64,000 nucleotides of DNA, from positions 500,464,001-500,528,000 of the forward strand of contig NC_091283.1 in NCBI RefSeq assembly GCF_032444005.1, written 5' to 3'. Below, piece after piece: positions 1-64,000 of this stretch. Source of the stretch: Ranitomeya imitator. Taxonomy: Eukaryota. The notes under the pieces are model-generated. The model searched no databases, was not told the DNA's origin, and saw nothing but the letters and a program-made list of their open reading frames with translations. A program made the position numbers and the translations under genes. Numbering within the stretch: position 1 is the stretch's first letter; the number at the start of each line of letters is the position of its first letter.

Positions 1-152
1 AAATATGTCTTTATGTTTATACATATTAATCATGGACTAGCATAAGTGCTTAGCTATCCGGGGTGCAGAGGTAAAAGTCATTCACAGCCCCCAAAAGGTA
101 CATCTGTCCCATATGAGGAGCCAATAATATAAACTTTATTTCAATATACATA

Positions 153-1512
153 CAGCTAAGTCCATATATATTTGGACAGAGACAACATTTTTCTAATTTT
201 GGTTATAGACATTACCACAATGAATTTTAAACAAAACAATTCAGATGCAGTTGAAGTTCAGACTTTCAGCTTTCATTTGAGGGTATCCACATTAAAATTG
301 GATGAAGGGTTTAGGAGTTTCAGCTCCTTAACATGTGCCCCCCTGTTTTTAAAGGGCCCAAAGTAATTGGACAGATTCAATAATTTTAAATAAAATGTTC
401 ATGTTTAGTACTTGGTTGAAAACCCGTTGTTGGCAATGACTGTCTGAAGTCTTGAACTCATGGACATCACCAGACGCTGTGTTTCCTCCTTTTTGATGCT
501 CTGCCAGGCCTTCACTGCTGTGGTTTTCAGTTGCTGTTTGTTTGTGGGCCTTTCTGTCTGAAGTTTAGTCTTTAACAAGTGAAATGCATTCTCAATTGGG
601 TTGAGATCAGGTGACTGACTTGGTCATTCAAAAATATTCCACTTCTTTGCTTTAATAAACTCCTGGGTTCGCCATACTTTTCTCTTTACATCATTCTGGT
701 AGAGGTTGATCTTGGTTTCATCTGTCCAAAGAATGTTCTTCCAGAACTGTGCTGGCTTTTTTAGATGTTTTTTAGCAAAGTCCAGTCTAGCCTTTTCATT
801 CTTGATGCTTATGAGTGACTTGCACCGTGCAGTGAACCCTCTGTATTTACTTTCATGCAGTCTTCTTTTTATGGTAGATTTGGATATTGATACGCCTACC
901 TCCTGGAGAGTGTTGTTCACTTGGTTGGCTGTTGTGAAGGGGTTTCTCTTCACCATGGAGATTATTCCACGATCATCCACCACTGTTGTCTTCCGTGGGC
1001 GCCCAGGTCTTTTTGCATTGATGAGTTCACCAGTGCTTCCTTTCTTTCTCAAGATGTACCAAACTGTAGATTTTGCCACTCCTAATATTGTAGCAATTTT
1101 TCGGATGGGTTTTCTTCTTTTTTCGCAGCTTAAGGATGGCTTGTTTCATCTGCATGGAGAGCTACTTTGACCGCATGCTTACTTCACAGCAAAACCTTCC
1201 AAATGCAAGCACCATGCTTAAATGCTTAATTGAGAATGACATAACGAAGGGATTGCCCACACCTGTCCATGAAATAGCCTTGGAGTCAATTGTCCAATTA
1301 CTTTTGGTCCCTTTAAAAACAGGGTGGCACATGTTAATGAGCTGAAACTCCTAAACCCTTCATCCAATTTTAATGTGGATACCCTCAAATGAAAGCTGAA
1401 AGTCTGAGCTTCAACTGCATCTGAATTGTTTTGTTTAAAATTCAATGTGGTAATGTCTATAACCAAAATGAGAAAAATGTTGTCTCTGTCCAAATATATA
1501 TGGACTTAACAG
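153..1512 (-). mobile_element. Tc1-family DNA transposon with long (~230 bp) inverted repeats, internally deleted and defective; lies in intron 2 of keratin A
   Basis: TA|cagctaagtccatatatatttggacag ... ctgtccaaatatatatggacttaacag|TA; ORF 624-1079 homologous to the transposase at 20900-21937 but jumps from KVWR to TQEF (deletion), then stop. Confidence 0.9.
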
Positions 1513-1563
1513 TATTTCTTTGAAGAAATAACTCTTTTTTGTTTTTCTTTGATGTCTTACAAG

Positions 1564-4500
1564 ATATGAGTTGGAGGTCAAGTTAAGAACTGATATCGAA
1601 CTGGATGTGAAGGCTCTCCGCCTTGAGTTAGAAGCTATTAAGGAAGAAGTTGAAGATCTTGATGTTTACCATCTAAACCTTCAACACGATATGCTTAAGA
1701 AGAAGAAGACCAATCAAGATGTAATATAGTATTGTAAAATTTTGGGGCCTACAATATTCATTGGGCAAAATATATTTTAAAAGAACATGTAGTTTGCAAC
1801 AAAAAAATGTCTGTTAAATTCATTGGTTTTACAATCAAGTCACTTCAGGGAAAAAGGCTTAGCCCGGGTCACACTTGTGAAAGCAATGCGAGAAACTTGT
1901 GCAAGTCTCTCACATCAATACCCAGCACTGCCGCCGACACTCGGAACCGGAGCGTTCAGCTGCATTGAAATACACGCAGCCACACACTCCGGTCCTGAGT
2001 GTCGGCGGCAGTGCCGGGTATTGATGTGAGAGACATGCATGAGTTTCTAGCATTGCACAAGTGTGACCCCGGACTTATACAAACAGTGGGTTGTGGAAAT
2101 GAGTTTGGTATTACACCTCTTTTGACATTATGTTGCGCATAGTCCCACAAGATTCTTACCTGTTCTTTCGATAACACATTTACTTTTTGTCATGTACTAA
2201 CAGGCAATAAACAGCCTTTACAATCAGCTCGGTGCTAGAGTCACCGTGGAAGTGGACACCCCCCAGACAATGGATTTGAGCAAAATGTTATCTGAAATTC
2301 GTGAGCAATATGAAATTCTGATGGAAAATAACAAAGCAGAGGCAGAAAAATGGTTCCTGGTGAAAGTATGTATTTATTCTTCACCTTATAAAAACATCTT
2401 CACTTAATTATTGATAGGTATAATATAAGAAAAAAATGGGAGACTTTACATGAGATCTGAAGACTTTGAATTCTTATATATCAATTTCTAGAGTGAAGAA
2501 CTGAAACGTGATGTAGAATCTGGCTCTTCTGAACACCTTCCTACCTTCCAGTGTGAGGCCATAGAATTGAAGAGAATGGTTCAGACTTTGGATATTGATC
2601 TACAAAGCCAACTAAGCATGGTAAATTCTAAACCTGAAATATATTGACACATAACAGAGTTGATGAGTAAGAAAAATCCTTAGAAGTAAATGAAAAATAG
2701 CATGCAGGTTGCAAATTAACCTTAAAGGGAAGATGTGAATAAAAAATTGTATCTACCTGCCAACCTAGTGGTAATATGCAAGCAAGTACTAATATACATG
2801 AACAAGTGTCTAATTGGAAGTGTGGCTTCAGGGAGAAAATTAAGTTATATTCTCCCTGCAGCCACTGGCTTCCAGTCATCAGGACGATGCAGGGAGCTGT
2901 AACAGTCACCGTTCATGACACAATGAATGTGCTGTTATCTTGACTAGACTGATATTATGGTCTGTTCTGTTTATGTGCAGGGCAGGATGCCAGTAAATGC
3001 TTGGATTGTTTGCCCTTAAAAAGTTGGTCCATGTCAGATATTTACAGCAAGGTCACATAATATGCCATAAATGTCTAATAAATGAGGTTCTTACCTCTGT
3101 GATCCCATTTATCTTAGGGATAAGCCCATGTTTTCTGGTTATGTCTTATGAATGGAGAGGAGGTTGTGCACGCTTGGCTGTTATTTTATATCTATGATAA
3201 TTCCAAAGCAAAAGCCAAGCAAGAATACTTATGTAACACGTATTGACAATGTGTTATCAATAGAGTTTTCCCGAGCACGCTCGGGTGGTCTCCGAGTATT
3301 TGTGACTGCTCGGAGATTTAGTTTTCGTTGACTCAGCTGTATGATTTACAGCTAGTAGCCAGCCGTACATGTGGAGGTTGCCTGGTTGCTAGGGAATCCC
3401 CACATGTATTCAAGCTGTCTATCAGCTGTATCTCCGAGCAGTTACAAGTACTCGGAGACCACCCAAGCGTGCTGGGGAAAACTCGAGCAACGAGTACACT
3501 CGCTCATCACTAGTTATCAATAAACAAATTTATTTTTTACCATTATAGAAATTAGCACTTGAAACCACTTTGTTAGACAAAGAAGCCAGTTATAGTTCCC
3601 AGCTGTCACAGTTACAAATCCTCATCAACCAAGTGGAGGCAAATCTGTCACAGATACGAGCCAAGCAAGAATGCCAGAATGCAGACCACAAGGCTTTAAT
3701 GGATGTTACTACACATTTGGAAAGAGAAATTTCTACATATCAACTACTAATTGATAATCAGGACACGCAGTAAGTGAATAATCTTACATTAACTTCTTAT
3801 TGTTCCAGCGTATCTAAAATGTGAAATAGATTAAACAGCTTTGATCTTTTTTAACAACCTGTGTTTCCTTCTTTTTTCAAATCACATAAATTGTATGAAA
3901 TTGCCCTCGTTTAACAAAGATTCAGTACTTATAGATAATAAATAAATTGTAATGTCTGTATTACAGGTTACATTTTTCCTTTCTACCCAAGTCTTCAACT
4001 ACCCCTCTCTTCCCGGGACTAGTTATCGACTCAATTAGGAAAGGTTCTTCTCAATTCTGTGATTATTACTATGATACCTATTGAGAGTAGATTTGATCTT
4101 TCTACATTATGGGGAAAAAAATAATGTGAAAGGATATCTTTATCTTGCGTAGGATTCAAATTCACAAACATTCTGTATGTTTGGCTCATACTTGTCAACA
4201 CTTCTGGAAGGTCCAGGAATAGTGATTAGCGAGTGCGCTCATTACTCAAGATTTCCGAGCATGCTTGGGTGTTCTCCAAGTATCTTGGGCGCGCTCATAG
4301 ATTATGTTTGAATCTCCTCAGCTGCATGATTTGTGGCTGCTAGGCAGCCTGAATACATGTGGGGATTCCCTAACAGACAGGCAACCCTGCATGTGTTCAG
4401 GTTGTCTAACAGCCGCAAATCATGCAGCTGCGGGGACACAAGCATAATACGCCCAAGATATTCATAGAACACCCGAGCATGCTCGGAACTCTCGAGTAAC

Positions 4501-7319
4501 GAGAACACTCGCTCATCACTATTCAGGAAACTGGATAACATCTGGGAAGGTTTTCTTTACAAGAACCTGGGATTAGAGTTGATTGAATCATTTGCAATTC
4601 AAACTCACAAACTTTGGTGATTTTTTCCCAAAAATGAGTTCTGTGATGAATAAATCACAGGTACTCCAAATGCCCTGAAAGGACCTCGAAGGTCTCCTAG
4701 GATTGTATGCAACTGCTTTAAACCTCTAGCATGCAAACACAGCCTTAATTATATGAAAGTGACTTCCACATAACTGGCTATGGATAAACAAATGGCAACC
4801 GTTCTTCGTTGCTATTTTGTTGCACACTATCTATACAGTTTATTTTGCATTTTGGACTTTTTCTTCCTATTTCTTTTGCTATGATGTAAGCTGTGGCAAT
4901 TTCTCATTAAAAAGATTCACCCGAAAATGGCAGCTATGCTGCATTTCCTGACTTGGCTTTTATACAGGCTACAACAAACTGTGTTATACTATATTATGAA
5001 TGGTGATCTGCGCAAATTGAATAGCATTCCATTCAAATTTGTGCTAGTGAACTTTTAAAAATTCTACATAAATGTGACTTACATTGAATTGATTGTTTCT
5101 TTTCTATCTGGAATGCTTACACAGCATAGAAGAGATATAACGTAGTCCAAGGATCAATTTCTAATACATTTTCTGATTTGTTTTGCAGTGCAACAAAGTC
5201 TTCATCACCACCAGCAACTGAAGGTGAGTAAAAACAATTGATATGCTTTACAATATTACTGATACTGACCATACATATTATACAATATGAGGAAATAGTT
5301 ACGTTAGCTTGTTTTGCTTGCCAAAAGAAAGTCTAAAGGCACTTATTATTTTAAAGGGAACCTGTCATCAGGTTTTTGATACCTCATGTGAAAAAAGAAT
5401 GATGTAGGGGCCGAGGCCCTGAGTCTAGTGATGTATTACTTATTGTGCTGCCTGTTGCAGTTTTGATGAAATCATTCTTTTCTCTGCTGCAGATCTACCA
5501 GTTATCTGAATGCTGATCACTATATAACCCCACCAACACCACTGAGGTTTCTGTATACACTATGCATAGGCAGAAAGCTTCCATTCAATGTTGGGGGCGT
5601 GGTTATGCAGAGGTCATAAATATGAAAGGCTAAATGGCAGCAGGTTTACTAGTCTTCTAGTGATAATCTGCTGATGATAAAACTGTTATTTTATCAAAAC
5701 TACAGAGTGCAGCTCAATAAGTTACACATCACTGGAAAATATGTCTCTGTCTCTACATTATGCAACTCTCAGATTAAGTGACAAAAACCTGGTGATAGAT
5801 TCCCTTAGGTTGAAGATATATCTTCACAGCATAAGTGGGTTTTACCACTCTTAGTGCATGAAGGCTGTGTTATAGAGAAGGCCTTCACCTTCCAGTTTCC
5901 TCTTTTCTTCCTCTTTGTTACATTCTTTGTTTGTAAGATATGATAGATAATAGATACCAAAAGGAAAAGAATATAATGAGGACAAAAAATGAAATGAAAA
6001 TAGGGAAAAGGGAAACAAGGTAAAACAAGAGGAAAGGAGCTAATGAGAAATGATAAAAAAAAATTATTTCATGGATAATTTGGGAGCAGGAACATTAATG
6101 GAAAAAACTTTAGTCATAGTCTATGCACTAAAAACCTAGAGCCCATCCTTTGGTGATAACCACTCTGGTTATCTTCTATATTATAAAAAAATATGTAATT
6201 ATGTTTTACTGGTGCTACCTACCAAGATTCTTGCCCCTAGCATTTTTATTAAGTTGTTGCTATTACCCAACCATCAAAGAAGTGGAATATTTAAAATTTA
6301 AAGGGGTATTCTTAAATTGTCTCTTGAGCAGCTCATAGGTATGCAGTCTCCTGACTTCTTGGTTTCTAGCAGGGTGTACTCTCCTCATTGAGTGACAGTT
6401 CTAGTGAGTAGCAGAGCTGTAGTAGAACTGTAAAGATAAGTCTAAGTAGAAAAAAAACAGAAAGTGCACTCACCGGTGAGACCCGTAGAAGTGCGGCAGC
6501 GCGAAACGGCTGTCGTCTTTTGTCCACATCCTCCTCAGTGTGCCCGCACATGTTCTGAATAAAGGACTCTTGCACAAAAAATCGGTGAGTGCACTTTCTA
6601 TTTTTTTCTACTTGGACTTATCTGACTTCGCTATTTTAGTGCACCCAGTGTCTAGCAGGCATATATGGCATAGCAGCGGCATTTAGTTGCAGGTTTTGTG
6701 GTGGCGGTTTGTTCATGCGGGCATAATGGTGCCGTGTTGTTCTATATTCTGAAGCGTAGAATTGTAAAGCCCAACACAAGTTTTGGTGCAGCACATTCAG
6801 CTATCAGTATTTGTTCTGGAGTGTACATCGCATTGTATTGTATTTTGTACAAGCATACAATTCTGGACAGTGAGAGCTGTGATGTTAAGTGCCAGGGACT
6901 TAAAATTACACAGGACAGTAGGTGACCAGGTAAGTGCAATTAAGAAATTAATGGTCTGGATAGAAGTATCTGGGATGTTATGAGTTAGCACATCTCCTTG
7001 AAGGTATTTACTGTACACTATGTAAGATAAAAGCTCTCATTGCAGTAGAATGCTAGCAAAAAAAAAGCATATTAATTGTAAACCTGCTTATTTTCATACT
7101 GTTCCCTTAAATAAAGCAATGTTTATAACTTGCCAATACTGCTTAATAGAAGGAATAAACACGTGAATAGCACCTAAAATGCCATAAAAATCTATTTGCA
7201 TTCAAATAAATAAATATTTTTTTAATTTTTTTTTAGTTCGCGCAAAGCTTGTAAGAGTTGTCTCCGTAACGGAAGAAATTGAAAGCAGAAAAATTGTCTC
7301 TCCAAGAGAAAATTATTAG
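1564..7319 (+). CDS. Divergent type I keratin A, exons 3-8 (exons 1-2 lie upstream of the window)
   Basis: AG/GT-bounded exons 1564-1720 (157 bp), 2204-2365 (162), 2492-2620 (129), 3549-3769 (221), 5189-5223 (35), 7237-7319 (stop). Sizes and phases match type I keratin exons; [31 protein letters not shown]; tail VRVVSVTEEIESRKIVS resembles the type I tail motif. Last two exons are less certain. Confidence 0.85.
1862..2074. mobile_element. Foldback MITE, PIF/Harbinger-like
   Basis: TTA|gcccgggtcacacttg ... caagtgtgaccccggac|TTA; whole element palindromic. Confidence 0.7.
3261..3512. mobile_element. hAT-type MITE, left TIR mostly deleted
   Basis: 8-bp TSD gttatcaa at 3253-3260 and 3513-3520; right end ctcgctcatcacta; same family as 4220-4521. 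Confidence 0.75.
4220..4521. mobile_element. hAT-type MITE
   Basis: TIR tagtgattagcgag / ctcgctcatcacta; 8-bp TSD tccaggaa / ttcaggaa (7/8); internal palindrome. Confidence 0.8.
5355..5805. mobile_element. TTAA-targeting (Kolobok/T2-like) MITE
   Basis: ttaa|agggaacctgtca ... tgatagattccct|tag; related copy at 55000-55395. Confidence 0.6.
6374..6650 (+). mobile_element. Short Penelope-type terminal-repeat insertion with a hammerhead-like motif
   Basis: 9-bp direct repeat tctagcagg (6365-6373, 6651-6659); ~42-bp inverted repeats 6434-6475 / 6583-6623; hammerhead-like fold 6478-6519; AATAAA 6558-6563. Confidence 0.6.
6478..6519 (+). ncRNA. Type I hammerhead-like motif with variant core (CCGUAGA)
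   Basis: gagac-CCGTAGA-a-gtgc-ggca-gcgc-GAAA-c-ggct-GTC-gtctt; stems I, II and III pair, but the core deviates from CUGANGA at 2 positions. Confidence 0.45.
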
Positions 7320-7645
7320 AAAAGTTTGCCACTACATGTCAGAAATGGGTTCCTTGGAATAACCAGAGGAAATCATTTTGAGGGCCACTATCTTTCTGTA
7401 CTGTACACATCGAATTACATTATAATATTTGGTGTTTTAGTGGTACACACACAGCTTATTTGTGATCAACTCATAAGAAATAGACCGAAGTGGCAGCTGA
7501 TTGGCTCCAAAGTTACCTCTACCTCCACCATATGGGGTTTTCTAGACTTGTAAGGCTCATGGGTGTGTCAATGCCTGGGTCTACCAGAGGATACACTTCT
7601 GGGCCAATTCTACCCTGTTTATAGGATGGCTTCACTTGTCACAAC

Positions 7646-7921
7646 TAGGGATGAGCGGACCTGTGGATGTACAGGTTTGTTGGGTTGGACCGAACTTTAA
7701 TCCAAAGTTTGGTTCGGGTACTAAAACTGTACCCGAACTTGAACCTGACCCCAAACCCCATAGAATTCAGTAGGACCCGAACTATGGAGTTGGGAATTCT
7801 TTCTCTCCTCCCCGTACTGTAAAACGGACTTCCAGGAGAAGTTTGTGTTCAGAGTTCAGCACTGGACACTGGGCGTCAGATACGAACCCCAAACTTTACA
7901 GTTCGAGTTCGCTCATCTCTA
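7646..7921. mobile_element. hAT-type MITE
   Basis: TIR tagggatgagcg / cgctcatctcta; 8-bp TSD gtcacaac / gtcactac. Confidence 0.75.
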
Positions 7922-9458
7922 GTCACTACCAAAGCTGACAGACAATGCTTTACACTAAATAGTGTCACTTTCCCTTTAACACAATTTATATTTTGCATGA
8001 AAAAGATGGGGATAGTCATCTCACATTACGCTCTTAGCAATAGATTTATGAGATGACAAAATCTCAATTACAAAGACAGATATATCCGTTAAGTGCATCA
8101 TTATTATGTGTAAAGTTTGATCTATGGGAGAGGCTGAATTATGAGAAACATGACTCTGCTGATGGGTGGCAACTTAAGCAAGGATTGACTTTTACTGTAT
8201 ATCTGTCATTGTCACTAGTAGACTTTCATGCTGAAATTATGAAGGTATCAAGACATAGTAAGCATCGAATCTGCACTGTTGACTAAAAACACATTTACTC
8301 TACAGGTCATAGTGAGCAGGTAACATAGCACATCCTTTAGGACACTCGAAAATTGGATTATTTTGGAAACCAATGGTAAATTTGGGCACCATTATTTTAT
8401 TATTACATCTTCATTAGATCCCTTTGTTATTACACTTCATCTTGTTAATTAGGCAGTTGCTTTGACAGGTTTATGTCCCAAAATACGATAAATGTAGTTT
8501 TGAATTAATGTTACTTTGAACCATCAAATTAAATAATTATAAAGGTTCACCTTTCATCTATAGAACAGATGAGTACATCCCCTTATAAATAGGCCACATG
8601 CTTTATTGTTATCACCACACACACAAATCATACATCATAAATAAAGCCATATAAATTATTTGTCAACCAACCCACAAAAATCAGACCCTAATGACAAGTG
8701 ATGGAATCACCTCCAAACAGCCTTGCCTTTTGATGGACCTCTGTCGACTCGACCATTATTTTGTGACTGATGGCCCATTCTCTGGTATTCTGTTGTGCCA
8801 GTCAGATCCTGATGCAATTTAAAAATAAATTATATACTGTGCACACTAAAACAAAAAGAACATCATCGATTTTTCTGATAGTTATATGTGGACAAGAATG
8901 TTTCAAAATGCAATATGGTAGCGTTGGAAGCTAAAAGAGTGGTGAAAGATAAAGAATGTTAATTTTTGAGAGTCTAAGTAGGGTTTTCCTGTTATATAGA
9001 CTTCTCATTAAAGTGTTGTTGTAGAAAGCTTAAAGCTTGTGCCCAACAGTTTACAGAAAAAGTAAGGTCTAATGTGCTTCCACCACCCAACTAATATAAA
9101 GTCAGGACCAGCTCATTTTTACGACCTGTGAAGAGCTTAACTTGTGGATTCCAACCGTGAGTGTTAGACTCAGATATTTGAGGCCATCAGAAGACATTTT
9201 TTCTATGGCACCCTCTAGAACACAGGCATATACCCGCTTACTAATTAAAACACATGACAAAAATTAAGAATTTATGCACGTAATGTAGTCTAGTACGGAA
9301 CCTTATGGGGTTTGTTGAAGCAAAAATCTTAAAGCTAAGGCACATTGTATTATTCTCTGGTCCTTTGCTGGACAGTTCAGTGGAAACCTGAACCCAATGA
9401 GCTGAATTTTATGACATTCCTGATTGTTTTATAGTCTTGTTACAAAAATCTGGTTTAA

Positions 9459-10071
9459 AGGGGTTGTCCCATGAACAAAGTACATTTTAATCAATAGAGC
9501 AATAATAATAAGATCCACAATTGGATGTGCTTAAAAAAATATTTATGTGCTAAGATAATCTTATGAATGTGCCCCTGCAATGTACGGTGTAATGGCTGTG
9601 TCTGCCCGTGCATGGTCATTGTCTATCATACCATTCTTTCTGTGAGGTAAAACATGTTTTTAAACAGGCAGGGAAATGTTTTTTCTCACAGAAAGGATCA
9701 GCTGCAAACCCATACTGTCCTGTCTGTATACTCCCTTTAGCTTCTTCTTGGCCAGGTAGCTGTGGTATGATCAGACCATGTCCCTGCTCGGTCAGACACG
9801 GCCATTACACAGTACACATCAGGGGCACATTTATAAGATTATCTCAGCACAGGAACATTTTTTGAAAATATCCAATTGCTTCTGTAATACCGGAAAGAGG
9901 GAGGTAATTCCTTGTACCTATGTTTGCATGTTAATATACTAATGTTGAAAATGTTTAATTGAAAATGTTTAATAAAAACAGTTTGGAAAAAAAAAAAGAA
10001 AATATCCAATTGCGAAATTGATCTTTATTCCAAGATCTATTTATTAAAACAAACTTTGTGGGACAACCCCT
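9459..10071. mobile_element. TTAA-targeting (Kolobok/T2-like) MITE containing a small retro-insertion
   Basis: TTAA|aggggttgtccca ... tgggacaacccct|TTAA. Confidence 0.8.
9880..9997 (+). mobile_element. 3' tip of an L1/Tx1-type retroposed sequence with poly(A)
   Basis: AATAAA and A-run; 16-bp TSD gaaaatatccaattgc at 9864-9879 and 9998-10013. Confidence 0.7.
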
Positions 10072-10432
10072 TTAATTTAAACAATTATACCAATTAATTG
10101 ACCAAATGTATAAATATATCATATATTAACTAAATATCACAGTATAAATTCAAAGCAATTATATTATGTCTCAGCTTGGCAAAGTCATGCAGTTCTTAGG
10201 GATTGCTAATATACTCTATGTTGAGAAATAGTCCTTTCTTCTGAGGGAGGACCACTCATCAGGATTTATATGAATGAGTTGTACCACCAGAAATTTTAAT
10301 CTAATGTAACACTGGCATGTGAGAGCTTGAAACAAGTTTCTTATAAGACATGATTCATCGAGAAGGTTTTAATGAAAGAATCTATAGCATATACTGTATA
10401 ATAGTTTCTAAGTATTGCCTTAAATGTTTGGA

Positions 10433-11924
10433 AATTTGAGATCAGAAGTTTACATACACTATATCAAAAGACACATATGCATGTTTTCTCAATATCTTAC
10501 ATGAAATCAGAACCTGTTTGTCAATTAGAATTACCATAATTATTAATTTTTGCCAAATGCCAGATTAATGAGAGAGAGAATGTTTTAAGACATTTTTAGT
10601 ACTCACTGCAAAGTCAATCGTTTACATACACTAAGATTACTATGCCTTCTTGTATATTTAAACAATTCTGGACTGCCCATATGATGATGGCATGTGTTTG
10701 GAAGCTTCTGATAATTTTTGGGAACATCAGAGTTAATTAGAGACACATCTGTGGATGTATTTTAATATGCACACCTGAAGCACACTGCTTCTTTGAGTAG
10801 CATCATGGGGGTCTAAAGAATTCAGTCAAGATATCTGGAAGAGAATTGTGAACTTGCACAAGTCTGGCTCGTCCTTGGGTACAATTTCTAGCGTTGTTTG
10901 GTCCAACATGTGCATATCAACCCAAGGACAAAAGCAAAAGACCTTGTGAAGATGATGGTAGAAGCTGGTAAGATTGTGTCAATGTCCACAGTGAAACGAG
11001 AACTGTATCAACATGAGCTGAATGGCCACTCTGCCAGGAAGAAGCCATTACTCCAAAAGATACATAAAAAAAGCCAGATAAATATTTGCAAATGCACACA
11101 GGAACACAGACCTTAATTCTTGGAGATATGTCCTGTGGTTTGATTAAACTAAAATTTAACTTTTTGGGCATAATAACCATCGTTACATTTGGGGGAAAAA
11201 GGGAGAAGCTTGGAAGCCTAATAACACCATCTCAACTGTGAAACACGGGGGTGGCAGCATCATGTTGTGGGGTTGTTTTGTTGCAGGAGGGACTGGTGCA
11301 CTTCACAAAATAGATGGCATCATGAGAAAAGAAAATTATGTGGCAATATTGAAGCAACTTCTCAAGACATCAGCCAGGAAGTTAAAGCTTGGGCGGAAAT
11401 GGGTCTTCCAAATGGACAATGACCCGAAGCATACTGCCAAAATGATAACAAAGTGGCTTAAGGACAACAAAGTCAATGTTTTGGAGTGGCCATCAGAAAG
11501 CCCTGATCTCAATCCTATTGAAAATTTATGGACAAAGTTGAAAAGGCTGGTGCGAGCAAGACGACCTGCAAACCTGGATTAGTTGCACCAGTTTTGTCAG
11601 GAGGAATGGGCCCAAATTCCAACCAACTATTGTGAAAAGTTTGTGGAAGGATATCGCAAATGTTTCACCCAAGTCATTCAATTTAAGGATATTGGTACCA
11701 AATACTAATGAAATCTATGTAAACTTTGGACTTTGCAGTAAGTAACAAAAATTCCTTAAACCATTCTCTCTCTCATTAGCCTGGCATTTGGCAAATATTA
11801 ATAATTATGGTAATCCTAATTGACTTAATACAGGAAAAGTTTATTCTGATTTCATGTCAGTCACTGAGAAAAACATGCTTATGTGTCTTTTTACATAATG
11901 TATGTAAACTTCTGGTTCCAACTG
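10433..11924 (+). mobile_element. Sleeping Beauty-like (IR/DR) Tc1 transposon, degenerate
   Basis: agaagtttacatacac / tgtatgtaaacttctggttccaactg|TA; transposase remnants ~10804-11708 (MGSKEF..RIVNLHKSGSSLGTIS; DNDPKH..NPIE with 34 spacing; ..TKY*) with stops, frameshifts and a deletion; left end approximate. Confidence 0.85.
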
Positions 11925-11930
11925 TACATA

Positions 11931-14340
11931 CAGTAGCGACTAAAAGTTTTGCATTTTGTTTAAAAGTGTGATTACTTCTGTCTGTTGGTTATGATGCCAT
12001 TTTCCTGGAGATGAATTGAAAATGTATGAAGTTGTCAACATGCAAGACCTTAATTTTAACCAAAAAGCTTTAAAATATAGGTATGGTCATTTAATTAATG
12101 AAAACTGTCTGCCAAAAGTTTTACATATGCTATTTGTTGATCACAACATAGAGAGTAATTCATTGCTTACAATGCCTTAAGTTAGTATTTTGTAGCATAA
12201 CCTCTTGTTTTAATTACTGCACCACACCGATGGGACATTGAAGCCACTAGGGTATTCAAAATGTCCTGAGGGATCTTGCTCCATTCTATTTGCAAATCTG
12301 CAATCAATTCTTTATTGCTATGGGTTCGTGCCCCAACTCGTTGCCCTAACTCATCCCAGAGGTGCTCTATAGGGTTTAAATCAGGTGATTGGCTTGGCCA
12401 TTGCAACAGGCAAACATTTGTTTTTCTAACCAATTTTTTTACTAAATTGGATCATTGTCTTGCTGCAATTTCCAGCCCCTGCCTACTTTGGTTTTACCAT
12501 GTGGCAGCATAACATTCTCTAGCATATCCTTATACATGGTAGCATTCATATTTCTATCAATTTTTTTGCAGAGGGCCAATGGTAAATGAAGGAAAGCAGC
12601 CCCAAACAATGACATTTCCACCATCATGTTTCAATGTAGGTGTTTGTTACCTTACAGCATTACGTTTTCCAATTGGGTGTTATGTATAGTGCTTGCCATC
12701 ACTACAAAACAGATTGAACTTGAATTAATCCAACCACAATACCTTAGACCAATCTGGCTCTTATTATTGGCTGTATTCTTTGGCAAACTCAAGTCGCACC
12801 TTCCGGATCTTTGCATAGATGTAAGGCTTCTAGACTGGAACTCGTTGTTAGGTTTGGTGGAACGCACCAAATATATTGTTTATTAAAAGGAATTGGTGCG
12901 TTCGCAACCCGGGATCCACCGAGCAGGAAAGTACCTGCTGCTAAATAATGGCGGCTCTATATGGCGGTATATACTAACTCTGTTAGCTTCACAGAGTAAC
13001 CGCGAGAGGTGAGCTCTGTGCCCTGTTAGACTTTCACAGAGGCACAGGCCAACTACCCAGATGTGAGCAGTGAGTGGTCATGCATTCATACTCAATCTCC
13101 TCGCCGGAGGAGCCAGCATTCTAGGGGCTTATTTCAGCCGGGTCCCTGAACACACTTATACACAATCTCCTCGCCGGAGGTGCCAGCATTCTAGGGGCTT
13201 ATTTCAGCCGGGTCCCTGAACACATACAAACACATGACCACATTGGCGCAAAGCATATAGCAAAAGACGATACTAGCGCATGGCCATGCGGTCATGCGCA
13301 GTTTATATAGTTGCAGCACAGGAAGCTGCTACTGAAGTTTTTGCCCTTTCAGGACCTTCCAGAAGGACCAATGGAAAGTGCTGCAGTACCTGAGCATGTT
13401 TTGCCCTTTCAGGACCTTCCAGAAGGACCAATGGAATGTACTGCAGCACCTGAGCATGTGACCGAACATGTGGCCCTCGACCTCCAATGGGAGACCCTGC
13501 CCTGGGCATGCTCAGTGTGAGTAAACAAGGACTTAGTCCCAGAGAGGCTCGCTCGCCGCAGATCAGTGCAGGGTACCATATGAAAGCCAGAAAAGGCAGT
13601 AGTGACCCTATTCACCGAATCAGCCCCAGCGAGACGCTGGAAGCGACGTCTCCGCTGAGCAGAGCCCACTGCGGCCGATACCGAATGGGAGACCGCAGCA
13701 GACACGGATCAAGATTCCCCCTGTGCAGCAGAGGAAACTCGACTCCTAACACTCATGCATTCAACCCTACTGCTCTTAGCTGTCACACCACAGTTTGGCA
13801 ACTCATTTTGACCCCATATTCTTCCTTCATTTCTGGCAAAATCTGTACAGCACTTTTATGGACATCAGATACTGACTTTTTCTTAATAATGTGATCAACT
13901 GTGGAGGAAATTTTCTATGGTCATCCACTTCTAGTTTTATCAGTTGTTCCATACCCTTCTTTTTCTTTCTTTATGATACGTGACACTTGAATTGAGAACA
14001 GTTGTATTCCATAGCTAACTCTTTTTCATTTTTGCTTCACTCTCAGAATAAGAAGCTTCCTGACATCTGGTGATATATTTGGCTTTGTCTTTGCAATGTT
14101 TTAGCCTAAAAACACACAAACAAAAAAAAAAAAAAAATTTCTTAGGCAAAATCCAACAACCCATGACAAAATATACAAAACATTTGGCCCAGCAAATGTT
14201 GAAAACTAACACATAAAGGGATAAAACAACATCAAACACAATTTTCATACTGACAACTTTTTGCTTCTGGTTTACTAAAATCACCATGAAAATGGCATCA
14301 CAGCAACCAGACAGAAGTAATCACGCTTTTAAAAAAGTTT
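11931..14340 (-). mobile_element. Degenerate Tc1 transposon split by a solo LTR
   Basis: TA|cagtagcgactaaaagttttg; C-terminal remnants 12182-12845 (WPSQSPDLNPIE, GYATKY); N-terminal remnant 13757-14093 (KTKPNISPDVRK..RSG*P*K); right IR ~14280-14335 matches 11970-12010. Confidence 0.8.
12846..13751 (-). mobile_element. Solo LTR of a Gypsy (sushi/Tf1-like) family
   Basis: TGTTAGG...CCTAACA termini; 5-bp TSD ctcgt / ctcat; homologous to LTR 58742-59706; TATA at 13302-13309; internal ~67-bp and ~60-bp tandem duplications. Confidence 0.9.
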
Positions 14341-14727
14341 TATATATATATATCAGCTTGTCATTTACTTTAATAAAAATGATTCATTCTGAAAGTGTCC
14401 ATATGATTTATTTTATTTTGTGATTCAGATAATGTTGCATGGTAAAATAATTATAAAAGTATCTACTAGGGCATATTTCTCAATTTTTTGGCAATGTAAA
14501 CTTTGACTAGAAGGTCTGTAAATGCATCAAATTTATCACTGTGATTCATGCTATTTCATAAACTTGATGCATTTTTAGACTGTTGAGTTACATCAATTAG
14601 TTGGCTTTGTGCCAGATATTTGCACCAAAATTCTGTTCACAGCGTTAAATACTAAGCCATGCCCCTTTCCCTTTAGCCAAGCCGTTTGTTGAACAATTTG
14701 AAAAGAGTGTCTGAAACACTAAATAAG

Positions 14728-15146
14728 GCTACTTTCACACTAGCGTTTTCTGCAATCCGTCACAATGCGTCGTTTTGCAGAAAAAACGCATCCTGCAAAA
14801 GTGCTTGCAGGATGCGTTTTTTCCCCATAGACTTGTATTGACGACGCATTGCGATGGATTGCCACACGTCGCATCCGTCGTGCGACGGATGCGTCATGCT
14901 TTGGCGGACCGTCGGAAGCAAAAAACGCTACATGTAGCGTTTTTTGCTCCTGACGAACCGCTTTTTCCGACTGCGCATGCGCGGCCGGAACTCCGCCCCC
15001 ACCTCCCCGCACCTCACAATGGGGCAGCGAATGCGCCGGAGAAATGCATCAGCTGCCTCCGTTGTGCAGTGCGTTAAACGCTAGCGTCGGAATCTCTGCC
15101 CGACGCATTGCGACGAGGAGATTCCGACGCTAGTGTGAAAGTAGCC
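14728..15146. mobile_element. PIF/Harbinger-like MITE
   Basis: TAA|ggctactttcacactag ... ctagtgtgaaagtagcc|TAA; same family as 38586-38824. Confidence 0.8.
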
Positions 15147-16876
15147 TAAATGCAGTGCAAGGCATGAAAGATTTTTTTTGAATTCTGGAACATTTAGCTT
15201 ACAAAACTTTCTGTTACATTTCTTTACACCACATCTCAAACATCATTACAAATGAAAGTCCTCTAACCAGTTATGATCAAGGGTTATTTATATTTATCAA
15301 TATATTACTCCAACATTGGCCTCAGCAGAGAAAATGTAGCATAGCATGGGAGTCTTTTTAATGAATTGGCATCCAAGAAGGCAAAAATATCGCAGGCCTA
15401 TGCCATAAGGACTGTGCGTCGTAGCCTGGCAGATCTTAAAGGAGCTTCCCTTTAATGGTGTGAAGCTACTTCAATTCCATGAGATCCAAAACAGGACCAG
15501 AAACATCATGCAAAAGGATTGTCAAAATATAAGCCAGGGTCGATAACAGGAAAAACACTAGAAAAACTGGAACTAACATAAAATATGTGAACCAGGTCAA
15601 GCAAAGCTTACGATTTGCAATTAATTGTAAAAAGCTTGGGAATTTAATTGTGTGAGCCCCAGTCAGGGCTCACAGAAGGGTGTAAATAACATCACAATTA
15701 TCAGTTTACCCCAAAACTCCCTGTCTGAATAGCACTATTAGTCCCAAAATAAAAACGCAATCTGCTGCACTATTGCCCAGCAATGCCTTTAAACAAGGAA
15801 CGGCCTTCCGACAGGAGCAGAAACAGATAGAAAAGGCAAATAAATGGATGCAACCGCCTTTTCAGAGTGAGACCACACTTTTAAATCATTCTGGTAATAT
15901 AATAATTGAAAATATTGAATACATGAAATACATTATTGCTAAACACGTAAAAATATAAGGTGAGTGCATATTGATCGCATGTGTGAACTCATCTGCCTGC
16001 AACAAGGTGACCACTTTTCAGATTTGGCCCCATACAAAACAGACTCGCCACTCGAACGTGAACCTATAAATTCAGTTGCCACTATTGTAGGTACTCGGCA
16101 CTTTAGGTTTGCAAAGATATTCACTACCAATAATTAATATTTTCATTAAAGACAAGTTACATGCAGTTAAGTCCTGGGATGCAGCTTCGTTGATCTATAT
16201 CAAACTCAAATAGGAAAAGCTACAGTATGGTCCTTTACACTTCTGCAATGTGTTCTCAAAAATATAAAAATGAATTAATAAATAAATAACTTTACATAAG
16301 AAATTGATTCACAACTACCTATATTTAACAACAGATCTTTATTATAGCTTGGGGGTGCTAATCACTGAAGGTATAAAAATTACCACTCTTCTGGTCTCCT
16401 AGAAAAGCCACCATCCCAAAATGCTAAACTGTAAATAGCATGGATTGTGTCCCACCCGACCCAGAATGGGGATGTGATGAAGAGGTGCAGGGCAATACTG
16501 GACATGAAATCTTTCAGGCTGACAAGCAGCAAATCTGAGCACTAGTGTTGGGATCATAGATCCTGACAGGTTTTTGCACCAGTGGTCATTACCTTCAAAA
16601 TCCTAATAGGCGTCTGAAGCATAATGCTCCGGTTCAGGGCCAGCATGAATACCTGGCACTCCCGGGCAAATTCCAGGACCCTGGATAAATGGGGGGCCCA
16701 CTCGTCGTCGGGGACACCGGTATGCTATGAGGCTTATAAGTTGGAGGGACCGGGTGACAGCCCTCAAACCGCTTACATTGTACTTTTATCTGTTTCAAAT
16801 CCTCACCTCTCCCCGTTCCCCCGCTGATCTGGTCACCTCAGCGTCTTCTGACTCTCTGTGACGTCTCAGCACAGAA

Positions 16877-17694
16877 AACCATGAAATATCAGGTGCACCA
16901 CTATGATGAGAGTCTCTAAGATATATTGATCAATCACTCAGGGTGCTACAAAGATGCATAGAATTGGCACAACAAAAAGAAGAAAGGGGGAAAGCCTATG
17001 CACAGAAATGTGGACACCTGTTATATGCCAAAAATGCAAACTTTATTGTAGCAAAGACACACCAACCAATTTAAAATCAATTAAAAACATGATATACACA
17101 CCCTTCCCCATGTAACGACATACGACCAAAATAAGGTCCAGTACAATGCTAATAGTTCACAGAAAAATTATACCACCTAGATGATTGACATGCAGATGAC
17201 ATTAACAAACAACTATGGCATGCAGATATACATAAACACAATATAAATTCTCATAATAATAGAGGCAAAAATTGGGCGTCCCCAAAACTGTCTTAAATGA
17301 TTAAACCAAAAGAAAATGTGAAGCTCCAAGAAATAGAAAGAGAAAATATATATATAAATATATGTATACCAGCCCCTATTGAAGAGTAGAAATTGCAGTC
17401 CGAAGCTGCACCATAGTAACAAAAGTAAGGTTAAACCAGCAGAGGAAAGAAAGAGGGAGTCCAATATATACCATATCAAAAACCAATAATAGACCCCAGG
17501 AACCCTAAATCTGTCTCATGGATTAGCCTGGTCAAATCTGAGTAGACCAGGAGCAGGTAAAGCCTCAAAGCATGCCCTGATAAGGGTCAAAGTGCCAAAA
17601 GCCTCCAGGGTGTCAGGAAGCCAAGATTCCAGGGGAAGGGGGTAGGGAAGGTCCCACACGTATCGCTGCCGCTGTGCAGCTTCGTCAGGGAAGA
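16877..17694 (-). mobile_element. Non-coding Penelope-type terminal-repeat insertion with a decayed hammerhead at its 5' end
   Basis: 13-bp direct repeat tctcagcacagaa (16864-16876, 17695-17707); minus strand begins tcc-CTGACGA-a-gctgc..gcagc-GATAC-gtgtg-gga; minus-strand AATAAA ~17042-17047. Confidence 0.55.
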
Positions 17695-17814
17695 TCTCAG
17701 CACAGAAGGCGCAATGACATCACTACAGCATGCTTCGATTATACCGAACAGCGGAGACAAGGGGAGAGGTGAGTATTTGTTGATTTATTTTTGTAAGCAT
17801 GAAGCATTAAATGT

Positions 17815-18110
17815 GCCCATTATACTGTATGGAGCATTAGATGGGGCTCATTATACTGTATGGAACATTATATGGGGTCCATTATTCTATATGGAGCAAT
17901 ATATAGGGCCTATAATAATATATAGAGCAATACATGGGGCCCATTATACTGTATGGAGCACAACATCATGCCCATAATGCAGTATGGGGCAATATGTGGT
18001 GTCCATAATACTGTATGGAGGACTATGTGGTGCCCATAATATTATATGGAGGACTATGTGGTGCCCATAATACTATATGGAGGACTATGTAGTGCCCATA
18101 ATACTGTATG
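17815..18110. repeat. ~31-bp minisatellite (cccataatactgtatggaggactatgtggtg) within a MITE-like host
   Basis: Repeated cccataatactgtatgg units, homogeneous at 17990-18110. Confidence 0.7.
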
Positions 18111-18111
18111 A

Positions 18112-20298
18112 AGGAATTTAGCCCGTAAAAAATATTTTTTAAAGAGAGGACCAGCAGTAGCCAATCAAAATCCTAATGATGTACCCAAATTTGTACATAC
18201 TTCCCTAACTAACCCATCAGCGTTCAACCCAATTCAAGAATATTCAAATGCATTTTGCATGTTTGACTCACTGGTTGTACGGGATATTAGGAAACTAGAC
18301 CAGAAGAATAAGTACAAGTATACGCCACACAATCTAACTCCGCAAGAGCAAAAAGCTATTAAGGATCTACAATTCAATAATAGTATCGTTGTGCGACCCG
18401 CAGATAAAGGCGGGGGTATTGTAGTTCTCAGCCATACCATGTATCACCAGGAATCTATGCGACTGCTGAGGGACCGTGTAACTTATAGGGCACTAAGTCA
18501 CGACCCCACCAACCGCTTTATTACCAAACTAAACATCTTGGCCCAAAAAGGTAAAGCTAGAGGAATTTTAGATAAAAAAGAATATTCATACATTATGAAC
18601 AAGAATCCAAGTAGAGCAATTTTCTATCATATACCCAAATTACACAAAAACACAACTAATCCCCCAGGTCGTCCGATCATATCTGGCATTAACAGTTTGA
18701 CAGCCAATTTATCCAGATATGTCGACATGCACTTGCAAAAGTGCATGAAATTAATACCGGCGTATTTGAAAGACATGGGACACACACTGGAATGTTTGGG
18801 AAAAATCGAGTGGAAACAGAATTATATAATGGGTACACTAGACATCAAGTCATTATACACAGTTATTAATCATGAGAAGGGCTGCCAAGCGGCAGAGTAT
18901 TGTCTTCGGGGTTTGGGGATATACATGAACACACAAATTCAATTTACATTAGAATGTGTCCAATTTATTCTGAATCACAACTACTTTCTATACGAGGGGC
19001 AATACTACATCCAAACGTGGGGTACCGCAATGGGTACGAGATTCGCGCCAAGTTACGCAAATACCTATGTTGGCAAGTGGGAATCCTTGCATATTTATAA
19101 GGATGGGCTATTACATCCAGGCCTGGTGGTCTGGCGTCGCTTTATAGACGACGTATTTTTTATATGGGAGGGGTCCTACGTAGACCTTAATATATTCATT
19201 TTGGGGCTAAACAATAATCAGTATGGTCTAGAATTTACCGCCAATACCAGTACTTATGATGTTAACTTTATGGACTTGAATATTTACGTTGAAAAAGACC
19301 AACTGTATACCAAATGCTATCACAAAAAGGTTGATTCAAACAGTTTTATTAATATTAGCAGCTGCCATTTGCCAGTATGGCTGACGAATATTCCAAAAAG
19401 TCAGTTTACAAGAATCCGCCGCAATTGCTCCAACCTGGCTGATTTTAACGAGGAAGCCGAGTACCTAACAGAACAATTCCTGGAAAAAGGGTATTCCGAA
19501 CCACTGTTGAGGAAAGCCAGAGATGAAATAACAGTAACATCTAGAGAATCTATGTTACAAAACAATAAGCAACTTGTTGAGACAGGGGTAGGCTCCATAG
19601 AAGAACAAATCCAGAATCTGGCGTTTATCACACAATTTCATACTGGGCATCAAAGATTTGTTAACATCATACGTAAACACTGGTCAGTCCTACAAAGCGA
19701 CAAGGTGGTGGGCGAATTACTCCCTAGCAATCCCAGATTCATTTATAGGAAAGCCCAGTCTTTGGGTCATTTAATAGCCCCTACAACAAAAATGACCCTT
19801 ACAGATGGAGCAATAGGGAATTCCACTACAAACACATCTAAAGGGGGTTTTTCACTATGTGGTGGGTGCTATGGATGCATGCAGACTACTTTTAAGAAGA
19901 CTAGAAAACTAACATTCCAAGATGTGGATGGAATGAAAGGATTTTCCATCAAGGATAATATATCCTGCCATACAGCTGGGGTGATATATGTAGTACAATG
20001 CCCATGTAATAAGCTGTATGTGGGACGAACCAAAAGGCAGTTAAAGATACGAATTAAAGAACACTTTAAGAATATTAAAAATGGATTCCTGGAACACCCT
20101 TTATCACGTCACTTCAAAGACAAACATGGACAATCAGTCAAAGGGACTGCCTTTTACGGTATCCAGGTTGTACGCCCTAACAAAAGGGGAGGTGACTTTA
20201 TCAAACAAATGTCAAGAATTGAATCGCAGTGGATCTTCACCCTCGATAGTTTAAAACCAAAGGGCCTCAATTGCGAACTGGAACTATACGCTTTTTAA
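18112..20298 (+). CDS. Penelope-like retroelement RT + GIY-YIG endonuclease ORF (Neptune-like), 5'-truncated
   Basis: Frame open from 18112 (LARKKYFLK..SAFNP), first ATG 18259; RT motifs QTWGTAMG, RFIDD; Cys-rich linker CGGCYGC; GVIYVVQCPCNKLYVGRTKR..RIKEH; ends GLNCEL. Confidence 0.93.
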   Translation, partial: RNLARKKYFLKRGPAVANQNPNDVPKFVHTSLTNPSAFNPIQEYSNAFCMFDSLVVRDIRKLDQKNKYKYTPHNLTPQEQKAIKDLQFNNSIVVRPADKGGGIVVLSHTMYHQESMRLLRDRVTYRALSHDPTNRFITKLNILAQKGKARGILDKKEYSYIMNKNPSRAIFYHIPKLHKNTTNPPGRPIISGINSLTANLSRYVDMHLQKCMKLIPAYLKDMGHTLECLGKIEWKQNYIMGTLDIKSLYTVINHEKGCQAAEYCLRGLGIYMNTQIQFTLECVQFILNHNYFLYEGQYYIQTWGTAMGTRFAPSYANTYVGKWESLHIYKDGLLHPGLVVWRRFIDDVFFIWEGSYVDLNIFILGLNNNQYGLEFTANTSTYDVNFMDLNIYVEKDQLYTKCYHKKVDSNSFINISSCHLPVWLTNIPKSQFTRIRRNCSNLADFNEEAEYLTEQFLEKGYSEPLLRKARDEITVTSRESMLQNNKQLVETGVGSIEEQIQNLAFITQFHTGHQRFVNIIRKHWSVLQSDKVVGELLPSNPRFIYRKAQSLGHLIAPTTKMTLTDGAIGNSTTNTSKGGFSLCGGCYGCMQTTFKKTRKLTFQDVDGMKGFSIKDNISCHTAGVIYVVQCPCNKLYVGRTKRQLKIRIKEHFKNIKNGFLEHPLSRHFKDKHGQSVKGTAFYGIQVVRPNKRGGDFIKQMSRIESQWIFTLDSLKPKGLNCELELYAF

Positions 20299-20644
20299 TC
20301 CTAACTACACTACACAGTATGTAGGTAGTGGGGGTTTATAGATATCATCTAATTCTGTTTTTGGTACCGTATAAGGAATGGGCCAGTTCACAAATATAGG
20401 AGCAGATATATGCTCCCAGCGAAGTGCAAACATTGCTAAGTTCGTACCTGCTGCCCATTTCCAGCATACGCACCTCAGTTACTATAGTGGTGGAATAAGA
20501 TGTTTTATAAGTATGCATAAAGACATATTCTTACTAATTTTAATTTTTATTGAGTCCCTCGCCCCACATTTTCAGGTTCAGCATATAGGCACCTTAGCTG
20601 ATAGATGGGACGAGTAGGCCATTTTACAAATACGTGGATATATA

Positions 20645-22301
20645 CAGTTAGGGCCAGAAATATTTGGACAGTGACACAATTTTCGCGATTTGGGCTCTGC
20701 ATGCCACCACATTGGATTTGAAATGAAACCTCTACAACAGAATTCAAGTGCAGATTGTAACGTTTAATTTGAAGGGTTGAACAAAAATATCTGATAGAAA
20801 ATGTAGGAATTGTACACATTTATTTACAAACACTCCACATTTTAGGAGGTCAAAAGTAATTGGACAAATAAACATAACCCTAACAAAAAATATTTATTTT
20901 CAATATTTTGTTGCAAATCCTTTGGAGGCAATCACTGCCTTAAGTCTGGAACCCATGGACATCACCAAACGCTGGGTTTCCTCCTTCTTAATGCTTTGCC
21001 AGGCCTTTACAGCCGCAGCCTTCAGGTCTTGCTTGCTTGTGGGTCTTTCCGTCTTAAGTCTGGATTTGAGCAAGTGAAATGCATGCTCAATTGGGTTTAG
21101 ATCTGGAGATTGACTTGGCCATTGCAGAATGTTCCACTTTTTGGCACTCATGAACTCCTGGGTAGCTTTGGCTGTATGCTTGGGGTCATTGTCCATCTGT
21201 ACTATGAAGCGCCGTCCAATCAACTTTGCAGCATTTGGCTGAATCTGGGCTGAAAGTATATCCCGGTACACTTCAGAATTCATCCGGCTACTCTTGTCTG
21301 CTCTTATGTCATCAATAAACACAAGTGACCCAGTGCCATTGAAAGCCATGCATGCCCATGCCATCACGTTGCCTCCACCATGTTTTACAGAGGATGTGGT
21401 GTGCCTTGGATCATGTGCCGTTCCCTTTCTTCTCCAAACTTTTTTCTTCCCATCATTCTGGTACAGGTTGATCTTTGTCTCATCTGTCCATAGAATACTT
21501 TTCCAGAACTGAGCTGGCTTCTTGAGGTGTTTTTCTGCAAATTTAACTCTGGCCTGTCTATTTTTGGTATTGATGAATGGTTTGCATCTAGATGTGAACC
21601 CTTTGTATTTACTGTCATGGAGTCTTCTCTTTACTGTTGACTTAGAGACAGATACACCTACTTCACTGAGAGTGTTCTGGACTTCAGTTGATGTTGTGAA
21701 CGGGTTCTTCTTCACCAAATTAAGTATGCGGCGATCATCCACCACTGTTGTCATCCGTGGACGCCCAGGCCTTTTTGAGTTCCCAAGCTCACCAGTCAAT
21801 TCCTTTTTTCTCAGAATGTACCCAACTGTTGATTTTGCTACTCCAAGCATGTCTGCTATCTCTCTGATGGATTTTTTCTTTTTTTTCAGCCTCAGGATGT
21901 TCTGCTTCACCTCAATTGAGAGTTCCTTTGACCGCATGTTGTCTGCTCACAGCAACAGCTTCCAAATGCAAAACCACACACCTGTAATCCACCCCTGACC
22001 TTTTAACTACCGTACTTCATTGATTACAGGTTAACGAGGGAGACGCCTTCAGAGTTAATTGCAGCCCTTAGAGTCCATTGTCCAATTACTTTTGGTCCCT
22101 TGAAAAAGAGGACGCTATGCATTACAGAGCTATGATTCCTAAACCCTTTCTCCGATTTGGATGTGGAAACTATCATATTGCAGCTGGGAGTGTGCACTTT
22201 CAGCCCATATTATATATATAATTGTATTTCTGAACATGTTTTTGTAAACAGCTAAAATAACAAAACTTGTGTCACTGTCCAAATATTTCTGGCCCTAACT
22301 G
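20645..22301 (-). mobile_element. Full-length Tc1 (DD34E) transposon inserted in the PLE 3' region
   Basis: TA TSD; perfect 35-bp terminal IR cagttagggccagaaatatttggacagtgacacaa; inner direct repeats at ~20855 and ~22078. Confidence 0.95.
20900..21937 (-). CDS. Intact Tc1 transposase, 345 aa
   Basis: PAIRED-like HTH, GRPR, WTDETK, MDNDPKH-34 aa-NPIEH; no stops. Confidence 0.95.
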   Translation of the reverse strand: MRSKELSIEVKQNILRLKKKKKSIREIADMLGVAKSTVGYILRKKELTGELGNSKRPGRPRMTTVVDDRRILNLVKKNPFTTSTEVQNTLSEVGVSVSKSTVKRRLHDSKYKGFTSRCKPFINTKNRQARVKFAEKHLKKPAQFWKSILWTDETKINLYQNDGKKKVWRRKGTAHDPRHTTSSVKHGGGNVMAWACMAFNGTGSLVFIDDIRADKSSRMNSEVYRDILSAQIQPNAAKLIGRRFIVQMDNDPKHTAKATQEFMSAKKWNILQWPSQSPDLNPIEHAFHLLKSRLKTERPTSKQDLKAAAVKAWQSIKKEETQRLVMSMGSRLKAVIASKGFATKY

Positions 22302-22797
22302 TATATATATTTTTATTAATTTCATTATTTTTATCTAGCCCTTTTGCCATATATATTCATGTCCACCAAATATTTATAGATTTTTTATATATTTATATTC
22401 TTAATAAAAGTGAAGTTTTAACACGTAATATGTTAGGTTTTTTTTCCCTTTTTTTCCCTTTTTTAAATGTTTCGCACTATCCATTTGTAGTTACTAATTA
22501 AGCACATGGCCAGATGGTTTCCTAATTTTAAACATGCAGCATACATGTAAATAAGTTAAATCTATTATACAGAAGGAGATAAGTAATAATAATATGCCAT
22601 ATACATACAGTATATCACACACAGCGGGTGAGCGTATTCCTGCCCTCACTCAATGAGTGGGTAAATAACAATGTAAGGTCGTGATTAGGGGATGGGGGAG
22701 TATGAATGGACAGAAGTATGCAGTCTCATGTTAACATTGGTGCACAGCGGGGTGCGGGCAGGGCGCGTATATATATGGGGCTGAAGTCAGTGGGCGG

Positions 22798-22842
22798 TAA
22801 CCCTGATGAAGGAGTGCGTGTCACTTTGAAACGCGTAGGTTA
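22798..22842 (+). ncRNA. Minimal type I hammerhead ribozyme in the PLE 3' terminal repeat
   Basis: taacc-CTGATGA-aggagtg(cgtgt)cacttt-GAAA-c-gc-GTA-ggtta; perfect 5-bp stem I, canonical core, same strand as the RT ORF. Confidence 0.8.
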
Positions 22843-24453
22843 GGTTTGACCCCATTGAGGCTCCATAGGCCAGTGACGTCACTCACTGCTTCGCAGTGTC
22901 GGCCATTTCTGCACGTGTATCCAGGGACGCCTCCGGCCGGGACGTCTCTGGTGCTACACGTAGCTACCACAGTCCTCACCTGCAGTACCCAAAGCCGCCG
23001 ATAACGATCGAGGCAGGCACCCGCATACCTATCTTCCAAGTAGACGGAATCAGCCCTCCGACAGAGCGGACCTCTAGATGCACTGACCAGCCAGCTGAAT
23101 CCGACGCAAGTAGCCGAGCAGCGCCGGGATCCCCATACGGCGGCACATAGTAGGTAACGGCAATATTACTAGTTACCATCTACTAATGCGGTGTACCAGT
23201 ATAGTATTTCAAGCTTAGCAGGAAAGCCACAATTAGTTACACTACGCACACAGAAGGTCAGCGCACCTCTCTCTTCCAAGTATATGCAAATTGACATATT
23301 GGTCAGTTAGTAATTGTTGCCATTTGCGGTCATAGGGAGTTTTGAGTCGTTACGCTGGAACCACTGACGGCATCCAGCCCTAGAAACCACTTGTAGCGTG
23401 GTACTCTTTATTTGTTTACTGGTCTTTTATCCCTGTTTGTCAGATTGGGCACATCATCTGACAGGAGTACCAGCGACACTTGTGTAGCCCACATCTACAG
23501 TTATAGCGCCAGTGTATATTCTTTTATTTACTGTATGAAGGTCTATATTGTCTGATCTAAAATCATAAGTCTGCAGTCACTGTTAGGCGTCGGGATTCTC
23601 CCCCTGTATGGGATAGATCCCAAACCTTATCTGCCTCTGCAGTCTCTCATTCGGACTAGGCTGCTGTGGGTGCTGCTTAGCATAGATGTCGGTCCCCGTG
23701 TCTTCCTCAGGCTCACAGTGTTCGTTTGGTTACTGCTCGATCTCCAGCTATATCTATGGCAATCAGTGATAGGCAGCTGAATTTTGATGCTCTGAAGTCT
23801 AAGTCCAGAAATTGCCTTACTGATAATGTCCGTGATGTGGCGTATTCCTATTGGTGGTCGGACATCTCCTGCTCTGGTGATGTGGCAGCTCCAGATTGGC
23901 CCACGGGCGATGTCTCAGCCGACTGGGCATGAGTGTTTGGGGTGGAGCCTTTTGTATAAAAGACTCCCAATTGTGCCCGTGGGCGCGCTAGTATCATTTT
24001 AGTATTGCTTTGTGAGTGGAGACTCTACCACTGTCTGCATGTGTTGCGTGTCCGTCTAGTTTCGGGACTCTACACATAAACAGGCAGCTAGCGTCAGTGG
24101 GGCAATTAGCCGTTGGCTTAGCATGTGGTTCCTGCATGTGTGCGATTAGCACAGTAGAGTCTCAGAGCAAGTCCAACCCTAGTCAGGGTATTATACGCAG
24201 CATCTGTTTCGTTCCCATGTGCAATTGTTGCAGTGCTAGTTCTATCCATATACTTTAGTCCTATGATGTTTAAAAGGGCACTGCACTTAGTAATCTTCTG
24301 TTCAGTACCACTCTGTTAATTAACTGAGCAGGGTACTCTGCATTCCGTTCACACTGTGTGGCCTTAACTCTGTGTGCACGAGGAATCGCTCGCTGTTGAG
24401 CTTCCGCCATTGTTCACTAGCAGCAGTTTTCCATCTCTGCACAGTGGACCCGG

Positions 24454-25359
24454 TGTAACAGGCCAGATTAACCCCCCCGCCCAGAATATACCCCAGGTTA
24501 AAGTGGCCTAGGCCAGTTTATACCCCTCTGGGCCAGAATATGCCCCAGCTGCTGTAGGTCAGATTTTCCACACATTTGAGAACCATTGAGTGATATACTT
24601 AATAACGGGGCCCCAGTCAGTGCACAGGGGCCCCAGGCAGCACACAGCGCCCAAGACAGCGCACAGGGGGGCAGAGACAGCACATGGCACAGGGGTCCCA
24701 GACATCGCACAGGGGCCCCAGACATCACACAGGATTGAGTGATATACTCAAGAATGGGGCCCCAGGCAGCATACAGGGGCCCCAGACATTACACAGTGGC
24801 CCCAGACATCACACAGGGCCCCAGACATTGCACAGGGGCCTAAGACATCACACAGGGGCTCCAGACATCAGGATTCAGTGATATATTCAAGAACAGGGCC
24901 CCAGACATTACACAGATGGTCCCAAACAGTGCACAGGGGGTCACAGACAGCCCACAGGGGGGCAGAGACAGCACAAGGGGCACTGCATGCTGCCTCTTCC
25001 CCCCCTTGCGTGCTGTCTCTTCTCCCCCTTGGGTGCTGTCTGGGACCCCCTGTGCAATGTCTGGGGCCTGTTCTTGAGTATATCACTCAATCCTGTGTGA
25101 TGTCTGGAGCCCCTGTGAGATGTCTGGGGCCCTTGTTCAATATGCAGTATCTTGGGCCCCTGTGTGATGTCTGGGGCCTCTGTGCGATGTGCGCTTTCTC
25201 TGCCCCTGTGTGCTTCCAGGGGCTCCTGTATGCCTGGGGCCCCCATGTGCATTCTCAAAAGCCTGAAAAATCTGATATACAGCAACTGGGGTATATACTG
25301 GCCTAGGCCACTTTAACCTCGGTTATATTCTGGGCGGGGGGTAAATCTGGCCTTTTACA
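24454..25359. mobile_element. Non-autonomous foldback element with TGT..ACA TIRs and CCGG TSD (Ginger-like)
   Basis: CCGG|tgtaacaggccagattaacccccccgcccagaata ... tattctgggcggggggtaaatctggccttttaca|CCGG; internal ggccccagacatcacaca minisatellite in both orientations. Confidence 0.65.
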
Positions 25360-26368
25360 CCGGGTTGCAATTGCACTGTATTACTTACCGTATATACTCG
25401 AGTATCAGCGGACCCGAGTATAAGCTGACCTCCCTAATTTTGCCTCAAAAAACTGGGAAAACTTAATGACTCGAGTATAAGCCTAGGGTGGAAAATGCAG
25501 CAGCTACCGGTAAATTTCAAAAATAAAAATAGGTACCAATAAAAGTAAAATTAATTGAGATATCAGTAGGTTAAGTGTTTTTGAATATCCATATTGAATC
25601 AGGAACACCATATAATGCTCCATACTGTGAAAAGCTAAACCAGAAAGAACACAACCCTAAAAATTTCTTTATTTATAAATATTTTAAAAGACCAAAAGAT
25701 CAACACTAAGCAAATACATAAATTACCATCACCAAACTGAAGCTGGTTATTGGTACAGGGGTACTGATCTGAAAAATATCAGATAAAAAAAATGGTACAT
25801 AAACCTAGTATGGCCCTATTGGAGTCCTATAAAAGCTGTACCTTCCTGACAGTGGAGGTTGGCACCCTAAATTCGACACAGCGCTCCCACTCCGCGACGA
25901 CTGTCAAATCTTTCCCTGAAGGCCCTGTCAGCTACCCACACCCAACACCCACCACCATGCACTCAAATAGGTAATTCCTTTGGCTGTAGAAATGAGAACA
26001 TAGGGGACTACAGATTGCCCTCATATTTTAAACTCATTCTGTAGCTGTCATTGGCATGACTGAGGGAAAATCCCCCCCCCCCCAAAAAAAAGCAATATAT
26101 ATTGTCATTAGGTTTCAGTCTTGCATTCAGTATCCAGATCTACTCTTTAGTCAATTAGAAGCCAAAAAGGAATATAATAGTTTCATAGCAAGCTCTGGTG
26201 AAGCCCAATAAATATATACATTCACCGAATTCTCCTGATTAATATGCCATGTACGACCATGCCGCACATAATATCAAATGTACTGCCATAGATGTGGCCA
26301 GCAGGCTATCAAAACTAAAACAAGTTACTTATCTGAGTCACGTAAATTGTTTCATAGTCCACATCCCA

Positions 26369-27296
26369 TAATAATAATAATAATTTTTATTTATATAGCG
26401 CCAACATATTCAGCAGCACTTTACAATTAAGCGGGACATGTACAGACAATAAATTCAATACAAGTTAAGACAATTTAAACAGTGAAATTAGGGGTGAGGT
26501 CCCTGCTCGCAAGCTTACAATCTACAAGGAAATGGGGGGGGACACAATAGGTGAAAAGTGCTTGTTATTTCAGGTCTGGCAATTATAATAAATAGGGATT
26601 TTCATATAAAGCTGCATGATCCGGTCATCAGCCCGTGTGTTTAAGTGCAATAGTCAAGTATCAAGTGCAGTTATCATGTGTATGGAGGGTGTGGAGACAG
26701 ATGAATAGGAGGGTGCAGATTCAGAGTAATATTTGGAAGGAGGGAACAGGGCAAAGTTAGTTTACTGAGTAGTTGATGTGGTAGGCTTGTTTGAAGAGAA
26801 GGGTTTTTAAAGTGCTCTTGAATAGGTCGGGGCTAGGTATCAGTCTGATCGTCTGGGGAAGTGCATTCCAGAGAGCTGGCGCAGCATGAGAGAAGTCTTG
26901 GAGACGGAGGTGCGAGGTTCGGATTATGAGGGATGTTAGTTTTAGGTCATTTGTAGAACGGAGGGCACGCGTAGGGCGAAAGACAGAGATGAGAGAGGAG
27001 ATATAAGGCGGTGCAGAACTGTGGAGAGCTTTGTGGGTGAGAGATGAGTTTATACTGGACCCTGTAGCGAATGGGTAGCCAGTGTAATGACTGGCACAAG
27101 ATGGAGGCATCGGTGAAGCGGCTGGACAGAAATATGACCCTGGCTCAAGATGGATTGGAGAGGAGAAAGTTTGGTAAGAGGGAGACTGATCAGAAGAGAG
27201 TTGCAGTAGTCCAGACGAGAATGAACACAAGCGACAGTAAGAGTCTTAGCAGTTTCAAAGGTGAGAAAAGATCAGATACTGGAGATGTTTTTAATG
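26369..27296 (-). mobile_element. L2-clade LINE 3' fragment
   Basis: ORF2 C-terminus KALHSSAPPYI..RALRS..AAPALWNALP..FKSTLKTLLF; (TAA)n-type tail at 26369-26383. Confidence 0.85.
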
Positions 27297-28060
27297 CCCC
27301 ATAATGCTCCATACAGTTCATGATGGGCCCCATAAGATAATCCATACAAAATACGGCCCATATAATGCTCCATACAGTTTATGATGGGCCCCATAAGATG
27401 CTCCATACAGTTCATGATGGGCCCCATAAGATGCTCCATATTAAAATATGCCCCATATAATGCTGCACAAAGGTTAATAATGGCCCCATAAGATGTTCCA
27501 TAGACACATTTTCCCCATACAGTACTGCATTAAGGGTAATAAGGGCCCCATAAGATGCTCAATAGACACATTTGCCTTGTATAATTCTCCACAAATGCTG
27601 ATTATGGCCCCATAAGATGCTCCATAGAGATATTTGCCCCATATAATGCTGCACATGGCCCCATAGAATGCTGCACATGGCCCCATAAGATGCTCCATAC
27701 AGATATTTGCCCCATATAATGATGCACATGGCCTCATACAGATATTTGCCCCATATAATGCTGCACATGGCCCCATACAGATATTTGCCCCATATAATGC
27801 TGCACATGGCCCCATACAGATATTTGCCCCATATAATGCTGTACATGGCCCCATACAGATATTTGCCCCATATAATGCTGGACATGGCCCCATACAAATT
27901 TTTGCCCCATATAATGCTGCAAAAGGGCCCCATACAGATATTTGCCCCATATAATGCTGCACAAGCACATCCCCATATGATGCTCCATACAGATATTTGC
28001 CCCCATATAATGCTGCACATGGCCCCATAAGATGCTCCATCCAGACATTTGCTCCATATG
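27297..28060. repeat. ~39-bp minisatellite (ccccatacagatatttgccccatataatgctgcacatgg)
   Basis: Direct tandem units, most homogeneous at 27700-27960. Confidence 0.85.
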
Positions 28061-29749
28061 TTGTTGCTCCAATTTAAAAAAAATCACATACTCCCCTCTC
28101 GTCGCTCAGGCCCCCGGCACTTGCTATTTTCACCGGTCTGCATTCCACTGACGGCCGCCGCTATGTCTTTCCCATCCTCCACACTGACGTTCAGGCAGAG
28201 GGAGGCGCGCACACTAATTGCATCACCGCGCCCTCTGACCTGAGCGTCAATGCAGAGGACGGGGAAGACACATCGGCGGCCGTCGGTGAATATCGCTCAC
28301 TGCGTTATACTCATCTGCTCCTGGCGCGGTGCAGTCCCTGGTTCTTCGGCGCCAGCAGCTTCTTCCTGTATTGAGCGGTCATATGGTACCGCTCATTAGA
28401 GTAATGAATATTCGGCTCCACTCCTATGGGAGTCTATATTCATTACTGTAATGAGCAGTACCATGTGACCGCTCACTACAGGAAGAAGCTGTCAGCGCCC
28501 GGAGAACCAGGGACATGCAGGGACCGCGCCAGGAGCAGGTGAGTATTATTAGACAGCTGCTGCTCCCCCTCCCCTGCCGACCCCTGGGTATGACTCGAGT
28601 ATAAGCTGAGAGGGGCAATTTCAGCCTAAAAAAAATGGGCTGAAATTCTCGGCTTATACTCGAGTATATGCGGTATATTTATTTAGTGCAATCCGCCAAC
28701 CCTAACACACTCTGTGTGATTCGCTAGTTTCTGAGCTATTATAGAATTTATAATAGATATAACTCATGTGATGTAAGAAGTAAGTGAAATCTTTGGCATT
28801 GTACTATACCTTTATTTCTCTGCCGTATCTGTGCATCATGAATTGTGGTATGTGTTAAAGGTGACCACCGAGACTCTTTAGTGGCTGTCACTATTGCTTT
28901 ACAGCTCTAGGGGTCTATTAGACCCTATGTATCAATTTTGTCTAGATTTAGGTTTTGCTCAAACTCAAAAATCAGTCCCAGTCTCATCCAAGATTTTGAT
29001 CTCACTTGTCATCCATGTCCTGTCCATGTGCAATATGAGTTTTTACTCAGCAGCTGTTAGTCATTTACAGGACCTTTTATCGTTTGCTATATTACAGAAC
29101 TGCAATGTATCCATAAAAATCAGACGCCATATTGATGCTCCGTTTGGCATGCAATTTTTTTCTCAAACTTAACCGATTGCAGCTGAGAAAAAATACCCAG
29201 ATCTGCACTGCAGATTTTTTATTGACTTGCACTCGTCAAATTTCTATTCCAGTGAGAGTAAACCCTTAAGGTGTTTTAAAAACCAATAGTAGTTCCAAAG
29301 CCACAAGTCTTGATTGGAGAGTTGGAGAGTTTCTACTGTGAAAACTCAGCAAAACATCTTGCACCATTTATCCTCTTTTAGGCCTCATTCAGATATCGGT
29401 GATTTTTTATCTACGCAGAAAATGGTCAATGTGTTCTCATCTGATTTTCACCAGTGTTTGGTCAGGGGGTCTGTTTTTATCATCCCTGATTTTCACAAAT
29501 GAAAATATGAATAAATAAATTGCCAATCTTATCCTATTCATTACGATGTAGACAATGACACTGTCCTTGTGCAATCCATAATTCATCATTTTCATGGACC
29601 CATAGACTAGTATAAACAGCTCCATATAGTATAATGTGTACGTGTAAAACATATATGAAGATACTCATTTTTTCCTGCATATACAGTAAATGTGTGATAA
29701 TGCCATTTTAATAACTGACAACAGCATTTAATTTTGCACAAGAAAGATC

Positions 29750-29755
29750 TTTATT
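29750..29755 (-). terminator. Poly(A) signal of keratin B
   Basis: AATAAA on the minus strand ~130 bp after the stop. Confidence 0.6.
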
Positions 29756-29883
29756 AAAGAACCCAAAACAATGCTTAGAAGAAAAAGCAAAGAATTCCGC
29801 AATCAGTATATCAATGTCACACCACCCGTTTTTGCTATGTAGGAAATCTACGTCATAATGATGGCTTTCTGACAATAGAGCTG

Positions 29884-32800
29884 CTAACATTTGGTGTGGT
29901 GGACATGCTCAGGAGTGTGGACGATCTTCACAGAATGGTGAGACACTGTGGAAGAAGGAAACAAGAAGACAGAAATTAACTCTTCATTATTATATATGTT
30001 AAGACACGTCTGTTGCACCTCTGCCACATAAGTAGACCCTATTTTTATATTTGGGGACACAGGAGCTTCATGTTACACCTCTGGCCCAGGGTTAAGCTGC
30101 ATCTTCATACCCTAAGCAACCAGTAAGATTTCAGTTCTCACTTTTTCTAGCCCTTTAAATGCATACAATCTTCCACCTGATTGGCTACTATGAGCAAATT
30201 CTTTATTCTTAACTGGCACATTGTTTTGTTAAATTTCCCAAAGGGCTGCTAGTCACTCTAAGTATTATTATTGGGTGGGAATAGAACTACAGAGAAATAG
30301 TTTGGGTGTCCCAGTATTTTTGCCAATATTTCTGAAAGAGTCCAACACAGTTTTCACAGTGAACACCATTAATTTTAGACCTTTGCCCGCATACTTAATG
30401 GCCAGTAACTACTGGTTTGTGTGCCTCAGACAAAGTCATGTCATTCTCTCTAGAAACATTACAATGCCACCTTGGAGAAGAGGTGGACGGGCCTTACAGT
30501 GGGAGGGGATGAAGAACGAATGATATCAGTTAACATTAGTATTTATGGGAAATATATAGTTACATTTAGGTTCGGGGGCAAAAGTTGCTTCAAATTAAAA
30601 AATGCCTTTAAGAGGAAAATATCCAATCTTTGTCCTCAGATGGCACCATATAATTCAGTTCTTTTTAAACTTACCGTCTTTGGTGCTTGAATGGTGGTGC
30701 CCAGTAACACTGGAAAGGGTAAAATAGAAATTAGTCAAAATCTTATACAAGAAGGACAGTCAATTCATTAGTTCTATAAGTCATATAAGATAATATCAGC
30801 CTTTAATGTTTAGAATTCAAATACATTTTTTGAATGGACAGACACATCAAATTATTCCTTCATATGAAGAGCTTCCAAAGTTAAACGGATCTGTCACTAG
30901 ATTTCACAAGACATTGTTAAGTAATATAAACCTCTTTGACCTGCCAAGGCTGGTGTACATATTTTGAGAATTCCTATTGGAATGGCTATTAAATTCTGAT
31001 ATTGGGATCATTATATTATGATTCTAGCTAGAGCTGGGCTAAAATTTTCATTTTAAAACAGGCAGAAAAATTTTCCAAAAGGATTATATGTTGCTAATCT
31101 GACATGGAATTTTAAAGAAAGTACACCAACCTTTCCAGGGCTTTGAGATGTAATTAATATAGTTTGCTTTGTGAATTCTAACAACATCTCCTATTTAATT
31201 ATGAAAAATTGTTATAAAAATAAAATTGCTACTACGTACTGGATATCATGACCCTCCAGAAGGCGCTTGTATGTGGCAATCTCCATTTCCAGATGTGTTT
31301 TCTGATCCATTAAGATCTTGTATTCATGGTTCTGACGCTCTAGGTCTGCACGGATCTGTGACAACTCGGACTCAACATTGTTGATCAGGCATTGTAACTG
31401 AGAAAGCTGGGAACCGAAAGTGGCCTCTGTCTCAGCCAATGTACCTTCCAAAGCTGATTTCTGTGGAATGAAATGAAGACATAAATGAGGTGCGGATTGT
31501 CTTCTGCAGAATCTTTTGGGTCTACGATTGTGTCAGACCTGGGCCTATCAATGATTTCCCCAGTACTCTGATAAACCATCCTACCTTCAAGTGCTCACAT
31601 ACATGGTTTATCGGATAGCACTCTTCCCAATGTTATACTATGGAGAAGTCCAGATCTGCGATTATTTTCTTATGCAGATTCAAATACTGTATATGGGTGA
31701 GTATGAAACATCGAATTGCATATACGCTCACAGAGACAATCGAGAAGATGGAGAAATTAAGTTCTCTGTCTTCTCTCCATCTGTGATACAATTCACTCAT
31801 GTGAGAGAATCAGATCACACTGAAATGACACTTGGATCAAACTCCGACATAGTGTCATTAGCATAATCAGCCCTATTCTCTTGCATGAGAGAATCTGCAG
31901 TAGTGTGAGCGAGCCCTAAATCTGGTATAACCAAATGTTTACTAATACCTTGTGGTGCTACACTTACCATGCTTTGTTGGCTTTGTAGTTCAATCTCAAG
32001 GGTCTGGACATTGCGTCTTAATTCAATGACCTCAGTTTGGACAGATTGCAGTTGTTCAGAACCGGATGCCATCTGACGATTCAGTTCTTCACTCTAGTAC
32101 ATGGGATGCATAAAATTCTAAATGAAGACTCATATAAATATTTATTTATATAATGTATGGTCTGATATCTTTATGGCATAGTAATGTGTTGTACAATGCT
32201 TAGCGTTCAAGAAACATTTGCAATGTGTGTTTTGCAGACCAGTCAATTTAAATAATTTTGGTAAATATTTATTCTGCATAATGGCACTGCCAATAAAGGA
32301 ATGTGCTATGATCTTACAGAGAGATGTTTTGAATTATCAGCAAACCAAGTGGTTAGGCACAGTATTACAAGAAAACCTGCAAAGGTTTTATTGTGAACAA
32401 TTTCATTTTCCTGATATCTCAAAGCAACTGACACGTGCTGTATTCATATTGCTATGTTTAGCCATGTTTCTTCAGTATGAATGAAATATCTTTAGCCCTG
32501 CAGTAAAATAAAAGTACATACCCTTTGAAGGAACATGCTCTCAACTTCCCTCATGTTTCTTTCCATCATGTTTTCATATTGCTCACGGATCTCAGATAAT
32601 ACTCTGTTCATATCCATTGATGGAGCAGCATCCACCTCCACATTGACTCTAGCACCCAACTGTGCACGCAGAGAGTTTACTTCCTACAAAAACAAACAAA
32701 ACAGATATTGATACGCAAAACAGTAAGACCCCTTGTGTTTATTGCCAGATGAATTTTATTTACTATAGAAGGTATCATTATATGACAAACATCACCTCCT

Positions 32801-34053
32801 CATGGTTCCTCTTCATATGTTGCAGCTCCTCTTGTAGGCTCTGAACTTGACCCTCCAAGTCACATACTTCCCGGGTCAGCTCATCTAGCACACGACGCAA
32901 TCCATTAACATCAGACTCAACATTGTTTCTAAGTCTTAGTTCCATCTCATACCTACATAAAAGGACAATACAACCACCAGAATTAAGATTAGGACAGCTT
33001 TAACGGTTACCAGTAACTGTGTCTACATATTTTGACTAACATATTTAACAATTCTGATTTAGACTACTGTGTTAGTAACATACTTATTCTTGAAATCATC
33101 TGCAGCCAGCCTGGCATTGTCGATTTGAAGGACAATTCTGGCATTTTCAATAGTCGCAGAAGATATCTAAACAAAATAAAAAAAATGATAGTAGATTAGA
33201 AGGGGTCTTCCATAGGTTTCTCACTCCTAATGTCATAGATCTATAAATGAGTACAGTCAGTCAATTGTTGACAATTATATATTCTCCCAATATTCAATGC
33301 CTCCTTAAGCAAGTTCCAGGTCTGAATATATATAGATGGTACATACTGTACAAAGCTTCACAGTGGTGTATTTCATGCACATTTAGAATATATTATTTAG
33401 AATTTAAATATATCGTATATTATAATAATTGTCATTACAATGCATGTGTGTTTATTTATAAATGCCAAATATTATATAATCCTCACCTGTCCTTGAAGAT
33501 CCTGAATGGTCCTAAAGTAGCAGCTAAAATCAGGAATAGAGCTGGGTTGGTTCTTTTCATACCATTCTCTTATATTCCTCTCCAGCTGGGCATTTTCTTG
33601 TTCTAATGATCTAACTTTTTCAAGATATGAAGCAAGTCGATCATTTAGATGTTGCATGGTTTCTTTCTCATTGACATTGAAGAGACCATCACTCTTCCAG
33701 CCACTGTGGCCTCCAAAGCTGCCAAAGTGAATGCTGTGACCATGCGCACTTCCAAATCCACATCCATGACCTATAGAACTATGCTTGGAAATAGAGATTC
33801 CTTTCCCTCCAGATCCTCCATGGACACTTGGGGTCCTGTAGTGACCTCCATGATGGGAAAGACTTGAGCTCCCATGATGTAACTTATGGAATCCTCCATG
33901 AAGAGACCCATGAGATGGTCCATGATGGGAAATTTTATGTGAATCCCCATGATGAAGCTTATGGTGGAGAGTTGAGATATGACTGGTGATCTTATGGCTG
34001 GTTCCCTTGATGGACCCAGCTGTAGAATGACCTGACTTAATACAGTGGCTCAT
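29884..34053 (-). CDS. His-rich type I keratin B, complete, 8 exons, 470 aa
   Basis: Exons 34053-33487, 33166-33084 (83), 32952-32796 (157), 32683-32522 (162), 32093-31968 (126), 31460-31240 (221), 30709-30675 (35), 29945-29884; all GT-AG; [37 protein letters not shown]; ends HHTKC*. Confidence 0.95.
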
Positions 34054-34118
34054 GTTGAGAGACTTGCAAGAATCAGCTTACAAAACAGCTTCTTTGAAAA
34101 CCCAAGTGAAGGAGCTCA

Positions 34119-34125
34119 TTTTATA
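34119..34125 (-). promoter_or_regulatory. TATA box of keratin B
   Basis: TATAAAA ~70 bp upstream of ATG. Confidence 0.7.
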
Positions 34126-36315
34126 AAAAGCACAGGGGGTGTTGCAGAACGTTAAATGCTTTACAAGCATCATAGTTTGTTTCATTTGCCGGTTGATGTG
34201 ATTTATATAGAAGTCATTTCTATGATTGCTTAAGAAAGATCATAGGGAAGGTGGAATCTGTGACAAGTTTATTATAGAGCTGTTCAACAGCGTTATATTC
34301 ACCACACCTATAGAGCTAGAACAAAAGGTTTGAAAGTCAGCATTATGGACACATGAAAGACTGCTTGTGGCTATTAATATATATTGAAAATATGATTTCT
34401 TGGTAACTGAAAATTGATAAAATTACTTTGGACAAAAAGTCACATAAAGTCATTTCAAATATATAGATAATTCCTTTTTTTCACTTTAGACTACATTTAG
34501 ATAGACCAACTGGCCATTAAATGACCGTCGATCGGGTATATGCAAGCCGATCCGCAATCATTTAATGGCATGTTTAGAAAGTCTGATCACACTCTGATTT
34601 GCACAGAACGATCATTAGTAGATTGTTCTGTGAGCACAGAACATCATGTTCTTGGCAGCACATTTCCTGTTTCATAGGAAGGTGTGCAGCCAAGAACGAT
34701 GATTTTTAAGCTTGCTTAGACAATCTGATAGTCGGGAAATGAGCGGTCCTAGTATTACCTCTTCCCGATTATCAGCCGGATTAAATGGGACAATATTTCC
34801 CAGTGAAAAGTCAAATAGAGAGTTTTCAATTTGCCTGTGTAATGCAATTTAATTCAAATAACATAGATTTTTGTTATTAAAGGGAATCTGTCAACACAGA
34901 ATGACTGTTCAAATCAAGCACAGGCGATCGGTGCTTCATGGCGGGGTCATTCATTTATATACACCATCCCACCTACTTGGTTTCCGTCTATCTCCACCCT
35001 TCTCTGGCTCTATGAAGCCAGAGCTGACAATCAAATAAGAAGGGTGGAGATTGAGAGAAAAAAAGCAGGTGGGAAGGTGCATATAAATGATTAGTCCCAC
35101 AATGAAGCACCGAGTTTCGGGAACAGTCAGTGCTGAAAGAGTTCCGCCAGGACAAAATGGAGGTACTGAGTCAACAGATTGAATGTTCTAAATCAGGGCA
35201 TGAGGAATATACAATTTCCACAATCCCTCATTGTAAAGGATTAATTTCTTCTTGACAATGCTAAGGGAACTGCAAAGGTAGACCTTGATTTTACTAAGGA
35301 ATGGGATTAAACACCTTGCTTTTTATGAATTTAAGGGGGTCAAAATCTTCATGTGTAAGTCTAGAAGATCCCTTAAGAATCATCAATATGGGGAACAGAA
35401 GATTTTCGTAGAGAATTAACACTTTGATGTATTCTACTTTTTTCTAATCTCATGTAACATATTTAATTGTACCCTGTTATGATATGTTATGTTTTGAGAA
35501 ATTATAGAAATAAAGTACAAATAGACAATACAACAATATGCAATAGGCAGAAGAAACCTTTTATTTATGAAGTATTAAAAGGGCAAATGGCAGCAATATA
35601 CAATATTACATAACACAAATACTAGGTAAGTATAACACAAGCAATGGTTAGACTTTAGGGCATGGAGCCAAACAATAGGCCATAGTTCCCATTATTGATG
35701 ATGCACTAGGATGCTTTTCCAGTATTGGGTACTATTATTATCACGTTGAATATTTAAGTGAAGGAGCTAATGTATTTTTTTTTTCTTTTCGAAACAGCAA
35801 TACTCTTGTTTATGGTTATGTATAGTAGAATAGTTCAATCCCATTCATTTGAACTGGGATGAGCTGCAATACCAAAAACTACCTTTAAATAAGAGTGGCA
35901 CAGTTTTTCAACCCTAAACAACTTCTTTAAGAATGCTAATGAATATAATTTAATGGTATACAGTAGGGTGACTGTTGTCAGTCTTGTGCAATAAATTCAT
36001 TGTAAATTTTTCCATTTGTACCATATTCCAAATACTAAAAGCCTATTATCTAAATAAGTAAGAAGATATAATGAAGGATATTGTTAGATGAGAGGATGGC
36101 AAAATTATTTTTTTGACAATTTTGATATTAGCCCCAAGACCCTAAACACGTAAAACTCACTGGACAGTCATACTAACATAAATAGTTGTAGATATGCATT
36201 ATACATGGACATCAAAAGCTCATAGAATAAAGCCCATCCCATCTTCAGTCTACACTGGACCAGATTTTCAACTGGTGTTCACATTGTTCTGTGATGCATC
36301 CTCACGATTGGATGA

Positions 36316-39300
36316 CTACTTGGACTGGTGACCATGATCCTTGCTTTGGTGACTTTTTGCATGGTCAGATTCATTAGAACTGACATGTTTTTTTGAGAGG
36401 CTGAGTGATACTGCAATGAGAATGAATAAGGTTTAGTCAAAGTTAAGTCATGATGACCATCAGTGGTGTAGCTATAGGGATTGAAAGGATAACAGTTGCA
36501 GGTAGAAGAAGGAGGGCAAAGCTTATCTACCTCATAAAAAATACCAGTATGATTAATGACAAATGTTAAGTAAGGACACTTATCGATTTTACATTGGGGT
36601 CCTGAGGTTTCAAGTTACTCTGTTGATGGACATAACATGTTCAGTGGTACACACGAGTGTTATGTTTTTCAGGACGATTTCTTGTACATTTTTTAGTAGT
36701 TCCATTCAAGTATAATGTTTGGTGGCTAGTATGTAAAAAAGGGTGAAGCTTAAAAAAGCTATCTTATACAATATAACATAACAGTGTTATTGGGGGCCAT
36801 ATTAAGCGAATCAATATGACAATGAGAAAGAAGATATTGTGTAAACTATAGTTAATATAGGGAATCTATGGGAATGATGAATATTAGTCTAGACTCTGTT
36901 AAATATTATAGTGTACTGATCTAAAAGGAGACCTTAAATATCACTATAACTTTTCATGACAATTATTAATTTTTCAATGACAGAACTTATTGATTATTAT
37001 TCTGTAATGTTTTTTCCTATCTTTAGGAGTTATCACCCATCTTGCGAAAGGTGATGATAACCCAACTTCTAAAGATGGAAATAACTAAAAAAATATTAAA
37101 TTGTTCATTCTTTGAATAAGTAGAATGCTTAAATTGACATGTTCATTTTTATATTACGTCATTGTGATACTTACGCTCTTTGCTGATCTTATCATGATGG
37201 CGATGTTCAGGCATACTGCAACAAATAATAGTTCATATTTGAAATGTGCAATGTAAAAAATCATCAAGATCATTGTAAAAAAAAATTAACTGTTCATCAG
37301 TATTTAGCTAACCAGTGTGTTTTAAAGTACTTTCAATTTTTTCTACATGTGAGATGTATCAAATAATGATCTGTTGAAGGAAATTACTTAAAAGTGTCTA
37401 CAACCTTATTGCTACAACCTTTGGTACACCTTTGCAAGTTAATTCTTTGATAGTTTCATATTTGAAGCAGTATGATATGATAAGTCATTATTAAAATTTC
37501 ACATACTGGATGTCCTGTTCTTCAAGCAGTCTTTTGTATGTGGTGATCTCCATCTCTAGATAGGTGGTTTGGTCCATAAGAATTTTGTACTCATGGATCT
37601 GACGCTCTAGTTCTGAGCGAATCTTCAAGAGCTGGTCTTCTAGATTGTCAATCAGGGTTTGTAGATGGGAAAGCTGGGAACTAAATGTTGCTTCAGTCTC
37701 TGCCAATGTACACTCAAGTGCTGATTTCTGCAAACAGATGAATATATTTCAATTAAAATGTCCATTCTTGTTTTAACTAAGCGGGATTCTTTGATGAGTC
37801 CATCAGAATTTACGCGCAATAAAAGTCCAATATTTATAAAATATAAGAGGATTAATAATTTGTAACATCAAAATCCTACTAGAAGTGTAGTCCTCTAAAA
37901 GAAGTGATCTTTAGAGAGGTTTAATGATATAAAGTGTACCCACCATGGAATTCCTAGGACACACCCAAACAGTAATACTGGGTAGATATATCTGAACCCA
38001 CAAATCAACCATAATAAGAAAATCAACTAGTGGTATCACAGACATGTATTTTAGTAGAGTAAAAAGATATACATCTATTATCAATAAATATACCTTAGAT
38101 TTACAAATTAATTTATGTATTTTCTTGAAGAATTATTTGTACCATGCTCAGTTGACTTTGCAGTTCAATCTCCAGGGTTTGCAAGCATCGCTTCAAGTCA
38201 ATAACTTCAGTTTGGACTGACTGCAGTTGTTCGGACCCAGAAGCCACCTGACGATTTAATTCCTCACTCTTAAAAAGAATTGATATACAGTCACAAATGA
38301 ACAGTATGAGAGTAAAGTATTTCTACAAAATTAAGTAAAATTGGTTATTTTACCCTGGCAAGGAACATGCTCTCAACCTCCTTGAGGTTCCTATCCATCA
38401 AGTTTTCATATTGTTCTCGAATTTCAGACAAGACTCTGTTAAGGTCAACAGATGGAGCAGCATCCACTTGCACATTGATCCTGGCACCCAGTTGGTTGCG
38501 TAGAGCAGTAATGTCCTTTCAAGACACAAGATAAAGAAATCTTATTTCTTAAAAGCCTTGGAACATGGACAAAAAGTCACATTTAGGCTACTTTCTCACT
38601 TCCGTCTTTATAAAGACGTTGCATTGCGTCATTCTGTGCAAAAAACGCATCCTGCAAAGTTGCTCGCAGGATGCGTTTTTTGCACATAGACTTGTATTAC
38701 CGATGCATCGCGTCTGAAAACAGCATCCGCTGCCCACGTTGTGCTCTATTTTGCAAAACGTCTGTCGGTACGTCGGGCCGACGGATTGTGACGGCCCTGT
38801 ACCGATGGAAGTGTGAAAGTAGCCTTACTCAGCGGCTTTTATTTACATTAGGTTAGCATATACTAGGGGTGGGTGACATTTGAGAAATCCACTTATGTCT
38901 TCTAGCAGTTAGTATGTGAAGTTTTTGCTTCCCATGATTTGACAAACAAGCAAAGATGTCGTAAACCAGCCTACAGTTTTCACAGAAAATTCTACAACTG
39001 CTTCCTCGGGTTAATTTCCAAGTTCCAGGCATTGCTGTTGTCATATAGCCATGGTCATCACAGGCTTCAACATGGTGTAGAAAAGGAACTGAGGGCATCA
39101 CAAGAATCTAATTTTCCATTTTAAGGGTAAACACCTGTTAAATGTGCCACTGCGGCTATATTCAGTAATCTGTTAAACATACCTCTTCTTGGTGCTTCTT
39201 CATCTGAAGCAATTCATCCTGCAAACTTTGCAGTTGCATCTCCAGATCTGCTCTCTCTATATTTAGGCCTTCAAGAACTTTGCGCAATCCATTCAAGTCA

Positions 39301-40247
39301 GTCTCAACAAAGTTTCTCAGTCTAACCTCCATCTCATATCTTGGGGAAAACACAGATAGCAATTGAAAATTAATGTCTAAAAATGTTTTACTATCTCATT
39401 TTGATAACTATCTAGTTCCACTTACTTGTTCTTGAAATCATCAGCAGCTAGTCTAGCATTATCAATCTGAAGGACAATCTTGGCATTTTCAACAGATGCA
39501 GCCGAGATCTGTTATGAAGAAAGCTTGATCAAAGTTTCATGTAGTATATTTTATATCAACTACATGGTATACTACAGACAGCAAATCTTTAATTTCCCAT
39601 TCCCCGTAGCATATAAGAGATGCATATCTAGTTAATTTACATCAACTAAAATTTTGAGAACTAATTCTATGGTATATTCATCTTTAGTAGACTTAAAACT
39701 CCCCAAAGAAATAGTTTCAAATGCTGATATCACTTACTTTATTTTGAAATTCTTCGATGGTTTTATGGTAATGCTGAGAATCAGGTAGCGATGCATGAGC
39801 ATTTTTATCATACCACTCACAGATTTTCTTCTCAAGTTGAGTATTTTCTGTTTCCAGAGAACGGACCTTCTCAAGATAGGTAGCAAGACGGTCATTCAAA
39901 AGTTGCATTGTTTCCTTCTCATTGACATTAAAAAATCCCTCATTCTTCCAACCACCATGACTTCCCGTGTTGTTAAAGTGACTGTCAAGATTATGGCTAC
40001 TGTGTCCACCTCCATAGCTGCTTCCATGACTGAAGGAAGAGTGCTTGGAAAAGACAATTGGTTTAATCGGTCCACTATGAGCACTATGAGATACATGGTG
40101 AACTTTATGGTATCCTCCGTAATGGGCACCACCATGATGAATTGAGGACATATGGCTGGGAATCTTAGGAGAGTGGCTGCTAAGATGAACACTTGATTTG
40201 AAGTGTCCAGAAAGAGAATGGGTTTGCTTGTGCTGGCTGTGGCTCAT
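36316..40247 (-). CDS. His-rich type I keratin C, complete, 8 exons, ~464 aa
   Basis: Exons 40247-39738, 39508-39426 (83), 39339-39183 (157), 38515-38354 (162), 38268-38143 (126), 37727-37507 (221), 37215-37175 (41), 36410-36316; [30 protein letters not shown]; last exon less certain. Confidence 0.92.
38586..38824. mobile_element. PIF/Harbinger-like MITE in intron 3 of keratin C
   Basis: TTA|ggctactttctcact ... agtgtgaaagtagcc|TTA. Confidence 0.8.
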
Positions 40248-40329
40248 GTTGATGAAGTTGTATTGTTGATTTGTCGTCAGTGTATCTTCCTTGGAAAGAA
40301 GTTGATGTTTTGCTGTGTACAGGGCTCAC

Positions 40330-40336
40330 TTTTATA
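40330..40336 (-). promoter_or_regulatory. TATA box of keratin C
   Basis: TATAAAAG ~85 bp upstream of ATG. Confidence 0.7.
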
Positions 40337-41059
40337 TGCTGTGGTAACTATGAGGTTTTTAAGAGGATGTGCAATTTCCATACAATTATTAAGTTTTTCA
40401 GTCATTTCTTGATGTCAGCACATTACTTAAAAGTATTTAAATTGGGGCTAGTAAGCAATTTTTAGAACATCAGAGAGTAAAGGCATGGCCAGCAATGACT
40501 GTCATCTGTTGTAATTGTCTTTTAAGCTTAATTATATAAAATAGCAAAAAAGTAAACTTTTGACCCACCCTATTGATTTCAGTATTTAGTGCATCAAAGA
40601 TTTCATTCACATATTGCTTATAACTGTTGATTACAAACATCCCTTTTTACTATTTGAGCAATGATGGTTATAGAACAATAATGACAATAGCAAATGTCAC
40701 GTATATAAGTACCAATAGGCTATGTATGTAGAATCTCTTTTACCAGCTAAATAGATATACATTATGTTATTTAATTCTGTATGTGAATACACTATCCATA
40801 TTGGTGTAACATGAGGCTGCATATGATGACCAATAAAGTCCAACTTCTTACAAAAAAAAAACTGTGTATTGGGGCCTTCTAACCAAAGATGGATTAGGGA
40901 CTGGAGAAAAGAGTAATAAAACATATTTGGTCTTTTTCTGTCATTATGGGAGTTGAGCCTATGTCATAGGTTTTACCAGGAACTTACAATATTGCCATCT
41001 TAGTATTGAAATAAATATCTACCCTTGACAAAGTTTTTAGTGAAATAAGAAAACAGCTA

Positions 41060-41810
41060 CAGTGGCTTGAGAAAGTATTCACCCTGTTTGGCATTTTTCA
41101 TGTTTTGCTACCCCAGAACCTGGAATTTCACTGTTTTTTTAAGGTTTGCATCAGTACATGTAAAGGACATGCCTATATCTGTGAACACTGGGTTTTGTTT
41201 ATAATGGGAAGCAAATATTAAATAGGACAAAATAACTCAAAACATCTTTCTACATCTTGTCACTGGAATATTTGTCCATTCATTAAGGCAAAACTGCTCC
41301 AGCTCCTTCATGTTAGATGGTTTCCTCTGGTGAACAGCAATCTTCAAGTCTGAACACAGATTGTCAATGGGATTAAGGTCTGGACTTTAACTAGGCCACT
41401 CCAAAACATAAACATCTTTCATCTTAAACCACTTGAGTGTTGTTTTAGTAGTATGTTTTAGGCCATTGTCTTGTTGGAAGGTAAACCTCAATCCCAGTCT
41501 CAAATCACTGACAAACTGAAAAAGGTTTTGCTCAAGAATATCCTTGTATTTCACACCATCAAATCTTCCCCTCAACTTGGACCACTTTCCCCCTCCATGC
41601 TGCCAAAAAACATCCTCATAGCATCATGACACCCCTATGGGGATTGTGTTCTAGGGTTGATGAGCTGAGTTGGTTTGGTGTCAGACATACCATTTACCTT
41701 GCTGAGCACAGCACCTTCCTCTATATCTTTGAGGAGTCTCCCACATGTCTTTTGGCAATGTAACAAAATAGATAAAAAGTTAAGAGGGTGAATACTTTAG
41801 CAAGTCACTG
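41060..41810 (-). mobile_element. Internally deleted Tc1 transposon
   Basis: TA|cagtggcttgagaaagtattcacc ... ggtgaatactttagcaagtcactg|TA; remnant FTFQQDNGLKH..LEWPS. Confidence 0.85.
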
Positions 41811-41851
41811 TAGCTGTCATCATTTACAGTGATTCTGATTAATTCCATATA

Positions 41852-43240
41852 CAGTACAGACCAAAAGTTTGGACACACCTTCTCATTTAAAGATTTTTTT
41901 GTATTTTCATGACTATGAAAATTGTACTTTCACACTGAAGGCATCAAAACTATGAATTAACGCAGGTGGAATTATATACTTAACAAAAAAGTGTGAAACC
42001 ACTGAAAATATGTCTTATATTCTAGGTTCTTAAAAGTAGCCACCTTTTGCTTTGATGACTGCTTTGCACACTCTTGGCATTCTCTTGATGAGCTTCAAGA
42101 GGTAGTCACCGGGAATGGTTTTCACTTCACAGGTGTGCCCTGTCAGGTTTAATAAGTGGGATTTCTTGCCTTATAAATTGGGTTGGGACCAACAGTTGTG
42201 TTGTGCAGAAGTCTGGTGGATACACAGGTGATAGTCCTAGTGAAGAGACTGTTAGAATTTGTATTATGGCCAGAAAAAAGCAGCTAAGTAAAGAAAAATG
42301 AGTGGCCATCATTACTTTAAAAAATGAAGGTCAGTCAGTCCAAAAAATTGGGAAAACTTTGAAAGTGTCCCCAAGTGCAGTGGCAAAAACCATCAAGTGC
42401 TACAAAGAAATTGGCTCACATTAGGATCGCCCCAGGAAAGGAAGACCAAGAGTCACCTCTGCTTCTGAGGATAAGTTTATCCGAGTCACCAGCCTCAGAA
42501 ATCGCAGGGTAGCAGCAGATCAGATTAGAGATCAGGTCAATGCCACACAGAGATCTAGCAGCAGACACATCTCTACAACAACTGTTAAGAGGAGACTTTG
42601 TGCAGCAGGCCTTCATGGTAAAATAGCTGCTAGGAAACCACTGCTAAGGACAGGCAACAAGCAGAAGAGACTTGTTTGGGCTAAAGAACGCAAGGAATGG
42701 ACAATAGACCAGCGGAGATCTGTGCTTTAGTCTGATGAGTCCAAATTTGAGATCTTTGGTTCCAACCATAGTGTCTTTGTGCGACGCAGAAAAGGTGAAC
42801 GGATGGACTCTACATGCCTGGTTCACACCGTGAAACATGAAGGAGGAGGTGTAATGGTGTGGGGGTGCATTGCTGGTGACACTGTTGGGGATTTATTCAA
42901 AATTGAAGGCATACTGAACCAGCATGGCTACCACAGCATCTTGCAGCGGCATGCTATTCCATCCAGTTTGCGCTTAGTTGGACCATCATTTATTTTTCAA
43001 CAGGACAATGACCCCAAACACACCTCTAGGCTGTGTAAGGGCTATTTGACCAAGACGGAGAGTGATGGGCTGCTACGCCAGATGACCTGGCCTCCAGAGT
43101 CACCAGACCTGAACCCAATCAAGATGGTTTGGGGTGAGCTGGACCACAGAGTGAAGGCAAAAAGGCCAACAAGTGCTAAGCATCTCTGGGAACTCTTTCA
43201 AGATTGTTGGAAGACCATTCCCGGTGACTTCTTCTTGAAG
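41852..43240 (+). mobile_element. Tc1-like DD38E (Intruder-type) transposon pseudogene, 3'-truncated
   Basis: TA|cagtacagaccaaaagtttggacac; transposase from ATG 42266 with several stops; QQDNDPKH + 38-residue spacing to NPIK (E>K); breaks at IPGDFFLK. Confidence 0.8.
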
Positions 43241-46200
43241 CAGTCTGGGCCTCACAGAGCGACGCTCCCGGGAGATCGCGGTGTGCGTTCACACTGAACA
43301 CACACCGCGATCTCCACCGCAGAAGCAGGGACCGCCAGGAGGGTGAGTATCGACCTATATTCACCTGTCCCCGTTCCATCGCTGAGCGGCGCCATCTTCC
43401 CGGTCTTCGGTCTGTGGCCTTCAGTTCAGAGGGCGCGATGACGCGCTTAATGCGCGCCGGCGCCGCCCTCTGACTGAACAGTCACGGCCAGGAGACCGGG
43501 AAGATGGCGGCGCTCAGCGATGGAACGCCGGACAGGTGAGTATAGTAAGTGCTGGGGGGGCCTGAGCTGGCGGCGATACCGGCACCTGACCCCCACAGCG
43601 CGCCGGTGTCCCCGCCTGCTCAGGCCCCCCAGCACTCGGCGCCGAGCGGGTCAGAGGCAGTATGGGGACGCAGGATGGAGCAGCACATAAGGATGGGGAC
43701 GCAGGATGGAGCAGCACATAAGGATGGGGACGCAGGATGCAGCAGTACATAAGGATGGGGACGCAGGATGGAGCAGCACATAAGGATGGGGACGCAGGAT
43801 GGAGCAGCACATAAGGATGGGGACGCAGGATGGAGCAGCACATAAGGATGGGGACGCAGGATGGAGCAGCACATAAGGATGGGGACGCAGGATGGAGCAG
43901 CACATGACAGGATGGGGACGCAGGATGGAGCAGCACATAAGGTTTGGGACGCAGGATGGAGCAGCACATAAGGATGGGGACGCAGGATGGAGCAGCACAT
44001 AAGGATGGGGACGCAGGATGGAGCAGCACATGACAGGATGGGGACGCAGGATGGGAGCAGCACATAAGGATGGGGACGCAGGATGGAGCAGCACATAAGG
44101 ATGGGGAAGCAGGATGGAGCAGCACATAAGGATGGGGACGCAGGATGGAGCAGCGCATGACAGGATGGGGATGCAGGATGGAGCAGCACATGGCAGGATG
44201 GGGACGCAGGATGGAGCTGCACATAAGGATGGGGACGCAGGATGGAGCAGCACATAAGGATGGGGACGCAGGATGGGAGCAGCACATAAGGATGGGGACG
44301 CAGGATGGAGCAGCACATAAGGATGGGGAAGCAGGATGGAGCAGCACATAAGGATGGGGACGCAGGATGGAGCAGCGCATGACAGGATGGGGATGCAGGA
44401 TGGAGCAGCACATGGCAGGATGGGGACGCAGGATGGAGCTGCACATAAGGATGGGGACGCAGGATGGAGCAGCACATAAGGATGGGGACGCAGGATGGAG
44501 CAGCACATAAGGATGGGGACGCAGGATGGAGCAGCACATAAGGATGGGGACGCAGGATGGAGCAGCACATGACAGGATGGGGACGCAGGATGGAGCAGCA
44601 CATAAGGTTTGGGACGCAGGATGGAGCAGCACATAAGGATGGGGACGCAGGATGGAGCAGCACATAAGGATGGGGACGCAGGATGGAGCAGCACATGACA
44701 GGATGGGGACGCAGGATGGGAGCAGCACATAAGGATGGGGACGCAGGATGGAGCAGCACATAAGGATGGGGAAGCAGGATGGAGCAGCACATAAGGATGG
44801 GGACGCAGGATGGAGCAGCGCATGACAGGATGGGGATGCAGGATGGAGCAGCACATGGCAGGATGGGGACGCAGGATGGAGCTGCACATAAGGATGGGGA
44901 CGCAGGATGGAGCAGCACATAAGGATAGGGACGCAGGATGGAGCAGCACATAACAGGATGGGGACGCAGGATGGAGCAGCACATAAGGATGGGGACGCAG
45001 GATGGAGCAGCACATAAGGATGGGGACGCAGGATGCAGCATGAACATAACGATGGGGACGCAGGATGCAGCATGAACATAAGGATGGGGACGCAGGATGG
45101 GAGCAGCACATAAGGATGGGGACGCAGGATGGAGCAGCACATAAGGATGGGGACGCAGGATGGAGCAGCACATAAGGATGGGGACGCAGGATGCAGCATG
45201 AACATAAGGATGGGGACGCAGGATGCAGCATGAACATAAGGATGGGGACTCAGGATGCAGCATGAACATAAGGATGGGGACGCAGGATGCAGCAGCACAT
45301 AAGGATGGGGACGCAGGATGCAGCATGAACATAAGGATGGGGACGCAGGATGGGAGCAGCACATAAGGATGGGGACGCAGGATGCAGCAGCACATAAGGA
45401 TGGGGACGCAGGATGCAGCATGAACATAAGGATGGGGACGCAGGATGGGAGCAGCACATAAGGATGGGGACGCAGGATGCAGCAGCACATAAGGATGGGG
45501 ACGCAGGATGGAGCAGCACATAAGGATGGGGACGCAGGATGGAGCAGCACATAAGGATGGGGACGCAGGATGCAGCATGAACATAAGGATGGGGACGCAG
45601 GATGCAGCAGCACATAAGGATGGGGACGCAGGATGCAGCAGTACATAAGGATGGGGACGCAGGATGCAGCAGCACATAAGGATGGGGACGCAGGATGGAG
45701 CAGCACATAAGGATGGGGACGCAGGATGCAGCAGCACATAAGGATGGGGACGCAGGATGCAGCAGCACATAAGGATGGGGACGCAGGATGCAGCATGAAC
45801 ATAAGGATGGGGACGCAGGATGCAGCAGCACATAAGGATGGGGACGCAGGATGCAGCAGTACATAAGGATGGGGACGCAGGATGGAGCAGCACATAAGAA
45901 TGGGGACGCAGGATGCAGCAGCACATAAGGATGGGGACGCAGGATGCAGCAGCACATAAGGATGGGGACGCAGGATGCAGCAGCACATAAGGATGGGGAC
46001 GCAGGATGCAGCAGCACATAAGGATGGGGACGCAGAATGGAGCAGCACATAAGGATGGGGACGCAGGATGGTAGCAGCACATAAGGATGGGGACGCAGGA
46101 TGGAGCAGCACATAAGGATGGGGACGCAGGATGCAGCAGCACATAAGGATGGGGACGCAGGATGCAGCAGCACATAAGGATGGGGACGCAGGATGCAGCA

Positions 46201-46660
46201 GCACATAAGGATGGGGACGCAGGATGGAGCAGCGCATGACAGGATGGGGACGCATGATGGAGCAGCGCATGACAGGATGGGGACGCAGGATGGAGCAGCA
46301 CATGACAGGATGGGGACGCAGGATGGGAGCAGCGCATCACAGGATGGGAGCAGCGCATCACAGGATGGGGACGCAGGATGGGAGCAGCGCATGACAGGAT
46401 GGGGACGCAGGATGGGAGCAGCGCATGACAGGAAAGGGAACGCAGGATGGAGCAGCACATGACAGGATGGGGACGCAGGATGGAGCAGCGCATGACAGGA
46501 TGGGGACGCAGGATGGAGCAGCACATGACAGGATGGGGACGCAGGATGGAGCAGCGCATGACAGGATGGGGACGCAGGATGGAGCAGCACATACCATGAT
46601 GGAGACAATATACCAATATAAATGCTCGCCACCCGGGCGTAGAACGGGTTCAATAGCTAG
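43241..46660 (+). mobile_element. Non-autonomous Helitron-like element carrying a large minisatellite (5' boundary uncertain)
   Basis: 3' hairpin acccg..cgggt, 7 nt spacer, CTAG|T at 46657-46661; CpG-rich inverted repeat 43356-43545. Confidence 0.55.
43662..46593. repeat. ~2.9-kb G-rich minisatellite, ~32-35 bp unit GGATGGGGACGCAGGATGGAGCAGCACATAA
   Basis: About 90 direct tandem units with variant blocks. Confidence 0.97.
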
Positions 46661-46727
46661 TTAATAAATAATAGTAAGAAAGAACAAAAAATGGCTGCAC
46701 TCACCAGCTCTTGACAATTCTTGTTAT

Positions 46728-47501
46728 TTAAGGTACAGTTACACAGGATCCATGAACATGCTTATGAGGGGAGGGATGAAAGACATCAGACGACAACTTC
46801 TCCTCTGTACTCTTGTTAGCACGCTGTTTGCGCTTACGTGCGGCATCGGCGGCTTTTCGCTCTGCATCATTACCATACTTTATATCAGACCTGATCTTAC
46901 GTGCGCCATCAGCAGCTTTGGACTCTGTGTCATTAGTATACTTAACAGTATCCAGGCGCTTGCATCTATCCTCTGTACTCTTGTTAACACGCTGTTTGCG
47001 CTTACGTGCGGCATCGACGGCTTTTCGCTCTGCATCATTACCATACTTTATATCAGACCTGATCTTACGTGCGCCATCAGCAGCTTTGGGCTCTGTGTCA
47101 TTAGTATACTTAACAGTATCCAGGCACTTGCATCTATCCTCTGTACTCTTGTTAACACGCTGTTTGCGCTTACGTGCGGCATCGGCGGCTTTTCGCTCTG
47201 CATCATTACCATACTTTATATCAGACCTGATCTTACGTGCGCCATCATAAGCTTTGGACTCTGTGTCATTAGTATACTTAACAGTGTCCATGCGCTTGCA
47301 TCTATCCTCTGTACTCTTGTTAGCACGCTGTTTGCGCTTACGTGCGGCATCGGCGTCTTTTTGCTCTGCATTATTAGTATACTTTCTATCAGACCTAATC
47401 TTACGCGCGCCATCAGCAGCTTTGGGCTCTGTGTCATTAGTATCCTTACTATTAGAGCTCATGTTGGCTAAGCTAAACAGCTTTAAGCGTGGTGGTGGCA
47501 A
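46728..47501 (-). CDS. Basic 58-aa tandem-repeat ORF (STPR-like), probable Helitron RepHel N-terminus, truncated
   Basis: 174-bp unit x ~3.6; AARKRKQRANKSTEDRCKRLD motif; downstream of a Helitron-type 5' end at 48276/48730. Confidence 0.5.
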   Translation of the reverse strand: MPPPRLKLFSLANMSSNSKDTNDTEPKAADGARKIRSDRKYTNNAEQKDADAARKRKQRANKSTEDRCKRMDTVKYTNDTESKAYDGARKIRSDIKYGNDAERKAADAARKRKQRVNKSTEDRCKCLDTVKYTNDTEPKAADGARKIRSDIKYGNDAERKAVDAARKRKQRVNKSTEDRCKRLDTVKYTNDTESKAADGARKIRSDIKYGNDAERKAADAARKRKQRANKSTEEKLSSDVFHPSPHKHVHGSCVTVP

Positions 47502-48730
47502 ACAACAGGTTAATAAGAGGCAGTGTCAGGTAGTAGGAAAATAGCCAGTTAATAATAGGCAATAGTTCTTTGCAGGAATGCAGATATTAATAAATAGGCA
47601 GTTTATATTGCAGAGAAATTGCTGGGCAATAATGGACAATGTCCTTATGTGGCAAATAATAGAGCAATATACCCAATGTGGCAAAGAAGAGGTTAATAAA
47701 CGGCAGTCTCTCAGTATAACAGTCAGTGAATAATAGGCAGTATATGGAGAAAACACCAAACAAAAGTTCAAAATTGGTGTGAAAATGTCACTGAACCACT
47801 TCACAACTAAATATATATAGTTTTGGTAAATGGTATTATCATTTTTTTGACGAAATTCGGCAGGAGCTTGAAGAGCAACGTCACTGGGCCCGCCTCCACG
47901 CAGTAGAAACTTGCTGTGAGGTAAAAATTCAAAAATCACACCAAAATGGCGGGCGGAGTGTGTCACAGTACGGCACGTTTCTGATCTGTCGCTCGCAGCA
48001 GGCGGCAACCAATCAGACACTGGACACTGTTGACGTCACTTATCTCCGGACATTAGCTCCGGACATTATCTCCGCACATTAGCTCCGGACATTAGCTCCG
48101 CACATTAGCTCCGGACAAAGCCACGGAAGTTGGCACAAATTGCAGGAAGTAGTATTCTAGGCAATTAATCTCCGGACATTAGCTCCGGACATTAGCTCCG
48201 GACATTAGCTCCGGACAAAGCCACGGAAGTTGGCACAAATTGCAGGAAGTAGTATTCTAGGCAATTATATATTAGATGTGGCAAAGAAGAGGTTAATAAA
48301 CGGCAATCTCTCAGTATAACAGTCAGTGAATAATAGGCAGTATATGGAGAAAACACCAAACAAAAGTTCAAAATTGGTGTGAAAATGTCACTGAACCACT
48401 TCACAACTAAATATATATAGTTTTGGTAAATGGTATTATCATTTTTTTGACGAAATTCGGCAGGAGCTTGAAGAGCAACGTCACTGGGCCCGCCTCCACG
48501 CAGTAGAAACTTGCTGTGAGGTAAAAATTCAAAAATCACACCAAAATGGCGGGCGGAGTGTGTCACAGTACGGCACGTTTCTGATTGGTCGCTCGCAGCA
48601 GGCGGCAACCAATCAGACACTGGACACTGTTGACGTCACTTATCTCCGGACATTAGCTCCGGACATTAGCTCCGGACAGGAAGTTGGCACAAATTGCAGG
48701 AAGTAGTATTCTAGGCAATTATATATTAGA
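46797..48730 (-). mobile_element. Helitron 5' fragment with duplicated 5' ends
   Basis: Minus strand A|TCTAATATATAATTGCC at 48730 and again at 48276; 47677-48170 repeated as 48277-48730; (agctccggacatt)n array. Confidence 0.65.
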
Positions 48731-49745
48731 TAGAACATTTACATTTTACGGTAATTGAGCAATCAGATATCACTAGGTCTTTTGTCAAATTCTTCTTTTG
48801 TAATGCCATTATACTCTCAGGATGTCTGTATCCTAGATATCTATGCCACATGTGAATACAATTCTTGTGATCATGTGTACATAACTTCATCTGTTCCTTT
48901 AATGTGTCTAGATGATATAATTGTTCACCTGCTTTGACATTATTACCTTATCTCCCGCTAGAATTGTACAATTATCATCTTTGCATTTTACAGTAAGTTC
49001 TTTGGGTGTCAGACACTTTACAGATAACAATCCTCCTTCTAGTCCAGGAACATATAACACATCCTTTACTAGTAATTTTGAATTGTGCCCAAATCTATCA
49101 GGACAGATTAGCATTCCTTGTCAAATACCTTCTGCTGTTATTTTACTCCCATCTGCAAGATAAATTGTTTCCTTCTTATTTTCATCAAGTTCAGTAAAGA
49201 AGCTTTTATCACTAGTCATGTGACTTGTTGTTCCTCAGTCAATAAACCAGCCTGACGATGACTCTTTAGCAGTTACATTAAATGCACCATTCTAGTGATC
49301 TGCATGTGGGATAGAAATTGTGCTTTTTACTTTCTCTTTATTTTCCATTTAGTGTATTTTCTGTTGTTCTGCTTTCCATATAGTCATATAGTAGACTCTT
49401 TGTTTAAATGTCCCTCTTTCTTACATCTGAAACACTCTCTTGTCTCTGTATTTTGGGGCTTCTTGTCTGTCGCTTTAAGAGCATTTTCACTATCCCTTTA
49501 AGTGCAATCATTTATTTGCTCATTCCTTTTATGATATTCATCTATGAGTCTGGTCTTTACAAACTCTACTGTAATATCTACTTCAGGTCTTGTCTGTAAT
49601 GCGTTCATCAAAGCAGTGTATGAATGTGGTAAACGGCACAATAACATTGCAGCTATATGGCTTTCCTTAATGTCTTCACCGACTGTGAAGTGGCTTAAAT
49701 TTGGCACAACAGTGACATTACCTAGAACCATACATCTCTCCAAAA
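48731..49745 (-). pseudogene. Ty1/Copia gag-protease-preintegrase remnant
   Basis: LLCRLPHSYTALMNAL..EFVKTRLIDE (UBN2-type gag), CFRCKKEGH knuckle, WFID*GTTSHMT protease, CIHMWHRYLGYR GAG-pre-integrase motif. Confidence 0.85.
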
Positions 49746-50810
49746 TTGATGAAAAGGAAAGAAGACAAAAACGGTCTGGAAAGCTGCCATAGGCCTACAG
49801 CAACATTAAAGAAGCTGTGGGAATTTCTGGCAAGTACTGGTTGTGTACTAAAGGTAACAATAATCTATATTCTTCAGATGTTTGGACAATGGAGTAGATT
49901 GGTAAGACAAAAGTCTTTTCTTACAAAGAAAAACATTCAAGCCTGTCTATGTTTTGCCAAAACTTAATTCAAGCCTGTTAAAAACATGTGGAAAAATTTG
50001 CTATGGTCTGATGAGACCAAGGTTGAACTTTTTGTCATAATTCCAAAAGGTATGTTTGCAACAAAGCCAACACCGTGTATTAGTGGCTTTGGTGCTTTTT
50101 TTCAGCAGCTGATACTGGGGCATTTGCCATAGTACAGTGAATTATGAACAGTTCCAAATATCAATCTTGTGTCATAAACTTCTTGACACTGCTAACAATC
50201 AGCAAGTCTAAGATGAAGATGAATTTCACCATACAGCATGTCAATATCCCTAAGAATGCCTCCAAGTCAACAAAAGAATGGCTTCATCAGAAGAATATCA
50301 AGGTTTCAAAATGGTCCAGTTGTGAACGCAATTGAAAATTTGTGGGATTAAAGGCAAAAAGGAGCTCACCACACTTGCTGATCATACTGATAGCCGAGAA
50401 CTTTGTGACTGGTGGGTGCTGGATCCAGCTGGTGAACCACAGGCAAAGCAACAAGAGCATCCAGCATCCATGTGCATCCAGTAAGTATAAACATAAACAA
50501 TTATTTATTAAAAACCGTTAAAATGAACAATGTCCAAGGAAAACGTTAAAAGTGACACGTTTCTGGCAAAAACGCCCTTAGTCATATTATATCACATGAA
50601 AATTCATGAGTTGACCTGAACAGAGCAGTACACAAGAGATGACCTCGCAATTTGACAGCTCTTGCTTTTCAATTGAATTGTACAGGTTATAGGTAAGTAG
50701 GTGACATTATAGGTGGAAAACGTTCTAAACTGATTCTTCTTAGTACGGTTTATTTACATGAAAGGAACGTGACATTTTCACATAGGTGTGTAGAATTTGT
50801 ATACCCACTG
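49746..50810 (+). mobile_element. Highly degenerate Tc1 remnant
   Basis: WSDETKVELF-like and HVNIPKNASK segments; right end ...atacccactg|TA; interrupted ~50350-50590. Confidence 0.6.
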
Positions 50811-51096
50811 TATCTCTACAAATCCTGAAAGTTTAATATTCTTGCTCAGTTACCCATTATCAGAACTGAAGCCATAGACTTCCAGTGCTACTGGTAGGGT
50901 GTGGAATGTTTGGTCCTTTCATTTACCAGTCAACTATGGATTAATTGTAAGAAGTTTTATAACTGTCTGATGCTTTTCATACCGCTCGCAAAATTAATGT
51001 TAAGCGCATTACCAAAGCATATAAAACACATGATTACCCAGACAGTTGTGTATTCATTTAATAAAAATTGGTTTACGTGACACTCCCCTTCTTCCC

Positions 51097-51104
51097 TATA
51101 TAAG
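51097..51104 (+). promoter_or_regulatory. TATA box of keratin D
   Basis: TATATAAG ~100 bp upstream of ATG. Confidence 0.7.
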
Positions 51105-51197
51105 CGATCAAGAAAAGCCCAGAACATACCTTGAAGAGCCTACAGTAAGACTGATATTTAATTCTCTATCTTCTGTAATTCCACATATTTTGTAACC

Positions 51198-54100
51198 ATG
51201 AGCCACAGTGCATACTCATCTGCTGGATCACATCATGGAAAGTGTCATGTTGACAGTCATTCTCCTAGGATCTCAACCCACGTCTATGGTGTCAATCATG
51301 GAAAAACCCACAAGATTCATCATGGAGGATCTCATATTTCCCTTCATGGAGGTTCCCATACTTCACACCAAGTTGGATCCAATGTTTCCCACCATGGATA
51401 TTCTCACAAAGTTCACTATGGTGGAGGGTCCCATCTCTCACATTGTGGAAGTTCACACAAAGGCCATCATGGAAACCTGTGCAGAGCTCCAAGTGTTCAT
51501 GGAGGATCAGGAGGCAAAGGAATCTCTATCTCCACGCATTCTTCTCATGGAATCAGTCATAGTGGCCACCATAGTCATGGGAAATCCCACAGTTATGGCC
51601 TATTTAGTGTTAATGAGAAAGAAACCATGCAACATCTGAATGATCGTCTGGCATCTTATTTAGATAAAGTTCGTTCTTTAGAGCAACAAAATGCACAACT
51701 GGAAGGAAATATTCGTGACTGGTATGAGAGGAATCAACCCAGCACCTTACCTGACTTCAGCTGCTATTTCAGGACTATTCAAGAGTTACAGAGCCAGGTA
51801 AAATAATAAATGTGTACATTAAGGTCAACTGTGAGTAATTCAGTAAATGTGTTTTTCAATTGTTTATATTATCACAATCTTCTATAGATTTCATCAACAA
51901 GTATAGAAAATGCCCGCCTTGTACTACAAATAGATAATGCTCGTCTGGCAGCAGATGATTTCAGAAACAAGTAAGTAATGAACATTAGATTATTTAAGAA
52001 GTTGATCAATGAAAATAAAATAAATTGCGATTTAATTATGTTCTCAGGTTTGAAATGGAGCGTCAGTTAAGCAACTCAGCTGAGGCTGATGTGAATGGCT
52101 TGAGAATGCTTCTAGAAGAACTCAATCGGGAGACATGCAGCCTAGAAAGTCAGGTCCAAAACCTCCAAGAAGAACTGCAGCAGATGAAGAGAAACCATGA
52201 TGAGGTAAAATACATGTAAATAGTATTTAATTGTCCAAACTAATTAGTATGTGTAGTGACTTCTAAAATGTCATCATGGGAAATATTTACTGATGCTACC
52301 TACAGTAGCAGAACTACATAAGAAAACTACTTTGTTTAATTATCAGTTTCAACATAATATATTTAAATAATTAATCCTTGTACCCTGGTATACATCAAAT
52401 GAGAGTTATTGATGTAAATTGACCCAATATATTTATCAACACAGGACTTCTTGATACATGTGTCAAAAACCATAGAGAAATCAACCTGGGTGTGTTGAAT
52501 CTGAACCAAAAACACACACAGGACAAACTATTCTGGCTGCAGATGTGATTTATTTGTCTTTTTTCCAATATTTCTGTAGAGCACTAACAAGTTAATTTGT
52601 AGAAGCATATACCAAACCATAGATTGTCTATTCATAGGAAGTAAACTCTCTGCGAGCCCAGCTAGGTGCCAGAATCAATGTAGAAGTTGATGCAGCTCCA
52701 TCTGTAGATCTGAACAGGACCTTGGCTGAGATAAGGCAGCAATACGAGAATTTAATGGATCGCAATCTAAGAGAAGTAGAGGCCATGTTCCGGCAAAGGG
52801 TAAGTTTTTACAAGAATATTGTTTTATACACATAGAAGGATATATAGTATGGATTGTATTAAACAAAACCAGTTACCTCTAGATACATCTTTAAGCGCCA
52901 TTTTAGTCAGCTATACTGTATGATGACTGCATATCGGAAGTGTTACTATTACATTTACAACATCAAAGCTCCACATTATTCTACTGAACCAAAAGATCAT
53001 TAAAAAGAATTATGGAAGTCCTTCATCTGAATAGTTTTGTTCACCCATAATCTCCATTTAAAGTAAAGTGAGCAAGACCATTTTTCTAATGCAAAGTTAT
53101 CCTATTTTACACATGTAGACAGAAGATCTTAACCGAGAGGTTGCATCTGGCTCTGAGCAACTGCAGTCTGTCCAAACTGAAGTCATTGACCTGAAACGAA
53201 AAATACAAACCTTGGAGATTGAACTACAAAGTCAGTTGAGCATGGTAAGTTGATCTCCAATTCAGCTGAATTTATGAATATATGAATACATGATGGAACA
53301 CTAGGTATGTGAGGTCCAGAAGTGTCAGCAGATGTTCTTGGGCTACAATGCAAAATCTCTAACAGGATGGCCCAGCTACTTTGTTCCATTTATTGTATGT
53401 GTGTTCTAATATGGATGACAACACATTCAAGAACTTAGCCAATAAACTGTGTTTGAACATGTTTTTTATCCATCTTTTTTACTAATAATTTCTTATCGTT
53501 AATCCAGAAATCTGCCCTGGAAGGCACTTTAGCAGAAACCGAAGCTACATTTGGATCCCAGCTTTCACAGCTACAAAGTCTCATCAATAAAGTGGAGGCT
53601 CAGCTGTCTCAGATCAGATCTGATCTAGAACGCCAAAACCATGAGTACAAAATCCTCATGGACCAAAAGACCCACCTGGAAATGGAGATCGCCACTTACA
53701 AACGTCTGCTGGAAGGTCATGATATTCAGTAGGTATCTCGTCAAGCATTTGATGTTCAACATTAGCTCAGCATTCTCTAGTTAAGTTGAGAATGGTGAAA
53801 CTAGAAAAATTTTCATATTCTAAAACAATAAAGTGTATTTTTAGAGTTACAGTAACATTATTGTCATTCTTTTACAGTGGATCAGATCATTATGCTTCAG
53901 CATTCAAACATGGTATGTAGCCTGTGTTTTCATAGTCCTACCGTTTAAAAGTACAATGCATCAAAAACAGAGAGTCACATAAGAAAGGTTAAAAAATGAC
54001 CCTACTTTAGAGTGCAGGATTTTGACACTCAACACAGAAAGTGCAGTTTGTTCCCTATACTCAGGGCTTTAGTGACCCTTGGGTGGAAGCATAACTTTAA

Positions 54101-55575
54101 ACTCCTGTGCGCAAGTCAAAACATATAATCTGGTTCTCACCTACCATGTGACATTCATAAGACTAATGTCTTGTTACGTGAAACCGAAGTATTATCTCCT
54201 ACCTCTCTGCACCACCTTTAGCTATGCCCCTACTGGTGGAAGTTGTTTGCTACAGGGAAGATTAAACCAACTAAGGCTGGGTTAACTTAAACCAATGGCC
54301 CTATAGCAGCGAGATGTCTGTTTTCCCGTGGCCTACTGTACTAATATGCTCCGTATAGAATCTACATCCCATGAAAGAATAGAGATGTAATGAAAACAAT
54401 AAGCAAGGAGTGCAAAACGTGTGAAACCTGGTGATTATGTGGATTATCAAACAGGGGCCAAGTGGCCACTAACCTGCACAACCCCAGTTTGCGCTTGAAG
54501 GGATGATACCTGAGAATCATTGGACACTGCCTTGAACCACGGCTGCTGGCCAGCACTTCCGGGTTCTGGTCACGTGATCAGGGAACAGGATACGCGTCAC
54601 TGCAGGTCCTTAAGCTGGGAAGCGCGAATCTAGCATTGCCCGGACACCGCAGGTCCTTAAGCTTCTCAATGGAATTTACTATGCTCTTAGCTGCTCCTGC
54701 CGCAAACCCTCAGGAAGAGGGATACAGAATGATGTAGGAGAAAAAGGTGCAGCTGTCTGTGGAGCGCTATGGCTAAAATCTGAATGCATGGGTGAATAAC
54801 TTTTCACCCATGCATTCAGATTTTAGCCATAGCGCTCCACATGCCACTACAACTTTTTCTCCTTCATCATGAAAGAATAGAGGACACTTTGAGTGTTCCT
54901 GCCTTTAGAAACTCACTTCAAACTACATACTTCATCCTACTATTTAAATACAATTAGGAAACTCTCAGGATTTACAGGTTCTCCGCTATATTTCCTTAAA
55001 GGGAATCTGTCAGCAGGTTTTTGCTATGTTATCTGAGGTACGGGTTAAAACACATATTTCAACGATGTGTCACATGTCAGGCTGTGTGCTGTTCTTTACT
55101 TACAATAAAGGTTTTATCACTTGATGATTATCATTGCTGGGACTACAGCACATAAAGCAGTAAATGCATGCTAGTCCAACTCCACCCCCTCCTGTGATAA
55201 GCAGCTCACTGTTAATAGACAATGTACACAGAGAGCCTGATGTGGGTGGGGGTAGCTTTCTCAGCTCTGCTGAATTGCTAAATCTAAAAACTCTGATTGT
55301 GTCACAACTGCTGCACCCAGTAAACTAAGTGATACATATTTGGCTTCAGGGTGCCTACATCATGCTGCTCTCAGATGAGGTAGCAAAAACCTTTAATGTT
55401 TGGTCCTCTTTTTCAATAGTTTGATTCTATATATCTTGAGTTTGTTATGTTCTCTGCTGTAATGTCCAGCATCATTAATGTAAACCAAAAGTCGTTAATT
55501 CTCTTCTTATTTTCAGAATCTCATCACTCAATGAAGACACATCATGTTGCAAGCCATGTACACAGTAAATGCTAA
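51198..55575 (+). CDS. His-rich type I keratin D, complete, 8 exons, 480 aa
   Basis: Exons 51198-51797, 51888-51970 (83), 52048-52204 (157), 52638-52799 (162), 53119-53244 (126), 53508-53728 (221), 53878-53912 (35), 55517-55575; [31 protein letters not shown]; ends HVHSKC*. Confidence 0.95.
54385..54867. mobile_element. Unclassified insertion ending in a long perfect hairpin (intron 7 of keratin D)
   Basis: 15-bp direct repeat catgaaagaatagag (54370-54384, 54868-54882); 39-bp perfect arms 54758-54796 / 54803-54841. Confidence 0.55.
55000..55395. mobile_element. TTAA-targeting MITE, right end truncated
   Basis: TTAA|agggaatctgtcagcagg; homologous to 5355-5805. Confidence 0.55.
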
Positions 55576-57719
55576 TTAACCTTTGAAGAGAAGCGGTAGT
55601 GGATTAAACGTGTCACTTCTCATTCTTGATATATTTCTATCCATTTTCTTAATTTCTTCCTTAATTAACTTTAAAGTGGACATGAATAAGGTACAATGAC
55701 CTTCCTTCTCAGTAGACACCAGTAACATTGAGAGTAGATGTATTAAATTGGCAGGGGGATTTCATTCCTTACGTTAGAATTATAGAGGACCTAATGTCAA
55801 CGGTCTCATGGCTGTTTCAAGGTCATGGAGGCCTTAAAACAAAATATTTAGTGAGGGACCCTTTATTACCTAAGCCCCTCATACACTTTAGAGGAAAGGT
55901 GGCCAAAGATGTTGATTTTGACCGGATCAGTTATATTTTCGGGGGTAAAAGAATATTAACAACAATTTGTCCCAGGTTTTATCTTCCCCATCTGAGAGTA
56001 ACTTAAGGAAGGCTTAGAAATTCCAATTCTAATCCTCGGTCATTTCTTACTGTATTTTTGATAAAAACTTCTTTATCTACTGCTGCTAGTCAGTGATGAG
56101 CTTTCGCTATTTGGTCTTCAAAGCATTAAATTGGTAAGAGAAACTATTTAACAACCCATACACATTAAACAATAGTCAGCTAAACCCACCACTTTTGGTG
56201 TGACTGGCCATCTATCTGTTTTGTATGGGGACCCCCCAAATCCCTTCAACATTCGATGCAATGGGAGGGAAGGATAAGGTATGCTGAATTTCATGACCTG
56301 TTCCTTTTTTGCTTTCAGGAGATAAGTAAGTGGCAGACATCTCTGGCAGCGGCTTTCTCTACTCCCAAAACATATGCATGCTTAGCTGAACTGAATGTGT
56401 CTGTGTGGGGGGAGTTGGAGAGATAAGATAGCAGACATCTTGGTGTATTGCCATCTAGATATCCAGACTTTATTAGAGTTTTCAGCATGAGAGCAAATAA
56501 TATGTTAAGTAAATTATTCTAATAGTACATAAATGCTGTAGTTTACGCACATGAAGGTTAATATGTTCTTTTAGATTTCTCGGTCATTGTACCTAATTCT
56601 TCATTTATGAATATACTGTTGAGTATAAAGCACATTCAATTCGTGTTGTAATGGTTGATGATCCACTGTAAAGATTGTACATTGTGTGCTGAAGTCATGT
56701 TTCTCATGTCATATTTTCATTAAACTCTTCCTCTTTCATGCAAATGGCTATCATGTGTTTTAATAACCGATACTGTATTAGGGAGAATAATATAGGGCCA
56801 CGAAAACCAGACCCTTGTGACCCTAGTGGGTACTCATTCATTACCACTGTCTTACAGTGAAATGGTTTTTATAACAACTAATCAGAACTCAGCTTTCATT
56901 TTAACAGAGCAGTGTAAGGAATGAATGAAGCCATTCTCATTCTTCTCTGCCAGTCGTGTGGTACTCTTTGCCATAATGAAGGCCTATGGATATGGGGGGT
57001 TATGTACACTTAAGAAAAGGACCATTTTATTGGTCAATTTCCAAGCTTTCACATTCCAGCAAAAAGCAGTATACATGGTTTAGTGTAAAAAAAAAATAGA
57101 AAATGGCATGTACCTATCATTGTTGAAGACATCTAGTAGAGGATTATGAGAAGCCTGAGGAAATTGGAAGAGAAAAATTATCCCAGCTCATGTCTGCAGA
57201 TGAAGATTTTCACTTGTACTGTATTCACTTCACGTGAAGTCTACGAGTGTCAGTCAAATAGGAATCAAGGGGAACCAAATTAGTTTGTTAGTAGCATGTT
57301 GGCATATTGGATTTGGTTATAGACATGATTCTTGACAGCTATTTGGACCTGATCCAATATATTGTGCTTTATTAAGAACTAGCTGAAGAGCCCGGCGTTG
57401 CCTGGGCATAGTAAATATCTGTGGTTAGTTATAGCACCTCACTTCTCTTATTTTCCCATCACGCCTCTCATTTTCCCAATCACATTTTTCATTTTCCCCC
57501 TCATATCTCTCATTTTCTCCCTTACACCTCTCATTTTCTCCCTCACTCCTCTCATTCCCCCCTAACACTTGTCATTTCGACCTCACATCTGTCATTTTCC
57601 GATCACTCCACTATTTTCCCTCACTCCTCTTTCGACCCCACATCTGTCATTTTCCGATCACTCCACTATTTTCCCTCACTCCTCTCATTTTGCACTCACA
57701 CCGTTTCATTTTCACCTCA

Positions 57720-58250
57720 GTATATACATGTTTGTCATCTCCCTTATATATAGTATACACCTGTATGTCATCTCCTGTATATAGTATATACCTGTATGTC
57801 ATCTCCCCTGTATATATAATATACCTGCTGTGTGTCATCTCCCCTGTATATAGTATATACCTGTATGTCATCTCCTCCTATATATAGTATATACCTGTAT
57901 GTTATCTCCTTCTATATATAGTATATACCTGTATGTCATCTCCTCCTGTATATAGTATATACCTGTGTGTCATCTCCCCTGTATATAGTATATATCTGTG
58001 TGTCATCTCCTCCTGTATATAGTATATACCTGTATGTCATCTTCTATATATAGCATATACCTGTATGTCATCTCCTCCTGTACATAGTATATACCTGTAG
58101 GTCATCTGCTCCTGTATATAGTATGTACCTGTATGTCACCTCCTCTATATAGTATATACCTGTGTGTCATCTCTCCTGTATATAGTAGATATCTGTGTGT
58201 CATCTCCCCTGTATATAGTATATACCTGTGTGTCATCTCCTCCTGTATTA
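57720..58250. repeat. ~33-bp minisatellite (tatatagtatatacctgtatgtcatctcctcctg)
   Basis: About 15 direct tandem units. Confidence 0.9.
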
Positions 58251-58741
58251 GACCTCGTTCACACATTATTTGGTCAGTATTTTTACCTCAGTATTTGTAA
58301 GCTAAATTGGCAGCCTGATAAATCCCCAGCCAACAGGAAGCCCTCCCCCTGGCAGTATATATTAGCTCACACATACACATAATAGACAGGTCATGTGACT
58401 GACAGCTGCCGTATTTCCTATATGGTACATTTGTTGCTCTTGTAGTTTGTCTGCTTATTAATCTAATTTTTATTTTTGAAGGATAATACCAGACTTGTGT
58501 GTGTTTTAGGGCGAGTTTCGTTTGTCAAGTTGTGCGTGTTGAGTTGCGTGTGGCGACATGCATGTAGCGACTTTTGTGAGATGAGTTTTGTGTGGCAACA
58601 TGCATGTAGCAACTTTTTGTGTGTCGAGTTGCATGTGACAGGTTAGTGTAGCAAGTTGTGTGCAGCAAGTTTTGCGCATGGCGAGTTTTGCGCATGGCGA
58701 GTTTTATGTGTGGTGCCTTTTGAGTATGTGCAAGTTGTGTG

Positions 58742-59706
58742 TGTTAGGAGTCGAGTTTCCTCTGCTGCACAGGGGGAATCTCGATCCGTCTCCGCTGCGG
58801 TCTCCCGTTCTCCTCCAGCCGCGGTGGAGTCTGCTCGGCGGGGATGTCGCTCCCAGTGTCTTGCTCGCTCTCACTCTGTACAGAGAGTTACTGCTGCTTC
58901 TTCAGCTCCTGCCATTAAAGTCAGTGCTGGTCAGCGGCGAGCGGACTTCCCTGGGACTAAGTCCTTGTTTGCACACACTGAGCATGCCCAGAGCAAGATC
59001 TCCCGTTGGAGATCGAGGGTCATGTGCTCTGGCTGTGCAGCACATTCCATTGGTCCTCTTGGCAGGCCCTGGAAGGGCAAAGTTTCTGTGGCCACTTCCT
59101 GTCCTGCAATTATATAAACTGCGCATGACCGCACAGCCATGCGCTAGTGTACAATTGAATACGTGTGTTTGTTGTGAGTGCAAGTCGTTCATTAAATACC
59201 CCTACCCTATTGTATGACTGTTCACGTATGGTGTATGGCTGCTATCTAGCGCCCGACAAATCACTCAACGTGTCACACACGTATCAGCGTCTATTGCTGT
59301 GACCGCCAGTGCGCCAGTAGTGCGCTTCCTGACCCACGTCTGGGTGCTTAGTGGTGCCTGCCAGCACGGCACAGTTCGCACTTCGGTGCTCTAATTAAGA
59401 GTTGCCTAATACACCCTGTTGCGGTGTTGTGTCAGCAAGTGGTCTAATCGGACTTCTATCCTAGTTGGGGTTAAGTTCGCTGACTGCTTGCTCGCCTTCT
59501 ATGTGCGGTACCGCGATCCTGTGACGCAACAGGATCGCTTCCTTCACATTGGGTGAAGTTTAACCCACGCGAGTATACTTATGAGTACCGCCATATAGTC
59601 CGTCATTACTCAGCAGCAGGTTCCATCTCTGCACGGTGGACCCCGGGCTACGAACGCACCGTACACTATCAGTCTTATTATTTGGTGCATTCCGCTAGCC
59701 CTAACA
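58742..59706 (+). mobile_element. Solo Gypsy LTR (965 bp)
   Basis: TGTTAGG..CCCTAACA; perfect 5-bp TSD GTGTG; TATATAAA 59111. Confidence 0.92.
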
Positions 59707-60322
59707 GTGTGTGAGGCAACTTTTGCATGTGCTGCAACTTTTGTACATGTGGCAATTTTTCCGCGTGTGCAAGTTTTGCGTGTGGCGAGTTTTCCATGAG
59801 GTGAGTTTTTCACTTGTGGCGAGTTTTGCGTGAGCCTAGTTTTTGCATGTGGCGAGTTTTGCGCGTGGCGAGTTTTGAGCGGCGACTTTTGTGTTTCGAC
59901 TTTTATGTGGCGAGGTTGGTGTATGTGTGGTGAAATGTGTGCTGAGGGTGGTATATGTGTTCAAGCACGTGGTAGTGTGTGGCGCATTTTGTGTGTGTGT
60001 TCATATCCCCGTGTGTGGTGAGTATCCCATGTCGGGGCCCCACCTTAGCAACTGTACGGTATATACTCTTTGGCGCCATCGCTCTCATTCTTTAAGTCCC
60101 CCTTGTTCACATCTGGCTGCTGTCAATTTGCCTCCAACACTTTTCCTTTCACTTTTTCCCCATTATGTAGATAGGGGCAAAATTGTTTGGTGAATTGGAA
60201 AGCGCGGGGTTAAAATTTCACCTCACAACATAGCCTATGACGCTCTCAGGGTCCAGACGTGTGACTGTGCAAAATTTTGTGGCTGTAGCTACGACGCCTC
60301 CAACACTTTACCTTTCCACCAC

Positions 60323-63300
60323 GCGCCAGTAGTGCGCTTCCTGACCCACGTCTGGGTGCTTAGTGGTGCCTGCCAGCACGGCACAGTTCGCACTTCGGTG
60401 CTCTAATTAAGAGTTGCCTAATACACCCTGTTGCGGTGTTGTGTCAGCAAGTGGTCTAATCGGACTTCTATCCTAGTTGGGGTTAAGTTCGCTGACTGCT
60501 TGCTCGCCTTCTATGTGCGGTACCGCGATCCTGTGACGCAACAGGATCGCTTCCTTCACGTTGGGTGAAGTTTAACCCACGCGAGTATACTTATGAGTAC
60601 CGCCATATAGTCCATCATTACTCAGCAGCAGGTTCCATCTCTGCACGGTGGACCCCGGGCTACGAACGCACCGTACACTATCAGTCTTATTATTTGGTGC
60701 GTTCCTCTAGCCCTAACATTACACTAGCGCCAGGGTCTGGCTAGTGATGACGGACAAACAGCAATCCCTGCGGTATATACAGCAGCTGGAAGGTAGGTTG
60801 GCGGCTCTCGAGAGCGCAACACCAGCTGTGGATGTTACCGCAGTTGCTGTACAGGCTGCCAGCGTGGCTGCAGTAACTTTGTCCATTGCCACCCCTGTTC
60901 CGACATTTTCTCGCCTCCCGCTGCCAGAAAAATTTTCTGGTAATAGCAAATTTTGTAGGGGATTCGTGAGTCAGTGTTCTATTCATCTCGAGCTTTTGGC
61001 TGCACGTTTCCCCACAGAGCGGGCTAAGGTGGGATTTATTGTGTCTCTATTGTCGGACAGGGCGTTGGAATGGGCTACGCCGCTGTGGGAGCGTGGCGAT
61101 CATGTGGTGCAGAGTGCTCCTCTGTTTTTGAGCACTTTAAAACAGGTCTTTTTAGGACCTCAAGTCACCCATGACACTGCGCTCCAACTGCTGGCATTAA
61201 CTCAGGGTGAGTCCTTGGTCAGTCATTTTGCCGTCCAATTCCGCACTTTAGCATCTGAGCTGGAATGGTCGGATATAGCTCTTATCCCCATATTTTGGAC
61301 GGGCTTGGCTGACCATGTAAAGGACGCTCTGGCCACTAGGGAGATTCCTGCCACACTGGAGGAGTTAATAACAGTCTCCACTCGAATTGACCTCCGTTTT
61401 AACGAGCGGAGGTTAGAGCGAGCCCGGTGTAGGCAGATGTTTCGGCTGGCTCCTACTTTCGCCAAACCTCTGGAATCTCCGGTCCTGGTTCCTGAGTCAC
61501 ATGAGGCCAGGGAAGTGTCACAAGCGGGACCTAAGTCCCGGACCGCTTGTGCACTCAGGGTCTGTCATGTTTGCCAGCAGTCTGGACATTTAGCCACCAG
61601 ATGTCCTCAGCGGTCGAGGAAACGTCAGCGTCTAGTGGTCGTAGGTGGAGGTACACTAGACACGGCGACGTTTGCCTCTAAATTGTCCTTTAAGGGGACA
61701 ATTACTTTAGGCTCATTCTCCCACTCGGTAGAGCTCTGCGTGGATTCTGGGGCGGAGGGCAATTTTATGTCTTCTGCCTTTGCCCAACGCCACGCAATAC
61801 CTCTGGTTATGCTAGCTCAACCTGTAACGGTACGAGTGGTGAATGGGTCGACTCTGCCCTCACAGATAACTCACCAGACCATCCCTTTTACTCTGTCCAT
61901 GTCGCCATCTCATCAGGAGATTATTTCTCTGCTCGTCATTCCAGAGGGAATTGATGAAGTCCTGTTGGGAATACCTTGGCTACGGTACCACTCTCCTCAT
62001 ATCGAGTGGTCCTCAGGCAGAATTCTGGGATGGGGTGAATCTTGTGGGGGTAGGTGTCAGAGGGAGTGCGTTCAGGTAGCTACAACTGAGGTACCCGCAG
62101 ATCTTTCCTCTCTCCCCAAGCAGTATTGGTCGTATGCAGACGTATTCTCCAAAAAGGCGGCGGAGACCCTTCCGCCCCATCGCCCCTATGACTGACCTAT
62201 TGACCTCTTGCCTGGTGCTGAGCCTCCCCGGGGTCGAGTCTATCCGCTATCTCTCCCGGAGACGGAGGCAATGTCACAGTACATCCAGGAAAATCTGGCA
62301 AGAGGGTTCATCAGGAAGTCAGTGTCACCTGCTGGGGCAGGGTTCTTCTTCGTGCAGAAGAAGAGTGGGGAATTGCGTCCATGCATAGACTACAGGGGTC
62401 TTAACGCCATCACCGTTAAGAATAAATACCCTTTGCCTTTGATATCTGAACTGTTTGATAGGCTTCGGGGAGCAAGGGTATTTACTAAATTAGATCTGCG
62501 GGGTGCTTACAACCTGATTCGCATCCGTGAGGGGGACGAATGGAAGACGGCTTTTAACACCAGGGATGGGCATCATGAATATCTGGTGATGCCCTTTGGG
62601 CTCTGTAATGCCCCAGCCGTTTTCCAAGACTTTGTGAACGATATCTTCCGGGATATGCTTTCCACCTCGGTCGTAGTCTATCTGGATGATATTCTCATCT
62701 ACTCTCCAGATATTGACTCCCACCGGAGAGATGTTTGCAAAGTCTTCGACCTCCTACGGGCAAACTCCCTCTATGCCAAGTTGGAGAAGTGTATGTTTGA
62801 GCAGGAGTTCTTACCTTTCCTAGGCTACATTATCTCAGCCCAGGGATTGGCTATGGATCCTGCCAAACTACAGGCTGTGATGGACTGGCAGGAACCCCAT
62901 TCTCTTAAAGCGGTGCAGCGCTTTATGGGGTTCATCAATTATTATCGCCAGTTCATTCCGCATTTCTCAACTTTGGTAGCTCCCTTGGTTGCCCTCACCA
63001 AGAAGGGGGCGAATCCCAAATTGTGGTCTGAGGAGGTCTCCAAGGCTTTTATCTCTATAAAGTCACACTTCGCTAGCGCTCCCATTCTTCATCGCCCCGA
63101 TGTTGATAAGCCATTTATCATGGAGGTGGATGCCTCTTCTGTTGGTGCTGGAGCAGTCCTCTTCCAAAAGGATGCTCAAGGTCGGAAGCATCCTTGCTTC
63201 TTTTTCTCCAAGACCTTCGCACCAGCAGAGAGGAATTATTCCATCGGGGACAGGGAGTTGCTAGCCATGAAGTTGGCTTTATCGGAGTGGAGACATCTCT

Positions 63301-64000
63301 TGGAGGGAGCACGTTTTCCCTTCCAAGTCTTCACAGATCACAAAAATTTGGTGTATCTGCAGACAGCTCAGCGGTTGAATTCTCGCCAGGCCAGATGGTC
63401 CTTGTTCTTCTCCCGGTTTCATTTCACCCTCCATTTCCTTTCTGGGGAGAAGAACATTCGGGCCGACGCTCTCTCTCGCTCCGTTGTGTCATCTGCGGAG
63501 GAGGAGGAGGAGCCTCGGCTTATTGTCCCCACCGAGAGTTTGAGAACCGTGGCCCCGGTTTTGCTGGAGTCTGTGCCCCCGGGCAAGGCTTTTGTTCCAT
63601 CTAGTTTGTGACCGGAGGTTCTCTCTTGGGCGCACTCGTCCAGGGTGGGTGGACATTTTGGTACTAAAAGGACATCAGAGTTACTGGCGAGGACATACTG
63701 GTGGCCGCATATGGCTCGTGATGTCGCGGAGTACGTTCGGGCGTGTGTCTCTTGCGCCAGGAACAAGACTCCTCGGCAACGGCCAGCTGGTTTGCTATAT
63801 CCTCTGCCCGTGGCTGACAGGCCCTGGGAGATGGTCGGGATGGACTTTGTGGTTGGCTTACCCAAGTCTCGTAATTGCACTATTATCTGGGTGATCACCG
63901 ATCATTTTTCCAAAATGGTGCATTTGGTGCCTCTTCCACGGCTACCATCTGCACGGGCGTTGGCTGTCTTGTTTATCAAGCATATCTTTCGCTTACACGG
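60323..64000 (+). mobile_element. Gypsy (sushi/Tf1-like) LTR retrotransposon with 5'-truncated 5' LTR (60323-60718); runs off the window
   Basis: LTR part 99% identical (4 differences in 396 bp) to 59311-59706; PBS 60720-60730; gag-pol from 60744. Confidence 0.95.
60744..64000 (+). pseudogene. gag-pol (capsid, CCHC knuckle, protease, RT, RNase H, integrase) in one frame with two nonsense codons
   Basis: [51 protein letters not shown] zinc finger, GMDFVVGLP; TGA at 62193-62195 and 63609-63611. Confidence 0.93.

What the first reader, a model, noticed from the sequence alone, without database searches (positions are those of the whole stretch)
29884..55575. Cluster of three histidine-rich type I keratins: a candidate His-based hardening or metal-binding cytoskeletal system
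Hand counts of head domains: B 26 His/128 aa, C 21/109, D 31/139 (19-22%), in HH, HG and SH motifs that replace the Gly/Ser/aromatic loops of typical epidermal keratin heads. Cys is scarce and the rods are conventional and mutually similar. His-rich proteins elsewhere harden tissue without disulfides (Zn-His in polychaete jaws, His-rich squid beak proteins) or supply urocanic acid and pH buffering (filaggrin). Inference: an amphibian keratin subfamily may build these functions directly into intermediate filaments, e.g. in tadpole jaw sheaths or teeth, nuptial pads, toe pads or stratum corneum.
Basis: partly seen in the sequence, partly recalled or inferred. Interest (0 to 1): 0.85.

Follow-up and report, generated by a model that had tools for sequence, protein, structure and literature searches.

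The report
Histidine-rich frog hard-keratin genes
Three neighbouring poison-frog genes encode relatives of hair keratins whose end domains are about one-fifth histidine instead of cysteine-rich, an unreported feature shared across frogs that may explain how tadpole beaks and similar horny parts harden without disulfide bridges.

Summary
The window holds three intact, eight-exon type I keratin genes. B and C match Ranitomeya imitator RefSeq proteins at 100%. D's head is missing from its RefSeq model. Heads carry 26/127, 21/108 and 31/138 His. Tails are 20-30% His and rods under 2%.

This is a family trait, not a local oddity.
- About 90 frog relatives, from Ascaphus to neobatrachians, have heads with 13-30% His. 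Other type I keratins have 0-4%.
- The heads are built from diverged octapeptide repeats, SHxSHHGG.
- All 26 head histidines of B are kept in 11 species.
- In a careful tree the frog clade is sister to amniote hair keratins (support 100/96). These are therefore the "krt34 paralogs / hair-keratin homologues" already reported from tadpole mouthparts and male spines.
- None of seven relevant papers searched mentions histidine.

Genes D and B are transcribed, and D is spliced as modelled, but the tissue is not known.

A hardening role is plausible and indirectly supported. Metal binding, quinone tanning and pH switching remain untested. My verdict is a real and probably unreported variant of a known gene family.

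The parts
29884..34053 (-). Gene B: type I hard-keratin paralogue, 470 aa, 8 exons (33487-34053, 33084-33166, 32796-32952, 32522-32683, 31968-32093, 31240-31460, 30675-30709, 29884-29945 including the stop).
   Evidence: The spliced model has GT-AG at all introns and is 100% identical to R. imitator XP_069611793.1 (P0269). Exon 1 is fully held in RNA-derived runs X9 and X10.
33673..34053 (-). Head domain of B: 127 aa, 26 His, 26 Gly, 26 Ser, 2 Cys. It carries diverged SHxSHHGG-type repeats followed by the conserved [17 protein letters not shown] motif.
   Evidence: All 26 His columns are His in at least 80% of 11 neobatrachian orthologues.
36316..40247 (-). Gene C: type I hard-keratin paralogue, 464 aa, 8 exons (39738-40247, 39426-39508, 39183-39339, 38354-38515, 38143-38268, 37507-37727, 37175-37215, 36316-36410 including the stop).
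   Evidence: 100% identical to R. imitator XP_069611794.1 (P0271). The head (39924-40247) has 21 His in 108 aa and no Cys. It pairs with a Pelobates paralogue in the tree.
51198..55575 (+). Gene D: type I hard-keratin paralogue, 480 aa, 8 exons (51198-51797, 51888-51970, 52048-52204, 52638-52799, 53119-53244, 53508-53728, 53878-53912, 55517-55575 including the stop).
   Evidence: Model. It is 98% identical to R. variabilis XP_077113827.1 (P0278). Spliced contigs in X9, X10 and X12 join exons 1-2, 2-3, 3-4, 4-5, 5-6 and 6-(7)-8 at these sites. The R. imitator RefSeq model (P0280, 307 aa) covers only the rod.
51198..51611 (+). Head domain of D: 138 aa, 31 His, with readable octapeptide repeats ([32 protein letters not shown] ...).
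   Evidence: Tandem Repeats Finder sees no DNA-level tandem repeat here.
51097..51138 (+). Proximal promoter of D: TATATAA box at 51097-51103. The mRNA contigs begin at 51138. ATG 51198 is the first ATG of the transcript.
34119..34125 (-). TATAAAA box 72 nt upstream of the ATG of B. C has a similar box at 40330-40336.
   Evidence: This is sequence only; no transcript start was mapped for B or C.
1553..3770 (+). Gene A (context, partial in the window): exons 3-6 of a fourth type I keratin of the same hard-keratin clade, from a basal subclade that is not His-rich. The open segments holding the exons are 1553-1726, 2201-2404, 2492-2644 and 3549-3770.
   Evidence: The exon peptides are identical to R. 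imitator P0321. Orthologues have heads with 5-9% His and conventional tails. The subclade is placed.

Best explanation
B, C and D are three tandem members of a frog-specific, histidine-rich subclade of the type I hard keratins. These are the amphibian counterparts of amniote hair and nail keratins, called krt34 paralogs or hair-keratin homologues in the literature.

Shown here:
- Each gene encodes a canonical intermediate-filament rod flanked by an unstructured head and tail.
- The head is made of diverged SHxSHHGG octapeptide repeats plus a conserved [17 protein letters not shown] motif.
- The short tail is His-rich and usually ends in a single Cys.
- Composition, repeat spacing and individual His positions have been conserved since before the split of Ascaphus from other frogs.
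- D and B are transcribed.

Inferred, in three steps:
1. The rods pair with type II hard keratins (krt59 paralogs) to build filaments in hard-cornifying cells. The main site would be tadpole jaw sheaths and labial teeth, possibly also tubercles, spines or pads. I put this at about 0.65.
2. The His-rich ends project from the filament and take the role that Cys-rich ends play in hair keratins, namely locking filaments to each other and to matrix proteins.
3. The chemistry would be metal coordination (Zn or Cu), covalent histidine-quinone tanning in these dark structures, or charge switching on acidification. The head goes from about +7..+10 at pH 7.4 to +23..+35 at pH 5.5. Taken together I put a His-based cross-linking role at about 0.4, with no basis yet to choose among the three chemistries.
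For: Gene models and identity to RefSeq proteins.

Composition:
- His counts.
- 94 related frog proteins (86 distinct heads) have heads of at least 15% His, and the full spread in the clade is 13-30%. Fish, mammal, bird and other amphibian type I keratins have 0-4%.
- Tails of His-rich members average 23% His against 2% in others. A C-terminal Cys is present in 58 of 75 against 1 of 29.

Octarepeat:
- Over 86 distinct heads the His-His spacing ratio against shuffles is 0.16 at lag 2, 1.65 at lag 4, 1.86 at lag 8 and 1.54 at lag 16.
- There is no DNA tandem repeat in any exon 1.
- Ser is coded by both AGY and TCN codons. The pattern is therefore held at the protein level.

Conservation: all 26 head His of B stay His in at least 80% of 11 hyloid and ranoid species, and 13 are invariant. 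Head identity is 75-94%.

Phylogeny (IQ-TREE, 61 rods):
- Frog clade plus amniote hair keratins: support 100/96.
- His-rich clade of 28 rows, including Ascaphus: support 100/96.
- After frogs, the best hits of the basal member are mammalian Ha5/KRT35.

Structure: AlphaFold gives helices 128-168, 176-287 and 294-435. Head 1-126 and tail 437-470 have pLDDT of 31-38.

Transcription:
- Spliced contigs for D.
- B exon 1 at share 1.00 in the same runs.
- Full-length intronless transcripts of ranid B orthologues in two further runs.

Literature:
- Most of the krt34 paralogs (10 of 13) are upregulated in Bombina tadpole mouthparts, all are low in Cys, and the authors call for a reinforcement strategy distinct from cysteine.
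- Hair-keratin homologues in Leptobrachium spines are co-expressed with hoxc13, transglutaminase and tyrosinase.
Against: - No tissue is known for the runs that hold the R. imitator transcripts. Other RNA runs of the species hold none.
- The Bombina and Leptobrachium expression data are for the clade, not for identified orthologues of B, C or D. I could not match accessions because no supplements are held.
- No metal, quinone or pH data exist for these proteins or for tadpole mouthparts in the papers I could search.
- Published work points to sulfur-rich AEDC matrix proteins as the hardening agent. That may be sufficient without any role for His.
- Hoxc13-type promoter sites are not enriched upstream of B, C or D.
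- Whether Xenopus krt34, which serves in claws, is His-rich could not be checked.
Confidence: 0.55

Rival explanations
1. The His-rich ends work mainly as a pH-switched polycation, not as metal or quinone ligands. When cornifying cells acidify, the heads gain about 20-25 positive charges. They then condense filaments onto the acidic rods or onto acidic or Cys-rich AEDC matrix proteins, and the final hardness comes from AEDC disulfides and transglutaminase.
For: The heads have almost no acidic residues, and their computed charge rises from +7..+10 at pH 7.4 to +23..+35 at pH 5.5. The rods are -19..-22. Cys-rich AEDC genes are co-expressed with the clade in mouthparts. Transglutaminase is co-expressed in spines.
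Against: The charge argument alone does not explain the strict avoidance of HxH, the period-4/8 spacing, or the HHGG motif. There are no pH data for these tissues.
Confidence: 0.2
2. They are ordinary differentiation keratins of the general (adult) frog epidermis or stratum corneum. The His-rich heads would simply replace Gly/Ser loops, perhaps supplying free histidine, urocanic acid or buffering after breakdown, as filaggrin does in mammals.
For: The tissue of the expressing samples is unknown. From my own memory, not checked here: older autoradiography reported histidine uptake into upper epidermal layers of amphibians, in proteins of keratin size.
Against: The genes sit in the hard-keratin clade. 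The one krt34 paralog examined in situ in Bombina was not detected in general integument. The individual His positions are conserved, which suits a structural role better than a role as a source of free amino acid. There is no S100 domain and no large processed repeat.
Confidence: 0.12
3. The histidine richness is a neutral by-product of slippage in a low-complexity coding repeat and has no function of its own. Only the rod matters.
For: Repeat number and head length vary widely between paralogues, from 76 to 266 aa, as expected for a slippage-prone region.
Against: - There is no DNA-level tandem repeat.
- Synonymous codon families are mixed.
- 26 of 26 His columns are conserved across hyloids and ranoids.
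- The same composition appears in the non-repetitive tail.
- The trait is retained in every paralogue lineage since Ascaphus.
Confidence: 0.05

Closest known systems
Amniote type I hair (hard) keratins, KRT31-KRT40 / Ha1-Ha8
   Same: They form the sister clade in the rod tree with support 100/96. They share the eight-exon type I gene layout and rod. They are structural proteins of hard-cornified appendages, and their specialised non-helical ends differ from those of soft keratins.
   Different: Hair-keratin heads are Cys-rich (6-19% Cys and 0-4% His in the examples here) and cross-link by disulfides with KAPs. The frog proteins have 0-3 Cys and 19-23% His in the head, built from SHxSHHGG repeats.
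Amphibian krt34 and its paralogs (Xenopus claw krt34; Bombina and Leptobrachium expansions)
   Same: By phylogenetic position B, C and D belong to this group. Bombina and Leptobrachium proteins fall inside the His-rich clade. The published description fits: not Cys-rich, tandemly duplicated, tied to tadpole mouthparts and spines.
   Different: The papers I searched do not mention histidine at all. Many RefSeq models lack the head, so the feature is hidden. Xenopus is reported to have a single krt34. No Xenopus protein appeared among His-rich relatives, and its own head could not be examined.
Histidine-rich structural proteins of invertebrate hard tissues (Nereis jaw Nvjp-1, squid beak His-rich proteins, His-rich ends of mussel byssal preCols). 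From my own knowledge, not tested here.
   Same: They have Gly- and His-rich low-complexity sequence in load-bearing, non-mineralised, often dark tissues. PreCols also have a structural rod with His-rich termini that cross-link end to end.
   Different: There is no sequence relationship. Those proteins are secreted extracellular proteins, whereas these are intracellular filament proteins of cornifying cells. Metal or quinone chemistry is demonstrated there and untested here.
Prion protein octarepeat (PHGGGWGQ), a copper-binding repeat. From my own knowledge.
   Same: It is an eight-residue tandem repeat with His followed by Gly-Gly. HGG is the commonest tripeptide after His in these heads, with 350 cases.
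   Different: It has one His per repeat and a Trp, and it is unrelated in sequence and context. The resemblance is a lead for a Cu(II) or Zn(II) binding test, nothing more.
Filaggrin and other histidine-rich epidermal differentiation proteins
   Same: High His content in a protein of differentiating keratinocytes that interacts with keratin filaments.
   Different: Filaggrin is an S100 fused-type protein, is processed from large repeats, and is not a filament subunit. Here the His-rich sequence is part of the keratin itself and its His positions are conserved.

Membership tests
Type I (acidic) keratin intermediate-filament proteins | Intermediate-filament rod domain of about 310 residues with conserved start (LNDRLASYL) and end (EIATYRRLLEG-like) motifs | tested here: met
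   Pfam PF00038 matches exon 1 at E of 2e-17 to 4e-20. The rod motifs are present. The PDB matches are K14 and K10 rod fragments. AlphaFold gives helices for coils 1A, 1B and 2.
Type I (acidic) keratin intermediate-filament proteins | Type I gene layout: 8 exons with the conserved 83/157/162/126/221-nt internal exons | tested here: met
   Exon sizes are 83, 157, 162, 126 and 221 nt in all three genes, with GT-AG throughout. The junctions of D are confirmed by spliced contigs.
Type I hard (hair-type) keratins / amphibian krt34 clade | Rod-domain phylogeny places the protein with amniote hair keratins and not with epithelial type I keratins | tested here: met
   IQ-TREE LG+C20 on 61 rods: frog clade plus hair keratins at 100/96, and the frog clade alone at 100/99. 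FastTree on 117 rods gives the same grouping. Xenopus krt34 itself was not available as a sequence.
Type I hard (hair-type) keratins / amphibian krt34 clade | Cysteine-rich head and tail (the amniote hallmark) | tested here: not met
   There are 0-3 Cys in the heads and 0-1 in the tails. This agrees with published low Cys in amphibian members, so the feature defines the amniote branch only.
Type I hard (hair-type) keratins / amphibian krt34 clade | Hoxc13 binding sites TT(T/A)ATx(A/G)(A/G) near the TATA box | tested here: inconclusive
   B has one site that coincides with its TATA box plus one at -368. D has one at -140. C has none. The background is 0.93 sites per 400 bp.
Type I hard (hair-type) keratins / amphibian krt34 clade | Expression restricted to hard-cornifying epithelium | not testable with these tools
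   Transcripts exist, but sample tissues are coded or unknown. Clade-level evidence comes from Bombina and Leptobrachium papers only.
Metal-coordinating His-rich biomaterial proteins | Demonstrated Zn, Cu or Fe coordination, or His-quinone cross-links, contributing to hardness | not testable with these tools
   Only composition and spacing are available: 19-23% His, the HHGG motif and period-8 spacing. No elemental data on tadpole mouthparts were found.
Filaggrin-like S100 fused-type proteins | N-terminal S100 / EF-hand domain followed by large processed repeats | tested here: not met
   Pfam finds only the Filament domain. The heads have no PDB or Pfam relative.

The most novel reading that the evidence does not exclude
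Frogs hardened their horny structures by a different chemistry from amniotes. In the hair-keratin lineage the frog branch replaced cysteine-rich ends with histidine octarepeats that cross-link filaments through metal ions or quinone tanning. The subclade expanded with the origin of the keratinised tadpole mouth. It was lost or reduced in lineages that lost that mouth, namely pipids, most microhylids and direct developers.
Probability: 0.3. Interest if true: 0.85.

Novelty: new variant of a known kind. Interest (0 to 1): 0.62.

Why it matters
A 2026 preprint states an open problem: amphibian hard keratins are not cysteine-rich, so how do tadpole jaw sheaths, labial teeth, claws and nuptial spines become hard? 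This finding offers a concrete, testable candidate built into the keratins themselves. It is a conserved histidine octarepeat head and a His-rich tail, in a clade orthologous to hair keratins.

If confirmed, it would be a vertebrate intracellular example of the histidine-based hardening so far known from worm jaws, squid beaks and mussel threads. It would also be a case of two alternative cross-linking chemistries evolving in one gene lineage.

There is a practical point as well. Many RefSeq models of these genes start at an internal Met and omit the head. Composition surveys based on them miss the feature.

Tried and rejected
- Hoxc13 motif scan of the three promoters: no enrichment over background.
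- ESM Atlas search with the head: only weak keratin-head clusters below the level of meaning.
- PDB search with the head alone: nothing.
- Supplementary tables of the Bufo larval-mouth RNA-seq paper: not held. The Bombina preprint is too recent to have supplements held, so I could not match Bombina or Bufo accessions to their differential-expression lists.
I used Nanorana instead.
- Ten kb on each side of the single Eleutherodactylus coqui clade member: no further keratin or His-rich frame. This span is too short to show loss.
- Looking for the tissue behind the ranid transcript runs SRR20701371 and SRR20701372, and for papers naming "cytoskeletal 19-like" with tadpoles: nothing.
- Literature on metals in tadpole mouthparts: nothing relevant.
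- The scan's own notes hold nothing on this place.
- I considered a Xenopus origin of the window early on. I rejected it when B and C matched Ranitomeya imitator proteins at 100%.
- Type II partner keratins could not be examined, because none lies in the window and no reference was available as a query.


Full report
**What is in the window**

The region holds three type I keratin genes. B and C lie in tandem on the minus strand (29884-34053 and 36316-40247). D lies on the plus strand (51198-55575). Each first exon is an open frame whose last 60 or so residues match the start of Pfam Filament. Downstream exons were found by their rod motifs and checked for splice sites. The two short tail exons were placed by comparison with dendrobatid orthologues.

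The final models have eight exons, GT-AG at every intron, and the type I hallmark internal exon sizes of 83, 157, 162, 126 and 221 nt. They give proteins of 470, 464 and 480 aa.
- B is 100% identical to Ranitomeya imitator XP_069611793.1.
- C is 100% identical to XP_069611794.1.
- D is 98% identical to an R. variabilis protein. In R. imitator RefSeq it is represented only by a 307-aa rod-only model.

The rest of the window is transposon sequence plus part of a fourth keratin, gene A.

**Check of the observation**

The heads are otherwise Ser- and Gly-rich, with 0-3 Cys. The tails are also His-rich, at 20-30%. The 312-residue rods have 1.6-1.9% His and are 71-82% identical to one another. AlphaFold on an alignment of 33 relatives gives the three canonical helices with high confidence and no structure for residues 1-126 and 437-470.

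**It is a family trait**

A full HMMER search with exon 1 of D, and a word-indexed search with the head of the Phyllobates orthologue of B, found relatives with the same kind of head. They come from:
- Ascaphus, Bombina and Discoglossus;
- Spea, Pelobates, Pelodytes and Leptobrachium;
- many neobatrachians.

All are named automatically, mostly "keratin, type I cytoskeletal 19-like" and sometimes "cuticular Ha4/5/6-like". Across all proteins fetched, heads fall into two classes. Frog relatives have 13-30% His, with head lengths of 76-266 aa. Fish, mammal, bird and other amphibian type I keratins have 0-4%. Tails of the His-rich class average 23% His and end in Cys in 58 of 75 cases. The figures for the others are 2% and 1 of 29.

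**Anatomy of the head**

The heads are built from octapeptide repeats with consensus SHxSHHGG. These are very clear in Mantella and Ascaphus members and more diverged in B, C and D. The repeats are followed by a nearly invariant [17 protein letters not shown] motif.

Over 86 distinct heads, His-His spacing compared with shuffles is:
- strongly depleted at lag 2 (ratio 0.16);
- enriched at lag 4 (1.65), lag 8 (1.86) and lag 16 (1.54).

Tandem Repeats Finder sees no DNA repeat in any of the three first exons. Ser is coded by both AGY and TCN codons. The pattern is therefore maintained at the protein level and is not the trace of a recent microsatellite.

Among eleven hyloid and ranoid orthologues of B, all 26 head histidines are His in at least 80% of species and 13 are invariant. 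Head identity is 75-94%. That argues for purifying selection on the histidines themselves.

**Which keratins are these**

I ran a careful IQ-TREE analysis of 61 rod domains. A FastTree run on 117 rods gave the same picture.
- A frog clade (support 100/99) is sister to amniote hair keratins (100/100), and the union has support 100/96.
- Inside the frog clade there is a small group with conventional ends (Eleutherodactylus "Ha4-like", Ascaphus "42-like").
- There is also a basal group with 5-9% His and conventional tails, to which gene A of this window belongs.
- The His-rich clade has 28 rows (100/96) and includes Ascaphus, so it predates the deepest split among living frogs.

This matches the published [quoted passage not shown], with 13 paralogs in Bombina and 30 in Leptobrachium but one in Xenopus and axolotl. 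It also matches the "duplicated hair keratin genes" of Leptobrachium.

**What is known about that clade**

- In Bombina, 10 of 13 krt34 paralogs rise during oral-disc formation. One paralog is expressed in jaw-sheath, keratodont and tubercle cells but not in general integument.
- All are low in cysteine. The authors conclude that hardening must use a strategy distinct from Cys-rich keratins and point to Cys-rich AEDC proteins.
- In Leptobrachium the hair-keratin homologues are male- and spine-specific. They are co-expressed with hoxc13, transglutaminase and tyrosinase.
- Xenopus krt34 serves in claws.
- "Histidine" occurs zero times in these papers, in the AEDC paper, in the nuptial-pad paper and in the treefrog toe-pad paper. 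The only review that holds the word uses it for bird and reptile proteins.

One reason the feature may have been missed is annotation. Many RefSeq models start at the Met inside NEKETMQ and lack the head. In Nanorana parkeri such a 312-aa model is preceded, in the same open frame, by an unannotated 126-aa head with 28 His. A bullfrog model translates the head in the wrong frame.

**Transcription**

- Contigs of two small runs of the window's species (X9 and X10, possibly one data set filed twice) and of a close relative (X12) cover D from 51138. That point is 60 nt upstream of the first ATG and about 35 nt downstream of a TATATAA box.
- These contigs join the exons exactly as modelled, including a 34-35 nt insert that corresponds to exon 7.
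- The same runs hold all sampled words of B exon 1.
- Full-length intronless transcripts of ranid B orthologues exist in two further runs.
- Other RNA runs of the species hold none.
- The tissues are coded or unknown, so expression is shown but its site is not.

**How it most likely works**

Shown: a conventional filament rod with two unstructured, His-rich, almost acid-free ends whose histidines are conserved.

Inferred: filaments with type II hard-keratin partners form in hard-cornifying cells. The His-rich ends then play the role that Cys-rich ends play in hair.

Three chemistries are compatible with the sequence.
- Metal coordination. HHGG and HGG motifs and regular spacing recall metal-binding repeats.
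- Covalent addition of histidine to quinones. These structures are dark, and tyrosinase is co-expressed in Leptobrachium spines.
- Charge switching. The computed head charge rises from +7..+10 at pH 7.4 to +23..+35 at pH 5.5, against rods of about -20.

The comparisons with worm-jaw, squid-beak, mussel-thread and prion repeats rest on my own knowledge, not on tests here. No elemental or cross-link data for tadpole mouthparts were found.

**Distribution**

No pipid, microhylid or Eleutherodactylus protein appeared among the His-rich relatives in any of the three searches. Gastrophryne and E. coqui proteins of other keratin groups did appear. This fits the published idea that hard-keratin copies were lost along with larval horny mouthparts. 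However, my lists are capped at 120 rows, and the E. coqui flanks are short. It is a lead, not a result.

**Verdict**

The gene family and its link to hard cornification are already known. The histidine octarepeat ends appear to be unreported, and they bear directly on an open question. The metal or pH mechanism remains a hypothesis.

Noticed in passing
window 1553-3770 (+): Gene A is a fourth type I keratin of the hard-keratin clade, from a basal subclade that is not His-rich (it matches R. imitator P0321). Only exons 3-6 are recognisable in the window. The RefSeq protein has an odd segment where exon 2 should be, and transposon-like frames lie at 700-1170, so the gene may be damaged or mis-modelled.
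   Followed up: partly
window 43662-46593: A large minisatellite: about 93 copies of a 31-bp unit (higher-order period 222), 93% matches, GC 0.58 with very strong G and A skew. It creates long spurious ORFs on the minus strand, between genes C and D.
   Followed up: no
window 46801-47448: A 168-bp tandem repeat, 3.9 copies at 95% identity, that carries an open frame of a Lys/Arg/Asp-rich repeated peptide. No meaningful Pfam match.
   Followed up: partly
window 20900-21937 (-): An uninterrupted 345-aa Tc1/mariner transposase frame (HTH_Tnp_Tc3_2 plus DDE_3). Degraded copies lie at 11238-11582 and 42779-43297.
   Followed up: partly
window 18259-20298 (+): A 679-aa open frame with a GIY-YIG endonuclease domain at its C-terminal end. 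This looks like a Penelope-type retroelement protein.
   Followed up: partly
window 60744-63611 (+): Ty3/gypsy-type retrotransposon frames: gag and aspartyl protease, then reverse transcriptase and RNase H. The element runs towards the window end.
   Followed up: partly
L001 9584-10000 (Nanorana parkeri KN906090.1): The RefSeq model "keratin, type I cuticular Ha6-like" (312 aa) starts at an internal Met. The same frame continues upstream into an unannotated 126-aa head with 28 His. Many frog RefSeq models of this family (Bombina, Mixophyes, Bufo gargarizans, R. imitator gene D) look truncated in the same way.
   Followed up: partly
P0008 (Aquarana catesbeiana AB205_0172120): The first 130 or so residues of this bullfrog model are the His-rich head read in a shifted frame (MEDPTLL... 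repeats). The same shifted frame appears as an ORF at window 51208-51639.
   Followed up: no
window 54950-55410: Inside the last intron of D there is a stretch with very high depth and many rearranged joints in all four runs laid (hundreds to thousands against about 11 for the exons). It is probably a highly repeated, transcribed transposon fragment.
   Followed up: no
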